Shown piece by piece: positions 1-64,000 of a DNA stretch of 64,000 nt (within the stretch, counting starts at the first letter, position 1; every line of letters starts with the position of its first letter). This stretch comes from an uncultured delta proteobacterium (GTDB lineage Bacteria > Myxococcota_A > Polyangia > Polyangiales > Polyangiaceae), in NCBI GenBank assembly GCA_963841435.1, contig CAWJCS010000004.1, positions 544,001 through 608,000 on the forward strand. Direction: 5' to 3'. The notes under the pieces are model-generated. The model searched no databases. It was given only the letters and a program-made list of their open reading frames with translations, and was not told the origin of the DNA. The translations under genes were made by a program, and so were the position numbers.

Positions 1-426
1 GGTCGGGACAGACGCCGGCCCAGCCTCGAACCGTGACCATCCGGTCGAGGTAGGGCTCCGGCTCCGCCACGATGTTCGCCAAAGTCGCGCGTTCGTCCGA
101 CCCAGGCGAGTCGCTTGCAGTCGAGCCTGGGGCCGGTGGCGAGGTGGGCAACGTCTCGTGGGGCATCATGCCGTTGCTCGGGGGCGCCGAAGCGGGAGGC
201 CCCGCACAGGCAAGCACGAGCAGGGCGCACGGAATCGATGCTTTGCCAATCACGAAAACCTCACGTGGTCAACGCTACGGCACGATGCAACGTTTTTCAA
301 CGCTGCCCGCCGTCATAGGCCGCGCGCGTGACCTCGGAGCCGGGTGGGTGCGGTCCGCGTCCGCCGCGGGCCTCGACATGATAGTCGCGGCCCGCGACGG
401 CGACGCCTGACGACGCTTTCGCTGCG

Positions 427-797
427 CTACTCGGGACAGGAAAACGCGGGGACGGGTGGTAACCCGAGCGGGTCGGGGACCGCGTTCGAGGTGAACGCCA
501 GCTGGACGTGGCCGAGCTCCTTGGACTCGAACAGCGTGTTGAGCCGATCGACGTAGTTTGGATTCACCGCGGGGTCGTGGGGCGGAACCTCGAGCGCCTT
601 GTCGGCAAACGCGTAGAGAGTGAACGTGTAACTGTCGGTGTTGCGCACGGGCACGGGCAGGTCACACTTTTGCGCGAGTGCGACCGGCCACGCGGGGCAA
701 GGTGCAAAGTAGCGACCGATGCCGCGGGCCTGCACCTGCTGAGCCCCCTTCATGCCGTCGGGGAAGGGTACCGGATCGAACCCCACGCCCGTTACAG
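427..797 (-). pseudogene. 5'-truncated YbhB/YbcL (PEBP)-like protein, cut by ISCR copy A
   Basis: ORF 427..786 has 'YFAPCP...YTFTLYAF', typical of the PEBP C-terminal half; element sequence starts at 798. Confidence 0.5.
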
Positions 798-1967
798 TAA
801 ACGTCCATCTTCATGTTCTCGCCCTCGACGGCGTGTACGTCCGCGATACGGAGAGCGGCGCGCTCGTGTTCGAGGAGCTCGGCACGCCCAGCCACGTGGA
901 GGTACTAGACGTCGCACGCCGCACCGCCGAGCGCATCGACAGGCTGCTCGGAAAGAGCGGCCGGAGCCTCGAGCGGGAAGGGGACGAGCCCGTGCCCGAG
1001 CTCCTCTCCGACGAGCCGAGCCTGGCCTCGTGCTATGCGGCCGCTGCCCAGGGCATCAGCGTGAGCGGCGAGCGAGCGGGAAAGCCCCAGCTCAGGCTCG
1101 TCCTCGGCACTGGCGCCACTGCCGAAGGAGCCGAGCTCAACCCGGACGAGCCCGTGGCCGAGCACCTCGGCGTCAACATCCACGCCAAGCAGTCGGTTGA
1201 ACGGGCGTGATCGCCGGCAGCTCGAGCGTTTGTGCCGTTACATCACGCGGCCTCCTGTTGCTCAGGAAAGACTCGAGCGGCTTGCCGACGGCCAGCTCGA
1301 GCTCCGACTCAAGCATGCGTGGAAGGACGGCACGCGCGCCGTCGTGCTCGAGCCCGACGACTTGCTGGTCCGGCTCGTCGCCGCGGTGCCCCCGCCACGC
1401 TGGCATTTACTTCGCTACTTCGGCGTCCTCTCGAGCCACTCACGGCTCCGCCGAGAAGTTGTTCCGCACCCGCCCGCTGATCCGAGTGCTACCGCGCCTC
1501 CGCCTGCTCCGGGCGATCAGCTCGAGCTCGACCTCGACGCTGACGCTGACGAGCCTGCTCCGAGAAAAAGATGGGCCTGGCTGCTCAGACATGTGTTCAA
1601 GGCAGATTTGGATATTTGTCCGCGCTGCGGTGGACCGATGCGCTGGCTCGAGGCGGCGGCTACCCGAGAGTCTGCTCGTGACCTGCTCGCTCGGCTCGGG
1701 CTCGGGCCCAGGCCGCCGCCGGCTCCACCCCGCACGCCGCTCGCGCAGCTCACGCTGCCGTTCGCGAGGTGAGCCGGCTTGCGCTGGTCGCTGCGCCAGG
1801 CGAGCGTCCGCGCGCGTTCTGGGTTCGGGGAGCTCTGGCACCTCAGAGCCTCCTTCCGCCTCGTCCACGACAGCACGTCCACCCCATAGGCGTGCGTTCT
1901 TACGGCCTCGCCGGCCTCGCCGTGGGCCCCGCCCGGGACCTTTTGCCAGATCGTTTCGCCTAGGCGC
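798..1967 (+). mobile_element. ISCR/IS91-like element copy A, 5'-truncated (1170 bp)
   Basis: Matches 7258..8426 by eye except CGAC->TGAAC at 1198-1202 (frameshift); ends ...TTTCGCCTAGGCGC. Confidence 0.95.
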
Positions 1968-2078
1968 CGCGGGCGTCGGGCGACCGCGAGTGCTTCGACT
2001 TCGACGCGGACGTGTCGATCGTCAGGGGAGAGTCCGTCCAGCTCATCGGGTCATTCAGGTCTTCGCCTGGTGAGGTTG

Positions 2079-3302
2079 TCATCGGCACGCGGCTCCGTGG
2101 TCATCGGCCCACGGGGTGCACGTCGCCGCGCATGCGCCGCACGGCGCCCGCGAGGGGGTACCTGATACGCAGGCGACGACCGTGTTGCCGTCGCAGCTTG
2201 CGAAGCTGCCCAGCCCGTTGCAGCTGTCTTCCGCGGGTGAGACACACCGGAAACCTCCGGCGGCGGAACTGAACCCGCACACGGAACCACGAGCCGGGCA
2301 GTCGTGGCTTCTTGGCGCCCCCGCGTCGCAAAAGAAAGCGCTCCCGCGCAGACAGCTTCCTTCGGAAGTGAGCCCGGAGCAGCCAGTGTCGGAGATGGCA
2401 GCGTGACTGAGAACGTGCTCGATGAACGGGGGCCAGTCCGCCAATCGATCGACGCGGGTGTAATGGTCTTGGCCGACGCAGCTCGAGTTCCCGTGGTCCA
2501 GCACGCCGATGATATTGACTTCCCCGCTATCCCCTCGCGCTAGGAGGGGTCCTCCGGAATCGCCCTCGCACGCTCCGCTGCGGCCAAAGCCGTCGACGAC
2601 GACGTGATCTTCGTCGATGCTCGCGATCTGTTCCACCACGAAGCGCAGTTGTCCGAGCTCACCCTGTTCCGTCAGTCCATACCCGGAAAGCTCGGCGGGC
2701 GAGCCCACCCAGGCCTCGGCCAGTGGCTCGCGTCTCGGCGAAAGAGGGCGCAACTCCGCTGCGGCAAGTCCGTCGGCTTCCAACAGGACGACGTCGAGAC
2801 CTTGGTGAAGCCAGGTACGCTCGATTGACGCGCTCTGGAAGGGCGGATTGCCGACTAGAATTAGGCCCGTCGGTGACCCTGAGTCAGTCGTTTCATCGAC
2901 CGCGCCGTCGAGGTCGCGATCAAAACAGTGCGCGGCCGACAGCACGAAACCCGGAGCAACGAGCACTCCGCTGCACAGGGTACGGGCCCCACCGCCCGCG
3001 GGGCTCGGCGAGGTGGGTAGGACCGCCACGATGGCGAGGGTCTGGCTGGCGTCGAGCGGCACGAGGCGCGCTGCTGGCGCGCCTCCGACGATGCCGGAGA
3101 CCCAGCACTCGGGGCGTTCGAGATCGTCGGATGAGCCGTTCGTGCACCCGGCAACGATGGATAGACCCGTCACGAACCAGATCAACGCCGCCGTCCGGTG
3201 CAGCGGGCAGGTGCGCGGCTTGCGTGGCCAGCTCTGACGGTGCCTCACCAAGGGGGGTTTGGTGCCGAGGCACCGTCCAGGTTCAGGTAGGCGTCGCGAC
3301 AC
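2079..3302 (-). CDS. Trypsin-like (S1) serine protease lipoprotein with Cys-rich C-terminus; true start probably downstream of 3302
   Basis: LSAAHC, LDVVLL and CEGDSGGP triad motifs; IVAGC lipobox. Confidence 0.85.
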   Translation of the reverse strand: MSRRLPEPGRCLGTKPPLVRHRQSWPRKPRTCPLHRTAALIWFVTGLSIVAGCTNGSSDDLERPECWVSGIVGGAPAARLVPLDASQTLAIVAVLPTSPSPAGGGARTLCSGVLVAPGFVLSAAHCFDRDLDGAVDETTDSGSPTGLILVGNPPFQSASIERTWLHQGLDVVLLEADGLAAAELRPLSPRREPLAEAWVGSPAELSGYGLTEQGELGQLRFVVEQIASIDEDHVVVDGFGRSGACEGDSGGPLLARGDSGEVNIIGVLDHGNSSCVGQDHYTRVDRLADWPPFIEHVLSHAAISDTGCSGLTSEGSCLRGSAFFCDAGAPRSHDCPARGSVCGFSSAAGGFRCVSPAEDSCNGLGSFASCDGNTVVACVSGTPSRAPCGACAATCTPWADDHGAACR

Positions 3303-3829
3303 GTGGCCACTGGGTCCTCTGGCGGCACGGCAACCGCTTGGTAGCCGTCAACGGCGACGCTGTTGACCAACACGCTGCCATCCTTCGCCTGGATCGTGAG
3401 CGTAGCTCGATCGCCTGGGCCCAGCGCTGCGGCAAGCTCGGGCTCGTAGGTGAGCCACACCTTGAACGCCACCACGGGTCCGCTGGCGCCCATGGATACG
3501 CCGGCGTACACATCCGCGTGAAGCGCCCCATTAGCGTCGGCGACGTGCTCTTCGCAAACGTCGTTGTCGGTGCAGCCGGGTCGCGACCAGTCTTCCTCCA
3601 ATGGTAGCACCATGTCGTGGGTGCACACGTTGTCCTTCAAGCAGGCCCGGATGGTGAGGCTCGAGCTTTCAGCCGGAAGCTCCCCAACCCAGATGGTGTC
3701 GCACGGAAGCGGATTCGTGTGAGCCTTCTCGGCCGCCGAACTCCCACAGCTCGGCACAAGCAGCGACCCTGCTGTTGCGAGCACGAGGCCCCGCAATCCC
3801 TGCACCACGAACGTGACTTGGTCCTTCAA
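3245..3829 (-). CDS. Hypothetical lipoprotein, paralog of 3889..4476
   Basis: MKDQVTF...LVPSC lipobox; highly similar to the upstream paralog over its whole length. Confidence 0.75.
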   Translation of the reverse strand: MKDQVTFVVQGLRGLVLATAGSLLVPSCGSSAAEKAHTNPLPCDTIWVGELPAESSSLTIRACLKDNVCTHDMVLPLEEDWSRPGCTDNDVCEEHVADANGALHADVYAGVSMGASGPVVAFKVWLTYEPELAAALGPGDRATLTIQAKDGSVLVNSVAVDGYQAVAVPPEDPVATCRDAYLNLDGASAPNPPW

Positions 3830-3888
3830 AGTTCCTCTCAGGGCAAGGCGTGTCGTAGCCGGGCTGCGGGGTCAGTTCGGACCGTGCC

Positions 3889-4476
3889 TCACCAAGGCGG
3901 GTCTGGTTGCGAGGAACCGTCCAGATTGAGGTAGGCGTTACGGCACATCGCCACCGGGTCCTCTGGTGGCACCGCGACCGTTTGATAGTCGTCCACGGCC
4001 GCGCTGTCAACCATCATGCTGCCGTCCTTCGCCTGGATCGTGAGTGTCGGTCGATCGCCGGGGGCGAACGTTGCCGCAAGCTCGGGATCGTAGTGGAGCC
4101 GCACGGCGAGCGCCACCACGGGGTCGCTGACACCCATGGATACGCCGGAATAGACATCCGCTTGAAGCGCCCCACTATCGTCCGCGACGTGGCGTTCGCA
4201 AACGTTGTCGTCGACGCAGCCGGGTCGCGACCAGTCATCCTCCAAGGGTAGCACCATGTCGTGGGTGCACACGTCGTCCTTCAAGCAGGCCCGGATGATG
4301 AGGCTTGCGCTTTGGGCTGGAAGCTCGCCAAACCAGGCGGTGTCGCACTGGAGCTCTGGATTCGAGTCACCCTTCTCGGGTGTCGAACCCCCGCAGCCCG
4401 CCGCAAGCAACGACCCTGCTGTCGCGAGCACGAGACGACGCAACACCTGCAACCCGAAAGTAACCTGGTCCTTCAT
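3889..4476 (-). CDS. Hypothetical lipoprotein, paralog of 3245..3829
   Basis: ATG at 4476 (MKDQVTF); LAAGC lipobox; shared CDT..CLKD..CTHD..C motifs. Confidence 0.75.
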   Translation of the reverse strand: MKDQVTFGLQVLRRLVLATAGSLLAAGCGGSTPEKGDSNPELQCDTAWFGELPAQSASLIIRACLKDDVCTHDMVLPLEDDWSRPGCVDDNVCERHVADDSGALQADVYSGVSMGVSDPVVALAVRLHYDPELAATFAPGDRPTLTIQAKDGSMMVDSAAVDDYQTVAVPPEDPVAMCRNAYLNLDGSSQPDPPW

Positions 4477-4492
4477 GATTCGTCCCTTTCCC

Positions 4493-5737
4493 CTACCAGC
4501 AGCGAACATAGGCGTTTCCATTGCTCGTGCCGTGGTAACAGCCGCCCGGAAGCCACGATTCAATCCACGGTATCTTGTCACTCAGACGCGTGTAGTACTC
4601 CTCGTTCCCCGGCTCTGGGCAGATGTCCCCCGGCGGCTCGTGCCCCGACACCGTACCGAAAATCACGCCCGTAAATCGGGCGCCTTGCCAATCAAGCCGT
4701 AGTTCGTTGCTGGCCCTCCCGAGTCACCGGAGCATTCCCTGCCCCACCCTTGCGTGACATTGGCGTGCCAATGCGAGCTACCATTCCAGCCAACCGTTTC
4801 CCAGTGATTGCCGGAGCGTCCAATGCCCACGCCCGTCCCCGAGTCCTGATTTGCGCCGTAGCCTTCCATCCAGAACTGTTGACCGGTAACTGTCATCTGA
4901 TTCAGAATCCGCGACCACGCCGCCGAAAAGTCTGCGGGCCAAGCCCACGGAGCATCGGGGCTAATCAGCGCAAGGTCGTGATCCCTGTCGCCGCTTCCTA
5001 GATAACCGGGATAGCCGAAATAGAGCGCGTTGTCTCCGGGCGCACCACAATCCGAGACGCAAGGCCAAGGCTCCGTGATGCCATCATGTGCCCACCATGG
5101 ATAGGTGCCGAAATCGACATCCGCATGCACGCTTCCGAACAAACCAGGAACGCAGTGGCGCGCGGTCAGCATCCACTGTGGACCGATCAGAACACCGCTG
5201 CACGTTCCAATGCCGGAAATCCGGAGGCGAACCGCCCACGTGTCGAAGACAAACCCATCGGCGATCTTGTCGATGTCGCCGTTCAGGTCTTCCGTGTCCG
5301 GAGGCTCGTCACCCGCCGCGCGCGGAGAGGGCTCTGCAGATGGTAGGGACTCCAGGTAGTCGTTCCTGGCGGCCATGAACGACCTGGCGTCGTCGCACGT
5401 GGCGACGCTGCGGATGCCCCTAGCCTCTATGGCGCTTGCCGCTGCGTGGTCTTCGCCGGTGGTTTTCCCGGCCAGGATGTCGTTCATCCTCGGGATGTTG
5501 TAGAGTTCGCGTTCGACGACGTGTCGGCCACTATCCGGCTCGACACGTTCCCATTCCCCGCAAACAGTGAAGCCGTCGGCGTCTAGGTAGGGGTATCCCC
5601 GATCGACGAGTTGCCACTGATCCGCCAGGACGGCTTCCCCCCCCCCCCCCGGCGATGCCGTGGTTGTCACCGCAAGCGGTGGCCGTGAGGGCCAATATCG
5701 CTAGCCCATGTCCCCGTAACGCCCTTTTTGCTCCCAT
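4493..5737 (-). CDS. Trypsin-like (S1) protease lipoprotein with two apparent frameshifts (G14 tract at 5637-5650 and near 4680)
   Basis: RBS plus MGAKR...LTATAC; LTARHC, DHDLAL, CSGDSGGP; C-terminus YYTRLSDKIPWIE...VRCW* lies in a shifted frame. Confidence 0.75.
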
Positions 5738-5840
5738 AGCCCTCTCCTCTCTAATCGTTGGAACGCCAAGTTCCGAGTGGGTAGTTGCCACGCACCCTCT
5801 GCTTCGTCAAGTGAAGATCTGATGGAATTGAACAAGAAGC

Positions 5841-6117
5841 TGATCTTCCCCCGGTTTCGTGGACACCCCAGAAGGCGCGAGAATGCGCCGGGAGTGGACC
5901 ATGGAAAACAAGAAGCAACGAAGGAAGCGGCGCTCGTTCACGGCCGAGTTCAGGGCCGAAGCGGTTCGCCTGTGCAAGGTCGGCGACCGCAGCGTCACGC
6001 AGGTGGCCAAGGACCTCGACCTCACCGAGAACTCGCTGCGTGAGTGGGTCAAGCGCGCCGACATCGACGCCGGCAGTGGACCGCCAGGCGCGCTCACCAC
6101 AGCCGAGCGCGAGGAAC
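5841..6117 (+). mobile_element. IS3-family left end plus truncated orfA
   Basis: IRL-like TGATCTTCCCCCGGTTTCGTGGACACC; ATG at 5901 gives RRSFTAEFRAEAVRL...VAKDLDL...AEREEL (HTH_Tnp_1), then breaks off. Confidence 0.85.
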
Positions 6118-6233
6118 TCGAGCTTGAGCTCGAGCTGATCGCCAGGCGCCGGCGGCGGGACATGCGCGCTCGGATCAGCGGGCGGGTGTGGCACGACTTC
6201 TCGGCGGAGCCGCGAGTGGCTCGAGAGCAGGCC
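6117..6233 (-). mobile_element. Inverted fragment of a diverged sibling ISCR-like transposase
   Basis: Encodes GLLSSHSRLRREVVPHPPADPSAHVPPPAPGDQLELKLE versus GVLSSHSRLRREVVPHPPADPSATAPPPAPGDQLELDLD in the full copy. Confidence 0.85.
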
Positions 6234-6301
6234 AGAGTCGAGCGTCTCGACAGCCGTTTGGCCGGCGGGCGTGAGGTCAGATATCGCGATGGAGGCGCCG
6301 G

Positions 6302-6400
6302 TCATTCCTCTGGGACGCGCGTCGCCGCGCGCCTCGAGCGGCCTACCCGGGAGCTCGGGCGGGCAGCCCTCGAACGCTCCTCTATGTGGCCTTGCTCCAG
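6302..6400 (-). repeat. 99-bp internal fragment of rnpB (direct repeat of 32069..32167)
   Basis: 98/99 identical by eye; single difference at 6385 (T) versus 32152 (C). Confidence 0.95.
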
Positions 6401-6657
6401 CTTTGCTGCCCACGCCCCGGCCTGCTCGGCGCGTGCTCGTGTGCTCAGGCGGGCGCGCCGCGCGCAGCGTTGACGATGGGGTCGTCGTGGCCCGCCTTGC
6501 GCGCACTGCGCGCGCTGCCTGCGCGGGCCTTGCCCCTCCCAAACTTGTGCTCGGCCGCGGGCCTGCGCGCAAGCGGGAGGGGCCCGCGACCGGCGGCCGC
6601 GTGGCGAGCCAGTGGCCGCCGGGCATCGAGCAAGCGCGATCTGGTGAGAGAGCGCAT

Positions 6658-6686
6658 CGGCACGCGGCTGGCTCGAGCGCTCGAGC
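6658..6686 (+). promoter_or_regulatory. Possible sigma-54 (-24/-12) promoter overlapping a 16-bp palindrome just before the transposase start
   Basis: CGGCACGCGGCTGGCT has GG-N10-GC spacing; GCTCGAGCGCTCGAGC (6671-6686) is a perfect palindrome abutting GTG at 6687. Confidence 0.3.
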
Positions 6687-8231
6687 GTGGGCGATCCCGC
6701 GCACAGTCGGCAAACAGAGCACGGCACTACCCGTCGGGACGGCTACGCGCGAAGGCGACCGGAAGACGGCGTGCTCTACCAGACGGTGGCCGAGCGCTGG
6801 CCGGCGTTTCGCGAGCGGATGGAGGAGTCGGGCGGGCTGCCGAAGTTCGTGGTGAGGGAGTTCGAGGAGTTCTTGAAGTGCGGCATCATCGAGGAGGGTT
6901 GTCTCCACCTCGTGTGCCGTAGCTGCGGCTACTCCGAGGTCGTGGCGCTCTCCTGCAAGAAGCGAGGGTTCTGCCCCAGTTGCCTGGGGCGGCGGATGGC
7001 GGATACGGCGGTCCACTTGGAAGAGCGTGTGCTGCCGTGCGTGCGCATTCGGCATTGGATTTGTTCCTTGCCCTGGGGCCTCAGAGCCTTGCTCGGCTAC
7101 GACCGCGAGCTCTGCGCGAAGGTCGTGAGCGCGTTCGTCGGTGAGCTCAGCCGCTCGCTCAAGAAGAGAGCGAAAGGAGAGTTCGGCCTTGCGAGCGTCG
7201 AGGATGCGCACACCGGCGCCGTCTGCACCGTGCAGAGGACGGACGGGGCTTTGCGACTAAACGTCCATCTTCATGTTCTCGCCCTCGACGGCGTGTACGT
7301 CCGCGATACGGAGAGCGGCGCGCTCGTGTTCGAGGAGCTCGGCACGCCCAGCCACGTGGAGGTACTAGACGTCGCACGCCGCACCGCCGAGCGCATCGAC
7401 AGGCTGCTCGGAAAGAGCGGCCGGAGCCTCGAGCGGGAAGGGGACGAGCCCGTGCCCGAGCTCCTCTCCGACGAGCCGAGCCTGGCCTCGTGCTATGCGG
7501 CCGCTGCCCAGGGCATCAGCGTGAGCGGCGAGCGAGCGGGAAAGCCCCAGCTCAGGCTCGTCCTCGGCACTGGCGCCACTGCCGAAGGAGCCGAGCTCAA
7601 CCCGGACGAGCCCGTGGCCGAGCACCTCGGCGTCAACATCCACGCCAAGCAGTCGGTCGACGGGCGTGATCGCCGGCAGCTCGAGCGTTTGTGCCGTTAC
7701 ATCACGCGGCCTCCTGTTGCTCAGGAAAGACTCGAGCGGCTTGCCGACGGCCAGCTCGAGCTCCGACTCAAGCATGCGTGGAAGGACGGCACGCGCGCCG
7801 TCGTGCTCGAGCCCGACGACTTGCTGGTCCGGCTCGTCGCCGCGGTGCCCCCGCCACGCTGGCATTTACTTCGCTACTTCGGCGTCCTCTCGAGCCACTC
7901 ACGGCTCCGCCGAGAAGTTGTTCCGCACCCGCCCGCTGATCCGAGTGCTACCGCGCCTCCGCCTGCTCCGGGCGATCAGCTCGAGCTCGACCTCGACGCT
8001 GACGCTGACGAGCCTGCTCCGAGAAAAAGATGGGCCTGGCTGCTCAGACATGTGTTCAAGGCAGATTTGGATATTTGTCCGCGCTGCGGTGGACCGATGC
8101 GCTGGCTCGAGGCGGCGGCTACCCGAGAGTCTGCTCGTGACCTGCTCGCTCGGCTCGGGCTCGGGCCCAGGCCGCCGCCGGCTCCACCCCGCACGCCGCT
8201 CGCGCAGCTCACGCTGCCGTTCGCGAGGTGA
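6687..8231 (+). CDS. IS91-family/ISCR-type HUH transposase (Zn-binding N-terminal domain plus Y2_Tnp)
   Basis: CRSC...SCKKRGFCPSC zinc motif, NVHLH HUH motif, ERLCRYITRP single-Tyr ISCR-type motif, LRYFGVL, C-terminal CPRCGG. Confidence 0.93.
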   Translation: MGDPAHSRQTEHGTTRRDGYARRRPEDGVLYQTVAERWPAFRERMEESGGLPKFVVREFEEFLKCGIIEEGCLHLVCRSCGYSEVVALSCKKRGFCPSCLGRRMADTAVHLEERVLPCVRIRHWICSLPWGLRALLGYDRELCAKVVSAFVGELSRSLKKRAKGEFGLASVEDAHTGAVCTVQRTDGALRLNVHLHVLALDGVYVRDTESGALVFEELGTPSHVEVLDVARRTAERIDRLLGKSGRSLEREGDEPVPELLSDEPSLASCYAAAAQGISVSGERAGKPQLRLVLGTGATAEGAELNPDEPVAEHLGVNIHAKQSVDGRDRRQLERLCRYITRPPVAQERLERLADGQLELRLKHAWKDGTRAVVLEPDDLLVRLVAAVPPPRWHLLRYFGVLSSHSRLRREVVPHPPADPSATAPPPAPGDQLELDLDADADEPAPRKRWAWLLRHVFKADLDICPRCGGPMRWLEAAATRESARDLLARLGLGPRPPPAPPRTPLAQLTLPFAR

Positions 8232-8426
8232 GCCGGCTTGCGCTGGTCGCTGCGCCAGGCGAGCGTCCGCGCGCGTTCTGGGTTCGGGGAGCTCTGGCAC
8301 CTCAGAGCCTCCTTCCGCCTCGTCCACGACAGCACGTCCACCCCATAGGCGTGCGTTCTTACGGCCTCGCCGGCCTCGCCGTGGGCCCCGCCCGGGACCT
8401 TTTGCCAGATCGTTTCGCCTAGGCGC

Positions 8427-8983
8427 TCAAGACGGCGAAGACCGACTACACCGAGCACGCCGACAAGCACGACGTCTCCAACATCGTGCGTGGCATCATG
8501 AAGGAGCAGCACCGCGCGATGTTCGCCGCTCTGCGCGCGGGCTCGCTCGACGCGGCGCTCGAACGAGCGATTGGTCCCCTGTCCGAAGTTCCCGCGAAAG
8601 GCCCTGCCAGCCGCCGTCCGGAAAGCGTGCGTCCCGCGCATCCGCGCGAGCAGAATAGCCCCCGCCGCGGCCCACCACAGAACCCCGCCCTGCAGGGCGT
8701 GTCGCCCTCCGTGTCGCCTCCTACCTCTGACGACTTCGACGCAGGCACACTGCGCGATCTCCCGCCCGCGTCGCTGTCGCAGCCAGCGCCGCGCTCGCGC
8801 AAGACCAACCAGCCGCCGCGCCGCAGTCGCCCCCCGTCGCCGCATCGCCCGGCGGCCCAATTCGCCGGGGCGCCGGAAGCCCGTGCCCGCTCCATCTTCG
8901 GTGACGAAGCGATCAGCGAGCAGACCTTGGACGAGGTCATCCTGAGCTATCTCGCCGAGGATCTCGACGACTCGGGCGAGTGA
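8427..8983 (+). pseudogene. 5'-truncated conserved myxobacterial hypothetical protein, fused to the element terminus
   Basis: Frame opens at the junction as LKTAKTDY...IMKEQHRAMFAALRAG and ends FGDEAISEQTLDEVILSYLAEDL; N-terminus absent; family recognised from memory. Confidence 0.6.
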
Positions 8984-9146
8984 GCCGCGTCGCGCTCGCG
9001 GGGCGGCCTGTTGTGGGTGCGAGCTGCTCGATTCTTCCGGGCTCGTCGCGACGCGCAGTTCACCGCGCGCCGTTGACGCCCGGTGCGCACTGGGTTTATG
9101 CTCCTAGACGCGTGGGCGGCTGATCCGCGGCGCGCTGGAGGGTTCA

Positions 9147-11879
9147 TTGATGATGGGGCGAAAACCCGGGTGGTTGTTGTTTGGGGCGATCGCGTGTCTC
9201 ACCACGCTTGGTTGCGGGAACGTAAACGACGATGTGGGGGGGGGTGAGACAACATCCCACACGCGTGAAGCGCTAACTCAGAACTTCACTCTGCCGGTCC
9301 CGGTCGGCTTCACCCCGCAGGACATCGTTGTCGGTGCGATCGGTGTCGTGAACCTCAACGACAACGCCAAAATTCTCACGCACGCTCCGGGGCAGCTTTC
9401 CCAATACGGCAACGTGGCGGCGTTCGGCTCGCCAAGCACCACGAGCAACATAGGCGCCCTGAGGGCGGGCGTGGTCTGGTCACGTCCCAGCTTGCTTCTG
9501 CGCCAGCATAATCAAGGCGGCGCGAACATCGAATTTTACAAGACCGAGGGCACCGCGACCGAACAGTTAGGATTTGTCATCGCTCGGCCGGAGGAGAACA
9601 GAACTCAGGTCCAAATCCGACGAGATCCGATTTGGACCGTTCCGATGTCCGCGCCTGACGGAGGAATGGACCATAACGTGAACAGCGGCGAAACCGTTTC
9701 GCTCGGGTCCGGCAACTACGGTCGCTGGACGGTCAACTCCGGCGGAACGCTGATCCTCACGGGCTCGACCTATGGCTTTGTGGAGCTCAACCTCAACTCC
9801 GGCGGGACCGTGCAGCTTACTTCTTCGATACCACCGTGGATCTTCGTGCGGGATTCGCTGATCGTGCGCGCCACATTGAACAAGCCGGGCATGGTTGTTG
9901 GCTATCTCGGCACGAGCACGGTACCGGTCGAGTACCCCTTCTACGGCGACTTGCTTCTTGCTCCGAACGCGGACATCGAAGTCAAGTCCGGTAGCCAAGC
10001 GCACTTCTTCGGCAAAGACGTGACGGTCTTCGAAGCGGTTGTCGTCGATGGACCTCCCTTGTCGGAACGAACGCAGGGACTCGTGCGACCCCTCAGCAGC
10101 ATCGGGCTCCCCGCCGGTCTGATCGACGATGCCGTGGCGGCGGAGATCTCGTCGGCGGTACTCACGTCCCAGCTCGGCTGCGGAACAGCACACGCGTTCG
10201 TCAGCCACTACGGCAACGCCTTGATGGACAAGCTCGTTTCCGACATCGGCACCACCAATCCAGCCTCCTTCGCGACATTTCCCACGCCGGCTGCGCCGGG
10301 CTCCTGCACGTCGCTCGGCTGGTTGCCCGGTGAAACGCCGGCGTGGCCCGCGCTGGCGGGCGGTACGCCTTCGTACGACGACACGCTGACCGTGGCTGAT
10401 AACGCACTGGTGCGCATGAGCGGGGGCCGCCTGGCGCAGGCCGGGCTTGCCGGTCGAACCTGCGTCGATCCGAGCAATAACATCGCGCAAGGGCCAAACT
10501 GCCCGGGGTCGCAGCCCACGGCGGGCGATCCCTGCAATCCCAGCGGGCTCGACAACAAGGCCTGCATCTACGGCACGACCCAGTGCCAGTGCTTGCCGAC
10601 GGCGTGCAAAGGGCTCGAGGGGGCGAGCTGCTTCCAGCCGTTCGAGGCAAAGGACTGCTGCAGCGAGTCCTGTTCCGTTCAGTCGGGGAGCAACGTGGGG
10701 ACGTGTACGGCGCCGGATCCCATGCAGGTTCTGAACCCGACGTGGAGCTGCGGGCCGCTCGAGCGCGTGGAAACTGCCACGATGAGCGTTCGGATCGGGA
10801 CCAGCTGCGGCAGCCAGTGGACGAGCAAGAGCTTCGACCCGGTCGTGCTCGGCATGACGTTGAGCGACGGCATCCCGGTCCGCGACTTCGATCGGCAAGA
10901 GATGTACTGGGACAACTTCGACGATCGGCTCTACCTCAACGTCAACTCGTACGCCGGCTTTGGCGGTGGAGGTAGCCTCGTCAGCCAGAACTTCATCTAT
11001 TCGGCGTCAGCGGCGGGCATCAACAACGCCGTGAACCTCGCCTTTCAGCCCGTGTTGCCACAGAAGGTTGCCGGTGACGACGACGCCTCGGGCCCGCGCG
11101 TGATGACCACGGTCCTCGACGAAAAGGCGCGGCTCACCTCCAATCCCGTCACGTTCGGGCGCTACGTGCACCTCGTCACCGCGCGCTGCTTCGGCACGCG
11201 CCCGCAGGTGCAGATCTACACGCCGTTCGGGAGGAGGACGTGGGATCTGAATGAAGGGGATCCGGATGTAGCGGCACAATGCCGTAGCGCTGTCGTCCCG
11301 TACCCGCTTCTCACGCGGGGTCCAGGCATCGCCGCCGTGTCTTCCGTCCCGCCGCGCGTGCGCATCGCGTACACCGGCGTGGATGCGGAGGGCTCGATGG
11401 TCATCAACGTATACTCGGCGACGATCCTGAGCGGGAACGATTACGCCGACCGCCCGTTGATCGTACGCGAACACACGGTGCACGCGCCGTCGTCCGGTCG
11501 AGACACCGTCTGGCCGAACCTCATTGGCGTGGACGGCCTGGCCGGTTCCGATCGCCAGCTCGACTCCCCGATGGTGCTCCGCTGGCTAGAATTTGGCCCG
11601 AACGATATGGTCAGCGAGAAGTTCCAGGTGCTCTATTCGGGCCTTGCCGGTCCCGAGGCAACGCTCCAGAGCTGGACGCTCAGCGACCTGCCCGCGATGG
11701 GAAGCGACTACCGTTACGGGTCGTTCTTCGAGAAGTCGGGAGGCGAGCTCCGCTTCTTCACGCCTTGGACGGGCGTGAGCCGAACTTCCATGGGGCAATT
11801 GATCTGTCGCGACGGGAACAACACACCGATTCCCTGTGCGAGTGGAGGCTTCGTCGATGTCACGCCTAAGCTCTTATGA
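9147..11879 (+). CDS. Large secreted lipoprotein (beta-helix-like N-terminus, Cys-rich middle, propeller-like C-terminus)
   Basis: 910-aa ORF with LTTLGC lipobox and Cys clusters. Confidence 0.75.
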   Translation: MMMGRKPGWLLFGAIACLTTLGCGNVNDDVGGGETTSHTREALTQNFTLPVPVGFTPQDIVVGAIGVVNLNDNAKILTHAPGQLSQYGNVAAFGSPSTTSNIGALRAGVVWSRPSLLLRQHNQGGANIEFYKTEGTATEQLGFVIARPEENRTQVQIRRDPIWTVPMSAPDGGMDHNVNSGETVSLGSGNYGRWTVNSGGTLILTGSTYGFVELNLNSGGTVQLTSSIPPWIFVRDSLIVRATLNKPGMVVGYLGTSTVPVEYPFYGDLLLAPNADIEVKSGSQAHFFGKDVTVFEAVVVDGPPLSERTQGLVRPLSSIGLPAGLIDDAVAAEISSAVLTSQLGCGTAHAFVSHYGNALMDKLVSDIGTTNPASFATFPTPAAPGSCTSLGWLPGETPAWPALAGGTPSYDDTLTVADNALVRMSGGRLAQAGLAGRTCVDPSNNIAQGPNCPGSQPTAGDPCNPSGLDNKACIYGTTQCQCLPTACKGLEGASCFQPFEAKDCCSESCSVQSGSNVGTCTAPDPMQVLNPTWSCGPLERVETATMSVRIGTSCGSQWTSKSFDPVVLGMTLSDGIPVRDFDRQEMYWDNFDDRLYLNVNSYAGFGGGGSLVSQNFIYSASAAGINNAVNLAFQPVLPQKVAGDDDASGPRVMTTVLDEKARLTSNPVTFGRYVHLVTARCFGTRPQVQIYTPFGRRTWDLNEGDPDVAAQCRSAVVPYPLLTRGPGIAAVSSVPPRVRIAYTGVDAEGSMVINVYSATILSGNDYADRPLIVREHTVHAPSSGRDTVWPNLIGVDGLAGSDRQLDSPMVLRWLEFGPNDMVSEKFQVLYSGLAGPEATLQSWTLSDLPAMGSDYRYGSFFEKSGGELRFFTPWTGVSRTSMGQLICRDGNNTPIPCASGGFVDVTPKLL

Positions 11880-12561
11880 TCTCTGGATCCTCACGGCGCT
11901 CGTCGCGGTCGGCGCTTGCGGGCGCTCGACGCGCGAGCCACCGAGCGACGGAGGGCGGTCGGGAGTTGGCGGTGGCGGAACGAGCGGGGGTACGATCGGT
12001 GGAGTTGGTGCAGTAGGCGCTGCCGGCGTTTCTGCAGGAGGCTCTCAGGGAGGCACGGGGACAGGCGGTACGGGGACAGGCGGCGCGGCCGCGCGCGGAG
12101 GAGCGAGCGCCGGCACATCGGCGAGCGGAGGCGTGAGCCCGACTGGCGGCTCAGGAGCGGTGAGCGCCGGTGGTCAGGGCGAGGACAGTGGCGAAGGGGG
12201 CGCGCCGGCGGGCTCCGCGGGCCGCGGCGGCGACTCGGGCCGTGGCGGACAGAGCGCGGGGCGCGGGGGAACGGCTGGCACGAGCGGGGGGACCGGAGGC
12301 GACGCCTCGGGAGCGGCGGGAGCCACGAGCTGGCGAGACTTGCGGTGCGTGATAGCCGAGTCACAAGGATCCTGCCTCAAACAGGCGCCCAATACCGTGG
12401 TCGTCAACTGCAACGGAGCTGATGTCGTGGAGGCGATGGAAGCCGGCTGCAGTGGCTGCACCTATGGGCAGGCCTACTGCGAATATGGTGGCGGTCCCAT
12501 CCCACCCGACTGCGGAGGCCTGGGCCAAGCGTGCTGTCGGAGCTGCTGCTGTCCGCCGTGA
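11857..12561 (+). CDS. Gly-rich lipoprotein with Cys-rich C-terminus
   Basis: MSRLSSYDL...VGAC lipobox; overlaps the upstream stop; ends CCRSCCCPP. Confidence 0.7.
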   Translation: MSRLSSYDLWILTALVAVGACGRSTREPPSDGGRSGVGGGGTSGGTIGGVGAVGAAGVSAGGSQGGTGTGGTGTGGAAARGGASAGTSASGGVSPTGGSGAVSAGGQGEDSGEGGAPAGSAGRGGDSGRGGQSAGRGGTAGTSGGTGGDASGAAGATSWRDLRCVIAESQGSCLKQAPNTVVVNCNGADVVEAMEAGCSGCTYGQAYCEYGGGPIPPDCGGLGQACCRSCCCPP

Positions 12562-13367
12562 GCGAGCGGGCATCGCGCGCTTTTTTCGCCCGCGTGAGCA
12601 CGACAAGTGGCGCGCTCCGCACCCGCTCCCGCGCCTTGCACCTCGGCCTGGCAGAGGCAGGGACGCAGCGACCCGTCTCGCTCGGACGGGCAGAGTGAGT
12701 CAGATGACAGGAGCATTGCACCCTGCCAGGTGCTGAGTGGAGGCTTCGTCGATGTCACGCCTAAGCTCTTATGATCTCTGGATCCTCACAGCGCTCGTCG
12801 CGGTCGGCGCTTGCGGGCGCTCGACGCGCGAGCCACCGAGCGACGGAGGGCGGTCGGGAGTTGGCGGTGGCGGAACGAGCGGGGGTACGATCGGTGGAGT
12901 TGGTGCAGTAGGCGCTGCCGGCGTTTCTGCAGGAGGCTCGCAGGGAGGCACGGGGACAGGCGGTACGGCGACAGGCGGCGCGGCCGCGCGCGGAGGAGCG
13001 AGCGCCGGCACATCGGCGAGCGGAGGCGTGAGCCCGACTGGCGGCTCAGGAGCGGTGAGCGCCGGTGGTCAGGGCGAGGACAGTGGCGAAGGGGGCGCGC
13101 CGGCGGGCTCCCCGGGCCGCGGCGGCGACTCGGGCCGTGGCGGACAGAGCGCGGGGCGCGGGGGAACGGCTGGCACGAGCGGGGGGACCGGAGGCGACGC
13201 CGCTGGAGCGGCGGGAGCCACGAGCTGGCGGGACTTGCGGTGCGTTGCGGCCGAACTGCAGAGATCATGCCTTAAGCAGGAACCCAATACCGTGGTCGTC
13301 AACTGCAACGTAACCGCTGCACGGACCCCATCTGTCGAGCACGCGCTGGTGCTGGCAGAAGTCGTGC

Positions 13368-13664
13368 ATGCGGAAGCGGTACACGGCTGAGCAGCGGGAG
13401 CGGTTGGTCGCTGAGGTAGCGGCGGGCGAGGCGGTGCCGGTGGTGGCGGCGCGGATGGGTGTGGGGGCCTCGGCGGCATACCTGTGGGTCAAGGAGGCAC
13501 GAGAGGGGAGCAAGCCGACGTTCGCGAAGCTGGTGCGGGCGTTAACGCCGGCGGCGTCATCGTCGATGGTGCTCGAAGTGGGACGAGCTCGAGTGCGCGT
13601 CGAAGCTGGCTTCGACGCCGAGCTGCTCAGGCGGGTCGTGTCGGCGCTGAGCGACGCATCGTGA
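13368..13664 (+). CDS. tnpA: IS66 TnpA (HTH)
   Basis: RKRYTAEQRERLV...YLW...VEAGFDAELLRRVV. Confidence 0.85.
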   Translation: MRKRYTAEQRERLVAEVAAGEAVPVVAARMGVGASAAYLWVKEAREGSKPTFAKLVRALTPAASSSMVLEVGRARVRVEAGFDAELLRRVVSALSDAS

Positions 13665-14002
13665 TCGGGCAGGGGCTTCCGGTGTACGTGGCGCTCGAGC
13701 CGGTGGACATGCGGTTCGGATACGAGCGGCTCGGCGGGGTCGTGCGTGAGCGGATGCAGGCGGAGCCGAGGTCGAAGGCGCTGTTCGTTTTCGTCGGCAA
13801 ACGCGGGCACACGATGAAAGTGCTGACCTGGGACGGCTCGGGCACGATCGTGGTTCACAAGCGGCTCGACGCGGGGAAGTTCGAGCTGCCGAAGGCGACG
13901 CGAGTCGGCGATCAGCACGTGATCGTGAGCGACGCGATCTTCGAGGTGATCTACAAGGGCGTCGCAACGGCACCGAGGAAAGTTCGCCGGCGCGTGCACT
14001 GA
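13661..14002 (+). CDS. tnpB: IS66 accessory protein TnpB
   Basis: VYVALEPVDMRFG...LFVFVGKR...KVLTWDGSG...KRLDAGKF. Confidence 0.9.
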   Translation: MIGQGLPVYVALEPVDMRFGYERLGGVVRERMQAEPRSKALFVFVGKRGHTMKVLTWDGSGTIVVHKRLDAGKFELPKATRVGDQHVIVSDAIFEVIYKGVATAPRKVRRRVH

Positions 14003-14070
14003 GTCGGAGCTCGCAATTTTCTTACGCGCCCGCTTGAGAAATTCGATCGCGCTCATGTATAGAGGAGAGC

Positions 14071-15750
14071 GTGTCGAGCACGCGATCGGACGAAGCGAAA
14101 CCGCAGCTATCGCCGGACGAGCTCACCATGCTGCTCTCGACGCTCCAGGCCGAGGTCGTGGGGCTCAAGACGCGTTTCTCCGAGGCCGTGACGCGCAACG
14201 AGGCGCTCGAGGAAACGATCGTCAACCTGACGCACGAAAACGAGCTACTCAAGCGCCGCATCTACGGCAACAAAACGGAGCGGACCGGGACGAGCGAGCT
14301 TCAGCTGACGCTCGGCAACCTGCTCGACTCGGAAAAACAGCTTCAGAAGGAGCTCGACGCCGCCGTGGCCAAGGCGCGTGGCGATGACGACGTTCCTGCC
14401 GCCCCGCCCGCGGGCGCCTCGCGACCGAAGCCCAAGGGCCGGCGAGATTTGTTGGCGAGCGACCTGCCGCGCGTCCTGTTCGAGATCCGCGACGAGGAGC
14501 TCGAGAAGACGGGCAAGCTCATCGGCTGGGACTACGCGCCGCAGCTGATGTACCGCCGAGGCGGCTGGTCGGTCCTGGTCAAGCGCACGGCCAAGTACGA
14601 GATCCCCGGCAAGGACGGCCCGACGGTGCTCGGCGTCGAGACGCCGAAGACGTTGTTCCGGCGCGGTCTCCTGCATTCGTCGGTCGTGGCACACGTCTTG
14701 GCGCAGAAGTTCTCGCTCGGCGTGCCGCACTACCGACTCGAGCAGCACCTCGCCGGCCAGGGTGTCGACCTCGACCGCGGTCTCATGTGCCGCTACGTGG
14801 AAGAAGCGGGTAGCACGTGCGGAGCCACCATCGTCCACGCCATGTGGCAGGACGCGCTCGAGAGCGGCTCGGTGATCTCGACCGATGCAACGTCGGCGCT
14901 GATCCAGCCTGAAAAGAGCCAAAATGGCCAGCGGCAGGCCTGCAAGAAGGGCCACTTCTTCACCGCCGTCGTGGACACCGACCACGTGCTGTTCGCGTAC
15001 GCCGAGAAGCACACGCAAGACTTCGTGAAGAAGCTCTTCGGCGGCTTCACGGGATTTCTCCAGTCCGACGCCAGCAACGTCTACGACATCCTGGACCGGG
15101 GACCCCCCAGCGAAGATGACGAGACCGTCACCCTCGTCGGATGTTGGGCTCACTGCAGGCGCTATTTCTTCGAGGCCGCGATCTGCAAACACCAGATCGG
15201 CATCCAAGGCCTCTTGCGCATTCGCGCCATCTACGCTGCTGACGACGCGTTCCGGAAGCTGCCGCCCGCCAAACGCAAGGCGCTGCGCGATACGCACCTG
15301 CGCCCCCTCATGCTGAGCTTCTTCGAGTGGGTGAAGGCCACGCGCCTCACCACGCCCGGCCGCAGTCTCGCAACCAAAGCGCTCGGCTACGCGTTCAACC
15401 AGGAGAACGAGCTCTTGCGCGTGCTCGACGACGGCCGTCTGCCCCTCGACAACACGCGCTCCGAACGCTCGCTGCGAAAAATCGTCGTGGGTCGCAAAAA
15501 TTGGATGTTCTACGGCAGCGACACCCACGCCGAGAGCGCCGCCGCCATCTTCAGCCTGATCGCCTCCTGCCGGCTTCACCGGCTCGACGCCGAGCAGTAC
15601 CTCGACGAGATCCTCCGCGTCCTGCCCTACTGGCCCCCGACTCGCTACCTCGAGCTCGCTCCGAAGTTCTGGCCCGCCACCCGTGCCAAGCTTCGCGCCG
15701 AGGAACTCGACGCACCGCTGTGCCCGTTCACCATCCCGCCGGCGGCCTGA
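14071..15750 (+). CDS. tnpC: IS66 DDE transposase TnpC
   Basis: GCWAHCRRYF, LDNTRSERSLRKIVVGRKNWMF, SLIASC motifs. Confidence 0.93.
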   Translation: MSSTRSDEAKPQLSPDELTMLLSTLQAEVVGLKTRFSEAVTRNEALEETIVNLTHENELLKRRIYGNKTERTGTSELQLTLGNLLDSEKQLQKELDAAVAKARGDDDVPAAPPAGASRPKPKGRRDLLASDLPRVLFEIRDEELEKTGKLIGWDYAPQLMYRRGGWSVLVKRTAKYEIPGKDGPTVLGVETPKTLFRRGLLHSSVVAHVLAQKFSLGVPHYRLEQHLAGQGVDLDRGLMCRYVEEAGSTCGATIVHAMWQDALESGSVISTDATSALIQPEKSQNGQRQACKKGHFFTAVVDTDHVLFAYAEKHTQDFVKKLFGGFTGFLQSDASNVYDILDRGPPSEDDETVTLVGCWAHCRRYFFEAAICKHQIGIQGLLRIRAIYAADDAFRKLPPAKRKALRDTHLRPLMLSFFEWVKATRLTTPGRSLATKALGYAFNQENELLRVLDDGRLPLDNTRSERSLRKIVVGRKNWMFYGSDTHAESAAAIFSLIASCRLHRLDAEQYLDEILRVLPYWPPTRYLELAPKFWPATRAKLRAEELDAPLCPFTIPPAA

Positions 15751-15928
15751 GCTCGGCGCGAGCGCGGCATCGCGACCCCCGGCCGAGCTGCCCTTTCAAG
15801 ATGGGGTCGGTGTAGCGGTTACACTGCAACGGAGCTGACGTGGTGGAGGCGATGGAAGCCGGCTGCACTGCCTGCACCTACGGGCAGGCGTACTGCGATT
15901 ATGGCGGCGGCCCCGTCCCACCCGATTG

Positions 15929-16413
15929 AGGCAGGTGGGTCGGGTCTAGAATGGATGCCATTTGGATTCGCTGGCGGTTTGTTCGATGCGCGGTCGGGAA
16001 CGATAAGGTTTGGGGCGCGCGACTATGATCCCGTGATCGGTCGATGGACCGCGAAGGATCCCTTGTTCTTTGCTTCGCGGACGACCAACCACTACGCCTA
16101 CGTGGGGAACGACCCAGTCAATGATCGCGATCCAACGGGTCTGCAGTTTCTGACCGGGTGCTCGCCGGTGAAGCCGGAGCAGGAGCTGAAAGAGAAGAAG
16201 GATGAGGAGGTCGATGAATGTAGCAAGATCCCGCGAGGCGGAAAAGGGAAACTGCTCGGCCCGAACGAGTCCTCTGACTCCGAACCGGACTACGCGGCGC
16301 AAGCCGCCAAGTGCCGGAAGAAGGAGCGGGAGTACAGCAAGGAGCAGAAGGACTACACTGAAGAAGAGTCGAACATTTTTCACAGGATCTTCTGTTGGTT
16401 TTTCGGCTGCTAG
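15929..16413 (+). pseudogene. Orphan RHS core end plus C-terminal (toxin-position) domain
   Basis: PFGFAGGLFD...RFGARDYDPVIGRWTAKDP...YAYVGNDPVNDRDPTGL, then about 90 variable aa; no RHS body upstream. Confidence 0.85.
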
Positions 16414-17579
16414 GTCGCAGTGTGCCCGCTTGGGCGGTTCTCGCTCTCATCTCGGCAATGGGTCTCGCGGGGAGTGCGGTCGCCATGGCCATGATGCGGA
16501 TGTCGGAAAACCGACTGGGTGAGGCGCAGTCTCAGTCATTGAGACGGGCGCGGGCGGCGTACCGCGGCCACGCTTGGCGCCGTCCTGCTTGGCGACTTCC
16601 GGAGGCTTCCTGTAACGCACTAGAGAATGCAGCAAGCGCGCTGGCCCGAGACCGGTCCACGTGGAGCAATTGGTCAGAGACGTCCACGCAGGCGAAGGCG
16701 GACGCGTCCGATGCGTTCTACGAGTCGCTGCGTTGTTCATGGACTTTTGTTGGCGCACCGTTCCCCTCCGAGGCGACCGGCCGCCCGCTTGACTACGCAC
16801 TGCATGCGACCGCCGTTGAGCGGCTCCTAGCGGATGCGGCAAAGTCCGACGCCCCGCGGTGCCTGAGGACAGTGCTGCTAGTCATCGAGCTAGCGTTCGA
16901 TCTCATACCTGGGGGACGCGAACAGCAGGTCGGCTTTGCGAACACGGAGATCACAAAGGGTGCGCAGGTCGCCTTGGGGTGCGTACAAAGAGCACCCTTG
17001 GAAACGCTGGCCGAGCTGACCCATCCATTTCTGAGCGTCGCCTCGCAGCCCCCCCCGATTGCCTGGACGGTAGAGTACCACTTTCTACGCGATGCGGAGT
17101 ATGAGGAGACGCTGTTTCAGGGGCGGCCGCTCGTTCCTCGATTCTGGGACGGCGCGAGATACGAGCTGACTGATGGCGGGAGGATCCTGTCCCGCATGCG
17201 CAAGGCCCTCGACGCTGCACGTCGCGCCAGGGAATTGGGCGAGCTCGGACCAACTGCTGATGGCAAGCTGACAGCCTTGGTGTCGGACGTTCCGGCGTAT
17301 CTCGGGGCATCAGTCCGCAGAGCGCACACGGTCGGCGACAGTTTACGGTCATTCATTCGAGTCCGCGCGGTCGCATGCGGGATTTGGTGGCTGACCAAAG
17401 CAGATGGTTCTGCCATTCCCGCGGTTTGCTCGGCGCAGAACGCCGGGGGACCCCTGATCTTCTCGCCAACAGCAGAGAGCCTAAAAGTCTACGCATCCGG
17501 GCCGAACGGGCGCGACGATGGCGGCTCGGGAGACGACGAAGGGATCACGGTCACCATTCCGGGGTCGTACCGAAGGTGA
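16395..17579 (+). CDS. Hypothetical membrane-anchored protein downstream of the RHS tip (immunity position)
   Basis: 394-aa ORF with N-terminal TM segment and C-terminal YASGPNGRDDGGSGDD, a T2SS GspG-like C-terminal motif. Confidence 0.6.
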   Translation: MVFRLLGRSVPAWAVLALISAMGLAGSAVAMAMMRMSENRLGEAQSQSLRRARAAYRGHAWRRPAWRLPEASCNALENAASALARDRSTWSNWSETSTQAKADASDAFYESLRCSWTFVGAPFPSEATGRPLDYALHATAVERLLADAAKSDAPRCLRTVLLVIELAFDLIPGGREQQVGFANTEITKGAQVALGCVQRAPLETLAELTHPFLSVASQPPPIAWTVEYHFLRDAEYEETLFQGRPLVPRFWDGARYELTDGGRILSRMRKALDAARRARELGELGPTADGKLTALVSDVPAYLGASVRRAHTVGDSLRSFIRVRAVACGIWWLTKADGSAIPAVCSAQNAGGPLIFSPTAESLKVYASGPNGRDDGGSGDDEGITVTIPGSYRR

Positions 17580-17773
17580 TGGGTTAGCGTCCGAGATGGA
17601 TTTGCCGTCCGCCGCGTCTCACCCGAGCGTCGAACCGTCGCGCCATCGCCGAACCCCGACCCGAGGTCAGTCGGACCGATCACTCCATCCGCGAAAGTAC
17701 CAGCCAAATCCAAAGCCGACGGCGAGCACGACGACGGTCACGACGTCGATTGCGAGGCTCGGGATCACGGAAC

Positions 17774-18490
17774 CCTCCTGTTGCTCAGGAAAGACTCGAG
17801 CGGCTTGCCGACGGCCAGCTCGAGCTCCGACTCAAGCATGCGTGGAAGGACGGCACGCGCGCCGTCGTGCTCGAGCCCGACGACTTGCTGGTCCGGCTCG
17901 TCGCCGCGGTGCCCCCGCCACGCTGGCATTTACTTCGCTACTTCGGCGTCCTCTCGAGCCACTCACGGCTCCGCCGAGAAGTTGTTCCGCACCCGCCCGC
18001 TGATCCGAGTGCTACCGCGCCTCCGCCTGCTCCGGGCGATCAGCTCGAGCTCGACCTCGACGCTGACGCTGACGAGCCTGCTCCGAGAAAAAGATGGGCC
18101 TGGCTGCTCAGACATGTGTTCAAGGCAGATTTGGATATTTGTCCGCGCTGCGGTGGACCGATGCGCTGGCTCGAGGCGGCGGCTACCCGAGAGTCTGCTC
18201 GTGACCTGCTCGCTCGGCTCGGGCTCGGGCCCAGGCCGCCGCCGGCTCCACCCCGCACGCCGCTCGCGCAGCTCACGCTGCCGTTCGCGAGGTGAGCCGG
18301 CTTGCGCTGGTCGCTGCGCCAGGCGAGCGTCCGCGCGCGTTCTGGGTTCGGGGAGCTCTGGCACCTCAGAGCCTCCTTCCGCCTCGTCCACGACAGCACG
18401 TCCACCCCATAGGCGTGCGTTCTTACGGCCTCGCCGGCCTCGCCGTGGGCCCCGCCCGGGACCTTTTGCCAGATCGTTTCGCCTAGGCGC
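17774..18490 (+). mobile_element. ISCR/IS91-like element copy C, 5'-truncated (717 bp)
   Basis: Identical by eye to 7710..8426. Confidence 0.95.
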
Positions 18491-18639
18491 ACCTCACCGC
18501 CCTGGGCCCCGCCTCCTCTAACGACCGCTTCGCCCGCCCAACGGCCCCGCCGTTTTCCCAGTTCGATTTTCCTTCGCGCCCACCCGTGAAAACGCCACGC
18601 CGGCGCCGCCAACGCCGAGCGTCTGGACTGCTTATGCCC
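18491..18639 (+). mobile_element. Possible oriIS-end remnant of a different ISCR/IS91 element
   Basis: GCGTCTGGACTGCTTATGCCC (18619-18639) resembles the ISCR oriIS end GCGTTTGAACTTCCTATACCC as recalled. Confidence 0.45.
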
Positions 18640-18685
18640 AAACCTTGACAGCCGGCCCCCCGCGGGGTAGCCGCACCGGGTGAGC

Positions 18686-18720
18686 GGCGCCTCAGCAATG
18701 GGCGCCTCAGCAATGGGCGC
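18686..18720 (+). repeat. 15-bp tandem duplication GGCGCCTCAGCAATG x2.3
   Basis: Seen directly in the sequence. Confidence 0.8.
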
Positions 18721-18736
18721 GGGAAGGAGCAGCGCG

Positions 18737-20996
18737 ATGGGCGGTGCAATCGATGGGCAGTGGAGATGGGCTCGGAAGCATGCGTCGTGGCTCGGGCTTC
18801 GGGGGCCATGGGTGTACCAAGTACTGTGCGGTGCGGTCGCAGTCTGGGCCGTGGGATGTGCACCCAGCGAGGACACAGCTGAAGCCACGGACAACGACGC
18901 CGCTTCGTTGTCGTTGGAACCGCGGCCTTACAGGCATCCCCTCCTGAACGCACACGACGTTGGGAAGGCTGATGGCCTACCGGATGGCGTTCTGCCATTC
19001 GTCGACCTCAAAGATACTCCGCGTGGCGATCGCTACGCGATGTCCGAGGGGGTCGATGTAGATGAAGCCGGCTACACTCGCTCACATTCGGGCATCTCGG
19101 TGCTGCGGCGGGGGCCGGCCCCGACTGAACAGCCAGTGAAGGAGCCAAGGTCGCCCGGCCCGTCGCAGCCAGCACGCCTGGGGTCTGGTCTACAGCGCGC
19201 GCTCGCAGAGGCGAGCCCCGCCGAGTCGTTGGTCGTCGAAATCTCCATCGAACGGGTTTTCCCGCCCCTGACACGACTCATGCAGCGGGCCATTGCGGCA
19301 GGTCAGATCTTCGACGACGCTTCCCGCGAGGCTTGGCGCACGTCCGCGCTCACCCAGAAGGAGCTCGCAGTCCAAGCGGCGCAGGAGCCGATCGTCGCGC
19401 GTGTCCGCGATCTGGGGGGCAGCGTATTAGCACGCTACGAGAATCTGCACCAAATCGTCGCGTCCGTCCCTGCCAGTCGCGTGCTGGATTTGCTCGCCGA
19501 GCCGTCGGTGCAGCACCTCGATGCGGTCGAGACCCCGGCACTGGAATGGCCCGATGGTATTCCGCTCCGAACAGGCCAGCAGCTGGACCAATTTATCGAC
19601 GACGGATTCAATGGTGAGAGTGGTGGGAGCAGCGACGTTCTCTTTCGCCATTGCCGAAGGAGACGACAACGGCGCGATCGGGATCGACGAAGGCCTGTAT
19701 GCCTACAAAGAGGACTCATCCGGCACTAGAATTCGAGCGCTGTACGATTGTGGTTCGTCGAGTTGTACTAGCGCTTCCGAGTACTCCAATCCGAGCTGGC
19801 ACACCACGAAAGTGTCCGCGATCCTGTTCGGCGACCTGCAGGATGGCCAAGACCCGAACTACACCGGCTCGGATGACCGCAAGGCGCGATCCGGGTTCGC
19901 GACTGAAGCAAAGGGGTACTTCTACACATTGGGAAATTTCGGGGCGGCCGCGAATCATATAATCGGGATATCCACATACGAACCGGCTCTCGTGAACCTC
20001 TCCTGGGGTTTTGATGGTGGCGATTGCTCAGGGGAGGACGCGGGATCAGTCTCCGTTGACGAGATGTTTGAGGACGGAACGTTGACGTTCAAGTCGGCCG
20101 GGAATGACGGGCATTCAAGCAGTACCGACTGCAAGGTCACCGATCCTGGACCCGCGATGGGGGCGTTCGTCGTGGGCTCTTATGGGGATGTCAACTCGAG
20201 CACGCTTGACAACGTCCGAACCGACGAAATCTGCGCGAACTCGGCCCGCGGAGGCACCACGTCCGACGGCAAGGGTCGCTCCATGGTCAACCTGGTCGCG
20301 TACGCCCCGCGATCCAGGATCCCCCGCCCCGGCAACGTCTATAGCACCGTGGGCTGTGGAACGAGCTACGCGGCGCCAGCGGCGGCCGGCGCGGCCATCG
20401 ATTTCGCGGATCATTACTTCATGACATATGGGTCTCTGATCTTTGATCCCGGAATCCTCCACGCCGCGATGTTGCTCATGGGGGACAGGAGCAAAGAGGG
20501 CGGTGGAACGCAGTCCAATAAGTTCAACAACTTGTACGGCGCCGGGCGCATGCGAATGCGCCGCCTGGACGACACTGGGATGGACAATCCATGGGGGTTC
20601 GAAATGGGCTCCGTCTGCATCGACAATGGAGAGTGGTATCACCTAGACATCAACGGCGGGAACGCACTCAGCTCTGATGTCGATGTCATCAAGGCGGTCG
20701 CTTGGTGGTACGATCCTCGACTCGAGACGGGAACCCAAATCGATGATGTTGATCTTCAATTGGCGCGAAACGGAACGAGTGTGCAATACAGCACCAGTTC
20801 GGATGACGAGAAGGAACGAGTAAAATATACCACCGGTGGGACATCGGCGACATACGAGCTCATCTTTCACGGAGCGAGCGTTACCGCCGACAACGCCGGT
20901 TGCGGCACGAACTCCATGCTCGTCTACTATGCCTACTTCTACGAGGATTCGGACCGTGATGACGGTTCGGCGCTCGACGAGATTCTACCCGAGTAG
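18737..20996 (+). CDS. S8 (subtilisin-like) serine peptidase lipoprotein with one frameshift near 19643
   Basis: WAVGC lipobox; WHTTKVS, KSAGNDG, GTSYAAP; removing one T joins DVLF to AIAEG. Confidence 0.8.
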
Positions 20997-21027
20997 GACT
21001 CAGGTCAAAAAGAGGAGATACGAAGAC

Positions 21028-21600
21028 ATGAGATCCAAGATCCTGACTGGCTCCGTAGCAGTGGCATTGTGTGCCTACGCCTGTGGCTCGGACGACGAGC
21101 CCGACCATGCCGGTTCAGGAGGATCGGGTGGTCGCGGCGGCACAGGGCAGGGTGGCGCCTCCTCAGGCCAAGCGGGAGCAGGAGGCGTTTCCGGCCGGAG
21201 CGGCTCCGGCGGCCTCGCCGGCAGCTCCGGCGGCTCCGGTGGCGCAGGCGATTCCTCGATCGCGGGAATGGCAGGCGCGCCCGTGGCGGGCGATGCTGGG
21301 GCGGGAGGTGAGCGCTGCTGGGTGACCATCGCTCGGCCCATCGAGGCGGATGCCTGGTGCGTGGACTACTCGAGCGAGCTTCCTGTGACGGTGTGCTTAC
21401 CTCCTGGTACGCCCTGCAACGACTATTCGGGCTGCGCTCGTCGCCAGAGCGACGGTGCCCCCTTCTTCGTCACGAGTCCTTCCTGCTTCGTACGCGGGAC
21501 CGAAGGCTGGTACAATTGCACCCGGGAAGACAGCGAGCGGCCCCTCCCGTACTGCCCCGAGAACGCTGCGGGGGCTGGCGGCGAGGGCGGCGGTAGCTGA
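21028..21600 (+). CDS. Gly-rich lipoprotein with Cys-rich C-terminus
   Basis: RBS AGGAG; MRSKIL...AYAC lipobox. Confidence 0.75.
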   Translation: MRSKILTGSVAVALCAYACGSDDEPDHAGSGGSGGRGGTGQGGASSGQAGAGGVSGRSGSGGLAGSSGGSGGAGDSSIAGMAGAPVAGDAGAGGERCWVTIARPIEADAWCVDYSSELPVTVCLPPGTPCNDYSGCARRQSDGAPFFVTSPSCFVRGTEGWYNCTREDSERPLPYCPENAAGAGGEGGGS

Positions 21601-21612
21601 AGAACGCGTCGC

Positions 21613-23310
21613 GTGCGTCCCGCGTCACGCGTGCGAACCCCCCAACCTCCGCGACACACTGTTTGGTTGCGGCTGTGGCACCGCCTCCGGTCGGCTCTCT
21701 TGCCTCGTGCGTCGCGCGTCACAATAGCGCTAAGTCTAGTCATCGCCGTTGCGGCGATTCCGCGACTTGCGGCGCTTTCTGCCGACCTTCCGCATATCCA
21801 CCACCCGGACGAGGCCAACAACTTGAACCGCGTCCAGAAGGTGTTGCGTACTGAGGACTGGAACCCTCACTTCTTTCGCTACCCCGCTCTTTCAATCTAC
21901 GCCGTGTCGGCCGTTCGCCGAATTCTCGGCTCGTTTGGCATACTGAATGGCCGGGTAGCGCAGGCGGACCTAAACAGTGTCGCCCTTGGCGTCGCGACGG
22001 CTCCTTCTACAGGAGTCGTCGTGGTTGCGCGGGGCGTGACGGCGCTATTGGGGATCGGGATGGCAGTGTGCGTATTTCTTCTTGGTCGCCAATTGACTGG
22101 TAGTCTAGCAGTTGCCGTGATCGCGGGTTCCCTTGTTGCGATATCCCCGACGGCAATCAGGTACGCACGGATCTTCTCGCCTGATACGTTTGCGGCGTTC
22201 TTTACATACCTTGCGGTCTTGGCTGCCCTCCCTCTTACAGAACGCAAGACAACGCTACGCTACGCTCTCGCGGGTGCGCTCGCGGGACTTGCAGCGGCTG
22301 GCAAGTACAACGCGGCCCTGGTCGTGATTGCGCCAGTTTCCGCCCATATTCTCTATTCTGACATGCGAGAGCTGAGATGTCTTCGGAGCCTCAAAGGCAT
22401 GGCGATACTCGGCGCAGCCGCAACGCTCGCATTTCTCGCACTGAATCCATTTATTCCGGTTGAATGGACCGCAGCTCTCGGCGACATCAAGGCCGAGCAG
22501 CGCCACTACACCGGTGGGCAAGCAGGTTCCGAGGGTGACACATTACTCTGGTACACGCGGTATCTCTGGAGCGTTGAAGGTGGTACCATTGTACTTGCGC
22601 TCTACGGCGTCATTCATGCTGTGCAGAGACACGTTAGGAACCTGCTCATCCCGGTGATCTTTACCTTTGTCTACTGCGCCGGAATTTCGATGTTTGCGGT
22701 CCGGAATGGACGTGCCCTTCTGCCCGTGCTTGGGCTAGTCGAGGTGCTCGCAGCGGTCGCATTGGTCGCCATGGCCGAGACAGCGCGGCGCTGGGTTCGG
22801 GCTGTCGCGGGTGTCGCGGCGGTTTGTCCCCTCATGATTCGCTCATATCCGGCATTGGAGCAGCTGACGCTCGCCCAGAAGATTGCATCCGATAATGCGG
22901 GGCTGTGGATTGAGCGGCACGTCCCTAGCAAGACGGTCATCGCCGTCGAGGCTGGAGGGCCAATACTTGACAGGCGACGCTATCGCATTGTCGCCGAGGA
23001 TTTTCTTCACGAAATGCCCATGCTGGGCTACAAGCGTGCAGGCGTTCTGATATTTGCCGTGTCGGCTGGCAATAGGTACCTCCGGGGGCCGAACCGCTAC
23101 CGGCGAAGGACGGCACTCTATCGCGAGATCGCGAGTCGGAATCGCCTAATCGGGCGGTTTCGATCGCCGCGACTGGTCGGACCTTATGCGGATCTGGTGG
23201 GGGTGATAAGCAACCCTCTACTTCAGCGCGCCTGGATTGGTTACGATGCGGTCGGTGCTGCTTCCTGTGCTCTGTACCGGGCGCCGTGGGCGGCCCCTGT
23301 GGCCCAATAG
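21613..23310 (+). CDS. GT-C fold (PMT/family 39-like) membrane glycosyltransferase; lower GC; C-terminus may be chimeric
   Basis: HHPDE...WNPHFFRYP, GLAAAGKYN and many TM segments. Confidence 0.8.
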   Translation: MRPASRVRTPQPPRHTVWLRLWHRLRSALLPRASRVTIALSLVIAVAAIPRLAALSADLPHIHHPDEANNLNRVQKVLRTEDWNPHFFRYPALSIYAVSAVRRILGSFGILNGRVAQADLNSVALGVATAPSTGVVVVARGVTALLGIGMAVCVFLLGRQLTGSLAVAVIAGSLVAISPTAIRYARIFSPDTFAAFFTYLAVLAALPLTERKTTLRYALAGALAGLAAAGKYNAALVVIAPVSAHILYSDMRELRCLRSLKGMAILGAAATLAFLALNPFIPVEWTAALGDIKAEQRHYTGGQAGSEGDTLLWYTRYLWSVEGGTIVLALYGVIHAVQRHVRNLLIPVIFTFVYCAGISMFAVRNGRALLPVLGLVEVLAAVALVAMAETARRWVRAVAGVAAVCPLMIRSYPALEQLTLAQKIASDNAGLWIERHVPSKTVIAVEAGGPILDRRRYRIVAEDFLHEMPMLGYKRAGVLIFAVSAGNRYLRGPNRYRRRTALYREIASRNRLIGRFRSPRLVGPYADLVGVISNPLLQRAWIGYDAVGAASCALYRAPWAAPVAQ

Positions 23311-23314
23311 TCGC

Positions 23315-23400
23315 TGTGATGGTGCCGGAAAATCTGCTGCCAATCGTCCCGGAAAAATCTGCGGTCTCCCGGAAGGGAGGCCAGACATGATGGAATCGGC
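23315..23400 (+). mobile_element. IS21-like left-end fragment
   Basis: Begins TGTGATGGTG; repeated CCGGAAAA(A)TCTGC; RBS GGAGG plus ATG, then breaks off. Confidence 0.45.
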
Positions 23401-23470
23401 ATGATCCACAGCTGGATCTGCGCCAAGCTCTTGCTGCAGCTGGTCAGCGCGCGCATTGCAAGTAGGGCGC
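23401..23470 (+). mobile_element. Short IS4-like transposase C-terminal fragment
   Basis: Encodes IHSWICAKLLLQLVSARIA, similar to an IS4 DDE C-terminal W..AKLL motif. Confidence 0.35.
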
Positions 23471-23471
23471 C

Positions 23472-23630
23472 CTCCACCTTACCGAGACTTGCTGCCGAAC
23501 GACCAAAGTGCCGCTCGAACCGCTGGATGCACCGCAGGTAAGTCACCCGCGTGTTGAGCGGTGTACCCGAGAGCTCGAGCTCCTCGGCAACCCTCTTTCT
23601 CAGTTGTTCCTTCACGGCGATCCTCCTGTC
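23472..23630 (-). pseudogene. N-terminal fragment of a tyrosine integrase (SAM-like domain)
   Basis: RBS AGGAGG plus GTG at 23615: VKEQLRKRVAEELELSG...TRVTYLRCIQRFERHFGRS. Confidence 0.7.
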
Positions 23631-23649
23631 AACGGTGCTCGACGCGAGC

Positions 23650-24249
23650 ACCGAGCCGTCCAGGATCTGGGCGTAACTCAAGCCGGAAACTTCGAGGGCT
23701 CCAACATCCCGACAATGCGCTCGAGCGAGCACCCAAAGGCGTCCGACATCAAGCTTTGGGACCGCTCCCGCCCGAAGCTCATGGACGCACGCCGTCGGCG
23801 ACCACAGCCGGCGTACGACCCCAAGATGGTCACCGCCTGGAATGGGCTTGCGATCGGAGCCCTGGCCCTGGGGTATCGAGTCTCCGGTGAGCAGCGCATC
23901 CGTGACGCTGCCGAGCGGGTCGCAGAGGCCATCTGGCGCTTGAACCATCACGCGGGCGGCGATCTCGCTCGAAGCTCGAACGGCAAGCAGGCCGGCAGCT
24001 CTGCCGTGCTCGACGACTTCGCCTTCCTCAGCAACGGGCTCGTCGAGCTGTTCGAGGCGACCGGCAACCCGGTGTACCTGGAGCACGCCACTACCCTGGC
24101 CACGCAGGCGATGGACCGATTCGCGAATCCAAGCGGCGGATGGTTCCTGACCTCCGGCACGGAGCAGGAGCCTTTGGGGCGGCGGATCGAGGTCTCCGAC
24201 GGCGTGGAGCCCTCCGGGAACGCTGCGATGCTCATGACGCTCGCGAAAC
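23650..24249 (+). pseudogene. Internal fragment of a YyaL/SPATA20-type thioredoxin-domain protein
   Basis: GNFEGSNI, PAYDPKMVTAWNGLAI, LDDFAFL..GLVELFEATG, DGVEPSGNA; cut at both ends. Confidence 0.85.
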
Positions 24250-24886
24250 CACGCGCGCCGTCGTGCTCGAGCCCGACGACTTGCTGGTCCGGCTCGTCGC
24301 CGCGGTGCCCCCGCCACGCTGGCATTTACTTCGCTACTTCGGCGTCCTCTCGAGCCACTCACGGCTCCGCCGAGAAGTTGTTCCGCACCCGCCCGCTGAT
24401 CCGAGTGCTACCGCGCCTCCGCCTGCTCCGGGCGATCAGCTCGAGCTCGACCTCGACGCTGACGCTGACGAGCCTGCTCCGAGAAAAAGATGGGCCTGGC
24501 TGCTCAGACATGTGTTCAAGGCAGATTTGGATATTTGTCCGCGCTGCGGTGGACCGATGCGCTGGCTCGAGGCGGCGGCTACCCGAGAGTCTGCTCGTGA
24601 CCTGCTCGCTCGGCTCGGGCTCGGGCCCAGGCCGCCGCCGGCTCCACCCCGCACGCCGCTCGCGCAGCTCACGCTGCCGTTCGCGAGGTGAGCCGGCTTG
24701 CGCTGGTCGCTGCGCCAGGCGAGCGTCCGCGCGCGTTCTGGGTTCGGGGAGCTCTGGCACCTCAGAGCCTCCTTCCGCCTCGTCCACGACAGCACGTCCA
24801 CCCCATAGGCGTGCGTTCTTACGGCCTCGCCGGCCTCGCCGTGGGCCCCGCCCGGGACCTTTTGCCAGATCGTTTCGCCTAGGCGC
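24250..24886 (+). mobile_element. ISCR/IS91-like element copy D, 5'-truncated (637 bp)
   Basis: Identical by eye to 7790..8426. Confidence 0.95.
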
Positions 24887-25376
24887 TCGACGCAAGACCG
24901 ACCAGTTCGTGATCGATAGGCTTCGAAAGACCCCGTTCGAAGTGGGTGCAGATCGGATCGCGCGTACGGCGCACGCGGCTCTGGGACTCTTGGCGAGTCT
25001 CCGTAACCAGTGCTGCGACCCCATCCCGCTCGCCTGGAGCCCTGGACGAGCTGCGGGTCGCCACTGTATCGAGGTCTACCCGGCGGCGACGCTTCTGGGC
25101 AGGGGTCTGCTGGCCAAGGGCTACAAGGGGAAGCGAACCGAACTTGCCAGCCGGGAAAAACGTCTCACGATACTCAAGGCGCTCTCCGCGGAAGTGCGTT
25201 TGGCGGGCGCCGTTGAACGGGACGCAGCCGCCGTAGACCACGTGCTCGATGCGGTGATCTGCGTGATTGCTGCTGCCGACTTCGTCAAGGGAACCGTAAT
25301 CGTCCCAGAAGACCCAACTGTTGCGAGGCGGGAGGGCTGGATCTGGTTCTCCGACCGGCGCTCCAACACGCCTTGA
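24887..25376 (+). pseudogene. 5'-truncated DUF429 (RNase H-like) protein
   Basis: RRKTD...VGADRIARTAHAAL...IEVYPAATL...DHVLDAVIC...REGWIW. Confidence 0.75.
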
Positions 25377-25472
25377 TGCCTTGCCACGCTGGGGCATGCG
25401 GCGAGGCGATGCCGAGCGGGGCCGCCTCTGGTCGTAGGTCAACGTCCCCGCCTCACGCGCCGTACCCCCTCC

Positions 25473-25721
25473 ATGGCCGCCACCCCTACCTCCCCTGCTG
25501 CCGATCACGAGAGCCACGAGCCCCCGAGCACGCCCGCCAACGGGACCCCGCGTGCCGAGACGAAGCCGATCACCGTGATGCTCCCCGACGACTTGCTCAA
25601 GAAGCTGAAGATCGTCGCCATCGTCCGCGAGACCAGTGTGAGCGAGCTGGTCGCCGAGGCCGCTGCCGGCGTGGTGCGGCGGGAGCTGAAGAAGGCGGTA
25701 GCGAAGATCTCGGGCGAGTAG
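25473..25721 (+). CDS. Ribbon-helix-helix (CopG-like) protein
   Basis: ITVMLPDDLLKKLKIVAIVRETSVSELV. Confidence 0.7.
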   Translation: MAATPTSPAADHESHEPPSTPANGTPRAETKPITVMLPDDLLKKLKIVAIVRETSVSELVAEAAAGVVRRELKKAVAKISGE

Positions 25722-25901
25722 TCATAGAACTCGTCGCCCGCTCCGACCCGGAGAGGGGCCTTTCTTAGTTGATCGTTTGGTCTGGGGGCACCTCGCGCCC
25801 CGCATGGAAGTCTGGACTTGACCTCACCAAACCAGCGGCGCACCATCACACCATCCAGGGCGGCGGCCCGGCGGGCGGGCGCCGAACTGGGGGAGATTCC
25901 C

Positions 25902-26513
25902 ATGCGGGTGTGGAAGATCGCGGCCGTCGGCGTAATTGCTCCAATCCTCTGGGGCGGAGCCGGTTGCGGTTCCAAGTCCTCCACGAACGGGGCGGCGGCC
26001 TCGGGTGGCAAGGGTGCCGCAGCGGGTACTGGCGGCGGCTCGGGCGGGACAGGAGGGGCTAGTGCGGGCGCCTCCGCGAGCGGCAGCACGGGGCGTGGCG
26101 GCGGAGCAGGAGAGACAGCCGCCTCGGGGTCCGGAGGCACGTCAGGTTCGAGTGCTGATGGAGGAGCCGGGGGTTCGGTGAGCGGAGCTGGCGGGGAATC
26201 GGGGCGCACGCAAGGTGGCTCTGGCGGGAAGAACGGTGGCGCGGGCGGGAAGGGCGGCACGGGCGGGAAGGGCGGAAGCGCAGGCGAAGGCGGCAGTGGG
26301 GGACCACCCTGCGGTAACGGCATTCCGGATGGGCCGTGTCCTGAGGGGCTCACGTGCCGGTGCTGTGAAGGCCCTGCCGCCGGGAGGTGCCTCTGCACGA
26401 CCGACTGCACAAACGCCGATTGCTCGGATGCTGAGAGGCCAGCCTGCGTGGGCTCTATGGGCGCCGGGTTCCCTTTCTGTGCACCGGATACGTTCTACTG
26501 CTTTACGCAGTGA
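25902..26513 (+). CDS. Gly-rich lipoprotein with Cys-rich C-terminus
   Basis: MRVWKIAAV...GAGC lipobox; RBS GGAG. Confidence 0.7.
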
Positions 26514-26541
26514 GACCTCAACGTTCAAGGCGGAGGGTGGC

Positions 26542-29500
26542 ATGGCGAGTTCTTCAGCGCTGAAACGGTACCCGAGGTTCGCGAGCTTCGTGCTGGCAGC
26601 GGCTCTGCCGACCTGGGGATGCTCCGATCCAGGTGCTCGCGGTGACGGCCCCACTCACGTTTCTCGCGTCCAACAGGGTGTCGTCGAGCAAGCGGCAGGT
26701 GAATTCCAGCCGCTCATCCCGTTCGGAGGCCGCATCCAAGCGATGGCGATCGATCCTGCCAACCCCCAAACGGTGCTTGCCGCTGCGGACAACGGAGGCG
26801 TCTTCCGAAGCTCGCTTGGAGGGACGAGTTGGGAGCACGTCGAGACGTTGCGCCCCACCGAAATGAACGACATTCGTGTTTGTCCTTCGAACCCGCTGCT
26901 CGTCTTCCTCACTGCCTTCCCGAACACGCGACGCAGCAGCTCCCCTGGCTCGACCACGCCGGACAACGACGGCGGCATTTGGCGCAGCGATGACGGTGGT
27001 AGCACGTGGAAGAGACCGACCGGCCATGTGCCTCCAGGTCTTCCATCGGGGTCAACCAGCTACACGGGTTACGGGATCGCGTTCGGTCCCGGATGCCAGG
27101 ACGTATTCATCGGGACGACGGCGGGGCTCGCCGTGAGCCACGACGACGGCATGACCTTCACCCACGACGACATCAACGGGCCAGCCGATCCTCCGGAGCG
27201 CGCCATCTCAGTCGCGGCTCAGTCGGGCGGGAGCAACCCAACGATCGTGGACGTCTATACGGACTTTGGGCAGCGGAGGTCGACGACGGCGGGAGGTGGT
27301 TGGTCCGCGCCAACGGCGATCGCTTCCGGCGGTATTCCAGGTGCGCCGGATCAGGCTGCCGTCCACACGCTTGCGGCGTCACCGATCGAGAGCGATGTCC
27401 TCTTTGCCACGAGCTTCAATGTGACGATGTCGGGCGACGGCTTCCAGGCGTACGAGTCGGACGACGCTGGGTTGACGTGGACGTCCCTGGACGTCCCGAT
27501 CGTCGGACGGAACCGAATTCCGTTGATGTTCGCGACACCTTCGCGCTTCGGAGCGGGCGTGGACGTCTACTTCGGCAACGGGACCAACATCCTGCGGCAG
27601 ACCTGCGCGAATTCCACCGGCCTGCGATGCACACCGGGCGCCACGACAACTCCCAGCGACCCGACCTCGCCCGGGTGGCATGAAATCGATCTCATCGGCA
27701 ATCCGCACCCGGACGCCTCCGACATGGCCTTCGATCCCGGCACGAACTGCCCGCTCTACATCGCCTGCGATGGGGGCGTCCTCCGATCGACTCCAGCCGA
27801 CCCAGACGATCCGAAGGCTACCTGCGGCGACACTGGGACCTGGCAGATCACTCGGGGATCCGGCGGCGCGGACGGGTTGAACGCATTGCAGCTCTTCCAA
27901 ATGGCCGGCCAGGTCCACTCCGGGGCAGACACTGACTTGTACTTCGGGACGATGGACAACGGCCTTTGGGGCTCCACGAACGGTGGCATCTCGTGGCCGA
28001 CCAGCGGAGCCCCTGAGGGCCAGGGAATCGGCGTCGACCACTCGCCGACCGCGGGTGCGGGCAATCGCGTCGTGTACCTGGCTTGCGGCGGGTGCACGAA
28101 CTTCCAGGCTGGACCGGGACTGGCCAGCCCGGGGGCCTGGCCGAATCCCCCGTTTGGCAAGTCAGGTGCCCCGGACGCCTTCTTCCCGGCGTGCCCCGAC
28201 CTGAGCCCGACCGACAACATCTGCGACACGTGCGAAGACCGAAACGCGGATGACGGCACGTGCGATCCAGTCGGCCCTGGAGTTCCCGGCCTGTGCAACG
28301 ATGTCGCCCCGCAGGACGGCTTTTGCGACGGCACGAACTGCGTCGACAGCCAACCAAACGGATTCTGCGACCCACTGTTGTTCACCCTCGGGAGTGGGCC
28401 CGCCGGAGTCGCACTAACGCCAGTGCTGATCTCTGGGGACACATACGTGCAGTGGGACGGGGGCTACACGCCGCGCGGCGGCGGCATGCCCGTGCCAGCA
28501 CAGCTCTACCGGACCTTGGATGCTGGAATGAGCTATCAGCCAGTCGTCGGAGCAACGTTCCCGACCACCTCGAACCCTACGTTCCGCCTGTTTGATCTGG
28601 CACGGATCTCCGGCCCAAGCAGCACCCCGGTCCTGTTCCAGCCAGAGTGTCGGTCCGGGGTCGGATGTTCCGGAGGCAACGCGCCAGTGGGGCTGATCCG
28701 CGTGAGCGGCCTGCTCACTGGTACGGTCCAGGTGACCGAGCTTGGCCTCCCGAGCGGAGGCTCGCTCGGCTACTTCAATTTCGATCCGCACGGCACCTAT
28801 GGCGTGGACCCGTCGGATCCGAACAAGCTTCTGGCCGCGGACATCGTAAACGGCATGATGTTGCGAGGCGCTGGCACAGGGTCAGGCATCGCGTGGTCAA
28901 CCGATGCCGGTACGAGCCAGCTCACGACGCTGCTCACGCGGGGCGGTGAGTTCTCCTTCAACGCCGTGTACACAAACAACACAGGGCTCGCGCAAGTCGA
29001 GACAGTCCAGCACGACCCGACGAACACGCAGCGCATCCTCGTGGGAACACGGAACGTTGGCGTCGTTGCGTCCGAAGACGGGGGCAACAAATGGGCGCGC
29101 CTTTGCAGGTCAGAGCAGATTCCGCGCGTCACTTCTTTCTTCTTCGACGATGTCCACCCGATGGGCTCGTTCCCGACCGTCTACGCTTCCTCCTACGGGC
29201 GTGGGCTGTGGAAGCTGGACCTAGCACAGCGTCAGGAGCCAGTGTTCACGGTGCCGCCCACCAACGTTACCGCGTCGGACTGCTCGGCCGACATCGGGAC
29301 GGCAACCGCGATCGACGAATGTGAAGGCGTACAGGTTGACACCATCGCCGCGGAGGGTGTCCCGCCGACCGATCCTGCCTACGGGTGCAGCACAGGCGTT
29401 CGGCCGTGCGGCAACTTCCCGCTGAACACCCCGACGAACGTGACGTGGACCGCGAGAGACATCTACGGTGACACGACCACCACGACCCAGGTCGTGACGG

Positions 29501-30699
29501 TGACGGACACCACCAAACCGGTCTTCACGCTCGTACCTCCCGACATCACGACGACGACCTGCACGGGCCTCGTGCTTCAGCAGCCGACCGGGCAAGACGG
29601 CTGCGGCGGCACGGTCACCTTCACGAACGACGCCCCCTCGAAATATCCGCTTGGGACGACGGTGGTCACGTGGACGGCGCACGACGCACGCGGCAACATG
29701 AGCACGGCGACTCAGCGGGTTACCGTGCTGCTCGGGGACAACGCGACTTGCTGCCCGGCCGGCACGCACATCATCCAGGGCACGCCGAACAACGACATGC
29801 TGAACGGCACGAGCGGCTCGGATTGCATCCTCGGCAAGGGCGGGCAGGACACGATCAACGGCCTCGGCGGCAACGACTTCATCTCCGGGGGCGACGGGGA
29901 CGACGTGATCACCGGCGGGCTCGGGAACGACGTGATCTTCGGCGGCTCCGGCCAGGACATCATCAACGGCAACGACGGCAACGACACGCTGTACGGCGGC
30001 GACGGCGACGATACCGTGATCGGCGGCTCCGGTGACGACATCCTGCACGGCGGCCAGGGGCAGGACACGCTCCAAGGCCAGGACGGCAACGACCAGCTCT
30101 TCGGCGACGACGGCTACGACACCCTGCAAGGTGGCAACGGCGACGATGTGCTCGCGGGCGGCGGTGGCGAGGATCACTGCACGGACACGGTCGGGGCGAA
30201 CGTCTTCGAGCAGTGCGAGTTCGGTGCGCCCAACTCTTGTGCCGACCTCACGCAGAACGGGACGGAGACGGCGGTCGATTGCGGTGGCGGTTGTCCCGCC
30301 TGCGACGAGACGCTCTCGTGCTTAGCGGGTAGCGACTGCTTGAGCAACGTCTGCTCGTCGGGGGTCTGCCAGTTGCCCGCGGGCGGCATCACCATCACCC
30401 CCGTGGTCGACGCGGATTGGGGCGGAGGCTATTGCGTCCACCTTAACGTCACCAACGACAAGGACGTCCCGACCACGACCTGGACGGCGAGCATCAACAC
30501 CAACCAGTTGACCATCTACACGAGCTGGAAGGGCAACTTCATGGGCAGCTCCGGCGTGGTGACCGTGACGCCGTCACTGCCGAGCAACCAAGCCATCGGC
30601 CCGGACCTTACAGACGGGTCGATTGGGTTCTGCGCGAACCGGAACGTCTCCGGGAGCGGCGTGTTGCCATTCGTGGTGAGCGCGACGGGCTCGTACTAG
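26542..30699 (+). CDS. Large secreted protein: BNR/Asp-box beta-propeller, HYR-like, RTX-type Ca-binding repeats and C-terminal CBM2
   Basis: SDDGGSTW and SEDGGNKW Asp-boxes, VTWTA HYR motifs, GGxGxD repeats at about 29800-30170, DWGGGYC...GFCA. Confidence 0.8.
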
Positions 30700-30808
30700 C
30701 CCCAGGGGGATTTCGAGTCTCGCCGCGCGGTGGCGCGGTCGTCACCTCGAAGGGGACGAACCCCAAGCGGCTTTGCCTCCGTGACGTCCGCGGCAGTACG
30801 ATGCTTTC

Positions 30809-31678
30809 GTGACGCCGCCAACCATCGCAGACGAGATCGAGCGGTACCTCCGCACCGGCGACACGGATCCATATGCTTCAGCCTGGCCAGGCGGCGTCAT
30901 GGAGGGTGGGCGCCGAGCCCACGCGGACCTCCGGGGGGCACTCGCCCGAGAGGTGAAACGCCTCGCCGCAGGTCACGCTCACGGGACGGTACCGCAGGCC
31001 GACCTCGTGTCGCTGACGAGAGACAAGGTCGAGCCGATGGTCCGCGGCCTTTTCCCCCGTGCCGAGCAAGAACCGGTGCTCGCCGCGTTGGAGAGGTCCG
31101 TCGTGGTGATCACCGGCGAGAACATCGAGTCCATCATCCTCGCTCATGACCACGACGGATCGGCATGGACGCTGGGGAACCTCTACCTGGCGAGCATCGA
31201 CGCCGAGCTACTGGCAGACGACGTCGAGCCCCTCGTCGGACTGAGCGAGGAGACCACCTGCTACGTCACGCACGAAGCGTTCGACGAGGAGCCTTTCGCC
31301 GACTTTATCGTCCACGAGGCGGCGCATGTTTTCCACAACTGCAAGCGCAAGACGATCGGCCTCAAGGAGACGCGAACCAAAGAGTGGTTGCTCGACATCG
31401 ACTACCGGAAGCGCGAGACATTCGCCTACTCCTGCGAAGCGTACTCTCGCATCGTCGCACGGACGAAGAACGGAGCTGAACGACGGGCGCTGGCGGAGGA
31501 GTACGGTCGGAAGGTTCGAATCTCCGAGGAGCGGGTGGACCCCGATGAGATCGCGAGCATCGTCTTGGAGGCAGCGTCGGCGAGGAACCGGTGGAAGGTA
31601 GTCCTCGCGCGGTGCGCACCGGAGAGACGGGCGAGGCGCGGCCCCATGACGGCGGCCGACGGTGCTGAAGCGAGCTAA
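30809..31678 (+). CDS. Hypothetical protein with an HExxH motif
   Basis: 289-aa ORF with coding-like codon use; FIVHEAAH. Confidence 0.7.
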   Translation: MTPPTIADEIERYLRTGDTDPYASAWPGGVMEGGRRAHADLRGALAREVKRLAAGHAHGTVPQADLVSLTRDKVEPMVRGLFPRAEQEPVLAALERSVVVITGENIESIILAHDHDGSAWTLGNLYLASIDAELLADDVEPLVGLSEETTCYVTHEAFDEEPFADFIVHEAAHVFHNCKRKTIGLKETRTKEWLLDIDYRKRETFAYSCEAYSRIVARTKNGAERRALAEEYGRKVRISEERVDPDEIASIVLEAASARNRWKVVLARCAPERRARRGPMTAADGAEAS

Positions 31679-31983
31679 TCGGGGGGTGACGTGGGGCGAG
31701 CGTTCGGTACTCGACTACCCCTCTGGTGCTGAGCCCGTCGCGGGCAATGCAGAAATCGGGGCGCGAATCCGCACAGATCCGGATCCGCCAAGAGTAGTGG
31801 AGCGTGAAGGGGGGAAGGCCACCGCCGACCAGCCTCCGGCGGTGGGCAGAGGTGCCCGGCCTTCTGAGCCAGCGCTCGCGTCAGGTCGAGGGCAAGCGGT
31901 CCGGTTCCTGCCCGTTGCAACGGCCTTGCGTTCAGCTGCGGGCCCGTCGCGCGAGAAATGTTCATTTTCACCCCCGAAATAGG

Positions 31984-32007
31984 CACGCCCGGCTTTCGCC
32001 GGGCGTG
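31984..32007 (-). terminator. Hairpin directly 3' of rnpB (10-bp stem, GAAA loop)
   Basis: CACGCCCGGC-GAAA-GCCGGGCGTG on the minus strand; weak U tract. Confidence 0.6.
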
Positions 32008-32009
32008 GT

Positions 32010-32391
32010 CGCAGAGCTCGTAAGCCGGGTTCTGTTGCTCGCGCGAATTGCTTCGCGCGGGCCGGCGATCATTCCTCTGGGACGCGCGTCGCCGCGCGCC
32101 TCGAGCGGCCTACCCGGGAGCTCGGGCGGGCAGCCCTCGAACGCTCCTCTACGTGGCCTTGCTCCAGATGGGGTTTGCCGTGCCACGTCCGTTACCGGAC
32201 GCGCGGTGGGCTCTTACTCCACCTTTTCACCCTTACCCGAGCATCGATTGCTCGACATTCGGGCGGTTTGCTTTTCTGTGGCACTCTCCTCGAGGTCGCC
32301 CTCACCGGGTGTTACCCGGCATCCTGCCCTGTGGAGCCCGGACTTTCCTCCCGGTGCCCGAAGGCACCGAGCGATCGCCTGAGCCGCTGCG
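32010..32391 (-). ncRNA. rnpB: RNase P RNA, bacterial type A
   Basis: Minus strand has GAGGAAAGTCCGGGCTCC near the 5' end and ACAGAACCCGGCTTA near the 3' end; P1 pairing CGCAGCGGCTC/GAGCTCTGCG. Confidence 0.95.
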
Positions 32392-32413
32392 GCGGACGGA
32401 GCCTAGCACGAGC

Positions 32414-33301
32414 TCAGGCGGCCGAGTCGAGCGCGAGCCAGTTGCCGGAGCGGCGGGACAGATCGCGGATGCGCGTGCGGAGCTTGCGCTTCGCGCGAAC
32501 CTCGAGCTGGCGCGCACGCTCGCGCGAAACGCCCAGCTGGCGGCCGATCTCGGCGAGGCTGAGCTCGTCCTCGCGGTCCGCCATCAAGCGCTTCTCCACG
32601 ATGTAGCGCTCGCGCACGTCCAGATCGAGCAGCGCGCTCTTCACGGCGGAGCGCACGTGATCGTCCATTTCGGACGCTGCGAACGTCTCCTCCTGGTCGG
32701 TGTCGGGCGCGGCCAAGAGGTCGCCGAGCGACGCCTGCGAGCCGTCGAACGGCTTCGAGTCGAGTGAAACGTCACGCGCGTCGAGGCGGCGGAGCATCGA
32801 GCTCACGGTGGCCTCGGGAAGGCCGAGCGATGCCGCGAGCATGCCCTCGGCGTCCGGGCCTTCCCCGACTAGGTTGGCGATCTTCACGCGCTCGCGCCGC
32901 AGTCGGAAGAACATCTTCGAGCGCAGTGCGCCCGAGCCGACGCCAACCAGGCTCCAGGAGCGGATGACGTGGTTCAAGACGTACGCGCGGATCCAGTACG
33001 CCGCGTACGTCACGAACCGGGTACCGTGCGAGAGATCGAACTTGCCGAGGGCGTGCACGAGCCCGAAGTTGCCTTCGCTCACGAGCTCCTCGAGTGGCAC
33101 GCCATAGCGCTGGTACTTGATGGCGATCGCCACGACGTAACGCAAATGAGAGCCGAGGACGCGCTCCTTCGCAGATTCGTCACCGAGCTCGCGGTAACGA
33201 GTGACCAGTTCTTGCTCTTCCTCCCGCGTGAGCGCCGGCAGGGCTCGCACGCGGCTGAAGTAACGGTGAAGCTCAGCACTTTGCGCCATGGTGTTTTCCA
33301 A
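32414..33301 (-). CDS. RNA polymerase sigma factor, sigma-32/RpoH-like
   Basis: EGNFGLVHALGKFD..GTRFVTYAAYWIR, RpoH-box-like KMFFRLRR, LAEIGRQLGVSRERARQLE. Confidence 0.9.
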   Translation of the reverse strand: MENTMAQSAELHRYFSRVRALPALTREEEQELVTRYRELGDESAKERVLGSHLRYVVAIAIKYQRYGVPLEELVSEGNFGLVHALGKFDLSHGTRFVTYAAYWIRAYVLNHVIRSWSLVGVGSGALRSKMFFRLRRERVKIANLVGEGPDAEGMLAASLGLPEATVSSMLRRLDARDVSLDSKPFDGSQASLGDLLAAPDTDQEETFAASEMDDHVRSAVKSALLDLDVRERYIVEKRLMADREDELSLAEIGRQLGVSRERARQLEVRAKRKLRTRIRDLSRRSGNWLALDSAA

Positions 33302-33523
33302 CGCGCGACCGACTCGCGCCCTTCTCCACGACGGCTACGCGGGGGGGTACGTCAAAGTTGCGCGCCCCGGCTCATTCGTACGGACAGCAATGAGCGCTGG
33401 ACGCTTGCGCAGGTCGGCTCGCGGGCCTATCTCGGCGTGGACCGCCCGCTCCCGTGCCCGGCTCGAGGCGGCAGCAGCGGGGGACAACCCCGCTTCGGCG
33501 CAAAATTTCCGATCAGGCGCCGG

Positions 33524-33847
33524 CTAGGCCTTGAACGACGAGCCGCAGCCGCACGTCGAGGTGACGTTTGGGTTCGCGAACTTGAACCCGGACCCGTGCG
33601 CGCTCTCGACGTAGTCGATCTGGGTCTGGTCGAGGTACTGATAGCTGAGCGGATCCACGTACAGCGCAACGCCGTTGGATTCGAAGCGCTCGTCGAGATC
33701 CGTCGGGGCTTCCTCGAAGTAGAGGTCGTACTGGAAGCCCGCGCAGCCGCCGCCGATGACGCGCAGGCGTAAACCCTGCCCGTCCAGGCCCTCGGCCTTC
33801 GAGATTTCCCTGACCTTGTGTGCTGCGAGCTCGGTGATGGTGATCAT
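33524..33847 (-). CDS. erpA: A-type Fe-S cluster carrier (ErpA/IscA)
   Basis: GGGCAGFQY...NPNVTSTCGCGSSF. Confidence 0.9.
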   Translation of the reverse strand: MITITELAAHKVREISKAEGLDGQGLRLRVIGGGCAGFQYDLYFEEAPTDLDERFESNGVALYVDPLSYQYLDQTQIDYVESAHGSGFKFANPNVTSTCGCGSSFKA

Positions 33848-33925
33848 CGTGGGTTTTTCCAGCTAGGGGCTGCCGGGCCAATGAGCCGGAAGGACAGCGC
33901 GCTCAGCAGGTTCTAGTATAGGCAC

Positions 33926-34708
33926 GTGAGAACGCGCATGCCATCCCCTTCGTTGAACGCGATCCTAGGCGTTACCGCGATTGTGGCCCTCTGGGCAGTT
34001 CCGGCGCTGGCGGACGAGCCGGTGTCCGAAGCGCCCCCCGAGAGCGGGCCGGATGCGACCCCACCTCCCGCGAGCCCGCCCGCCGAGGAGCACCCGCCGC
34101 TCGGACCGACGCCACTCGGACAGCCCGTGATCCGCCTGACGACGCCGGACCCGGGTCCGCCACCCGAGCGCACGGTGCATCAGCACGACGGCTTCTACGC
34201 CCGCTTCATGCTCGGTCCCGTCTACGGTCGGACACGCGTTTCGACGGACAGCGCGACTCACTCCAAGTACTCCGTCGGCGGCGCCGGGATCACGCTCGAC
34301 GCGATGGTGGGCGGATCGCCCAGCCCTGGGTTTGCCCTCGGCGGCGCGGTGTCCTTCGACGGGTTCGGGTACGCCGATGACGGCGGAGCGAACCTCCTCA
34401 TGCTCGGCGCCTTCATCGACGGCTTTCCCAACTCGCATGGCGGCTTTCACCTCGGTGGTCAGGCAGGGCTCGCGCTTGCCAACACGAGCCGCAAGGACGG
34501 GCGTGACGAGCTCGGGGGCGTCGGCGTCGGGACGTTGATCTGGCTGGGGCAGGGGTTTTGGGTCGCCGACGAGTTTTCGCTCGGCGGTCTCGTGCGCTTC
34601 GACGGCGCGCTCACGACCGACGGCTCAGGCAATAAGGGGCCGGATCCGGTGTCGTTGAGTGGCTTCAGCTACGGCGTCTCGCTCGGGCTCAGCGTGCTCT
34701 ATCACTGA
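33926..34708 (+). CDS. Outer-membrane beta-barrel-like protein
   Basis: Signal peptide, HQHDGFYARF motif, amphipathic strands, C-terminal VLYH. Confidence 0.7.
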   Translation: MRTRMPSPSLNAILGVTAIVALWAVPALADEPVSEAPPESGPDATPPPASPPAEEHPPLGPTPLGQPVIRLTTPDPGPPPERTVHQHDGFYARFMLGPVYGRTRVSTDSATHSKYSVGGAGITLDAMVGGSPSPGFALGGAVSFDGFGYADDGGANLLMLGAFIDGFPNSHGGFHLGGQAGLALANTSRKDGRDELGGVGVGTLIWLGQGFWVADEFSLGGLVRFDGALTTDGSGNKGPDPVSLSGFSYGVSLGLSVLYH

Positions 34709-35888
34709 GCGCGCGAAGCACGCCCGAACGGCAGCCCGTGACGACTAGGCCGGGCGCGACCGGCGTCGGGCGCAGCGGATCCGGGCAGCCGGTGCCCGGC
34801 ACGGAGCGAGCTTCGCCGCCCGACGGGACGAGGACGATGGGAGCTCCCGCGATCACGACGAGCACCGTCCCCGCGTCGTCGGCGATGATCGAGCTTGCCT
34901 CGCCGCCCGCACCGTCGGGCAAGAGCGACAGCCGGCTCCGCTCGCGACCCCCCGCGTCGAGCTCGACGAGCACGCCACCGCTGCCGAGCACGTGAGCCGT
35001 GCCGCCAACACCGAGCGCGAAGTCGCGCAGATCCGCCGCGGGCTCGCCGTAGCGACGCTCACTCTCCGACGTCCGGAGATCGAGCGCCGCGAGCTCGCGG
35101 TCTCCGACGAGTGCGAACAGTCGATCGCCACTCAGCGCGACCTTCGTCACCGGGCCCCCGAAACGCCCGATCTCGCTGGCCTCGAGGGCCGGAGCTCGCG
35201 TGAGCACGCGCCCCTCGCGCTCGACGAGCAGCGTGGTGCCCCGCCAGTCGAATGCCGCGACGATTGCGCTCGCCGCCGAGCCGAAGAGCGAGGGGCTCGC
35301 ACGGGCGTTCACGCGCGCGAAACGCGCACCCGACGCAACGATGGCGCCGCCGTCGAGCGTCGGCGACGCGACGAGCGCGCCCTCGAGCTCGCCGAACGGC
35401 AGCTTTTCACGCGACAGCTCGCGACCATCCCCGCTGATGCTCACGACCTCGGCGTCGCGTGTCACGACGAGCGTCCTGCCGGAGCCGATCAGAATGGGCG
35501 CACCGAGCAGATCACCTCCGGGTCGCAGCGTCCAGGTGGTGTGACCCGCGGCGTCGACGGCGCTCACGCGCCCGTTGCCATGCGCCACCACGAGCTCGCC
35601 TCGCGCGTTCGCGACCGGAGCGCCGAGGATGGGGCCAGGGAGCCGCTTCTGGAAGCGGACCGCGGGCTGCTTCGGCAGCGCGACACGGCTGCGGCTCGAG
35701 CCCTCGAGGTCGAGCCGCGACGCGACCGCGGGGCCCTTCGGGGGTGCGGCCTCGAGGCGGAGCGGAACGCTGGGATCGAGCTTCTCGGCGGGGGCGAGCC
35801 GCGGCCCGAGTAGCCCGCCCGCGGCGACCGCGAGCCAGATGGGGGCTTGCTTCAGTGCTGCTCGATTCATGCAGCTCCGGCAGAGCAT
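34689..35888 (-). CDS. PQQ-like beta-propeller protein
   Basis: Signal peptide; repeats such as VSAVDAAGHTTW; C-terminal GCRSGVLRAL. Confidence 0.65.
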   Translation of the reverse strand: MLCRSCMNRAALKQAPIWLAVAAGGLLGPRLAPAEKLDPSVPLRLEAAPPKGPAVASRLDLEGSSRSRVALPKQPAVRFQKRLPGPILGAPVANARGELVVAHGNGRVSAVDAAGHTTWTLRPGGDLLGAPILIGSGRTLVVTRDAEVVSISGDGRELSREKLPFGELEGALVASPTLDGGAIVASGARFARVNARASPSLFGSAASAIVAAFDWRGTTLLVEREGRVLTRAPALEASEIGRFGGPVTKVALSGDRLFALVGDRELAALDLRTSESERRYGEPAADLRDFALGVGGTAHVLGSGGVLVELDAGGRERSRLSLLPDGAGGEASSIIADDAGTVLVVIAGAPIVLVPSGGEARSVPGTGCPDPLRPTPVAPGLVVTGCRSGVLRALSDRAR

Positions 35889-36004
35889 CGAAGACGCGTC
35901 ATGCTACCGGATCCCGGTTCGGTCGGCTCGCCTCGGTGTTGCGGCCTGCTAAACGGTCTGCGCGTCCACTCCTGGCAACGATACCCCGCACGGTGACCTC
36001 GACC

Positions 36005-37843
36005 ATGTCTTCCCACGCCTGGCTTCGCGGCGCCTGCCGTCTTGTTTTCCTGTCGCTTCTGCTCACCCCTTTTGCGTGCTTGTCGGGAACTGGTTCCGGT
36101 GACGACGCAAGCAGTGGGGCACGCGGCGCAGCCGCGGGGGCCTCGGGGAGCGGCGCGGGCTCGATGGGCATGGCTGGCAACAGCGGCGCGGGCGGCTCGG
36201 TGGCGGGGCAGGGGGCGTTCGCTGGCACGGCCGGGGCGGGCAGTGGCGCAAGCGGTGCGAGCGCCACCGGCGGCGCCGGAGCCGGCTCCGCGGGGGTCGC
36301 CGGGAGCGGGGGCCAGAGCGGCGGCGTGTCCGGCGGCGTTGGCGGCGCCGGACAAGCGGGTGCTGCCGGGGCCTCGTTCTGCGGCACGCTGACCGATTGC
36401 GATGGCACGTGCGTCTCGTTGCTCGATGATTCCCAGCATTGCGGGACGTGCGCCACGGCTTGCACCGGTGGCCAGGGCTGCGTCGGCGGCTCGTGCCAGT
36501 GCGTGGGAGGCACGCTCTGCAACGGTGCCTGCGTCGACACGAGCTCCGACGCCGCGAACTGCGGGGGTTGCGGCATCGTGTGCAGCGCCGGACAGGTCTG
36601 CTCGATCCCGACGGGACAGGCGACGGCGGTCTGCACCACGGGGTGCGCGGCTGGCCAGACGCAGTGCGGGCAAAGCTGCGTGGACCTCGCCACCAACCAC
36701 GAGAACTGCGGCGCCTGCAATCAGGCTTGCCCCGGACCGCAGACGTGCTCGGGTTCGACGTGCGGATGCAGCGGAGGCCTCTCGCCATGCAACGGCGAGT
36801 GCGTCAATCTCGCCAACAACGCGGTGCACTGCGGCGCCTGCGGCAGCGCGTGCAGCGCGCCCCGCACCTGCTCCAACGCGAGCTGCAGCTGCCCGGGCGG
36901 CCAGAGTCTTTGCAACAACCAGTGCGTCGACACCCAAACCGACGCCATGCACTGTGGCAATTGCAACGCGGCGTGCTCGAGCCCGCGGTCGGCCTGCGTG
37001 AGCGGCGCGTGCGCCTGCCCCAACGGGGGCTCCTTTTGCAGCAACCAGTGCGTTGACACGAAGACGGACGTCAACAACTGCGGGACGTGCGGCAACCAAT
37101 GCGCCACGGGCGGCAGCTGCTCCAACGGTACCTGCATGAACCCGCAGGCGACGAGCTGCGACATCGGTTCGAGCCACAACGGTGACGGCTCGTTCACGTA
37201 CTACTACTTCGGCCAGGGGACGGGTCGCGACGGCAACGGCTACCGCACGGCGTGCGGCTATTACGGCACCGAGAACGGCACGACCGACACGGTCGAGAAC
37301 ATCGCGAGCACGAGCCCCGCGAGCAACACGTACTTCGCGGCGATCCCCGCGGATTCGAGCTTCAACACCTCGAACAACTGCGGCGCCTGCGTCGAGATCA
37401 CGGGCCAGAACCAGAAGAAGATCATCGCGACGGTCATCGACTCCTGCCCCACGGCCAGCAATCAGCCGTGCCGTGACCGGCCCAGTCAGCACCTCGATCT
37501 CAGCAAGGCGGCGTTCGACCAGCTCGGCTACAGCGTGGGCAATCCGAGCGGCACGACCTGGCGTTTCGTTCCTTGCCCGGTGACCGGCAACGTGAAAGTG
37601 CGCTTCAAGTCCGGCAACGACAACGAGCTCTTCGTCGAGAACGGCATCACGTCGATCACGGCGGTCACCGTCAACGGCACGACGGCGTCGCGCACCTCGT
37701 ACGGCGCTTGGCACGTGAACAGCGCCATCATGACGCCGGCCACGTTGAACCTCACCGACAAGGCGGGGCGGTCGATCAGCGTGACGCTCAATTCGGGCAC
37801 CTCGAATCAGGACACTGGCAAGCAGTTTCCTGCCTGTCTGTGA
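36005..37843 (+). CDS. Expansin (EXLX1-like) lipoprotein with Cys-rich repeats
   Basis: Repeated CVD..D..NCG.C units; TACGY, CGACVEI, VIDSCP, HLDLSKAAF DPBB motifs. Confidence 0.85.
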   Translation: MSSHAWLRGACRLVFLSLLLTPFACLSGTGSGDDASSGARGAAAGASGSGAGSMGMAGNSGAGGSVAGQGAFAGTAGAGSGASGASATGGAGAGSAGVAGSGGQSGGVSGGVGGAGQAGAAGASFCGTLTDCDGTCVSLLDDSQHCGTCATACTGGQGCVGGSCQCVGGTLCNGACVDTSSDAANCGGCGIVCSAGQVCSIPTGQATAVCTTGCAAGQTQCGQSCVDLATNHENCGACNQACPGPQTCSGSTCGCSGGLSPCNGECVNLANNAVHCGACGSACSAPRTCSNASCSCPGGQSLCNNQCVDTQTDAMHCGNCNAACSSPRSACVSGACACPNGGSFCSNQCVDTKTDVNNCGTCGNQCATGGSCSNGTCMNPQATSCDIGSSHNGDGSFTYYYFGQGTGRDGNGYRTACGYYGTENGTTDTVENIASTSPASNTYFAAIPADSSFNTSNNCGACVEITGQNQKKIIATVIDSCPTASNQPCRDRPSQHLDLSKAAFDQLGYSVGNPSGTTWRFVPCPVTGNVKVRFKSGNDNELFVENGITSITAVTVNGTTASRTSYGAWHVNSAIMTPATLNLTDKAGRSISVTLNSGTSNQDTGKQFPACL

Positions 37844-37895
37844 GCTGGGCGCCTCTCGCCGTTGACCCCCCGGAGCGGGGTCGCGCGGCGTCCGA

Positions 37896-40007
37896 TCAGG
37901 GCGCGAGCTTCACGAGGTACTGCTCGTCGCCGGGTGGCGCGAGGATGGCCGGTGGCGAGGGGCCCCAGGGGTTCGGCACGAGCGCGAGCTCGACGCAAGG
38001 CGGTGCGGCGGGGTCGACATCGATCGGCGCGCTCCGGTAGGTGCCGACGACATCGCGTGGCGACGGCTTCACGTCGGCGCCGCTTCGGTGCACGCGCACG
38101 GGAATGCCGTCGTCGGGGCCGCCGTGGACGGTGACCTGCAGCACCGAGTAGCGAGAGCGTGGGCGCTCGATGGCGTCCTCGACGACGAAGCGGGTGCGCT
38201 TCCGGTCGGCAGGAGCGCAGAAGACGTCGACGTCGCGCGCCCAGCCGAACGCGCCGTGGACGCCCGTCGCCGAAACCAGCGGATTGCCGAGCGCGATCGT
38301 GTCGTTGGGCTCCACCTCGCGCTCGGGCACGGGCACGGACGGCCTGAGGATCAGGCGGTAGTCGTCGGATACGTTCTCGTAGACGGGTGTCGGCGCGCCG
38401 TCGAAGTACGACTCGTTGTCCTGCATGACGGCGACGACCCAGCTGCCGGGCTCGAGCTTGAGCGCGGGCACGTCGAGACGAACCCCCGGGCCGCCGAGGC
38501 AGTAGCGCGCGAACGGCTCCTGGCTTCCAGGTGGGTAGAGCAAGAGGCAGCTCGCGAGGTTCGGCAACGGCTCGAACGCGAGACGCACCGAGTCGGTGCC
38601 GGCGGGCAGCGTCACTTTGTAAAAGTCGCGGTCGCTCCGCGAGCGGTCGAGCCGCTGCCCGAGCCGACCCTTCACGTCGAGCGGGAAGGGGACGACGAAC
38701 GCCTCGCTGGCGGCGTTGTTGGGCTCGATTTCGCTGCCCTGGAAAGTCGGCGCGCGCGTGAGCGAGGAGTATAGGCGAACGATGCCGAAAACGCCGGCGC
38801 CGATCGCGGCCGCGAGCACGCCCCAAACGGCGTAGCTTCGCCGCCTGAGCTTGCGCTCGTACCGCTCGACCTCGTCGCGCGTGGCAGCCTCTCCGTCTCC
38901 GGGCTCGAGGCTCCGGAGCTTCTTCGAATCGAGCAGGAGCTCGAGGCTCGTGCCTCCGGCGCCAATCTCGGCGACGAGCGCCTTCTGCAGCGCCTGTGCG
39001 CTCGGGAAGCGGCGCGCGGGGTCTTTGGCGAGCGCGGTGAGAATCACGCGCTCGAAGCCGCGCGGCAGCAAAATGCCCGGTGCGCGCCGACTCGGCGGTT
39101 CGGGCTCCTCGGTCAAGTGCCGTGTGAGCACGCCCATCGGCGTGGCCGCGTCGAACACCACCGTGCCCGTGACGCACGCATAGAGCACGGCACCGATCGC
39201 GTAGACGTCGCTCGCGGGGCCAATGGCTTCCCCGCGGATCTGCTCGGGCGACATGTAGTAGGGCGTGCCCACGATTGCGCCGCTCGACGTCACGTCGGAG
39301 AGCTCACTGGACTCGCGGAGCTTCGCGAGACCGAAGTCGAGCACCTTGGCGAGCTCGTTGCCCGCCTGGCTGGGGACGATCATGATGTTTTCGGGCTTCA
39401 AGTCGCGGTGGACGATGCCCTTGTCGTGAGCCTCCGAGAGCGAGCTCAAGACCTGGATCATGATCGCGGTGGTGCGCTCCGCCGACAGATGGCCCTGGCT
39501 CGTGATCAGCGACCCGAGGTCGGTGCCGCGCACGTACTCCATGGCGAGGTACGCCAGCCCGTCGGCGTCACCGAAATCGAACACCTGCACGGTGTTGGGA
39601 TGCGACAGCTTGCTCGCCATGAGCGCTTCGCGCTTGAAGCGAGCCACCTGTGCGGAGTCACGCGTCAGCTCGCCCGTGAGCAGTTTGAGCGCGAGGATCT
39701 TGCCGATGCGCGCATGCTCGGCGCGGTAGACGACACCCATGCCGCCGCGGCCGATCAGCTCGAGGACGCGATAGCGCTCGGCGACGACGCGTCCGAGTAA
39801 TGGATCGGCATGATGGCGCTCGCGTGGCGCCCCGTTGTGGCGTGGGGGCGGCACCGTGGTCCCCGAGCGTTGCTCGGGGGCGCGTTCAGTGGGCGGCATG
39901 GTGGCGACCAGCGAGCTGCCACAGTTGGCGCAGAAGCGGGCGCGCTCGTCGTTCCGCGCGCCGCACCGACTACACGCGACGGCGGTCGTCGCTGCCTTCG
40001 CCGTCAA
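37896..40007 (-). CDS. Hanks-type Ser/Thr protein kinase with zinc ribbon, TM segment and extracellular domain
   Basis: IGRGGMGVV, ALK, HRDLKPEN, DFGLAK, GTPYYMSPE. Confidence 0.93.
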   Translation of the reverse strand: MTAKAATTAVACSRCGARNDERARFCANCGSSLVATMPPTERAPEQRSGTTVPPPRHNGAPRERHHADPLLGRVVAERYRVLELIGRGGMGVVYRAEHARIGKILALKLLTGELTRDSAQVARFKREALMASKLSHPNTVQVFDFGDADGLAYLAMEYVRGTDLGSLITSQGHLSAERTTAIMIQVLSSLSEAHDKGIVHRDLKPENIMIVPSQAGNELAKVLDFGLAKLRESSELSDVTSSGAIVGTPYYMSPEQIRGEAIGPASDVYAIGAVLYACVTGTVVFDAATPMGVLTRHLTEEPEPPSRRAPGILLPRGFERVILTALAKDPARRFPSAQALQKALVAEIGAGGTSLELLLDSKKLRSLEPGDGEAATRDEVERYERKLRRRSYAVWGVLAAAIGAGVFGIVRLYSSLTRAPTFQGSEIEPNNAASEAFVVPFPLDVKGRLGQRLDRSRSDRDFYKVTLPAGTDSVRLAFEPLPNLASCLLLYPPGSQEPFARYCLGGPGVRLDVPALKLEPGSWVVAVMQDNESYFDGAPTPVYENVSDDYRLILRPSVPVPEREVEPNDTIALGNPLVSATGVHGAFGWARDVDVFCAPADRKRTRFVVEDAIERPRSRYSVLQVTVHGGPDDGIPVRVHRSGADVKPSPRDVVGTYRSAPIDVDPAAPPCVELALVPNPWGPSPPAILAPPGDEQYLVKLAP

Positions 40008-42118
40008 GGGCGAGCCTTCAGCAGAAAATCCGCTTGCACGGCCGGGATGCGCGTGCCCGAGCGGGGCCCCTCGACGGAGCCGACGAGCGTGCCGAACGCG
40101 CCGATGGCGTCGCCGCTCGCGAGAGCGAGCTTGCCGCCGTAACTCACGCGCATGAGGCAGGGCGGAGCTTTGCAGCCGCTCTTCACGTCCATCACCATCA
40201 GGGTCGTGTAGTTGTCGGTGCGCGCCTCGACCACGGAGCCGTCGAGCGCGACGTTGAGCCCGCGCTGCCCTTCTGGGTCGGCAGCGATGGCGGCGTAGGA
40301 CGCCGTGGCGCGAGCTCGGACGAGCGCGGCCTCGGCGCTCAAGCTCTGCACGCGCCTGATGTGGATCATGACGAGGCGCGGGGCGAGATCCGGAGCGGTG
40401 GCGCGCACGGCGACCGTCGTCTCGCCGGCGGCGGACACGCTCATCATCTGCGCGAAGGCGCCGGCCTGATCGACGGTGATGGGGCGTCCCTCGACGGTGA
40501 CGTTCGCGTTCTTGGCGGTGTGCCCCGCGAGCACGAAGCCGGGACCCTCGATCACGATCGAGCTGCCGGGCGCTTGGACGACCAGGGGCACGATACCGAG
40601 ACGCACGACGACGTCGCCGTTGTGGGGCGTGCCGCCGGGAGGCGTCACGACGTAGGGGATACGCCGTTCCAGCGTCTTCACGGAAGCTTCGGAGCCCGTG
40701 ACGTCACGCGTGACGTCGACGACCGCCGCGGCGGTGCCGTCCGCGGAGAGCGGGACCGGATGGCCGTCGATCACGACGACGGAACCGGCGCGTGCGGTCA
40801 TGCGCGCTTCGACGACCGGCGGCGTCTCGTCGAGGCGCTTGGTGTCGCCCTGGATCCGGAAGTTGACCGGCACGGTCACGCTGACCTGCTCGGCGCGGCC
40901 AGAGCCGCGCTGCAGCTCGAGCTCGAGCTGGTTGTCCCCGACTGGCAAAGGACGCGCGAGCGTCAGCGCGGCCTTGCCCCCGCTGAAAGTGGTGCTCGCG
41001 CCCTGGAGCGTGACGCGCGTCCCGTCGGTGCAGCCGGGGCAGCCGAGCGCGAGCCTGTCACGCCCCTGGTCGTCCGCGACGAGCCGCGTCTCGATGGCGC
41101 CGCGCGCCCGATAGAAGAACACGGCGACGATGCCGGCGCTCGCGAGCATCGCCGCGCCGAGGATCACGAGCACGGTCACCCACGGCACGTGACGCCTACG
41201 CGGAACGCCCGGGATTTGTCCCGACAGCGGTTCGAATCCAGCGGGTGGCGGTGGCGGCGGCTCCTGCCACAGGGGAGGCGCCTCGGGTACAGCGGCGGGC
41301 TGCTGCTTCTCGACGCCTGGGTGGAGTGGGGCGATACCAGGGCGGGCAATCCCGAGGATTGTCTTTAGTGGTGCGGGACGGCCGCCGGGAGCGGGAGCGG
41401 GCGCATCGCCGGCGGGCGACGGGGCGCCCGCCGCACCGGCCTCCGGGGGCATCGGTGCCATCGGGGCGAGCCCGAGCATGGTGCCCTTGAACGTGTGGGG
41501 GCTAGCGGGCGGGACGGGCGGCGGGGACTGGGGTGGCGTCGCCGGTGGAGGGGGCGGATTCCCGGCGAAGGGCGAGGTCAGGCCGATGCCGACCATCGTT
41601 CCGCGAAAGTTCACCGCATGCCCCGGCGCCGGGCCGGGAGCTGGCGCCGCACCGGGGGCGGGGGCGGGGGCGCCGGTGGGGGGAGCATCTGAACGCGGCG
41701 GCGCCGACGGGCCGCCGGGCAGCGTGACGGTCTGCATGCCGGGTGGCTGTGTTGACGGTCCGCCAGGGAGTGCGACGGTCTGCCCACCGGGCGGTTGCGC
41801 CGAGCGTCCGCCGGGGAGCGTGACGGTCTGCATGCCGGGTGGCTGCGCCGACGGGCCGCCGGGCAGCGTGGTGGTCGGCACGCCGGGCGGCGTCGCTGAG
41901 GGCCCGCCTGGCAAAAGGACAGTCTGTCCGCCGGGCGAGGGGCCGAGCGGTGCGGTGACGCGTGAAGGTTGCGTGGGTCCACCCGCGCCCGGGCGGGCGA
42001 GCTGTCCCAGATGGCCGACGAGGGTCTGACCGAGCTGTGAAGCCAAGCTCGCACCGCACGCAGCGCAGCTCGAAGCCGCCTCCTGGCACGGCGTTCCACA
42101 CTGAGGGCACGGCCGCAT
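40004..42118 (-). CDS. Zinc-ribbon, Pro-rich membrane protein
   Basis: CPQC..CAAC; 16-aa PGGPS.QPPG.QTV.L repeats at about 41700-41930; one TM segment. Confidence 0.75.
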   Translation of the reverse strand: MRPCPQCGTPCQEAASSCAACGASLASQLGQTLVGHLGQLARPGAGGPTQPSRVTAPLGPSPGGQTVLLPGGPSATPPGVPTTTLPGGPSAQPPGMQTVTLPGGRSAQPPGGQTVALPGGPSTQPPGMQTVTLPGGPSAPPRSDAPPTGAPAPAPGAAPAPGPAPGHAVNFRGTMVGIGLTSPFAGNPPPPPATPPQSPPPVPPASPHTFKGTMLGLAPMAPMPPEAGAAGAPSPAGDAPAPAPGGRPAPLKTILGIARPGIAPLHPGVEKQQPAAVPEAPPLWQEPPPPPPAGFEPLSGQIPGVPRRRHVPWVTVLVILGAAMLASAGIVAVFFYRARGAIETRLVADDQGRDRLALGCPGCTDGTRVTLQGASTTFSGGKAALTLARPLPVGDNQLELELQRGSGRAEQVSVTVPVNFRIQGDTKRLDETPPVVEARMTARAGSVVVIDGHPVPLSADGTAAAVVDVTRDVTGSEASVKTLERRIPYVVTPPGGTPHNGDVVVRLGIVPLVVQAPGSSIVIEGPGFVLAGHTAKNANVTVEGRPITVDQAGAFAQMMSVSAAGETTVAVRATAPDLAPRLVMIHIRRVQSLSAEAALVRARATASYAAIAADPEGQRGLNVALDGSVVEARTDNYTTLMVMDVKSGCKAPPCLMRVSYGGKLALASGDAIGAFGTLVGSVEGPRSGTRIPAVQADFLLKARP

Positions 42119-42210
42119 GGGGACGGGGGGGACTATAGCGCAAGGGGGCCGGCCGTCTCCGCAATCCTTGGCCCATCGGGTCACGCTGCCGTATGGGCGG
42201 AGAACCGGCT

Positions 42211-42974
<764 letters not shown>

Positions 42975-42978
<4 letters not shown>

Positions 42979-44279
42979 GCGTCTCGTTGAGCGAAATCCT
43001 CGCGGGAGCGGCCGCTCGCGCCGTGCCCCTGACGGGCGAGTGCGCGGGCTACCTCGTGCTCGCCGCTGCCGATCAGGTTGCCAGTTCCCCGCGCCGCGTC
43101 GAGCCCCGAGACGTGCGGCTTTCGGACGACGGCGCCGTCCGCATCAGCGGCGGCGCACCTGCCGACGACGGCACCGCCGAGCACGATCTGCGCGAGCTGC
43201 TCGATGGTTTACTGGCGTGGTCGAGCTCGGCGAGCTCGGGGCTCCTGCGCGCGCGCAGCCGGATCTCCGGTGCGGGTGTCGGTGCGCTGCTTCGCGAGCT
43301 CGAGACCGCGCTCATCCCCGTGAACCGATCCGCCGCGCGTCGCGCCCTCGCGCGCCTGGCTCGCGAGACCGAGCGCGCCAAGGACGCAGGGCGCTTTGAC
43401 GCCGCGGCTCCGGTGGCACCCGCGGGGGCTCGGCCTCCCGGCCCCGCAAAGCGCTCGGCGCCGTCGGAGCCGGCTGTGTCGGACGTCGCGCCGGACGTTA
43501 TGAGTCCCGAGCTCGTGGCGGTTGCGATGGCGCCCGTCGCCGCCGTCTCGCCGGCGGCGCCGCCCATCGAAGCCACCATCCCGCTTCCCACGCCGCGACC
43601 GCGAACGACCGCGAGCGAGCGCGAGACTCGCCCCGAGCCTGTGATCTCGCGCGCGAGCCAGCGGCCGCCTGCGCCGCCTGCGCCGGCCCCCCGCACCTCG
43701 ACGCCCGTGCTTGGCACGCGCGTCGGGACCAAGCACGAGGTTGACGAGGCGCTTGCCGTCGCCCGGGAGATCGATATCGACGTGAGCTTCGCGCCCGAGG
43801 AGCGGACGCTCGATCCCGACGACGCCGAGCTCATCGTGCTCGAAGGGGAGGACCTCGTGGCCGCGGAAGCGCACGACCTCACGGAGCGTTGCCCGCCGAT
43901 CGAGCCCGATTCGGCACGGCCGCCCGCCGTGGTGCTCGTGGCGTCGCCGCCGCCGCCCGCCACCGCGTCCGAAGCGGTGCCCGCCGGGGCCGAGCGTTCC
44001 GTGCCGCCAGAACCGGAGCATGAGGTTGCCGTTGTGACCGCCGCCGCCGACGAGCCCGACAGCAGTGTGCCGCCCTGGGTGAACACGGCTCCACCCGAGC
44101 CATCGCCGCGCCCTGCGACCTTCGTGCCCGTGCCTCGGCCGCGCGTGAGCAACGTCGAGGACCTGCTCGCCCGTCTCGAACGAGAGCCCGTCGAGCTGGA
44201 CGAGCTGCGCGCCGGGCTGAAGATAATCGCGGGGATGGATCCGACGCCCGCGCCCCCGGGCACCAGGCGCCCCGGCTGA
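42975..44279 (+). CDS. Hypothetical protein (pseudokinase-like N-terminus, Pro-rich tail)
   Basis: Translationally coupled to his[17 protein letters not shown] motif. Confidence 0.65.
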
Positions 44280-44454
44280 CCCAGTCGCGCTTTGTGCGCC
44301 CGGCCGGCCGCCTCGCGCGCGCTCGCTCTTCCGCTGGGCCTGGAACTGATTGCCCCCGCTTTTTTGGCGGCGGTTTGGAGTTGGGCGTCCCGGCAAAATC
44401 CGACTAGGAAGTGGGCTCCGCGCTCGACCTCTTCGGGTCCAGCGGCTTCCTCCC

Positions 44455-45975
44455 ATGCCCGTCATCAAGGTCGGTGAACGCGCCGCACGAGAGGTCTACG
44501 CCACCCTCGCCGGCGCCACCACGGAGCTTTCGCCGATCATCGCGGCAACCCGAGAAGCCGTGGAACGAAGAGAGCCCGTCACGTGGCAACTGCCCGCGAC
44601 GACCGCGACGATTCACAGGCTCGAGGGTGCGTTTCGCCTCGCCACCGAGCTTGGCGCAAGCGTCGAGCTTTACCCGGTCGCTCCTTTGCCTGCACGGGAA
44701 CAAGCGTTCCTGGAGGACTTTGCGACCCACCTGCTCGCGGATTCTCCGGACGCGCCGAGCCCATTCGCTCAGCGCGCCCGCCTTGCAGGCGAGGTCGGCG
44801 AAGAGCTCCTGTATTCCGTCCTGGCCGCCGCGAGCCTGGCGAGGAGCGCTCCCCTGCCGGTCCCCGACAGCATCGAGGAAGTCGTCATCATCGGTGCGTA
44901 CGGGGGCGACCACGTGGGTGACGCCGCCATTCTCGGCGGCGTGCTGCTCGGTTTGCACGAAAAATACGGGGTGAAGGCCGCGCGCATCCTGAGCCACCGG
45001 CCCGAGCACACGCGAAGGCTCGCGGCGGGCCTTCGCACGCCGGTGGCGGTTCGCGTGTTCCACTACGACGTTCCGCGCGGCCGGGCTCAAATGGCCGAGG
45101 CCGACGCGCTCGTCGTCGCTGGCGGCCCGATGATGGACCTACCGAGGGTGCTCGCCAAGCACCTCGTCGTCGCGGCAGCCGCGCGCGCGGCGCACAAGCC
45201 TCTGCTCGTGGAGCGCGTCGGCATCGGTCCCTTCAAGCGCGAGCTCAGCCGGCGCGCAGCGCGGCTCCTGTTGCGGCAAGCGAGCCACGTCTCGACGCGC
45301 ACCAGCAAGGCCGCCGAGGATCCGATTCTGGCGGGCGTGAACGTCTCCGTATCGCGTGATCCGGCGTTCGACTACCTCGCCACCAGGACCCAGCTGGACT
45401 TGGTGACGCCCGCAGAGAAGGCCTCCGTCGACGAGCTGCTCGAGGGTGTCGGAGAACGAACCCTCATCGGGATCAACCTGCGACCGATCCGCCATGAATG
45501 GAGCGTCAAGGGCGAGTCTTATTCGGAGGATGCCGAAGGGCGGCTGATCCAGAGCCTGGCCGTCGCGATGCGCCGGCTTGCGAGCGAGCGCCAGGTGACG
45601 TTCGTTTTCTTCCCGATGAACCCGATCCAGTTCGGTCGGTCCGATCTGGAGTCGGCCTACCGCTTGCGCGGCGCCGTCGGTCCCGAGGTTGACTTTAGGG
45701 TGTGGGAAGCCGATCCCGACGTGGACGGGGTGCTTTACATGCTGCGACGGCTGAAGCTCGCGATCGCCATGCGCTTTCACGCCTGCATCTTCTCACTCTC
45801 GCAGGACCTCCCAGTCGTGGGCGTCGACTACTACCCGGGTCAGGGCGGCAAGGTGGAGCAGCTGTTCAACGACCTCGGTCGTGCCGACGACGTGCGCGTG
45901 ATGGATCAGGTGGACAGCGACTGGCTAGTGAGCCGTATCACGGCGCTGCTCGACAGGGGAAACCGCGCCGGTTGA
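44455..45975 (+). CDS. Polysaccharide pyruvyl transferase family protein
   Basis: IGAYGGDHVGDAAIL, AGGPMMD, RDPAF, AMRFHACI. Confidence 0.85.
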   Translation: MPVIKVGERAAREVYATLAGATTELSPIIAATREAVERREPVTWQLPATTATIHRLEGAFRLATELGASVELYPVAPLPAREQAFLEDFATHLLADSPDAPSPFAQRARLAGEVGEELLYSVLAAASLARSAPLPVPDSIEEVVIIGAYGGDHVGDAAILGGVLLGLHEKYGVKAARILSHRPEHTRRLAAGLRTPVAVRVFHYDVPRGRAQMAEADALVVAGGPMMDLPRVLAKHLVVAAAARAAHKPLLVERVGIGPFKRELSRRAARLLLRQASHVSTRTSKAAEDPILAGVNVSVSRDPAFDYLATRTQLDLVTPAEKASVDELLEGVGERTLIGINLRPIRHEWSVKGESYSEDAEGRLIQSLAVAMRRLASERQVTFVFFPMNPIQFGRSDLESAYRLRGAVGPEVDFRVWEADPDVDGVLYMLRRLKLAIAMRFHACIFSLSQDLPVVGVDYYPGQGGKVEQLFNDLGRADDVRVMDQVDSDWLVSRITALLDRGNRAG

Positions 45976-47479
45976 CCCGCTTCGAGCTGCGCAAGCTGAA
46001 GCTCGTGTGGGACTTTGCCGTCCTGTCGAGCGGCCAGGTCGCGGTCAAGGCACTCGCTTTTTTCGCCTTTGCATTCATGGCGCGCGCGCTGGGCGCCGTG
46101 TCCTACGGCAGGGTCGAGTACGTCATGGCCCTCTCGTCCTTCTTCACCATGCTGGTGGACGGAGGGCTCGGCCCCGTTGGGGTTCGCGCGCTCATGCGCG
46201 ACCCATCCGCTACGCGAACGGTCACCGCAAACGTCGCCGTCGCGCGCATCGGTCTTGCGCTGCTTGCCGTGCCGTTGATGGTGATCGTCGCGCGGCTGTC
46301 GGCACCCGCTGCCCACACGCAGATGCTAGTTTGGCTCTTCGCCCTGGCGCTAGCCGCGCTCCCGTGGCGCCTCGACTGGCTGCTTCAGGCGCGCGAGCGG
46401 ATGGCCCTGGCGTCCATGGCGCAGCTCCTTCGCATGGTCGTCTTCCTCGTGCCGGTGCTCGTGCTCGTGAGGCGCCCCGAAGACATCACCCTGGTCGGCT
46501 GGGCAGAGCTCGCTGCGGCGACCGTGACCGCCCTCTACTACGCCGGGGTGCAGAATTTTTGATCACGCCGATCAGCTTGCGCTTCTCTGCCAGCGGCCTC
46601 GCCGCGCTTCTACGCGAGGGGTTGCCCGTGAGTGGAGCGCAATTGGTCGCCGCGCTGAACCTCTACGCGCCGACCTTCCTGGTCGGCACCCTCGTCGGTG
46701 GGTCGGAAACAGCGTGGTTCGGTGCCTCGCATCGCGTCGTGATCTCGCTTTCGATCTTCGGCGTCATCTACCACTTCAATCTCTACCCGACCCTCACGCG
46801 GCAGCTTGCTGGCGGCGCCCGTCGCGATCTCGAAGCCGTCGTGCGCGCTTCGTACCGAACGGTGGCTTGGGTGAGCATCGGGGGAGCGCTGTTCCTGATG
46901 CTGTTCGCGAAGGTGCTGCTCTCCCTCGCGTTCGGCAACCGATTCGTGGCCGCCGCACCGACTTTCGAGATCTTGGTCTGGTTTCTACCCATCAGCCTGC
47001 TCTCGGGACACGCTCGCTGGTTGCTGGTCGCCGGAGGGCGCCAGGTCTTCGTGCTGCTCGGCCAGCTCACCGGTGCCGTCACCACCGTGCTGCTCGGTGT
47101 TCCACTCATCCAGCGCTACGGGGCGCCGGGTGCAGCGGCGACCATGCTGGGCGCGGCGGTGGCACTCTGGATCGCGACGCATCTTTTCGCCGTTCGAGCG
47201 ATCGGGCCCGTGCCCGGTGTGCGACCCATGGTCGTGCCGGCCGCCCTGGCCGCGCTGATCTGCGTTGCGGTTCAGCGACTGGGGCTAGGTCCGTGGGTCG
47301 GCGCTCCCGCTGGCGCGGCCGTCTTCCTCGGGCTCGCGGTCCTGCTCGATCGTCGCTTGCTACCGGATCTACGCCTGCTCGCGCAGGTCAAATCCGACGT
47401 CGCGCAGTCGTCCAGCCCCGTGCCCGATGACACGAAAGACTTGGCGAAGGCGGAGGGTGTGCCGCCTTCGGCGTCCTGA
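45972..47479 (+). CDS. Wzx-type oligosaccharide flippase, frameshift at the T run near 46556-46560
   Basis: ARALGAVSYG, DGGLG, WLLQARERM; many TM segments over two joined frames. Confidence 0.8.
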
Positions 47480-47508
47480 CGGAAGTCGCGGCGGCGACGC
47501 CACGCTGG

Positions 47509-48348
47509 TCATGCGCCGGGCTCCAGCGCGCCTGCCACGGCGAGCCGCCGGCGTGCCCTGCGGGTCAGCACCAGGAGCAACACCGACGCAAGAGCGGCAA
47601 GAAGCAACGAAGCCCGGAGCCACGGCGAGCGCTGCGGGCCGGGCGCGGCCCGAGGCGGCTCCGCACCTTCGCCGCCGAACGAGCTCGGGGCGGGCGAAAC
47701 GGCCGCGGGCGTCGTTCCCCCTTCGCCGAACGAGAACTGCCCGAGTGCCAGGTCATCGCCGAAGGGATCGGTGAGAGTGGTGGTGGCGGTCGAGTTGGCG
47801 CCGTTCCCGTCGACGACCGCAACGTAGAGCCCGACGTGGCCGGTGCTGGCGGCAGGTGCGGTCCAATCGAAGGACCATTCGATCTCGTTGGGGGTGCGGC
47901 CAGCGGACGCCAGGATTGCGGTTCCGCGCGCGTAATACTCGCTGGCGGCGTAGCCCGAGAACGAACCCGCAGCGCGACGCCCTGGATCGAGGGCCGTAAG
48001 AACGATGGAGTTGTAGTTCGAGAGCGGCGACGCGAGGCCTCGCGACTCGTTGAGCAGCTTGAACGTCAGCCGGTACGACTGCCCGGGAAGGTAGCGCCGC
48101 TCGGCCATCAGCTCGGGTGGATCGGATGCCACGCTGACGCGCGCCAGGAGCGGGGCTTCGATGTGGCAGGCAGCGCACGTCCAACCGTGCTCGCGTGGCG
48201 AGCCCGTGTAGAAAAGTCCTCCGCCTCCGCCCCCGCCGGGCTGCGTGTCGAACAGGTTGCCCGCATGGAACGCCAGCGCAGGGCCCGCCACGAGCAGGAC
48301 CGTTGCCGCAGCGGCGGCGGCTACAAGTCGCTTCCCGGCTCCACGCAT
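47509..48348 (-). CDS. Secreted Reeler-like domain protein with CxxCH heme motif and C-terminal anchor
   Basis: Signal peptide, WTCAACH, WSFDWTAP...YVAVVDGNG, C-terminal TM plus RRARRR. Confidence 0.7.
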   Translation of the reverse strand: MRGAGKRLVAAAAAATVLLVAGPALAFHAGNLFDTQPGGGGGGGLFYTGSPREHGWTCAACHIEAPLLARVSVASDPPELMAERRYLPGQSYRLTFKLLNESRGLASPLSNYNSIVLTALDPGRRAAGSFSGYAASEYYARGTAILASAGRTPNEIEWSFDWTAPAASTGHVGLYVAVVDGNGANSTATTTLTDPFGDDLALGQFSFGEGGTTPAAVSPAPSSFGGEGAEPPRAAPGPQRSPWLRASLLLAALASVLLLVLTRRARRRLAVAGALEPGA

Positions 48349-48815
48349 GTCGGATCCTCCGTCTGCCCACTGGCCCATGCCACGAGTGTCTTGTAGTCGG
48401 CGTCGCTCGGCGAAGTGAAGACGTCCCCCTTGCCGAATTTGGTGGCGCCGCCGTGGTAGTAGCCACCGGCGACCTGATCGAGCGGCTTCATGAGGAGGAA
48501 GCTGGTGCCGGGATCACGCGCATCGAGGAAGGCACGCGCCGAAGCGAAGTTGAACGCTCGTTCTTCGTCGCGCAAAAAGGCGTTGCGGGTTGCTTCAGTT
48601 CCTCCGAGCCTGAGGCGGTTGCGGGCGTAGACACGGAAGTACCGCTGCGGATCACCGTGGCAGAGAAGCGCCGAACAGCTCTTGGTGAGCACGGGTTGGA
48701 CCCGGCAACGAAAGTAGGCCTCGTCGGCGCGTGCTTCGGTCCCCGTGCCCCCCAGGTCTGCGACGCAGCCCGCCACGAGGGCGACAACCATCAAGTGCGG
48801 CAACGGGCGTCTCAC
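48321..48815 (-). CDS. Lipoprotein with a CX4CH putative heme-c motif
   Basis: LVAGC lipobox; FRCRVQPVLTKSCSALLCHG; YHGG. Confidence 0.7.
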   Translation of the reverse strand: MRRPLPHLMVVALVAGCVADLGGTGTEARADEAYFRCRVQPVLTKSCSALLCHGDPQRYFRVYARNRLRLGGTEATRNAFLRDEERAFNFASARAFLDARDPGTSFLLMKPLDQVAGGYYHGGATKFGKGDVFTSPSDADYKTLVAWASGQTEDPTCVEPGSDL

Positions 48816-49939
48816 AGGGAGCCTCCCAAGCCCAGCTCTGCCGTGAAGCCGCGTCGCTCCGGCAGTCGGGAAAAATCTTGGAACATGAACCAGAAGCCCG
48901 TGAGCTTGAGCTCGGCGGCGAGCTCGGAGAAAAAACCGACGGGCTGTGAGCGGTAGGTGAGGCGTAGACCCGCGAAGGCATCCCAGAAAGTCGAGAGCTC
49001 TCGATCGGCCGTCATGTAGTGCTTTCGAGCAGCATATCCGTCTTCGTAGAAGCGCGCTCCCGCTTGGTAGTAGCCGCGTACGAACAACGCAGGCTCGAAG
49101 CCGCCCAGGCCGAGCGCGTATTCGGTGCCAATCGTTCCGGCAACTACCCCCCAGTTGTCAACATAAGCGCGCGCGTGCGAGCGCAGCGCGCTGTCCTGGA
49201 AGAGGTGCCGATTGTAGGCGAGGACGAGCGCGTGCCGAAGGCGATGCGTCGGAACGACCTCCGGTGCGGACACGGTCCCCCCCGCGTTCGCCTCGTGGTA
49301 CCGCACGAAGCGATAAGGGCTTGCCTGGTAGCCGGATAGGTACGTCAACGCGTAGGTCAGTGACCAGATGTCGTTCCGGCTCGCCACCGCGACGAGGCTC
49401 GCGTTGCCGCCGTAATCTTGCTGCCTCTCGGAGAAGTTCGCGTCATGGGCGCGGCCGATGTCGTTTAGCGTGAGGTTGAGACCGAGGCCAAGGGTCAGGT
49501 TGTGGTCCAAGAGGTCGACGCTCCCCGCGAGGGCGAACGTGTGGGACCACCAGTCGTTCTCGGCCGAGCGCCGGTATGAAGCCGATACGGTGTGAATTCC
49601 GTCGCTGTAGCTCGGCGTGACGCCGGCCTCTTTGCGCACCTCGTTCCATCGCCCCGTGGCAGCGGACACGACATCAACCGAGGCGGAGGAAACGATGTCG
49701 AGCAGGAAATGCGCGCGCAGCCGGGCGCGCTCGAAGGCCCCGGCGTCGATGGCAGCGACGGTCGTCACCACCCGCGTCGCGTCGTCGTCTTGGTACACTC
49801 CGCCGCGCGCCGTGACCTCGAGCGGCGGCCCCTCGGCCCTGGCGTGCGGCAACGTCAGCAGCGCGCCGACCACCACCCCGAGGGCGATGGCTCGGATCAG
49901 GCCCGTGCGAGGCCGGCTTGCGACGCGCGATCCCGCCAA
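48812..49939 (-). CDS. DUF3570 outer-membrane beta-barrel protein
   Basis: DIVSSASVDVVSAAT, ENDW, SPYR, YVDNWGV, TADRELS. Confidence 0.8.
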   Translation of the reverse strand: MAGSRVASRPRTGLIRAIALGVVVGALLTLPHARAEGPPLEVTARGGVYQDDDATRVVTTVAAIDAGAFERARLRAHFLLDIVSSASVDVVSAATGRWNEVRKEAGVTPSYSDGIHTVSASYRRSAENDWWSHTFALAGSVDLLDHNLTLGLGLNLTLNDIGRAHDANFSERQQDYGGNASLVAVASRNDIWSLTYALTYLSGYQASPYRFVRYHEANAGGTVSAPEVVPTHRLRHALVLAYNRHLFQDSALRSHARAYVDNWGVVAGTIGTEYALGLGGFEPALFVRGYYQAGARFYEDGYAARKHYMTADRELSTFWDAFAGLRLTYRSQPVGFFSELAAELKLTGFWFMFQDFSRLPERRGFTAELGLGGSL

Positions 49940-49950
49940 GCTGGGTGGCC

Positions 49951-50163
49951 TCAGTTGCAGCCGCAGCCGCCGCCCAACGTGCCGTAGCCGCCCGACGCGC
50001 CCTCGCGATACTCGTAGACGTGCTGCTCGAGCGCCGTGGCTTCTGGGTCCTGGCCGAGCTGCATCTTGGGCTTGGCGAGGTGACCGCGCTGGTAGGGTTG
50101 GACGTGCGCGCAGCTCGCGCAAGAAAATGCAATCAAGCAGGCGAGCCAAGGGAGCTGGTGCAC
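49951..50163 (-). CDS. DUF4266 lipoprotein
   Basis: CAHVQPYQRGHLA...REGASGGYG..GGGCGCN. Confidence 0.9.
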   Translation of the reverse strand: MHQLPWLACLIAFSCASCAHVQPYQRGHLAKPKMQLGQDPEATALEQHVYEYREGASGGYGTLGGGCGCN

Positions 50164-50165
50164 GC

Positions 50166-50864
50166 TCAGCTGCCCTCTACCAGCACCAGCTTCCCTTCGG
50201 TGACGTCGTCGCCGAGCGACGACTCGCCGCCGCTGTTGCCGTCCACCATGCCGTAGTAGACGGTCACCTCTCCCGTGCCCGCAGCCGGTGCCACCCAGTC
50301 GAAGGTCCACGACGTGAGGTCCATGGCTTCCGTTGGCAGGACACCGTGGCAATCACCATAGACGTAGGTGGTGCGGAGGGTCGTGTCGGATTTCGGTGGC
50401 GCTGAAGTCGGGCACACCATGGAGTCAACGCCGGAATCGGTGAAATACTCCCCGGCGCGCATGCCCGAGGTGTCCTCGATCACCATCGCCATGGCGTTGT
50501 GGTTCTCGTTGTTGATGAGGTGCTCGCCCATCATTTGAACCGTGAACGTGTAGCGCTCGCCAGGCAGGTAGCCGTCCTCACCGCCCACATCGATCCAAGA
50601 CGGGCTCACGTCAACGAGGGCCTGGATCCCGCCTTGCTGCTTCGAGTCGTCGATGTGGCAATGCGAGCACTTGATGCCCCAGTCTTCGACGGCGCCCGTG
50701 CCGTAGATGCCGCCGGCCCCCGCACGAAGCGCGTTCGACGAGTTGTTGCCGTCAGCCGGGTCGTGCCAGCTCTTCAGAAAGGGAAATGCCCACACGGTTG
50801 CCGTGACGGTCAAGGCCGCGAGCCCTGCGAGCGAGAACCGAAGCCAAAGTCAACTGCGCGTCAT
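50166..50864 (-). CDS. Secreted Reeler-like protein with CxxCH; in-frame TGA at codon 5 after ATG 50864 (error or alternative start)
   Basis: IKCSHCH, WTFDWVAP...YYGMVDGN; paralog of 47509..48348. Confidence 0.65.
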
Positions 50865-50870
50865 CGTACC

Positions 50871-51848
50871 TCAGTTGTTGGTGCTGCAGCTCGCGAGCGT
50901 CTCGCCCATGAGCCAGCGCCGGAGCTTGTCGTGTTCTGCGTCGTTGTTCCGGAACAGGTGAATGCCGGCGTGCGCCTTCCCGCCCACGATTGGCTGAGCA
51001 ATCAGATCGGATTCGTCCGGGCCGCCCACGGGGGTCCCCGTCGAGTCCAGAGCGAAGCCGCGGGCGCTGTCGTAGTTTCGGCGCCATTCCGTCGGGGTGT
51101 GAGGCTCGAAGTAGCAGCGGCACTCGATGGAGCCGATGCAACTTTCCGTTGGACCGCTCTGGCCCTGCTTGAGGCAGCTGTTGTTGGAGTCCGTGAGCAT
51201 CTCGCCCGTGATGCGCAGGCGACCTCGCGCGTAGATGCGCAGGGCCCGGCCCGCTTCCGTGCCGTGGCAGCCCATCATGGAGCACTTGCGATCCATGATG
51301 GGCTCGACGTTGCAGCGATAGAAGTTTTCGTCGAGCGCGGGCAGGGTCACCTGCGTGATGGGCTCGTTCACGGTCGTGCCGCAGCCGTTCTTGTCGGTGC
51401 AGCTGCGGGTGCCGTCGTCGCTGGAGCCGTTCGTCTGCCAGGGCGTGCATTCCCAGGCCTCGACGCAGCCGCTCGATCCCGCGCTGCCGCCGGTCGCACC
51501 GCCGCTGCCGCCCGTGGACGACCCGCCCGTGGACGACCCGCCCGTGGACGACCCGCCCGTGGACGACCCGCCCGTGGATGACCCGCCCGTGGACGCGCCG
51601 CCCATGCCGTTCCCGTCGCCCGCGTCGCCCACGAGACCCGAGCCGCCGTTGCTCGTTCCGCTGGACCCGCCGCTGGCGGATCCCTTGCCGCCCGAGCCGC
51701 TGCCGCCGCTCGCGGAAGCACCGCCCGTGGCAGCGCTGGGACAGATGCCGGCGGCACAGTCCGTGTTCGGCGCCTTGTCCTGGTTAGAGCCACACGCCCA
51801 GGCAAGCCCGAGCACACCCAAAGCAACAGCAGTCGGAAGTAACTTCAC
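50871..51848 (-). CDS. Gly-rich lipoprotein with a CX4CH putative heme-c domain
   Basis: LAWAC lipobox; (TGGSS)n 15-bp repeats at about 51510-51600; YRCNVEPIMDRKCSMMGCHG; paralog of 48321..48815. Confidence 0.75.
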   Translation of the reverse strand: MKLLPTAVALGVLGLAWACGSNQDKAPNTDCAAGICPSAATGGASASGGSGSGGKGSASGGSSGTSNGGSGLVGDAGDGNGMGGASTGGSSTGGSSTGGSSTGGSSTGGSSTGGSGGATGGSAGSSGCVEAWECTPWQTNGSSDDGTRSCTDKNGCGTTVNEPITQVTLPALDENFYRCNVEPIMDRKCSMMGCHGTEAGRALRIYARGRLRITGEMLTDSNNSCLKQGQSGPTESCIGSIECRCYFEPHTPTEWRRNYDSARGFALDSTGTPVGGPDESDLIAQPIVGGKAHAGIHLFRNNDAEHDKLRRWLMGETLASCSTNN

Positions 51849-51918
51849 GCTAAGCCCTCAAGGGTGCCGCACCTTAGCCAACGTCGTCGGGCTCGTCACG
51901 CCCATTGACGCGAATCGG

Positions 51919-53841
51919 ATGTCGGTGGAAACGAACCTTGCCGTGAATCACACAAGGCTCAGGAGGATCCGCGCCGCGATCATCCTTGCCGTGCTGCTTG
52001 CTCCGGCCGTGCACTATCTCGCACTCGGCACAGAGGTGCCCGAGGGCACGTTCTTCCTCCTCAGTCGGCTGGACGGCTCCGTTGCCGCGCAGGATCCGGC
52101 AAATTTGGCGTATTCCCTGGCCCGGCCGCCGGTCTTCTCCCTCATGGAGTGGACGTTCTGGTTTCCGCTCGCGTACATCGCCGTCGGCTACGCCGCGCAC
52201 GCGTTGCTCCAGCTCGTCATGGTTTGGCTGGTGTGGCTCGGGGCTGGTGAAGGCGAAACGCTCGACCCCGAAGCGCGGCTGCTCTCTGCGGCGGCGCTGG
52301 CCCTCGTGGCGTTCCCGGTGCTCCACCTCCTGCGCCTCGACGATCGCGGCATGTCCCTCGTGCCTCATGACGCGTGGGAGGTGTTTTCCCACAGGACGCT
52401 TTTCTGGTGCCTCTCGGCGGTCGCAACCGGCGCGCTTGCGCTCGGCAAGACGCGCGTGGCGGTGTGGGTCACTGCCCTCAGCTGCTACATGCACCCGACC
52501 GCGGGCGTGTTGAGCTTCGTCGTGGTGGGGTCGATCGTGGTGGTCCAGGCGCTCCAGGCGCGCCGGTGGGTCATGCTGCTCGAGGTCGGTGGGGCATTTT
52601 TGGTCGGGCTTGCGCCGGCCCTGGTGAAACAGCTCGAGCGACTTCCAGCGGTGTTGAGCCGGCCCGTCTCCTCCGGAGCCTGGTATTCCGCGATGATCAA
52701 GGACGAAGCGGACGACTTTTCGTTCTTGTATCAGCTTCTCTACCGGCTTCCGCTCTGCGCGACGATAGGCGCGGTGATCCTGATCGCGCTCGTCGCCTAC
52801 GCGCTCCTGGTGCCCAAGTTTCACCGACGCCCGATGTTCTGGGCGGCGCTCCTACCCCCCGTTCTCTTCGCGCTCGGTGCGGTGGTCGAGCGCACGCTCG
52901 TCGTGGCCTACCCGACGCCACTCACGTTGCCGCTCGTGGCGCTCACGCCCGGCTACCGGTTGCCGAGCTACTCGTGCTTTCCGCTGTTGGTTCTCGCGGG
53001 CGGTGTCGTCGCGCGATTCTCCAACGTGGCGCGTGCGCGCTTTGGGACCCGCCTGCCGGTCTTCGAGGGCGCACGGCGTCTGATGATCGCCGCGGCCGTC
53101 GTCGCTCTCGGGTGGGGCCTGTTTCTCGTCAGCTCGCGCGGGCACGCTCGGCCCGCGCTCCGTTTCGCCCGCTGGGCCATCTCGGCGGGCAAGCTCGACG
53201 GGATCGAGCCTTACCTCGTTGCGGCGCAAGCGGCCGGGATGAACGATTTCAAGACCCCAGCGATCTTCACCCACGAGGGGCCCTACGTCCTTTACCCCGG
53301 GGAGCGCAATCTCGCCGTGATTCAACGCCTCGACGCGGGCCAACCGCCGGGCGAGCGAGACCGAGCAGCACTCGCGAGTGTGACCGCGGAAAGCTTCGCC
53401 GAGATCGTGCGGATGATCCGAGCGCGGGTCAAACCCGGAGACGGCCTGTTTGTGCCGCCGTACCTCTATTATTTCCGCGATGCATTGATCAACTACCCGA
53501 TCGTCCTCCAGGAGCACCACGACGGCAACGTGATGATGGGCGGGCCCGGCCTGTTCGGCTTCTTCGGCCCGCGCATGGTCAACGTGATGGGGTTCGACTA
53601 CGAGGGCATGCCGAGCCAGCACTCGCACCGCAACTTCAGTGCGATGCGCGAGGCGTTCCTGAGTATCGATGGCAAAAAGGCTCGCTCGCTCTTCGCCCGG
53701 TACCCCGCCTACCCGTACTTCGTGACCGAAGCACGACACTCGCTGCCGTTTCGCGCCGTCGCGAGGAACGGCGCTTTCGTCGTGTACGACCTCGCGGCGC
53801 CGCTCGAAGCCAGCGCGGGTGCGAGCGCGCCTCGGCGGTAG
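51919..53841 (+). CDS. Multi-pass membrane protein (GT-C/polymerase-like)
   Basis: Many TM segments, YMHPT motif, periplasmic C-terminal domain. Confidence 0.6.
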   Translation: MSVETNLAVNHTRLRRIRAAIILAVLLAPAVHYLALGTEVPEGTFFLLSRLDGSVAAQDPANLAYSLARPPVFSLMEWTFWFPLAYIAVGYAAHALLQLVMVWLVWLGAGEGETLDPEARLLSAAALALVAFPVLHLLRLDDRGMSLVPHDAWEVFSHRTLFWCLSAVATGALALGKTRVAVWVTALSCYMHPTAGVLSFVVVGSIVVVQALQARRWVMLLEVGGAFLVGLAPALVKQLERLPAVLSRPVSSGAWYSAMIKDEADDFSFLYQLLYRLPLCATIGAVILIALVAYALLVPKFHRRPMFWAALLPPVLFALGAVVERTLVVAYPTPLTLPLVALTPGYRLPSYSCFPLLVLAGGVVARFSNVARARFGTRLPVFEGARRLMIAAAVVALGWGLFLVSSRGHARPALRFARWAISAGKLDGIEPYLVAAQAAGMNDFKTPAIFTHEGPYVLYPGERNLAVIQRLDAGQPPGERDRAALASVTAESFAEIVRMIRARVKPGDGLFVPPYLYYFRDALINYPIVLQEHHDGNVMMGGPGLFGFFGPRMVNVMGFDYEGMPSQHSHRNFSAMREAFLSIDGKKARSLFARYPAYPYFVTEARHSLPFRAVARNGAFVVYDLAAPLEASAGASAPRR

Positions 53842-53878
53842 CTTCGCGTAAAGGCCGGGCGCGCCGACGTACGCGGGC

Positions 53879-55189
53879 TCAGCTCGCCGAACTGCCGGCC
53901 GGCTCGGTGGCGGGCGCGGCGGAGGCAGCGCTCGCGGCACCGAGGACGATGCGATCGCCATCGACGTGCACGGGGTAGGTCTTGAGCTGCTTGAGGGCCT
54001 GGCAGGGGCTCGATCCCGACTGCATGTCGTAGGGGAGGTTATGCCACGGGCAGCGAATGCGCTGTCCCTCCACGTAGCCGAGGGACATATCGGCACCCTC
54101 GTGCGTGCAGCGGCGGCCGAAGGCGACCAGCGAACCGTCGGCAAGCCGTGCCACGCAGGTCGCCGTGTCAACGGCTCGGATCTCGCCGGGGCGAAGCGAG
54201 CTCGCGGAAAGGGGATCCTGCGCGGTCGGTGCGACGGGCGCCACGTCGGCGCTCGACGTGGTGCGGGCGCCGATGGCGCGGCGCACCAGAGTGCGCGCTT
54301 GACGCAGGCGAGTGCGAAAGTGCGTCACCGCGAGGCTCGCCGGGATCTCGCTGACGAAGCTCAGCGGGCCCGTGGCGAGCGGGCCGACGGCGAGCGGCGA
54401 ATACGCGTACATCTGCAAGTGGGTGTCGGCGAAACGCGGGCGGTCGAGCGTCAGCCGGAAGCTGACGACGTGCCGCGTCGAGTCGGTGTGGTTGACGACG
54501 GAAGCGTGGAGCTGGTCGCCGTGAAAGACCAGCGCGTCGCCTGGCTCCATGGCGACGTTCGTGGGCACGCCGGGACGCTGATCCGAGCGGATGTGGCAAC
54601 CGTTGCGCACGATGGGCGCCTCGTAGCTCTCGGGGTAGATGAGCAATCCGTTGCCGGTATCGACTCGGCCGAGCGCGACCCAGATGTTCACCGAGTTCAG
54701 CGGGCAGTCGAGCCAGCTGTCGCGATGGGGCCCGTGCGCGGTGATCTTGCCGTCGCCCCGCTTCTTACCGAATTCCTTGTAGGCTTGCTTGTGCGCCGCC
54801 GCTGCGTCGAAGGGGATGTGGAAGCGGATGTTCGGGAAGCGCTCGAAGTAGAAGGGCGCGTCGCTGCCGAAGATGCGAGGCACGGCGCGCCGCAGCAACG
54901 AGGGTGCCATGCGCAGTGCCTCCACGTAGACGGCTTCCGTCAGAGCGGGGATCGAATTGCCAGGCACGATCTCGTGCAGGCGTTCGAAACCGAGCTCGCG
55001 AACCCGCGCCGCAATTTCCGGTCCGAGCGCCTTGTCGATGCCGCGCAGACTGCCTTCGACCATGTCGTCGAAGACCCCTGTCCGCTGCATGGCGCCGCGT
55101 ATCACGAAATATTCGCCTGCGAGCACGCGGCTCCGAAGGTTCTCGCCCGGTCCTGGAAGGTCTTTGAGCTCGACTAGTGAGGCCGTCAT
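53879..55189 (-). CDS. PhyH-like 2OG-Fe(II) dioxygenase fused to a C-terminal Rieske 2Fe-2S domain
   Basis: PHRDSW...NIWVAL...FHGDQLHAS...R; CTHEG...CPWH. Confidence 0.85.
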   Translation of the reverse strand: MTASLVELKDLPGPGENLRSRVLAGEYFVIRGAMQRTGVFDDMVEGSLRGIDKALGPEIAARVRELGFERLHEIVPGNSIPALTEAVYVEALRMAPSLLRRAVPRIFGSDAPFYFERFPNIRFHIPFDAAAAHKQAYKEFGKKRGDGKITAHGPHRDSWLDCPLNSVNIWVALGRVDTGNGLLIYPESYEAPIVRNGCHIRSDQRPGVPTNVAMEPGDALVFHGDQLHASVVNHTDSTRHVVSFRLTLDRPRFADTHLQMYAYSPLAVGPLATGPLSFVSEIPASLAVTHFRTRLRQARTLVRRAIGARTTSSADVAPVAPTAQDPLSASSLRPGEIRAVDTATCVARLADGSLVAFGRRCTHEGADMSLGYVEGQRIRCPWHNLPYDMQSGSSPCQALKQLKTYPVHVDGDRIVLGAASAASAAPATEPAGSSAS

Positions 55190-55335
55190 GGAGTTTGCAA
55201 AGTGGGTGTCCCGAGCCAGGTTGCGAAAGGTACCCGGTGGCCGCGCTCGCGGCAATCGACCACCGATGACTTCGCGCTCGGTTGCGCGGCCCCACGAGGG
55301 ACCGCTCTACTCGGGCTGGAAAAACCGGTGCCGGG

Positions 55336-57156
55336 TTACTGGGCGGCGAGTACCCGGAAGAACGCCGCGTGCTGCCCGTTGATCTGCTTGTCGTAGCTAC
55401 CGGTCGAGGGAAACGGGTCGAGATTCCAGACGGCGCCCACCACCCCCCAGAGCCCCTCCGAGTTCACGGCCGTGCTGCGGTTGGCGTATTCGCCGGGGAT
55501 CCCGTCGTACGAAACGTACTTTCGCTGGGATAGATCCGCGGACATGACCACGAGAAAGCCTTCGCGGCTGCCGATGTGGCTCGAGACGAGCGCTCCGGGT
55601 GTGACCGGCAGGTCGCTCGAGTTGGTGGAACCCGTGATGTAGATGTCGCCGCCGGGACCGATGTCAACGCCCTCGGCGGAGTCCGCCTTGTCACCACCTA
55701 GCTGGGTGCTCGAAAGCATGCTCGCCCCGTCCGGTGCGACGATCGTGACCACGAGGTCAGCCGCGCTCGCGTGCGGGCTCGAATCGGTCACCGGGTAGTC
55801 CGTCGAGTTGCTGCCGGCGGCGATGACGGCGTTTCCGTCCTTGTCGATCGCGAGGGAATGCGTGTCCATGCCCTCATCACCACTTCCTCCGAGGTACGTG
55901 CAAAAGACCATCGAGCCGCTCGGGCTGAACTTGGCCAGGAGCAGGTCGCTGCCGCCGCCGGAGCTGCGCTGGAAAGCTCCGCTCGTGGTCGGCGCTCCGG
56001 CGCCTGGCTCGACGAACAGCGCGAAGGCGGTTCCGTCAGGCAGGACGCGCACCGACGGGTTGCTGCTGTAGTACCCGTTCGAGTCGTTGCCGCCGAGGTA
56101 GGTGCCGTATTCGACCGCGCTGCCGTCGGCCGAGATGCGAGCAAAGAAGGAATCGTAGTCGCCGCGCCGCGTGCTTTGCGCAGCGCCACTCGTCACGTAC
56201 TGGTCCATGTCGCTGCCGTTGATGGAGCTTGCGACCACGTAGATGCGCTTCTGGCTGTCGATGTCGATGTCCCGGATGAAGCCGGGGCCCGACTCACCGA
56301 AGTACGTCGACCAGATCAACGTGGAGCCATCGGCGCTCAGCTTGGAGACGAATCCGTCCTGGCTGCCGTAGGGCCCGTTGGGGGCGCTGTCGCCAGCGAA
56401 GGCCGTCTGGAGAGCGCCGGAGGTCGTGGGAAATCCTCGTCCCGCGCGACCCGCCACGTAAACGTCGTGCGAGGCGTCAACTTCGACGCCGTAGATCCGG
56501 TCGTAGTTGGGCCCGCCGAGATAAGTCGACCAAACCACTTTGCCGTCCGCGTCGAATTTCGTGATGAAGCCGTCGGTGTCGCCCTGCGTGCCGAGCTCGT
56601 TCCCGCCGGTGTTGTAGCTCGTGTCGTAGGCGCCGCTGGTGACGGGGAAGTCGGGCGACGATGTGCCGCCGACGACGTACATGGATCCCTGGTCGTCGAA
56701 GACGACGTCTCGAGCCATCTCCCAGGCCGTCGAGTTCCCATCGAGCAGGCCCGCTCTCAGGACCGAGAAGGTCAGCCCCGAGCCACCGCTCGTCCCGGCG
56801 CTGCCTCCCGACCCGCCGTTTCCGCTTGCCGACGAGCCTGCGCTGCCGCCGCTGGTGCCGCCCGTGCTGCCGCCCGTGCCGGCGGCGTCCGCACCAGCTT
56901 CGCCAGTGTCGTTGCCACTGCCGCCCGCTCCGCCGCCTCCGGTCGTCGTACCCGACGAGCCGCCCGTGCCTCCGCGGCCCGCGCTCCCGCCGCTCGATCC
57001 GCCCGATCCGCCCGATCCGGCGTTGCCACCCGTGGCGCCGGCGCCGCAATTCGCGCCGGTGCACGACGTGGCCGGTTTGACCGAGTCTCCGGAGCCGCAC
57101 GCACCGACGACGACGACGAGCCCCGCGAACCCCAACGTGAGAGCCTGAACTCGCAT
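55336..57156 (-). CDS. SBBP-repeat beta-propeller lipoprotein
   Basis: VGAC lipobox; repeated YVVGGTSSPDFPVT and WSTYLGG motifs. Confidence 0.85.
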   Translation of the reverse strand: MRVQALTLGFAGLVVVVGACGSGDSVKPATSCTGANCGAGATGGNAGSGGSGGSSGGSAGRGGTGGSSGTTTGGGGAGGSGNDTGEAGADAAGTGGSTGGTSGGSAGSSASGNGGSGGSAGTSGGSGLTFSVLRAGLLDGNSTAWEMARDVVFDDQGSMYVVGGTSSPDFPVTSGAYDTSYNTGGNELGTQGDTDGFITKFDADGKVVWSTYLGGPNYDRIYGVEVDASHDVYVAGRAGRGFPTTSGALQTAFAGDSAPNGPYGSQDGFVSKLSADGSTLIWSTYFGESGPGFIRDIDIDSQKRIYVVASSINGSDMDQYVTSGAAQSTRRGDYDSFFARISADGSAVEYGTYLGGNDSNGYYSSNPSVRVLPDGTAFALFVEPGAGAPTTSGAFQRSSGGGSDLLLAKFSPSGSMVFCTYLGGSGDEGMDTHSLAIDKDGNAVIAAGSNSTDYPVTDSSPHASAADLVVTIVAPDGASMLSSTQLGGDKADSAEGVDIGPGGDIYITGSTNSSDLPVTPGALVSSHIGSREGFLVVMSADLSQRKYVSYDGIPGEYANRSTAVNSEGLWGVVGAVWNLDPFPSTGSYDKQINGQHAAFFRVLAAQ

Positions 57157-57516
57157 GTGAAAGTTACTCCTGTGCCCCTAGGCTAGCCCGGCGCCCGTCC
57201 GATGTCACACACGATCGCAGCGCTCGCCACCGGCCGCGCGGGTGCAACGCTCCGGCATTCCACCGTGCTTCGAACGCGTGTCTCGCTTTTCGACACCGCG
57301 GTGCCGTCGAAGCTCTGCCGCCCCGGTCCAGCGCGGCGGCAGAGTCGTGCGCTGTCCCGCACGACGCGGAGAGGCTCGGCGCCGCGCCGCACGACACCTG
57401 CGCGCCGTGCGGTGCTAGATGGCGGCGACGTCGTGTCGCAAGTGCGGACGCCACGTACGGCCGGGCAGCGGCTTGACTGGTAGCGCGCGAGCGTGCTCGA
57501 ACTGGAGCCTGTGACG

Positions 57517-59301
57517 ATGACGGAACCCCGTGCCCGCGGGCGCGCACGACGCCGAGCTTCGCTCGCGGTGTTCGGGCTGCTGGTCTTCCTGAGTAGCGTG
57601 AGCCTCTATTTCTCGGACCAGCGGCTGCTGTCCGATCGCACGCGCTTGCTGACGCTGCTCGTGTTCGCGCTCTTGGCCTGGTTCTTTGCACCGCCCGAGC
57701 GGCTACTGACAGCGCTGACGCGTCTCGCCCGCTGGATGGTCGTTCGAGAGCGCGTCGTCGTACCTGCGCTCGCCGTCTTCGCCAGCGCGTCGGCGGCTGC
57801 GGCCTGTCTGTGCATCCTCGAGCCGATGCCGCACGTCGCCGACGAGCTTGCCTACTTGTTCCAGGCGAAGGTGTTCGCCTCCGGGAACCTCGCCGTGCCG
57901 ACCCCCTCGATGCCCGAGTTCTTCACGGCGCACTGGGTCATCCCATGGCGCGGACAACGCTTTTCCCTTTTTCCGCCGGGCTGGTCCGGCTTGCTCGCGG
58001 CCGGCGTTCTGGCGGGCGCTCCGTGGCTCGTCAACCCGATCATCAGCGGCCTTTGTATCCTTGCCGTGCATCGCCTGGCACGGCAGCTCTTGGGGCCGCC
58101 GAAGGCGCTCGCCGTGGTTGCGCTCTGCGTCGTTTCGCCCTTCTTCGTGTTCATGGGCGCAAGCTTCCTGTCGCATCCGGCCTCTCTCCTTTTCACGACG
58201 CTGTCGGTGCTGTTTGCGTTGGAGGGAACCCGCCAAGGTCGCTTGCTGAAGTTCGTCGTCGCGGGCCTGTGCGCGGGGGTCGCGTTCCTGATAAGGCCGC
58301 TCGACGCGGTGGTGATCTGGGCCGTGACGGCTGCCACCCTCCTCTGGACGCAGCGAACGCGCGCGCAGCTCTTTCGTACGTTGCTTTTCGCGGTCCCGCT
58401 CGCCTTGGCGGGCGTCGCTTTCATTGCCTACAACCACGCCCTGAGCGGCGATTTTCGGACCTCGCTCGTCACGCTCGACTCGTCGCGCAACCGCATAGGG
58501 TTCGGGTCGGGTGTCGGTCTCTCCTGGGCCGGCTTCCCTTCGCTGGGGCACACGCCTTACCGCGGGCTCTTGAATCTCAACCACAATATGGCGGTTCTGG
58601 GCATCGACCTGTTTGGTTGGCCGGTGTCCTCGTTGTGGCCCGCGTTCGTCGCCGTGATCTGGGGCTTTCGTAGCGAGGCGATTCGTCTGGCGACCGCGAT
58701 CTGCGCCGGCCTGGCGTTCGCGTACCTTTTTTACTGGTACCACGGCGTCTGCTTTGGCGCGCGCTTCTACTTCTCGGCGTTGCCGTTCGTTTTGATGCTG
58801 ACCGTGGAGGGGCTAGCGCGGGCTCAGGCGGTCGTCTTCGCCAATGTCGCTCCCTGGCGCGGGCGACACTTCCACGTCGCCACATTCGCGGCGCTCTGCT
58901 TCGGGTTCTCGGCGCTCGTTTACGTGCCGACGCTCGGTTTCGTCGAGGCTCATCCCGACCAGCGCGGTGTCACGAGCGACTTGGAGCACTTCGTGCGCGA
59001 GCAACAGATCGACCGCGGGCTCGTCTTCGTGGGTCCGGGCCTTTACCTCTACTTGCCGGCGTTCGGGCGGAACGAGCTCGACCCGCTCACGAGCCCGGTG
59101 GTGTACGCGCTCGAGCGCGGGCCGGACGACCAGAGACTGGCGAGTGCGCTCCCCCAGCTGCCCGTTCACCATTTCACCCACCACCCGCCCGCTAGCGCGC
59201 TCTCACCCCTGGCGCGGCGCGTGCTGCACGAGGGCTACGTGCGGCGCGGCATCGAGCGCGTCCCAATCCCGGGTCGGCTGCGCGCGCTGTTCCGTCCGTG
59301 A
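57517..59301 (+). CDS. GT-C (ArnT/PMT-like) membrane glycosyltransferase
   Basis: PHVADELAYLFQA, FPPGWS, FLSHP, LIRPLD, FGARFY. Confidence 0.8.
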   Translation: MTEPRARGRARRRASLAVFGLLVFLSSVSLYFSDQRLLSDRTRLLTLLVFALLAWFFAPPERLLTALTRLARWMVVRERVVVPALAVFASASAAAACLCILEPMPHVADELAYLFQAKVFASGNLAVPTPSMPEFFTAHWVIPWRGQRFSLFPPGWSGLLAAGVLAGAPWLVNPIISGLCILAVHRLARQLLGPPKALAVVALCVVSPFFVFMGASFLSHPASLLFTTLSVLFALEGTRQGRLLKFVVAGLCAGVAFLIRPLDAVVIWAVTAATLLWTQRTRAQLFRTLLFAVPLALAGVAFIAYNHALSGDFRTSLVTLDSSRNRIGFGSGVGLSWAGFPSLGHTPYRGLLNLNHNMAVLGIDLFGWPVSSLWPAFVAVIWGFRSEAIRLATAICAGLAFAYLFYWYHGVCFGARFYFSALPFVLMLTVEGLARAQAVVFANVAPWRGRHFHVATFAALCFGFSALVYVPTLGFVEAHPDQRGVTSDLEHFVREQQIDRGLVFVGPGLYLYLPAFGRNELDPLTSPVVYALERGPDDQRLASALPQLPVHHFTHHPPASALSPLARRVLHEGYVRRGIERVPIPGRLRALFRP

Positions 59302-59318
59302 GCGCGCCTGGCGCCCGC

Positions 59319-60701
59319 TCACTTCCACGCGGCGATCTGCTCGGGCGTGAGCGCATAGCGAGTGCCTTCCAGCACTTCGGGCACCATGCCGTCGTCGGTG
59401 GCCTCGTGCACCCACTCCCAGACCGTCCGCCCCGTCGGGTCAACCTCGAGCACGTGGCCGCGCCGTGCCTCCGTGATCAACAGATTGCCATTCGGTAGGT
59501 CCTGTACCTTGCCGCCCCACTGTGTGTAGAAGGGCTGTGAGAGATCCGGCGGGTAGATGCGCCGCCTGGCTTGGCTGCCCGTGTCGACGCCGACGAGCCG
59601 CGTCGGACCTAGGATGTCGCCCGTTTCGGTGCCATCGTTGCGGTTGTCGAACACGCGGATCCACCCGTCGCCGATGAAGTCAACGTCGTGCTGCTTGACG
59701 AAGCCGCTCGTGGTCCACTTGAGGCGTCCCGTCTCGTGATCGATGAGCATCACCGTGTGCACCGTACGGGCCGAGACCATGAGGTCGCCGGCCGCGAAGC
59801 TCGGGTACGTTGGGGCGAGCTCCGGTAGCAGGGGCTGCACGTCGTTCGTGTGCAGGATATCGTCCGTGACGCGCCCACCCGTGCGCCAAAAGAGCGACTG
59901 CTCGCCAGCATCGTAGAGCGCCTTGGTCACGCTGATGCTCTTCAGGATCTTACCGTCGCCCGAGATCTTGACGGCGTAATCCTCGACGACCGGTGCCTTC
60001 AGGCCGGGGAACGCCTTGAGTCGGCGTGCTCCGTCGGGCGTCTCCTCGATCCAGTCCATGCTGCAGACCCAGAAGTTACCGTCGGCGTCGCGCTCGACGG
60101 AATGATGGGCCCGGATCGGCAACTTCCAGAGGATCTTTCCCTTGGCGTTCATGCGAGCGACGGTCAGGTACTCGACGTTGAAGATCACGTCGCCGTTGTC
60201 GAATAGGTAGCTGCCGTGCACGTAGTTGTCCGACTTGTTTTTCGTGCCCGCGACGTGGTCGTGGTACGGAGACTCGGGCCAGATCGCGGCAGGGTCGGTG
60301 GGCCACTCGTGCAGCACCTTGCCGTGCGCGTCGAGTAACCGGATGGCGGGCTTGTAGCCGTTCGGTCCGAGCCAGGAGCTCGTCACCAAGGTCACGCCCG
60401 GCGCCATCTTCGCCGCGTCGACGATGCGGGCACCGGCGAATCGGTAAAACACCGGGGTCAGATTGTGCGGCTTCTTCGCCTGCTTCAGTGCGTCGTACTC
60501 GGCGTAGGCGCGCAGGAATACGGAATACGGAAAGCGCCGATGCCCGCCGATCCACATGCCGATGCCGAAGACCAGCAGCAGAACCGAGCCGCCGAAGGTC
60601 AACAGCGACATCCGATCGGTGAGCGGCTTGCGTTGCGGTGCCTTCGACGCCGGAGGCGCCTCGTCGGACGCCGGGGGCGGCTCGGGTCTCTCCGTGCTCA
60701 T
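59319..60701 (-). CDS. Arylsulfotransferase (ASST) family protein
   Basis: HHS, DILHTNDV, QHDVDF, FDN, LPNGNLLITE. Confidence 0.8.
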   Translation of the reverse strand: MSTERPEPPPASDEAPPASKAPQRKPLTDRMSLLTFGGSVLLLVFGIGMWIGGHRRFPYSVFLRAYAEYDALKQAKKPHNLTPVFYRFAGARIVDAAKMAPGVTLVTSSWLGPNGYKPAIRLLDAHGKVLHEWPTDPAAIWPESPYHDHVAGTKNKSDNYVHGSYLFDNGDVIFNVEYLTVARMNAKGKILWKLPIRAHHSVERDADGNFWVCSMDWIEETPDGARRLKAFPGLKAPVVEDYAVKISGDGKILKSISVTKALYDAGEQSLFWRTGGRVTDDILHTNDVQPLLPELAPTYPSFAAGDLMVSARTVHTVMLIDHETGRLKWTTSGFVKQHDVDFIGDGWIRVFDNRNDGTETGDILGPTRLVGVDTGSQARRRIYPPDLSQPFYTQWGGKVQDLPNGNLLITEARRGHVLEVDPTGRTVWEWVHEATDDGMVPEVLEGTRYALTPEQIAAWK

Positions 60702-62020
60702 GGCGCCGCCTCGGGGCAAGCAGTGCGTTGCTTACCCCGGAAGGGGTCGCCAGCGCTGAGCGGCAGTCGCTGCACTTCCTCCACGAGGCCCACTTGACTC
60801 GGACCGATGCGGTTCACGTATTGCCAGACGATCTCGCCGTCCGGCGCGACCTCGATCGCGCGCCCGCCGAACGATTCGGTGAGCAACAGGTCCCCGTTCG
60901 GCAACAGCTGCTGCTTGCCCATCTTGTAGGTGAAAAACGGGTGCTCGGCGGTGCCCTCGAATGCCACCGTGAGGCGGTTGCCGGGCATGCTGATCCGGAC
61001 GATACGGCTCGAGCCACGCTTGGAGGTCGGCGCGACGTTGTTGTTGTCGAAGACCGAGATCGTGTTGCCGTCCACGAAGTCCGGGTCGTGCTGCGCAACG
61101 AGCTGTCCCACCGACTTGAACTTGAGGCGCAGGGTCCGCGGGTCGAAGACGAGCACCGAGTGAACGTCTCGCAACGAGATCATGATGTCGCCCGGCTTGA
61201 AGTAGCCAGGCTCGAGGCGCTTCGGGAACACCTCGACGTCGTTCAAGTGCAGCGGGTTGCCGCTGATGCGCGGGGACGCCACGAACGGCGCGCGCACGAG
61301 CAAGAGTCCCCCGAGGCCGTTCTCGCGCAGGACGTCGAGCACGGAGATCTCCACGTAGGACTCGTCCTTCCTTGGACACCTGCAGGATGAGCGGCTCCAC
61401 GAAGGGAGGTTCGTAGCCCGGCAGCCAGTCGATGGGCGACGTGCGTTCGCGGTGTGCCGGGATCCAGAGCGTGCCGTCGTCGTCTTCCGTGATGGCGTGA
61501 TGCGTGCGGTAGGGAAGGCGCCACACCGTCCGACCGCACGGGTCGAGACGCAGCAACGCCAGGTTCTCGAAGCTGAAGATGATGTCGCCGTTCTTCGCGA
61601 GGAAGGCGCCGTGAACGTGCGTGCCGGGCTCCGACTTGGGCCGTAGCGATTCCGGGATGTGGCGAGCGTCGGGCCAGAGCTTGAACCAGTCGGGGTTCCA
61701 CTCGTGAATGACCTGCCCTGCCATGTTGACGAGCTTGACGGACAAGCGATCGTTCGCGACGACCGAGGTGACGAGGTTGAGACCGGCGGCTGCGCGTGCG
61801 ACGGCCTCGGGTCCAGGGTTGGCGAGCACCTTGGGTCCGGGCAAATAGTAGATGGGCTCTTTGAACAGCGACGCGAGCGCGTCTCGCGCGCGGTCGATTT
61901 GGCGGGACGGGAAGAGGTGCGCCCCGGCCGAGTAATAGCCGTACGCGAACGCGATCACGCCGAGCCCGAGCACGAAGGCCACACGGGACAGGCGCTCGAG
62001 GCTCAGTAGGTTGACGACTC
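60698..62020 (-). CDS. Arylsulfotransferase (ASST) family protein, frameshift near 61355; start approximate
   Basis: HHAI in one frame; PLHLNDV, QHDPDF, FDN and LPNGDLLLTE in the next. Confidence 0.75.
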
Positions 62021-62229
62021 GAGACAAGGTAAGCCCAGCAAGTAGAGAAACCGGCGCGTATGCACCCCTACCGCGCCGCAGGAACCAGGTCAATCCGCCC
62101 GCGGCCTTGGCGCGCTGCGCTTCCCGCCGCGTTGGGGCGGCCTTCGTCGGGCGCTCTTCTTCACGCCGACTGCGCGCGCGAGCGCACGGCCCTTTCCGGG
62201 GAGCGAGGATTCGTGCGACCATCGCCGCC

Positions 62230-62616
62230 GTGCATCTCCAAGACTTGGCGATTCTCAAAGGCCTCGTCGCCGTCGCCTGGGCGGACGGCCGTATCAGCTC
62301 GGAGGAGTCCGAGATCCTCGCGAGCTTGAGCGACGCTTTCGGCGCCACGCGCACCGAGCGGAGGGAGCTCGAGCTCTTCGCGAAGGAACGCCGCACGCTC
62401 GAGGACGTCCCCATCCACGAGCTCAGCTACGACGACCGACGAGTGCTCCTTCAGCACGCCGTCTTGCTCTCGTTCGTGGACGGGGAGCAGCACGAGCGGG
62501 AAAAGGCGCTGCTCGACGAGCTCTGCGAGCGGCTGCGCATTCCGGCCGTCGAGGCCCGAGGCATCGTGAGCGCCGCCGAAGAGCGCGCGCGAAGCTCGCT
62601 CAAGCTGCTCAGCTGA
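62230..62616 (+). CDS. TerB-like protein
   Basis: LVAVAWADGRISSEE...SFVDGEQHERE. Confidence 0.75.
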   Translation: MHLQDLAILKGLVAVAWADGRISSEESEILASLSDAFGATRTERRELELFAKERRTLEDVPIHELSYDDRRVLLQHAVLLSFVDGEQHEREKALLDELCERLRIPAVEARGIVSAAEERARSSLKLLS

Positions 62617-62659
62617 GGTGCCCCCGGCGCGCGACGCGAACGATCTTTCGGCGCGCGCG

Positions 62660-63025
62660 TCAGCTCGCGGCAAGCCGATCGATCTCTTTGAGCAGCGCGA
62701 TGGGGCTGAACGGCTTGGTGTAGAAGGCGCTCGCGCCGGCCTCAGTGGCTCGCCTTCGCGAGCCATCGTCGTCCATCGCGGTAATGACGACGATCGGGAT
62801 CTTTTGCGTTTGGGGATCCGCGCGAAGACGTCGGCATACCTCGAACCCGTCGTATTGGCCGGGCATCATCAGATCGAGAAGCACCAGATCGGGGGGATCC
62901 GTCGAGGCAACGTCGATCGCCTTCGCGCCGGATGCCACGGCCGTCACCTTGTACCCGCGTCCCTGCACGAGCGCCTCGATCATGCGGCGAATCGAGTCCT
63001 GGTCTTCGACCACGAGAATACGCAT
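62660..63025 (-). CDS. Single-domain response regulator
   Basis: ILVVED, LLDLMMP, ITA, TKPF. Confidence 0.92.
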   Translation of the reverse strand: MRILVVEDQDSIRRMIEALVQGRGYKVTAVASGAKAIDVASTDPPDLVLLDLMMPGQYDGFEVCRRLRADPQTQKIPIVVITAMDDDGSRRRATEAGASAFYTKPFSPIALLKEIDRLAAS

Positions 63026-63031
63026 CCGTTC

Positions 63032-64000
63032 TCAGGCCTTCCTCAGGTGTACCCATGCCTCGGTGCGGCCCTCGGGTGAGTCTCGGAGCTCGAGCTCCGC
63101 GGAGAGCGCCGTGGCCGCGGCGTCGGCGAGCACCAGCGCGACGCCGGCCGGCCTTCCCAGCCGCGTAGGATCGATGCGGTGCCGGATGACGTCCCAACGC
63201 GAAGCCTCGGGGACGGGCGGGCCGCCGTCTCGCACCGCGAGCGAGATGCCGAGCTCGGTCGTCACGACGAGCGCCGTGACGCTGCCGCCGCGTGGCGTCG
63301 CGCTGAGGGCGTGACCGAGCAGGCTGCGGAGCAGGAGGTCGAGCGCGGGGCGGCTGCCGCGCACGTTTGCCGTGGCGGGCGCTTCGACCGTGAGCGCCAC
63401 CTGGCCCCGAACGGCGCGCGGTTCGAGCTGGGCGACGGCCTGGCCGAGCAGCTCCGGGAGGGGCAGTGTCTCGCCGCGGCCCTCGATGTCGCACTCGATG
63501 ACGCCGCCGAGCTCCGTCACGAGCTCCTGCGCCGATGCGAGCCGCGACAGCGCGTCGCTCGGTGCGCCGCGCTCGAGGTCGCCTCGCGCGCCCTCGAGTA
63601 GCCCCTTGAGCGCACGGTGGGTCGCCGCTGCCACGCTGCGAACACCTTCGAAGCGCTCCGGATCGCCCCGGCTCGGAGGCGGGGCTTCGGTGCGCACGTC
63701 GCCCGCGGCGAGCATGCTGGCAAGCTCTCTCGCGTAGGTCTCGCCGAGCTGCTGCGCCTGCTCGAGCTCACGCCGAAGCTCGTGCACCTCGCGCTGATCG
63801 CTGGCACCGTCGGCCTGCAGGAGCACGGAGAGCGTCGCGCCCTCGAGCGCGACCGACCCGCCGTGCTTGAGCGCCATGCGCGCCAGCCAGCGGCTTTCGA
63901 GCTCGCCGAGCGCCGCCGTGTCGGGCCCGAGGTCGGCGCTGATGCGCACGAAATCCCCCTGGCGCACGATGCGCACCTCGACGGAGCTCTCGGACGGAGA
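63032..64000 (-). CDS. Histidine-kinase-like ATPase domain protein, degenerate; runs off the window edge
   Basis: LLGHALSATPRGG...VRDGG...GVAL HATPase-like motifs; lies directly upstream of the response regulator. Confidence 0.65.
   Translation of the reverse strand, partial: SPSESSVEVRIVRQGDFVRISADLGPDTAALGELESRWLARMALKHGGSVALEGATLSVLLQADGASDQREVHELRRELEQAQQLGETYARELASMLAAGDVRTEAPPPSRGDPERFEGVRSVAAATHRALKGLLEGARGDLERGAPSDALSRLASAQELVTELGGVIECDIEGRGETLPLPELLGQAVAQLEPRAVRGQVALTVEAPATANVRGSRPALDLLLRSLLGHALSATPRGGSVTALVVTTELGISLAVRDGGPPVPEASRWDVIRHRIDPTRLGRPAGVALVLADAAATALSAELELRDSPEGRTEAWVHLRKA

Follow-up and report, generated by a model that had tools for sequence, protein, structure and literature searches.

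Same-strand 5'-truncated copies of an ISCR-like element sharing an oriIS end in an accessory island of a Polyangiaceae genome

The window, i.e. the whole 64,000-nt stretch analysed here, contains four same-strand copies of one element that are 99.8-100% identical (Table 1). The cluster occupies the right-hand half of an accessory island of 66 kb, which adjoins rnpB and is absent from five of six relatives. All four copies end at the same 3' terminus, ...CAGATCGTTTCGCCTAGGCGC, and start at different internal points. In self-BLAST and repeat searches, positions 7258-8426 of the full (master) copy matched copy 1 with 99.83% identity over 1170 nt, 7710-8426 matched copy 3 with 100% identity over 717 nt, and 7790-8426 matched copy 4 with 100% identity over 637 nt; repeats of such length (637-1170 nt) and identity are far beyond chance. 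Copies 1, 3 and 4 lack the first 1024, 1476 and 1556 bp of the 2193-bp element, respectively, and their truncation points share neither a common motif nor microhomology. Immediately past the shared end, ...GATCGTTTCGCCTAGGCGC, the next base differs among the four copies (T, C, A, T), and comparison of the two sides of each of the four copies revealed no direct repeat. The fixed 3' end, variable 5' start and lack of target duplication described in the initial annotation thus hold, but a fifth same-strand ori end, that of the second-subfamily remnant next to copy 3, had been overlooked. All five ori ends of the window lie on one strand (p = 0.06 only).

Table 1. Features of the element cluster and its surroundings (window coordinates)
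Feature	Position	Strand	Remarks
5'-truncated copy 1	798..1967	+	= 7258-8426 of full copy; 1-nt indel splits the transposase reading frame; ends at oriIS
IS3-family orfA fragment (HTH_Tnp_1)	5851..6119	+	cut off at 6119; 97% identical to C5:871623-871891
Inverted 116-nt fragment, other ISCR-like subfamily	6118..6233	-	transposase aa 399-437; abuts left end of full copy
Complete element, 2193 bp	6234..8426	+	delimited via second copy on contig C5
Leftmost 62 bp of element	6234..6295	+	6-bp-stem hairpin GTCGAG-CGT-CTCGAC, 3 nt from boundary
RNase P RNA gene piece, 105 bp, inside element	6296..6400	+	antisense to rnpB
Intact transposase gene, 514 aa	6687..8231	+	Zn_Tnp_IS91 and Y2_Tnp domains; HUH at H194/H196; single Tyr Y338
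oriIS terminal motif CAGATCGTTTCGCCTAGGCGC	8406..8426	+	195 bp past transposase stop codon
3' part (aa 48-242) of gene	8427..8989	+	resident paralogue C2:978290-979018, 72% aa identity
IS66-family element	13310..15822	+	TnpB 13484-14002, transposase 14071-15750
5'-truncated copy 3	17774..18490	+	= 7710-8426 of full copy, 100% identity; ends at oriIS
Second-subfamily remnant, last 89 bp with own ori motif	18491..18579	+	abuts copy 3 directly
YyaL/thioredoxin-domain-like gene, internal fragment aa 241-434	23667..24249	+	74% aa identity to C2:81054-82751
5'-truncated copy 4	24250..24886	+	= 7790-8426 of full copy, 100% identity; ends at oriIS
DUF429 gene fragment	24882..25376	+	Pfam profile positions 53/54-213 of 214; starts at ori junction
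Intact rnpB, bacterial RNase P RNA class A	32007..32390	-	right border of 66-kb strain-specific island

The transposase of the complete copy matches the Pfam families Y2_Tnp (1.1e-22) and Zn_Tnp_IS91 (5.4e-15). The best NCBIfam match is ISCR_clade_Ia at 260 bits, far below its cut-off of 925 bits, versus 94 bits for the IS91 model, whose cut-off is 125 bits. Alignment with the transposases of ISCR1 and ISVsa3 (ISCR2) gives 35-37% identity over ~89% of the length, with NVHxH and LERLCRYI(T/S)RP invariant, and the nearest transposases come from MAGs titled Polyangiaceae. Judging from these sequence features, the element belongs to the IS91 family and is specifically ISCR-like, as initially annotated, with a predicted rolling-circle HUH transposase that has a single catalytic tyrosine, and one copy is complete and potentially active. 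Copies 3 and 4 (100% identical to the master) and copy 1 (99.8%) appear to be recent.

The shared terminus lies downstream of the transposase gene, 195 bp past its stop codon, compared with ~215-225 bp for the CGTTT..CCTA-type end of ISCR1 and ISCR2. The terminal motif is kept in all 15 aligned ends of related elements from other myxobacterial MAGs, and the pattern CAGTTCGNNTNNCCTWNGCGC, with at most one mismatch, has 31 matches in the genome versus none for the reversed control; no conserved hairpin was found at the ori. We conclude that the invariant 3' end is the origin of transposition (oriIS) of the element, and the copies are very probably ISCR-like elements anchored at such an origin.

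The left end of the repeat, originally set at 6401, had to be moved. Because a partial copy at C5:896869-897894 (minus strand) is identical to the window from 6233/6234 onward, the element spans ~6234-8426. A 167-bp stretch beyond the ancestral left end moves along with the element (to contig C5) and includes the rnpB piece, in which 6296-6400 is 97% identical to 32063-32167 of the rnpB gene. This small extension is the only direct sign of upstream capture. The hairpin in the leftmost 62 bp is a candidate surrogate terminator. Elsewhere in the genome, the exact family is represented by one further 5'-truncated copy (C6:170190-171591) and by the C5 piece, which lacks the ori end. Copy 1 and the C5 piece complement each other exactly, with the break at one shared base, and form the two halves of one element; these halves look like the outcome of a rearrangement, not of aborted copying.

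The DNA between the copies is unique in the genome, the sole matches of at least 95% identity being other IS pieces and the 89-bp remnant, and therefore no donor or second copy of any unit is present here. The IS66-family element, 99% identical to pieces of contig C2, is inserted within a 581-bp direct repeat. Several of the intervening genes might encode secreted proteins, as initially annotated: 5 of the 11 have lipoprotein-type N-termini, as judged by eye. No resistance genes were found among the ORFs tested. The island has no tyrosine integrase, in agreement with the initial annotation, none of the 13 PF00589 matches of the genome falling within C4:510-576 kb.

Gene fragments abut the IS ends, and their other halves are missing genome-wide. 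The ori junction marks the exact start of the fragment at 8427..8989, whose 5' part occurs nowhere in the genome; the YyaL-like fragment stops at the truncation point of copy 4; and the N-terminal part of the DUF429 gene is absent genome-wide. Compared with resident genes scattered across contigs C2 and C3, these fragments show 72-79% identity, which is about the divergence between species of this genus. Insertion of a unit into the DUF429 gene was tested, and the N-terminal part was not detected to the left of the proposed unit (score of 20 versus a shuffle mean of 24). The left and right flanks of the truncated copies never rebuild a single target, so that no copy could be demonstrated to be a simple insertion, and the pattern is equally what full-length insertion followed by deletion would leave. 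Comparison with 30 genomes of the same genus yielded no empty site because the flanks are accessory DNA, and the cargo was found in none of the 40 relatives searched.

Genome-wide, 30 of 35 hand-curated ori ends lack the front of the element: 16 are 5'-truncated copies in which some of the transposase gene survives, and a further 14 are solo ends. The others are three full-length copies and two that keep the N-terminal part but have internal deletions. By tblastn, 16 pieces reach only the C-terminus and 3 only the N-terminus (binomial p = 0.002). Another subfamily follows the same polarity, with five 5'-truncated copies all ending at one ori, as does a further one, with three ori ends at C5:361-371 kb, one of them full. 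The full copy of the subfamily represented by the 89-bp remnant lies at C5:365604-367372. Truncation is thus polar across the genome, with ~30 sites spread over five contigs and three subfamilies, and therefore is not special to this locus, contrary to the initial notion of a locus-specific array builder. About 15 additional transposase fragments (hand count) have no ori end, so non-polar decay operates as well, and internal-deletion derivatives are found at C2:43398, C5:884022 and C5:888126. The C-terminal bias is weak in four other MAGs, where C-terminal and N-terminal fragments number 33 and 25 raw (p = 0.18) and ~22 and 10 after rough hand merging of split copies. Only 3 of the 35 ori ends have another ISCR-like piece in the 500 bp that come after them, and hence stacking at a resident ori is occasional. 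The ori ends are mostly on the plus strand irrespective of GC skew, which is positive on contigs C4 and C6 and negative on C5; their orientation is not a replication-strand effect. Ori-anchored copying is directly shown in a related genome, where the last 1180 bp of a full copy are repeated twice more behind it, head to tail, with ori-to-internal-site joints; at another locus, there is a 24-bp ori duplication.

The array is a real but fairly ordinary trace of element copying, and not an integron-like gene collector. The best explanation, which we hold with even confidence, is rolling-circle copying with a precise start at oriIS and a sloppy end, ori-anchored partial copies being deposited locally; the odds appear equally balanced for the truncations having arisen during transposition and not afterwards. 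Under this scheme, the transposase would nick exactly at the end of ...CCTAGGCGC, and the strand would be peeled off toward the 5' end of the transposase gene. Termination may be imprecise in the single-tyrosine group, so that aborted or prematurely ended events would always keep oriIS and lose the front to a variable extent. The partial copies would land near the master in the same orientation by local hopping. The intervening genes would then be resident island DNA, not cassettes brought by the element, and the flanks were probably scrambled later by homologous exchange between copies and insertion of other IS.

Ordinary decay in an IS-rich island, whereby repeated full-length insertions subsequently lost their fronts by deletion, exchange and other IS, is possible but doubtful; the surplus of ori ends would then be incidental, arising, for instance, if the terminator side is unstable or if a 21-nt motif is more easily detected than a short coding remnant. 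Decay is compatible with the IS3 and IS66 pieces and the inverted fragment of another subfamily in the region, with the internal-deletion derivatives and the ori-less fragments, and with copy 1 and the C5 piece being two halves of one element, and the flanks of every copy are discontinuous, as exchange between copies predicts. However, random deletion should hit both ends equally, at odds with the tblastn counts; the complete identity of copies 3 and 4 to the master leaves little time for insertion plus a separate deletion at each site; and the tandem 1180-bp copies in the other genome are hard to obtain by simple deletion. Far less probable is that repeat-driven misassembly of this metagenome-derived genome created the truncated copies or junctions, given that a misjoin inside a repeat yields normal-looking full repeats, not unique internal cuts with unique sequence on both sides, and that the polar pattern recurs across the genome and in independent assemblies of other genomes. 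Nevertheless, in the one run with signal, coverage extends to 9 of 30 bins and 12% of the sampled words are present, with no contig crossing a truncation junction; the only contig of that low-coverage run to enter copy 3 goes on into sequence of the full copy, and the complementary halves on C4 and C5 could mean a wrong join.

In the model of the initial annotation, the master transposase acts in trans on terminator-less ori mini-elements and moves them along with the DNA to their left, serial deposition building a polar array of captured genes in ISCR style. The transposase part of this proposal fares well, the gene being intact and the partial copies 99.8-100% identical to the master, whereas repeated deposition of cargo appears improbable. 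The transfer of the 167-bp extension to contig C5 and the common strand of the five ori ends are in line with capture, the diverged gene fragments could have been picked up in a related genome, and accounts in PMC7722449 and PMC6506621 include ISCR2-cargo-ISCR2 units on resistance plasmids. Yet, rolling-circle transposition does not remove the donor, and no second copy of a unit or cargo exists in the genome; the missing part of the DUF429 gene is found neither to the left of the proposed unit nor elsewhere; among the cargo are other IS elements as well as many intact genes that look resident; and no donor was found among the 40 relatives.

With ISCR1 and ISCR2/ISVsa3, the element shares the transposase architecture, including the HUH motif and the single-tyrosine LERLCRYI(S/T)RP motif, a precise oriIS-type end ~200 bp past the gene with a CGTTT...CCTA core, and the lack of target duplication. 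Same-orientation full and partial copies of ISCR2 that bracket other genes, as on resistance plasmids and islands, are described in PMC7722449 and PMC6506621, and the arrangement here is similar. Unlike those ISCRs, however, the element is chromosomal, resides in a high-GC soil bacterium without resistance genes in the tested ORFs, has the ori motif CAGTTCG-N5-CCTWGGCGC, and has very abundant ori ends (31-35 per genome). Joint transfer of the inter-copy genes is, at most, a candidate process here.

As outlined in PMC13181058, IS91-family transposition starts at oriIS, downstream of the gene, and ends at terIS, upstream of it, requires no inverted repeats, produces no target duplication, and misses termination in 1-14% of events, such one-ended transposition co-mobilising terminator-side DNA. 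The element resembles IS91, IS801 and IS1294 in its Zn_Tnp_IS91 and Y2_Tnp domains, downstream oriIS, absence of target duplication, and the TCAAG flank of the master copy (CTTGA in the complementary strand); 5 of the 35 ori ends have TCGA/TCAA flanks, against a background of 1.3%. It differs from these elements in that most flanks lack a GTTC/CTTG tetranucleotide, there is no orf121-like upstream gene, and the score remains below the NCBIfam IS91 cut-off. The catalytic motif of IS91 contains two tyrosines, whereas the one here contains a single tyrosine.

The likeness to integron cassette arrays, drawn in the initial annotation, is an analogy of outward appearance, in that an accessory locus has units lined up in one direction; here, there is no island integrase, attC-like attachment site, cassette boundary or other cassette structure, and the "units" contain other IS elements and broken genes. 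LINE retrotransposons leave 5'-truncated, 3'-anchored copies, with one end fixed by the start or attachment of the enzyme and the other variable, and T-DNA has one precise, protected border and one imprecise border. The enzymes are unrelated, but the combination of one fixed and one variable end is, by analogy, the same.

Four near-identical copies of the element lie on the same strand of the window and share one 3' terminus, ...CAGATCGTTTCGCCTAGGCGC, past which the sequences part from the next base on. This central observation of the initial annotation was borne out by both a repeat search and self-BLAST, so that the four-copy finding is real, and the absence of target duplication was likewise confirmed, with no repeat detected between the left and right flanks of the four window copies and of a copy on contig C6. 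The left boundary of the element, originally set at 6401, had been placed too far right. A partial copy on another contig (C5:896869-897894, minus strand) of this genome (7.78 Mb in six contigs, 68-69% GC) is identical to the window from position 6233/6234 on, and the repeated unit therefore covers approximately 6234-8426.

Features of the element copies and of the surrounding island (window positions unless prefixed with C4, the window contig; identities from repeat search and self-BLAST)
Feature	Position	Strand	Description
Copy 1	798-1967	+	99.83% identical to 7258-8426 over 1170 nt, same strand
rnpB piece	6296-6400	antisense to rnpB	105 bp, between the left end of the element and the transposase gene
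Transposase ORF	6687-8231	 	514 aa; Zn_Tnp_IS91 and Y2_Tnp
Gene fragment right of the master copy ori	 	 	aa 48-242 of a 242-aa protein
Copy 3	17774-18490	+	100% identical to 7710-8426 over 717 nt, same strand
Subfamily C remnant	18491-18579	+	89 bp with ori end; directly adjoins copy 3
Gene fragment left of copy 4	 	 	YyaL-like, aa 241-434
Copy 4	24250-24886	+	100% identical to 7790-8426 over 637 nt, same strand
Gene fragment right of copy 4	 	 	DUF429 from profile position 53
Strain-specific island	C4:510031-575977	 	~66 kb between rnpB and the gene neighbouring rnpB in 5 of 6 relatives; right half is window 1-31976

Copy 1, which starts at 7258, and the C5 piece, which extends to 7257, complement each other exactly: the break falls between the same two bases in both, and each continues into unique DNA. 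This may reflect a rearrangement or a site-specific break. Neither the flank of the C5 piece nor the 1.5 kb at C4:542500-544000 (0.8-2.3 kb left of copy 1, with window 1-797 outside the query) had a match in 30 same-genus genomes. Among public reads, one run gave a signal, with 12% of the sampled words present. Comparison of three runs with 16000-24300 yielded six perfect contigs, all from run X1, with depth in 9 of 30 bins and none spanning a truncation junction; at this coverage, the X1 contig that enters copy 3 runs on into full-copy sequence, a result that speaks neither for nor against the junctions.

The window transposase matches PF14319 (aa 37-127, 5.4e-15) and PF04986 (aa 177-405, 1.1e-22). 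The HUH histidines H194 and H196 (NVHLH) are invariant in an alignment with ISCR1 and ISCR2, and the LERLCRYI(T/S)RP motif, which aligns column for column with ISCR1 and ISVsa3, contains Y338 as its sole tyrosine; a single tyrosine in the catalytic motif separates the ISCR group from IS91, which has two. The score against the NCBIfam profile ISCR_clade_Ia was 260 bits, under the 925-bit cut-off, which rules out membership of this clade and indicates a distant relative instead; against the IS91 equivalog NF033538 it was 93.6 bits, under the curated cut-off of 125 bits. Judged by these scores (260 versus 94 bits), the protein is closer to the ISCR transposases than to IS91 proper. Among the matches listed in a plasmid search, the annotated ones were mainly ISVsa3 (ISCR2) and ISCR1, with 35-37% identity over ~89% of the length. 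Taken together, the domains, the scores and the HUH and single-tyrosine motifs identify the element, at the sequence level, as a new, distant ISCR-like member of the IS91 family. This distant clade is abundant in high-GC soil genomes, and the closest relatives come from MAGs titled Polyangiaceae. In another genome, G109, the transposase match comes in two parts, aa 2-111 and aa 99-506, ~2.5 kb apart on one strand, at three places (C16:2363275-2367382, C16:2054071-2058193 and C14:676345-680468); these look like copies of an element variant with the same 2.5-kb insertion, either a passenger or an intron.

The fixed end is located 195 bp downstream of the transposase stop codon. The ends of ISCR1 and ISVsa3, whose exact end points we take to be GGTTTATACTTCCTATACCC and GCGTTTATTCTTCCTATAC, lie ~215-225 bp past the stop, with a common CGTTT...CCTA layout. 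In 77 related loci, most of them from MAGs titled Polyangiaceae, Polyangiales or Myxococcales, the terminal motif was found 25 times on the strand of the gene and twice on the opposite strand, ~190-240 bp past the gene, and the last ~30 nt are kept in all 15 aligned related ends. The pattern CAGTTCGNNTNNCCTWNGCGC, with at most one mismatch, occurs 31 times in the genome (24 forward, 7 reverse), compared with no occurrence of the reversed control. As judged from this conservation, the fixed end is the oriIS terminus, 3' of the transposase gene. No conserved hairpin was detected at oriIS: RNAalifold predicted 0 pairs on the 15 ends, and single-strand folds did not exceed those of shuffles. At the position of the target tetranucleotide (GTTC/CTTG type) that borders oriIS in the IS91 family, the ori of the master copy is followed by TCAAG, and TCGA or TCAA flanks 5 of 35 ori ends in the genome, versus a background of 1.26% (p = 7.5e-5), the remaining 30 flanks being different. 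At C2:42888-43398, transposase aa 18-183 are fused directly to the last ~19 nt of the ori end, an internal deletion that retained the ori-terminal sequence.

The ancestral left end, TTGCTGCCCAC..., is present in three contexts: after a 194-bp rnpB 3' piece that reaches beyond the rnpB 3' end (C6:177030-177223), after unrelated DNA (C4:705443) and, in family A, after the 105-bp rnpB piece plus 62 bp of other DNA. The rnpB pieces of family A and C6 have common changes that are absent from the resident rnpB, so both go back to a single old insertion next to an rnpB sequence. Beyond the ancestral left end, a 167-bp extension that includes the rnpB piece is present in two copies and moved with the element to contig C5; at the sequence level, it represents the one apparent capture of DNA on the terminator side. 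As a candidate for the subterminal palindrome of a terIS at the upstream end, there is a hairpin with a 6-bp stem (6237-6251), 3 nt in from the left boundary that two copies define; its fold is no better than those of shuffles (z = -1.1).

Three subfamilies coexist in the genome: A, the family of the window; B, with ~83% DNA identity to A; and C, with 75% protein identity to A and an intact copy at C5:365604-367157. Of 35 hand-curated ori ends, 3 belong to full-length elements, 2 to copies that retain the N-terminal part and contain internal deletions, and 16 to 5'-truncated copies with part of the gene left, the other 14 being solo ends without a coding remnant of their own. Pieces detected by tblastn include 16 with the C-terminus only versus 3 with the N-terminus only (p = 0.002). 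Five 5'-truncated copies of subfamily B share one ori terminus, and three ori ends of subfamily C, one of them that of a full copy, point in one direction within 10 kb. Two observations weigh against so clean a pattern. By hand reading, ~15 transposase fragments are without any ori end. In four other MAGs, the excess of C- over N-terminal pieces is weak (33 versus 25 raw, and ~22 versus 10 after our rough merging of copies split by frameshifts). The window had been thought to be a special array-building locus; the same truncation polarity is seen genome-wide, with ori-retaining truncation in all three subfamilies, and the window array is thus one case of a genome-wide habit. The truncation points have no common motif or microhomology at four family A and five family B junctions; GAAC-like left flanks occur at 3 of the 4 family A junctions and are not seen again in family B. 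The idea that new copies generally stack at a resident ori was rejected, as it fits just 3 of the 35 ori ends.

All five ori ends of the window, four of family A and that of the subfamily C remnant, are on the + strand, which by itself gives p = 0.06. Across the genome, the + strand carries 27 of 35 ori ends (contig orientation being arbitrary), and in ori-end clusters of our own grouping the majority strand accounts for 4/6, 5/5, 4/5, 5/7 and 4/5. A replication-strand bias was considered as the cause of the common orientation and discarded because strand shows no consistent relation to GC skew, which is positive on C4 and C6 and negative on C5, all three with mostly + ends.

The array occupies the right half of the island, a region of lower GC (0.59-0.71 per kb). 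In 5 of 6 same-genus relatives, rnpB lies 0.14-5.9 kb from the homologue of C4:509.7-510.0 kb, compared with 65.9 kb here. The length of the rnpB 3' flank differs by 0.1-6 kb among relatives, and this flank is apparently a preferred site of accessory DNA. Of 13 matches to the PF00589 integrase in the genome, none is in C4:510-576 kb, the nearest being at C4:615346, and no transposase or recombinase was found among 28 ORFs tested in C4:508-544 kb (limited beforehand to ORFs with GC3 of 0.70 or more and to the longest at each position).

The DNA between the copies encodes two trypsin-like proteases, two paralogous small proteins, a 910-aa protein, a YD-shell-like ORF, a subtilase, a PMT_2 glycosyltransferase, a YyaL-like fragment and an IS66 element inside a 581-bp direct repeat; 5 of 11 N-termini of these genes, judged by eye, resemble lipoprotein signals. 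The paralogous ORFs (3216-3828 and 3860-4475, ~82% DNA identity) are neighbours between the two protease genes, with lipoprotein-like N-termini and no Pfam family. The direct repeat (96%) comprises 11836-12415 and 12730-13310, its second copy being split by the IS66-family element at 13310-15822, and an ORF just past this element has a weak teneurin/YD-shell match; together with 15823-15931 and 15901-16413, these segments may represent a series of Rhs-type tip cassettes. A further segment, 25710-26639, is 98% identical in reverse to C2:28846-29775, which directly adjoins the end of an IS66 copy; it is a second repeated segment that two IS-rich regions have in common.

The initial annotation interpreted this arrangement as an integron-like array in which the element mobilises cargo. 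The supposed units contain IS elements and gene fragments, and the island has no integrase. Beyond the IS pieces and the subfamily C remnant, no second genomic copy of the inter-copy DNA was found at 95% or higher identity, and this DNA is absent from 40 relatives. Genes adjoining the IS ends are cut off precisely where the IS joins them (see the table), and their lost parts were found nowhere in the genome. Insertion of the YyaL fragment and copy 4 as a unit into a DUF429 gene, with 23508-23666 as the N-terminus, was rejected: this segment has no Pfam match and, against the sole DUF429 homologue found in 60 family genomes, scored 20 versus a shuffle mean of 24. Given the lack of a second copy, the broken genes and the failed reconstruction, large-scale cargo mobilisation is unsupported. 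The junction fragments share 72-79% identity with resident genes at scattered sites, approximately the between-species level of the genus, which fits pieces putatively acquired from a relative.

With respect to mechanism, every truncated copy has the ori preserved to the base. In L034, a locus from another MAG, two head-to-tail copies of the last 1180 bp come after a full copy, with ori-to-internal-site joins (L034:3528-7067); in the related locus L044, one such copy follows the full copy (1180-1188 bp over the two loci), and L040, from a third MAG, has a tandem duplication of the final 22-24 nt of the ori end (4382-4426). Such ori-to-internal-site joins would form if a free 3' end attacked a transposase-ori intermediate. 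For IS91, PMC13181058 describes precise initiation at oriIS, termination at terIS with a failure rate of 1-14%, and a circular intermediate formed from the bottom strand. The data fit an ori-first process with imprecise ending. Truncation by deletion after insertion is a serious rival, given that insertion into an intact target could not be demonstrated for any truncated copy in the comparison with 30 same-genus genomes; at the solo ori ends C6:883954 and C3:167052, where reconstruction of the empty site was attempted, the immediate flanks are unconserved in 30 relatives. We consider it unlikely that the locus represents chromosomal ISCR-type gene capture in soil myxobacteria, unrelated to resistance, whereby ori-only mini-elements driven in trans by the master transposase would have assembled, beside rnpB, a mosaic of genes for lipoproteins and proteases and of chromosomal gene pieces from related species. 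Were this the case, the ~30 remnants anchored at an ori in each genome would document, in natural material, which way single-tyrosine rolling-circle transposition runs and how imprecise it is.

To our knowledge, nearly all known ISCR elements come from resistance plasmids of clinical bacteria, the way they transpose is mostly a matter of inference, and their single-tyrosine rolling-circle transposition has hardly been studied experimentally; none of the papers listed in a narrow literature search dealt with ISCR-like elements in myxobacteria. The many copies that keep the origin and lack the front provide support from natural data for ori-first copying, with a precise start at oriIS and an imprecise finish, and the apparently intact master transposase and sharply defined 21-nt end are usable for bench work. 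The analysis does not show a new type of gene-collecting system, nor do its results bear out the integron analogy. Unlike an integron, the island is without a tyrosine-recombinase integrase. The closer parallel is with resistance elements, for which PMC7722449 and PMC6506621 describe same-orientation ISCR2 copies, intact or partial, around other genes: there as here, partial copies in the same orientation bracket genes.

Follow-up and report, generated by a model that had tools for sequence, protein, structure and literature searches.

A stack of sequence fragments at the termination end of an IS91-family element in a soil myxobacterium: a probable record of repeated read-through

An intact IS91-family element in the genome of a soil myxobacterium (Polyangiaceae) is preceded by a stack of five short foreign pieces, and the junctions between the innermost of these recur at one or two further loci of the same genome. 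On balance we regard this stack, with some reservation, as the termination-end flank of an active element: the three inner pieces would be layers acquired by read-through of the left end, and the two outer ones would belong to the landing site. The mechanism itself, one-ended transposition, is already established (IS91, IS1294); the layered natural record is a new example of it.

The window analysed here, 64,000 nucleotides in length, corresponds to C4:544001-608000 of a 7.8-Mb genome in six contigs (G000). Contig labels C2, C4, C5 and C6 without a genome prefix refer to this genome, positions without a contig label to the window, and the pieces are designated A to E from left to right. An earlier note, made from the letters of the window alone, had described four pieces upstream of the intact element, namely an IS3 end, an inverted IS91 piece, a short stretch and part of rnpB. 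Blastn and Rfam confirm all four, with the lengths of the last two amended from 68 to 62 bp and from 99 to 105 bp, respectively. With window 5700-8500 as blastn query against G000, the matches of the pieces have E-values of 1e-27 to 1e-127, which rules out chance similarity.

The element, its ends and its surroundings

The transposase gene (6687-8231, plus strand) is intact and encodes 514 aa. Pfam matches assign to its product a HUH/Y2 catalytic domain (Y2_Tnp, 1e-22; 81 bits, cut-off 20.9) and an N-terminal zinc-binding domain (Zn_Tnp_IS91, 5e-15; 56 bits, cut-off 26.3), a combination that identifies it as an IS91-family rolling-circle transposase; Pfam finds no other domain in the protein, and a helicase (RepHel) is absent. 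These domains, together with the precise origin end and the one-ended products read from the sequence, make the element a member of the IS91 family. Its kin occur in Polyangiaceae MAGs, and the gammaproteobacterial relatives found share about 31-39% protein identity. Tblastn detects 44 IS91 transposase segments in G000. Among 201 genomes of the family, no close copy of the window subfamily exists outside G000, the best match having 77% DNA identity, and the leader of the element is absent from 40 relatives.

In IS91-type elements the promoter side of the transposase gene holds terIS, and oriIS follows downstream of the gene (PMC13393415, excerpt). The right, oriIS-type end is sharply defined in the window element: the 3' non-coding part (8232-8426, plus strand) runs to the conserved terminus ...GCCTAGGCGC, and the motif CC(T/A)(A/T)GGCGC closes 13 of 14 aligned right ends in G000, with divergence immediately beyond. 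The target tetranucleotide abutting oriIS in IS91 is given as CTTG or GTTC (PMC13181058, excerpt). The elements described here differ from IS91 in this respect, having no conserved tetranucleotide beside the right end: no common 4-mer follows it in 13 copies of G000 or in 14 copies of the related genome G151. The conserved last bases of the right end could themselves include the target tetranucleotide.

In contrast to the constant right end, the extent on the ter side is variable. Blastn against G000 retrieves 5'-truncated copies with 99-100% identity and the same right end that start at element positions 7022, 7258, 7710 and 7790, and a further left boundary lies at 6233. Two truncated copies are located in the window itself, at 17774-18490 (from element position 7710) and at 24250-24888 (from 7790); the left flank of the first ends in GGAAC and that of the second in GAAAC, and the first is followed by about 90 bp from the ori side of a different sibling IS91.

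The right end of the element cuts a gene (8427-8983, plus strand) that lacks its first ~47 codons. Its paralogue at C2:978290-979015 is matched by the window copy over aa 48-242, and tblastn finds the missing 5' part nowhere in G000. Neither an empty site nor an orthologous locus for this gene was found, the genes of relatives resembling the C2 paralogue more, and in silico excision of the element in search of an open reading frame across the insertion site gave an ambiguous outcome in this GC-rich DNA. Overall, neither an empty site nor a de novo event was seen, which counts against the read-through interpretation.

The native left end can be placed by analogy. Sibling IS91 copies in G000 with 75-85% identity are homologous to the window copy only from about 6678, and the homology of piece E stops at 6623, so that the intervening stretch 6624-6686 (plus strand) is the candidate for the leader and terIS end of the native element. 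In the G151 sibling, 68 bp separate the canonical left end from the homologous GTG start downstream of it; in a pair of G000 siblings (C6:188307 and C5:882317) the distance is 78 bp. By this analogy the native element most likely starts near 6624, and its putative body of about 1.8 kb (~6624-8426) matches the 1801-1802 bp of the G151 element. No copy of the window subfamily ends near 6624, which counts against this placement, and hairpin folding at the element ends gave energies no better than those of shuffled sequences (z -0.17). Left boundaries beginning with (C)AGAG or GAGC were noticed in a few cases (window 6233, 6119 and 7022, the 993 boundary in G151 and the canonical left end); the terIS cleavage site of IS91 is given as 5'-CTCG, the complement of which is CGAG.

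The surroundings are dense in insertion sequences, and ordinary nested insertion and deletion have also shaped the region, which counts against a history of read-through alone. An IS66-family element with HTH_Tnp_1, TnpB_IS66 and DDE_Tnp_IS66 open reading frames occupies 13314-15931; the sequence that follows IS66 in a C2 copy (C2:28846-29775) is found inverted at window 25710-26639, 10 kb from the window IS66. Between the insertion-sequence cluster and rnpB, 26182-30696 encodes a large protein of secreted type that has a CBM_2 domain and RTX calcium-binding repeats. Local direct repeats occur at 3221-3828 and 3865-4475 (82%), covering two paralogous small open reading frames between protease genes, and at 11836-12415 and 12730-13310 (96%). 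Close to the 5' end of a trypsin-like protease gene (4663-5670, minus strand) lies a run of about 13-14 C (5636-5652; poly-G on the coding strand) that could be either a slippage-prone tract or a homopolymer error of long-read sequencing.

The inner fragments and a sibling element

The earlier note had let the element begin directly after the rnpB piece, at 6401; this start has to be abandoned, since 6405-6623 is a fifth foreign piece. Piece E is a fragment of a dispersed, hairpin-rich intergenic repeat with 83.6% identity to C4:705443-705659 (E 5e-57), which lies in an intergenic region between convergent genes. E-like copies are present in the relatives G006, G001 and G004 at 77-87% identity; an IS91 transposase match was found beside none of four fetched loci, and Rfam returned no match in three loci with E-like copies (L004, L017 and L018). 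The family is GC-rich and may be a REP-like element; in G006 four copies lie within 6 kb (L017 4607-10742).

Piece D (6296-6400, minus strand, 105 bp) is a fragment of the 3' half of rnpB with 97.1% identity to window 32063-32167 (E 2e-43). That segment lies within the true rnpB gene at 32007-32390 on the minus strand (Rfam, 286 bits), which has the same orientation as piece D and is located 25.7 kb to its right. Piece C (6234-6295) comprises 62 bp and is carried along with the element; it has no match in G000 beyond the window and its identical counterpart on C5, nor in 40 relatives or 46 genomes of the genus.

Pieces C, D and E recur in a second copy of the element, which is split. Its left half (C5:896869-897894) corresponds to element positions 6233-7258 in reverse at 99.8% identity and includes the three pieces with 100% identity (C5:897427-897894, query positions 393-860); its right half (window 798-1967, plus strand) corresponds to positions 7258-8426, likewise at 99.8%. 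The two halves lie on different contigs and both break at position 7258, and the break in C5 is found in an independent public contig as well (X1 record 4); such a split suggests that a large rearrangement had one of its breakpoints within the element. Both flanks of this copy differ from those of the window copy. Upstream of position 6233, the C5 copy continues with 279 bp and then with a 257-bp right-end fragment of IS66, which is interrupted by a 2.6-kb insertion sequence with an 8-bp duplication. Together with piece C, the 279 bp have no homologue in 46 genus genomes and look non-coding.

A third locus, C6:177030-177266, shares the D-E junction, but there the rnpB piece is longer: its 194 bp are equivalent to window 31976-32169 at 92.8% identity and extend through the 3' end of rnpB and its terminator. 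The D-E junction thus occurs at three loci of G000 (window, C5 and C6) and the C-D junction at two (window and C5). Piece D and the C6 version both carry a T where the rnpB of G000 itself and those of five relatives have a C (six aligned), and this common derived base argues for descent from one capture. Nested stacks with common element-proximal pieces, which the earlier note had set as a test of its proposal, are hence found for the inner pieces. Apart from the window, inner pieces are present at just two loci of G000, which counts against the read-through interpretation; the C5 copy is half an element split at 7258, and the C6 copy is no longer joined to a body of the same subfamily. Among the Logan contigs of four public runs, one independent contig bridges the D-E junction with 0 differences (X1 record 2, 6325-6475) and none spans A-B, B-C or C-D; a search for the exact D-E junction pattern gave 0 matches in genome contigs and 0 in metagenome contigs.

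The origin of piece D poses a particular question. Its capture by read-through implies that the element once resided inside rnpB sequence, and insertion into a functional rnpB should be lethal, which counts against this route. At 93% identity, the C6 version is as close to the rnpB of G000 as to those of G246, G250 and G255, and there is no closer donor among these alleles. G246 possesses solo 3' fragments of rnpB that are not near an IS91 transposase: one of 151 bp (G246:C85, L160 3821-3971) begins with the terminator and closely follows an FG-GAP repeat gene, and one of 39 bp (G246:C16, L161 4038-4076) lies in direct orientation 1.6 kb downstream of the rnpB of that genome. Such fragments suggest that a non-essential solo fragment may have been the source of piece D; this is a guess.

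A clearer record of successive extension is provided by a sibling element with 67% protein identity in G151, a five-contig genome from another genus of the same family. G151 contains 12 full-length copies that are 98-100% identical, in addition to truncated ones, two of which are 5'-truncated with 100% identity. All share one precise right end: the 14 copies examined end in CTCCTACGCGC(C), and the right flanks of the 12 full-length copies all differ. Four of the 12 have the canonical left end TGAGCGAGCG directly joined to a unique left flank, and no target-site duplication is present in any of these four (read by eye). The same left-end sequence is present inside the other eight copies and therefore has five left contexts, four unique flanks and one shared extension.

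These eight copies carry nested upstream extensions of 55, 427, 827, 993, 1609 and 1940 bp. The first 55 bp are common to all eight and 427 bp to six. These six divide into a pair with 827 bp in common and a group of four with 993 bp in common, and within the group of four another pair has 1609 bp in common. The last two copies have, past the initial 55 bp, a stretch of 1940 bp in common. Two captures in succession are required for the 827 and 1940 lineages. Because the extended copies all have different right flanks, unequal crossing-over between copies is excluded, and the nesting bears out the proposal of the earlier note that the oldest piece lies nearest to the element. The captured DNA comprises a whole DUF559 gene and 3' fragments of 150 or 766 bp of an IgGFc_binding gene; the copy at G151:C2:150166-151966, which has both genes intact upstream, looks like the in-place master. 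With extensions ranging from 55 to ~1900 bp and including a whole gene, captures are not merely the 'micro' events that the earlier note had envisaged. A comparison of a tree of the element bodies with the layers was without signal, as six of the 12 copies are identical and the others differ mostly by single-base indels.

Thirteen sibling copies lie on one strand within 150 kb of G151 (C2:14000-152000), and at one locus (L143) the right end continues straight into an additional ori-proximal fragment of 107 bp. In another MAG two tandem truncated copies of 1.1 kb follow a full one (L045). In a further MAG, copies with one and the same right end reach 2.0, 3.0 and at least 4.2 kb to the left, an observation of little weight as one of the contigs is binned to another phylum.

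The outer fragments and competing histories

Read from its products, the proposed mechanism would operate as follows. Transposition in this family would start at the precise right (ori) end and should stop about 65-80 bp upstream of the transposase start; where termination is missed, the upstream flank would be copied along in a one-ended event. If the composite then moved again and ended inside or beyond the extra stretch, layers would accumulate outwards from the element, the oldest innermost. Such layers would be pieces E, D and C, now moving with the element, whereas the two outer pieces would most simply belong to the local landing site, piece A as a resident IS3 and piece B as an older inverted IS91 fragment. 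At least one deletion beside the ori end of the element would account for the absence of the remaining IS3 sequence and of the start of the gene on the right.

The outer pieces differ from the inner ones in that they and the junctions A-B and B-C occur only once in G000 (blastn). Piece A (5851-6119, plus strand) comprises the left end of an IS3-family element and the first ~73 codons of orfA. It is 97.4% identical over 269 bp (E 5e-127) to C5:871623-871891, part of the only other IS3 copy that blastn finds in G000, and the open reading frame 5859-6473 carries HTH_Tnp_1, typical of IS3 orfA. Both ends of the C5 copy carry the IS3 inverted repeat CCGGTTYCGTGGACA (L001 3624-3638 and 6089-6103), and piece A starts exactly at this terminus, which indicates that the IS3 inserted here by its own means and looks like a resident. 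The remainder of the window IS3 is nowhere in G000; its loss, together with that of the ~47 codons on the other side, points to at least one deletion beside the ori end.

Piece B (6118-6233, minus strand) stems from the interior of a diverged sibling IS91 transposase gene, covering aa ~399-437 and containing neither end of its parent element. Its best blastn match is C2:550335-550224 (90.2%, E 2e-36), tblastn places aa 399-437 at C4:550233-550117 (87%), and the element's own positions 7881-7996 match it in reverse orientation at 83.6%. In light of the G151 pattern, an outermost layer that is seen in one copy only is simply flank, and the two outermost pieces are probably local insertion-sequence debris.

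The earlier note had gone further, taking all its pieces, A and B included, as serially captured; on such a model 5851-8426 would be one mobile unit that had passed through five or more earlier sites. The uniformly short pieces (62-269 bp) with minimal overlap at their junctions fit such a history, and serial capture is proven in the family by the G151 sibling; for piece B, capture from an earlier site and insertion beside an older fragment followed by deletion would by our own count take about equal numbers of events. Nevertheless, nothing shows that A and B, present once in G000, ever moved, the odds of a read-through stopping at the very terminus of the IS3 by chance are about 1 in 270, and the sequences left of 5851 and right of 8426 do not form a simple interrupted site, with 47 codons missing from the genome. 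We therefore consider capture of all the pieces unlikely; serial capture at the non-ori end stands for C, D and E and is not supported for the two pieces found in the window only, and the exact IS3 terminus speaks against the claim that the IS3 piece was captured.

Conversely, the whole arrangement might have arisen by nested insertion, deletion and recombination with no capture by IS91, the sharing with C5 and C6 reflecting segmental duplications. Insertion sequences are crowded in this genome (the IS3, the IS66 at 13314-15931, the 2.6-kb insertion sequence and the 44 IS91 segments), deletions have clearly occurred and the second copy is itself split at 7258. Pieces D and E, however, are not insertion sequences. 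Moreover, the copy divided between C5 and window 798 has the exact right terminus of the family (13 of 14) together with different flanks on both sides, which argues for its transposition and against segmental duplication, and the eight extended G151 copies all differ in their right flanks, which excludes unequal crossing-over. A history of this kind is thus quite unlikely.

Integrative islands are known to enter tRNA and tmRNA genes, and by extension an island could have integrated in the 3' portion of rnpB, with piece D as the resulting displaced direct repeat and piece E as the island end; the IS91 element would have inserted just inside this end and later carried D-E to C5 and C6. In line with this, the true rnpB follows piece D at a distance of 25.7 kb and in direct orientation, the C6 version spans the rnpB terminator to the same inner boundary, the gene order shared with G246 is conserved 5' of rnpB and not beyond its 3' end, and the solo 3' fragments of G246 lie away from any IS91 transposase. 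Yet none of the 13 Phage_integrase matches in G000 falls within C4:544001-608000, and no tyrosine integrase was detected in 43 (38 plus 5) of the 70 open reading frames of at least 130 aa between 8.4 and 32.1 kb, the 27 omitted ones overlapping long open reading frames in other frames. No integrase was found among the open reading frames scanned beside the G246 fragments or the longer rnpB fragment of C6 either, and piece D in the window, truncated and 100% identical to its C5 counterpart, is more likely a copy than an original; an island origin is accordingly very unlikely.

That the stack is a chimeric repeat join made by the assembler is extremely improbable in spite of the repeat-rich region and the lack of public contigs bridging A-B, B-C and C-D, since C-D and D-E were assembled independently in the C5 contig and D-E in the C6 contig, the same D-E junction is bridged without differences by the independent public contig, and piece B is only 84-90% like any copy and so effectively unique sequence.

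Known systems and implications

Read-through of a termination end by an IS91-family element agrees well with what is known of IS91, IS801 and IS1294, with which the element shares the HUH transposase type and the ori end downstream of the gene. An unlike ter end on the promoter side is seen in the G151 sibling and in the pair of G000 siblings, and the lack of target duplication in G151 (four of four copies with unique flanks). Termination by IS91 and IS1294 fails in 1-14% of events and mobilises adjacent DNA (PMC13181058, excerpt), and failure would likewise carry upstream DNA in the arrangement described here. The position of the stack at the termination, non-ori end, as the earlier note had it, conforms to the published polarity (PMC13393415 and PMC13181058, excerpts). 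In contrast to the single laboratory events described for these elements, several layers have here been kept in natural copies.

ISCR elements (ISCR1, ISCR2, ISCR27 and ISCR28) belong to the same superfamily and also carry truncated genes on the termination side, as in truncated folK-sul4-ISCR28 (PMC12772301, excerpt). They are usually described with whole resistance genes, whereas the load of the window element consists of non-functional pieces of 62-219 bp and includes no resistance gene. Unlike what the earlier note had supposed in treating the family as ISCRs without a termination end, the G151 sibling clearly uses a canonical left end, found in five left contexts; with such a working end in its sibling, the window element is not an ISCR in the strict sense.

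Helitrons offer a further parallel in their read-through or premature stop at the termination end, flank capture and stacks of fragments from several genes, and the Helitron Helraiser captures flank in ~12% of events (PMC4778049, excerpt). Here, by contrast, the helicase is absent, the termination end lies upstream of the transposase gene as opposed to the 3' transduction of Helitrons, and the host is a bacterium; lacking a helicase domain, the element is not a Helitron. LINE-1 elements, through 3' transduction and 5' truncation, similarly combine one fixed end and one variable end with dead truncated copies, and the flank they carry marks the source. Their transposition is RNA-mediated and involves unrelated enzymes, so that this comparison is an analogy only. 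The excerpts returned by full-text literature searches contained no description of layered captures for IS91 or ISCR.

One-ended transposition is the accepted route by which ISCRs pick up resistance genes, and natural evidence for such transduction was still called 'circumstantial' in a 2016 paper (PMC4778049, excerpt). The Polyangiaceae copies provide a natural series with a fixed right end, a canonical left end and extensions of 55 to ~1900 bp that are two to three layers deep. Read-through is thus frequent and repeatable outside clinical plasmids, and short scraps of non-coding DNA and of RNA genes, not whole genes alone, are spread around the genome by it. The layers can mislead annotation, for instance as pseudo-rnpB matches, and they can be used to order transposition events. 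The more general proposition, that repeated read-through routinely leaves IS91-family elements of the Polyangiaceae with heritable, ordered records of their former sites in several layers, is one that we put forward tentatively and regard as rather doubtful. Were the reading as a layered record true, the rnpB layer would mean either that the element had transiently inserted into an essential RNA gene or that the piece was captured by template switching, with no insertion beforehand. The stacks would then be a bacterial counterpart of the gene-fragment stacks of Helitrons, layers E, D, C and possibly B would serve as a lineage tracer of individual insertion-sequence copies, and the layers may give the transposase gene new upstream signals.

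What the first reader, a model, noticed from the sequence alone, without database searches (positions are those of the whole stretch)
6302..6400. Element carries a 99-bp piece of the host RNase P RNA gene, and the island ends at rnpB
Seen: a 98/99 match to 32069-32167 in the same orientation, fused to the element 5' side; the accessory region stops at the rnpB terminator 25.8 kb away. The piece lacks the last ~55 nt of rnpB, so it is not the usual integrase att duplication of a 3' end, and no intact integrase is present. Inference: it is either a relic of capture from rnpB or a homology/guide segment that directs the element and its cargo to the rnpB neighbourhood. Transcription in the transposase direction would give RNA antisense to rnpB.
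Basis: partly seen in the sequence, partly recalled or inferred. Interest (0 to 1): 0.75.

Follow-up and report, generated by a model that had tools for sequence, protein, structure and literature searches.

The report
Orphaned rnpB 3' piece marking inserted DNA
The 99-base copy of the RNase P RNA gene is real, but it looks like a dead leftover from DNA inserted into the end of that gene, not a homing device carried by the neighbouring transposase.

Summary
The match is real. Window 6302-6400 equals rnpB 32069-32167 (98/99). rnpB lies on the minus strand at 32007-32390, and the piece is its nt 224-322.

It is one of three copies in this genome, and all three come from a single event. They share one derived base and one junction with a ~200-bp dispersed repeat, here called R (6401-6608). 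The copy on contig C6 keeps the true 3' end and the terminator, so the window piece is a cut-down 3'-terminal duplication.

R separates the piece from the IS91-family element (about 6609-8426). I found no rnpB piece in 77 homologous transposase loci from other genomes.

Relatives have other genes directly downstream of rnpB, and synteny resumes at rnpB itself.

The same layout recurs here at rpmB: a 223-bp fragment, then R, then 11 kb of cargo, then intact rpmB, with the native flank on the fragment's side. It also recurs at rhs fragments.

Best reading (0.6): the piece is an orphaned 3' fragment, left when about 25.6 kb entered by recombination within the 3' part of rnpB. IS debris later truncated it, and it was copied once more to C5. 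No integrase is present, so the enzyme is unknown. The idea that the transposon carries it as a guide is not supported.

The parts
6292..6400 (-). Orphan rnpB 3'-part fragment. 6302-6400 equals rnpB nt 224-322 (98/99). 6292-6301 is still homologous to the long C6 copy. The 3' side is cut off.
6401..6608 (+). Dispersed GC-rich repeat R. Its TGCCCAC end touches the cut 5' end of the rnpB piece. Other copies touch an rpmB fragment (C4:705438) and an rhs fragment (C3:1542956), and lie in rhs orphan arrays in G006.
6609..8426 (+). IS91-family rolling-circle element. tnpA is 6687-8231 (514 aa, Zn_Tnp_IS91 + Y2_Tnp). The right (oriIS) end at 8426 is shared by five copies. The left end is placed by homology to a second subfamily.
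6233..7258 (.). Segment duplicated at 99.8% on contig C5 (897894-896869). It carries the rnpB piece, R and the 5' part of tnpA.
5851..6119 (+). Truncated IS3-family orfA (HTH_Tnp_1). Part of the IS debris that replaced the 3' side of the rnpB piece.
6118..6233 (-). Inverted fragment of an IS91-family tnpA, 84% identical to 7881-7996.
6401..31975 (.). About 25.6 kb of accessory, IS-rich DNA between the orphan piece and rnpB. It holds IS91, IS66, two truncated IS91 copies, a subtilase, a PMT glycosyltransferase, an RTX/CBM2 protein and a 910-aa lipoprotein-like ORF. It holds no recombinase.
31976..32006 (-). rnpB terminator region. This is the outer limit of the block duplicated in the long (C6) copy and of homology to relatives.
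32007..32390 (-). Intact rnpB (RNase P RNA, class A), the only full-length copy in the genome. 32069-32167 is the block matched by the piece.
798..1967 (+). 5'-truncated IS91 copy that keeps the oriIS end. It starts at the equivalent of 7258, exactly where the C5 duplicate stops.
17774..18490 (+). 5'-truncated IS91 copy that keeps the oriIS end.
24250..24886 (+). 5'-truncated IS91 copy that keeps the oriIS end.

Best explanation
The piece is a non-functional, orphaned copy of the 3' part of this lineage's own rnpB.

A block running from rnpB nt ~222 to just past the terminator (194 bp) was duplicated once, when foreign DNA entered the chromosome by a single recombination inside that block. The incoming DNA was a circle of the form [rnpB 3' part + terminator]-cargo-R. 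The product is intact rnpB, then the cargo, then repeat R, then the displaced 3' fragment in direct orientation. This is how islands sit at tRNA genes, and how rhs/CDI 'orphan' modules are thought to be displaced.

Later, IS debris cut off the fragment's own 3' end, an IS91 element landed at the far end of R, and a 1-kb stretch was copied to C5.

SHOWN: the copies and their single origin; the long form; the geometry; the absence of a recombinase; the twin architecture at rpmB and rhs; the lack of any link to IS91 elsewhere.

INFERRED: that the DNA entered as a circle; the order of events; the enzyme. The enzyme could be RecA acting on the 190-220-bp homology, or an integrase that is lost or acts in trans.

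The piece itself probably does nothing now.
For: 1. Single origin. All 3 fragments share A where rnpB and 8 of 8 relatives' rnpB have G. All 3 also share the rnpB|R junction.

2. The long form, C6:177030-177223, equals 31976-32169 and ends right after the terminator.

3. Topology. The piece is a direct repeat 25,767 bp downstream of intact rnpB.

4. Synteny. Relatives' synteny resumes at rnpB. A GYF-domain gene lies directly downstream of rnpB in 14 of 26 genus genomes. In this genome that gene is about 66 kb away.

5. Twin case at rpmB. The layout is rpmB fragment (223 bp, 98.7%) | R | 11 kb cargo | intact rpmB. In G041 the homologs of the fragment-side flank sit directly beside rpmB.

6. R also touches 5'-cut rhs fragments: 1 in this genome and 3 of 4 R copies in G006.

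7. The same genome has 11 tRNA genes with a partial copy elsewhere, 9 of them direct repeats on the same contig 2.5-24 kb away. 7 of the 11 have a PF00589 hit within 1 kb. The pattern is therefore routine here.

8. G034 independently has a 40/40 direct rnpB repeat 1.6 kb downstream of its rnpB, plus a 160-bp 3'-terminal copy elsewhere.
Against: No tyrosine or serine recombinase lies in or beside the 25.6-kb segment, the rpmB island, or the C5 and C6 copies. None was found within 1.5 kb downstream of rnpB in the 26 genus genomes looked at (53 of 105 candidate ORFs scanned).

No empty site is available in a close strain. The relatives are different species, with flanks about 75-82% identical.

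The piece is not at the outer edge of the variable region. Another ~40 kb, partly housekeeping-like genes, separates it from the GYF gene.

The C6 and C5 copies are not next to rnpB and need later rearrangement.

The role of R is unexplained. It has no special fold (z -0.29) and no Rfam match.

No published case of rnpB as an attachment site turned up in four searches.
Confidence: 0.6

Rival explanations
1. Hitch-hiker of rolling-circle transposition. The IS91 element missed its terIS and carried its upstream flank (R plus the rnpB piece) as a one-ended transposition product. The copies were spread that way and have no targeting role.
For: In experiments, IS91-family termination fails in 1-10% of events and co-mobilises DNA next to terIS, the end upstream of tnpA (PMC13181058, passages read). 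The piece lies on that side. Window 6233-7258 recurs at 99.8% on C5. The window copy 798-1967 begins exactly where the C5 copy stops (7258), as if one 6233-8426 unit had been split. Four further copies keep the oriIS end and lose variable 5' lengths, which points to sloppy rolling-circle products.
Against: This can explain the spread but not the origin. The element-facing end of the piece is the interior of an essential single-copy gene. R lies between the piece and the element, and R exists without IS91 in G006 (0 Y2_Tnp hits, 98% complete). The C5 copy lacks the oriIS end, so it is not itself a rolling-circle product. The rpmB twin has R but no IS91. 0 of 77 homologous loci carry rnpB. G034 has rnpB pieces but no Y2_Tnp hit.
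Confidence: 0.15
2. Working homing device. The rnpB segment is kept because it steers circular intermediates, of the IS91 element or of R-bounded cargo, into the rnpB neighbourhood by homologous recombination. This would parallel ISCR1 circles entering the 3'-CS of class 1 integrons.
For: The long form (nt 222 to the terminator) is exactly the kind of segment that allows a single crossover without killing rnpB. rpmB shows the same design. No integrase is present. The pattern of shared bases among rnpB, the window copy and the C6 copy fails the four-gamete test, so the copies have recombined.
Against: The window and C5 copies lack the 3' end. A crossover through them would leave rnpB without its last 62 nt, so they cannot serve as guides. 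Homologous transposases elsewhere carry no such segment (0 of 77). All 3 copies stem from one event, so repeated use is not shown. C5 and C6 lie far from rnpB.
Confidence: 0.1
3. No mobile DNA was involved. A local tandem duplication or template switch had its join-point at the palindromic repeat R, and most of one copy was then deleted.
For: GC-rich palindromic repeats are known join-points of tandem duplications (recalled, not checked here). R has inverted symmetry at its ends. The region is full of rearrangement debris.
Against: No second copy of the cargo lies left of the rnpB piece or left of the rpmB piece. Two independent clean deletions would be needed. In G041 the fragment-side flank lies directly beside rpmB, as insertion predicts. 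The cargo next to rnpB has no counterpart beside rnpB in the relatives examined.
Confidence: 0.1
4. Regulatory antisense RNA. Transcription from the IS3 or transposase side yields RNA complementary to rnpB nt 224-322 that modulates RNase P.
For: Geometry only. The piece is antisense to a plus-strand transcript.
Against: No promoter-like or terminator-like site was found in 5600-6900. The piece lies upstream of tnpA, behind a truncated orfA. The copies carry a pseudogene-type substitution and have different truncations. Nothing points to conservation outside this genome.
Confidence: 0.03

Closest known systems
Genomic islands at tRNA/tmRNA genes (attL/attR duplication of the gene's 3' part by a tyrosine integrase)
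   Same: An intact stable-RNA gene, then accessory DNA, then a partial 3' copy in direct orientation. The long sibling copy runs to the end of the gene plus the terminator. The same genome has 11 tRNA genes with such partial copies.
   Different: The target is rnpB, for which I found no printed precedent. No integrase is present. The shared block is long: 194 bp, against 33-61 bp at the tRNA genes here. The window copy has lost its 3' end.
rhs / CDI orphan toxin-immunity modules (older 3' ends displaced by newly acquired ones)
   Same: A 5'-cut gene copy lies downstream of the intact gene in direct orientation. The same repeat R sits at the cut end of rhs fragments in this genome and in G006. 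The displacement idea is stated in PMC9086364 (passage read).
   Different: rnpB and rpmB are essential housekeeping genes. Their replaced 3' end is the same sequence, not a new variant. What rides in is unrelated cargo, not a toxin tip.
IS91 / ISCR one-ended rolling-circle transposition
   Same: A Y2 HUH transposase lies next to the piece, on the terIS side, where read-through would pick up the flank. There are also many oriIS-anchored truncated copies.
   Different: The piece is separated from the element by R. Its orientation cannot arise from read-through beside the working gene. No homologous element elsewhere carries rnpB.
CIMEs (cis-mobilisable elements: att-flanked islands without their own recombination genes). 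Recalled, not looked up.
   Same: An island bounded by a repeat of the target, with no integrase of its own.
   Different: No helper element with a matching integrase was identified. One att remnant here is truncated, so excision would be lethal.

Membership tests
Integrase-type genomic island at a stable-RNA gene | Direct repeat of part of the target gene at both ends of the inserted DNA | tested here: met
   6302-6400 vs 32069-32167, 98/99, same orientation.
Integrase-type genomic island at a stable-RNA gene | The repeated block reaches the 3' end of the gene, so the gene stays intact after insertion | tested here: inconclusive
   The window copy stops 62 nt short. The sibling copy on C6, of the same origin, reaches the 3' end and terminator.
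Integrase-type genomic island at a stable-RNA gene | Integrase (tyrosine or serine recombinase) gene inside the island | tested here: not met
   13 PF00589 hits and 2 PF00239 hits in the genome, none in C4:505-615 kb or near the C5 copy. The nearest to the C6 copy is a large serine recombinase 7 kb away, lying between IS91 pieces.
Integrase-type genomic island at a stable-RNA gene | Empty site in related genomes | tested here: inconclusive
   A GYF gene lies directly downstream of rnpB in 14 of 26 genus genomes, and other genes lie there in the rest. These are different species, not strains.
Integrase-type genomic island at a stable-RNA gene | Excision to a circle | not testable with these tools
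   Only contigs of DNA runs were available, and no informative joint was seen.
IS91-family element with transduced flank (one-ended transposition) | HUH Y2 transposase with zinc-binding N-terminal domain | tested here: met
   PF04986 at 1.1e-22 and PF14319 at 5.4e-15 in 6687-8228.
IS91-family element with transduced flank (one-ended transposition) | Precise common oriIS end; variable other end | tested here: met
   Five copies end at the same base (...cctaggcgc|). Their left ends are at the equivalents of 7790, 7710, 7258 and 7022, or full length.
IS91-family element with transduced flank (one-ended transposition) | The flank (rnpB piece) moves together with a complete oriIS-bearing element | tested here: inconclusive
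   The only second copy (C5) has 6233-7258 without the oriIS half. A complementary half sits at window 798-1967.
   0 of 77 loci with an rnpB hit (blastn, nhmmer). 1 of 77 with a tRNA.
Orphan (displaced 3') module as at rhs/CDI loci | 5'-cut copy downstream of the intact gene, in the same orientation | tested here: met
   Seen at rnpB, rpmB, and rhs in G006.
Orphan (displaced 3') module as at rhs/CDI loci | The displaced copy carries a different 3' end (alternative toxin tip and immunity gene) | tested here: not met
   The rnpB and rpmB copies are the same sequence as the working gene, at 92.8-99%.

The most novel reading that the evidence does not exclude
Repeat R marks a so-far undescribed way of adding cargo to a myxobacterial chromosome. 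R-bounded DNA enters conserved genes (rnpB, rpmB, rhs) by replacing their 3' part and pushing the old 3' part downstream as an orphan, without an integrase of its own. R would be the signal at which the circle is closed or the exchange ends. The carried gene segment would supply both the address and the repair of the target.
Probability: 0.25. Interest if true: 0.7.

Novelty: new variant of a known kind. Interest (0 to 1): 0.42.

Why it matters
As it stands, the piece is a dead leftover and the transposon-guide idea fails.

It still shows two things. First, the DNA just downstream of rnpB is a place where accessory DNA accumulates in this Polyangiaceae genus. Second, insertion can be traced by an orphaned 3' fragment of an RNA gene that island finders do not scan; they look for tRNA and tmRNA.

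The recurrence of one repeat at the cut end of orphaned rnpB, rpmB and rhs copies is a concrete, testable lead on how integrase-less cargo, and perhaps rhs orphan arrays, are assembled.

Tried and rejected
- Earlier notes of this scan: none for this genome.
- RNA evidence: no RNA holder was listed for 5800-7300. The four DNA runs laid down gave only short contigs. These confirmed the 6400/6401 and C5 7258 junctions in run X1, which is possibly the source sample.
- Promoter/terminator scan of 5600-6900: 0 sites.
- Rfam at permissive threshold over 6150-6750: only the rnpB piece and a chance CRISPR-DR hit. Nothing in the G006 array.
- DNA fold of R: z -0.29.
- Joined-flank test. I asked whether window 1-797 and the DNA beyond C5:896869 were once contiguous. 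There was no convincing spanning ORF, so this is inconclusive.
- Conserved right end of the rnpB and rpmB islands: none found.
- Protein similarity between the last ORF before rnpB and the ORF left of the C6 copy: none.
- A supposed ssrA fragment in the IS91-rich C2 region turned out to be DNA downstream of ssrA, not tmRNA.
- Order-wide Rfam scan of 151 genomes. Apart from this genome, partial rnpB hits appeared only in G114 (two pieces on one contig). G065 and G158 each gave two rnpB hits above the cut-off.
- IMG/VR scan with a 15-base rnpB motif: 106 stretches, 80 fetched. By nhmmer, 31 look like full-length rnpB. Of 20 end-proximal loci checked with Rfam, 12 held a full or near-full rnpB, and in 3 of these a tRNA lies between rnpB and the contig end, so in those cases the prophage probably sits in the tRNA. 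42 have no rnpB hit at all, which is about the chance level for a 15-mer by my own rough estimate. 7 loci from 6 records hold partial copies. One is a circular record with an integrase 2.1 kb from a ~165-nt 3' piece. Another is a phage-like contig that ends at model position 213. This is suggestive but too thin to count as evidence.
- DNA comparison of C4:510-544 kb with 5 relatives: only scattered matches at 66-84%.
- The contig break in G008's rnpB at nt 200-224 coincides with the boundary here, but it may be an assembly accident.

Full report
**The observation**

Rfam finds one RNase P RNA gene (RF00010, 286 bits) at 32007-32390 on the minus strand. It is the only hit above the family cut-off in the 7.78-Mb, 6-contig genome. 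Window 6302-6400 matches 32069-32167 at 98 of 99 bases in the same orientation. BLAST gives 6296-6400 vs 32063-32167, 97.1% over 105 bp, E about 1e-44. The piece is rnpB nt 224-322 of 384, so the last 62 nt are missing.

**More copies, one origin**

The genome holds two further partial copies.
- C5:897727-897825 lies inside a 1026-bp, 99.8% duplicate of window 6233-7258.
- C6:177030-177223 equals window 31976-32169 (92.8% over 194 bp). It starts at the same rnpB position but runs through the true 3' end and the terminator hairpin.

In an alignment with the rnpB of 8 relatives:
- All three fragments carry an A where rnpB and all 8 relatives have G.
- All three share this lineage's 'ctcccggg', where 6 of the 8 relatives have 'ctcctggg'.
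- All three are joined at the same base to the same flanking sequence.

They therefore descend from one duplication of this lineage's own gene. The window copy still matches the C6 version for about 10 more bases to 6292, so it is a truncated derivative of the long form. At nt 225 the window copy agrees with rnpB, while C6 agrees with the relatives. Together with the shared A, this fails the four-gamete test and points to later exchange between copies.

**What lies around the piece**

To the right, 6401 to about 6608 is a GC-rich repeat, here called R, beginning ...TGCCCAC. It has copies at C4:705438, C6:177222 (first ~50 bp only), C3:1542956, and in G006, G048 and G031. Its left end occurs in 4 of 47 genus genomes at E<=1e-6.

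The IS91-family element follows. tnpA is 6687-8231 (514 aa, Zn_Tnp_IS91 + Y2_Tnp). Its left end falls near 6609 by alignment with a second subfamily, two copies of which become identical from the homologous point. Its right end, 8426, is shared to the base by five copies. The piece is therefore not fused to the element.

To the left of the piece lie 69 bp of unknown origin, then an inverted scrap of an IS91 tnpA (6118-6233), then a truncated IS3 orfA (5851-6119).

**Context in relatives**

By contig titles, relatives of the transposase come mostly from Polyangiaceae MAGs.

In same-genus genomes the sigma-factor side of rnpB is syntenic, and homology starts at window 31964-31977, the end of the terminator. 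Downstream of rnpB, a GYF-domain gene follows directly in 14 of 26 genomes. Other genes follow in the rest, and none of the 53 ORFs scanned (of 105 candidates) is an integrase (the unpublished G037 is left out).

In this genome the GYF gene is at C4:508338-510287, about 66 kb from rnpB. The nearest relative by flank identity, G034, has 7.4 kb there: an RND efflux operon, plus a 40/40 direct repeat of its own rnpB nt ~279-318 lying 1.6 kb downstream of the gene. It also has a 160-bp 3'-terminal rnpB copy, including the terminator, on another contig.

The DNA downstream of rnpB is thus variable in the genus, and orphan rnpB pieces arose at least twice.

**Recombinases**

The genome has 13 PF00589 hits and 2 PF00239 hits. 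None lies in C4:505-615 kb, in the rpmB island, or near the C5 copy. A large serine recombinase sits 7 kb from the C6 copy, between IS91 scraps.

By contrast, 11 tRNA genes have a 33-61-bp partial copy elsewhere. 9 of these are direct repeats on the same contig, 2.5-24 kb away. 7 of the 11 have an integrase hit within 1 kb. The layout 'RNA gene, cargo, partial copy' is routine in this genome; only the integrase is missing at rnpB.

**The repeat R recurs at other orphaned genes**

At rpmB (ribosomal protein L28):
- C4:705215-705437 is a 98.7% copy of rpmB from about codon 7 to ~20 nt past the stop.
- Its cut 5' end touches R.
- 11 kb of cargo follows: an FAD monooxygenase, a type III PKS, a transporter, a GH15 enzyme and YflT.
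- Intact rpmB then follows at 716728-716967, in direct orientation.
- In G041, homologs of C4:701925-703184 lie directly beside rpmB. The native flank therefore stayed with the fragment, as insertion predicts.

At rhs:
- At C3:1542955/6 a 5'-cut rhs/YD fragment touches R.
- In G006, 3 of 4 R copies touch 5'-cut rhs fragments, two of them orphan modules that start at '...NNPLRFTDPSGF'. One sits just after the main rhs gene and its small downstream ORF.

In every case the gene is antisense to R, its cut end meets R's TGCCCAC end, and, where one is seen, the intact gene lies beyond R and the cargo. For the copies in G048 (2) and G031 (1) I could not name the flank.

I fetched 77 loci encoding relatives of the transposase, 420 kb in all with up to 3 kb on each side. 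Neither blastn with rnpB of 27 genomes nor an rnpB nhmmer profile found a fragment (0 of 77). The window control was hit by 22 of 27 queries and scored E 1.9e-29 with nhmmer. ARAGORN found 1 tRNA. Fragments of very distant rnpB genes could have been missed by these queries.

G034 has rnpB pieces but no Y2_Tnp hit (86% complete). G006 has R but no Y2_Tnp hit (98% complete).

IS91 termination failure does carry DNA from the terIS side (PMC13181058, passages read). That could explain the C5 duplicate. The window copy 798-1967 starts at exactly 7258, where the C5 copy ends. It cannot create a junction whose element-facing end is the interior of an essential, single-copy gene.

**Most likely history**

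A circle of the form [rnpB nt ~222 to terminator]-cargo-R recombined once with chromosomal rnpB inside the shared block. That gave intact rnpB, then cargo, then R, then the displaced fragment. The copies were later rearranged and trimmed by IS activity, and an IS91 landed at the end of R.

- Shown: the copies, their single origin, the geometry, the twin at rpmB with supporting synteny, and the absence of recombinases.
- Inferred: the circular intermediate, the enzyme, and the role of R.

One consequence follows by inference. A crossover between the window piece and rnpB would delete 25.8 kb but leave rnpB without its last 62 nt. The segment is therefore locked in.

**Comparison with what is known**

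It works like an island at a tRNA or tmRNA gene. It also resembles the displacement proposed for rhs/CDI orphan modules (PMC9086364, passage read). It fails the integrase criterion of the former and the 'new 3' end' criterion of the latter.

Four full-text searches found no paper naming rnpB as an attachment site. That covers only the held library.

A motif scan of IMG/VR gave 7 loci from 6 records with partial rnpB copies, 6 of the loci covering the 3' part. One is a complete circular record with an integrase 2.1 kb from the piece. Another is a phage-like contig starting at model position 213, close to the boundary here (215-217). This is a lead only.

**Caveats**

The relatives are other species, so no true empty site was seen. 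The genome is a 6-contig assembly, 95% complete. The R pattern rests on few independent junctions: rnpB, rpmB, rhs in this genome, and the rhs array in G006. No expression data exist.

Noticed in passing
window 798-1967, 17774-18490, 24250-24886; also G000 C6:170190-171591: Four 99.6-100% identical IS91 copies all keep the exact oriIS end and are cut at different points on the tnpA 5' side. This is what abortive rolling-circle transfer starting at oriIS would leave. Three of the four left flanks end in GAAC-like words.
   Followed up: partly
G000 C4:705215-716967 (outside the window): Ribosomal protein L28 gene (rpmB) with an orphaned 223-bp 3' copy 11.5 kb away. The two bracket a type III PKS / FAD-monooxygenase cargo, and repeat R lies at the orphan's cut end.
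   Followed up: yes
L067 (G006:C353:12001-24725): An rhs locus with a main gene, small downstream ORFs and several orphan C-terminal modules. Each module examined is preceded by repeat R in inverse orientation.
   Followed up: partly
window 9147-11876 and G000 C6:172667-175426: Two 910-920-aa lipoprotein-like paralogs (35% identity, E 4e-140, no Pfam family). Each lies 0.7-1.1 kb beyond the oriIS end of a near-identical IS91 copy.
   Followed up: partly
G000, 11 tRNA genes (for example C2:862863, C3:1402003, C6:898482, C6:1092383): Classical island signatures: 33-61-bp tRNA fragments 2.5-32 kb from the gene, most with a tyrosine integrase beside the tRNA or the fragment.
   Followed up: partly
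L075 / L074 (G008:C78 end, G008:C166 end): In relative G008 the rnpB gene is split over two contigs. One ends at nt 224 and the other begins at nt ~200. This is the same position as the fragment boundary here. It may be strain heterogeneity or an assembly accident.
   Followed up: partly
L164 / L207 / L262 (IMG/VR record with direct terminal repeats, 46,105 bp): A complete circular record carries a ~165-nt rnpB 3' piece 2.1 kb from a tyrosine integrase. A radical-SAM gene lies between them and an ABC transporter lies beyond. It is a candidate rnpB-targeting element from an unrelated, ~48% GC host.
   Followed up: partly
window 11836-12415 and 12730-13310; 3217-3828 and 3862-4475: Two local direct repeats (96% over 583 bp; 82% over 615 bp). 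The second lies within a run of ORFs flanked by trypsin-like protease genes.
   Followed up: no
window 41695-41934 and 51493-51612: Tandem arrays of 48-bp and 15-bp units in very GC-rich DNA, probably coding repeats.
   Followed up: no
G000 C2:9000-60000: A second IS91-rich region. It shares several 98-99% identical pieces with the window (13310-13775, 14795-15822, 25710-26639). It also holds a 145-bp, 90% copy of DNA lying just downstream of ssrA.
   Followed up: partly
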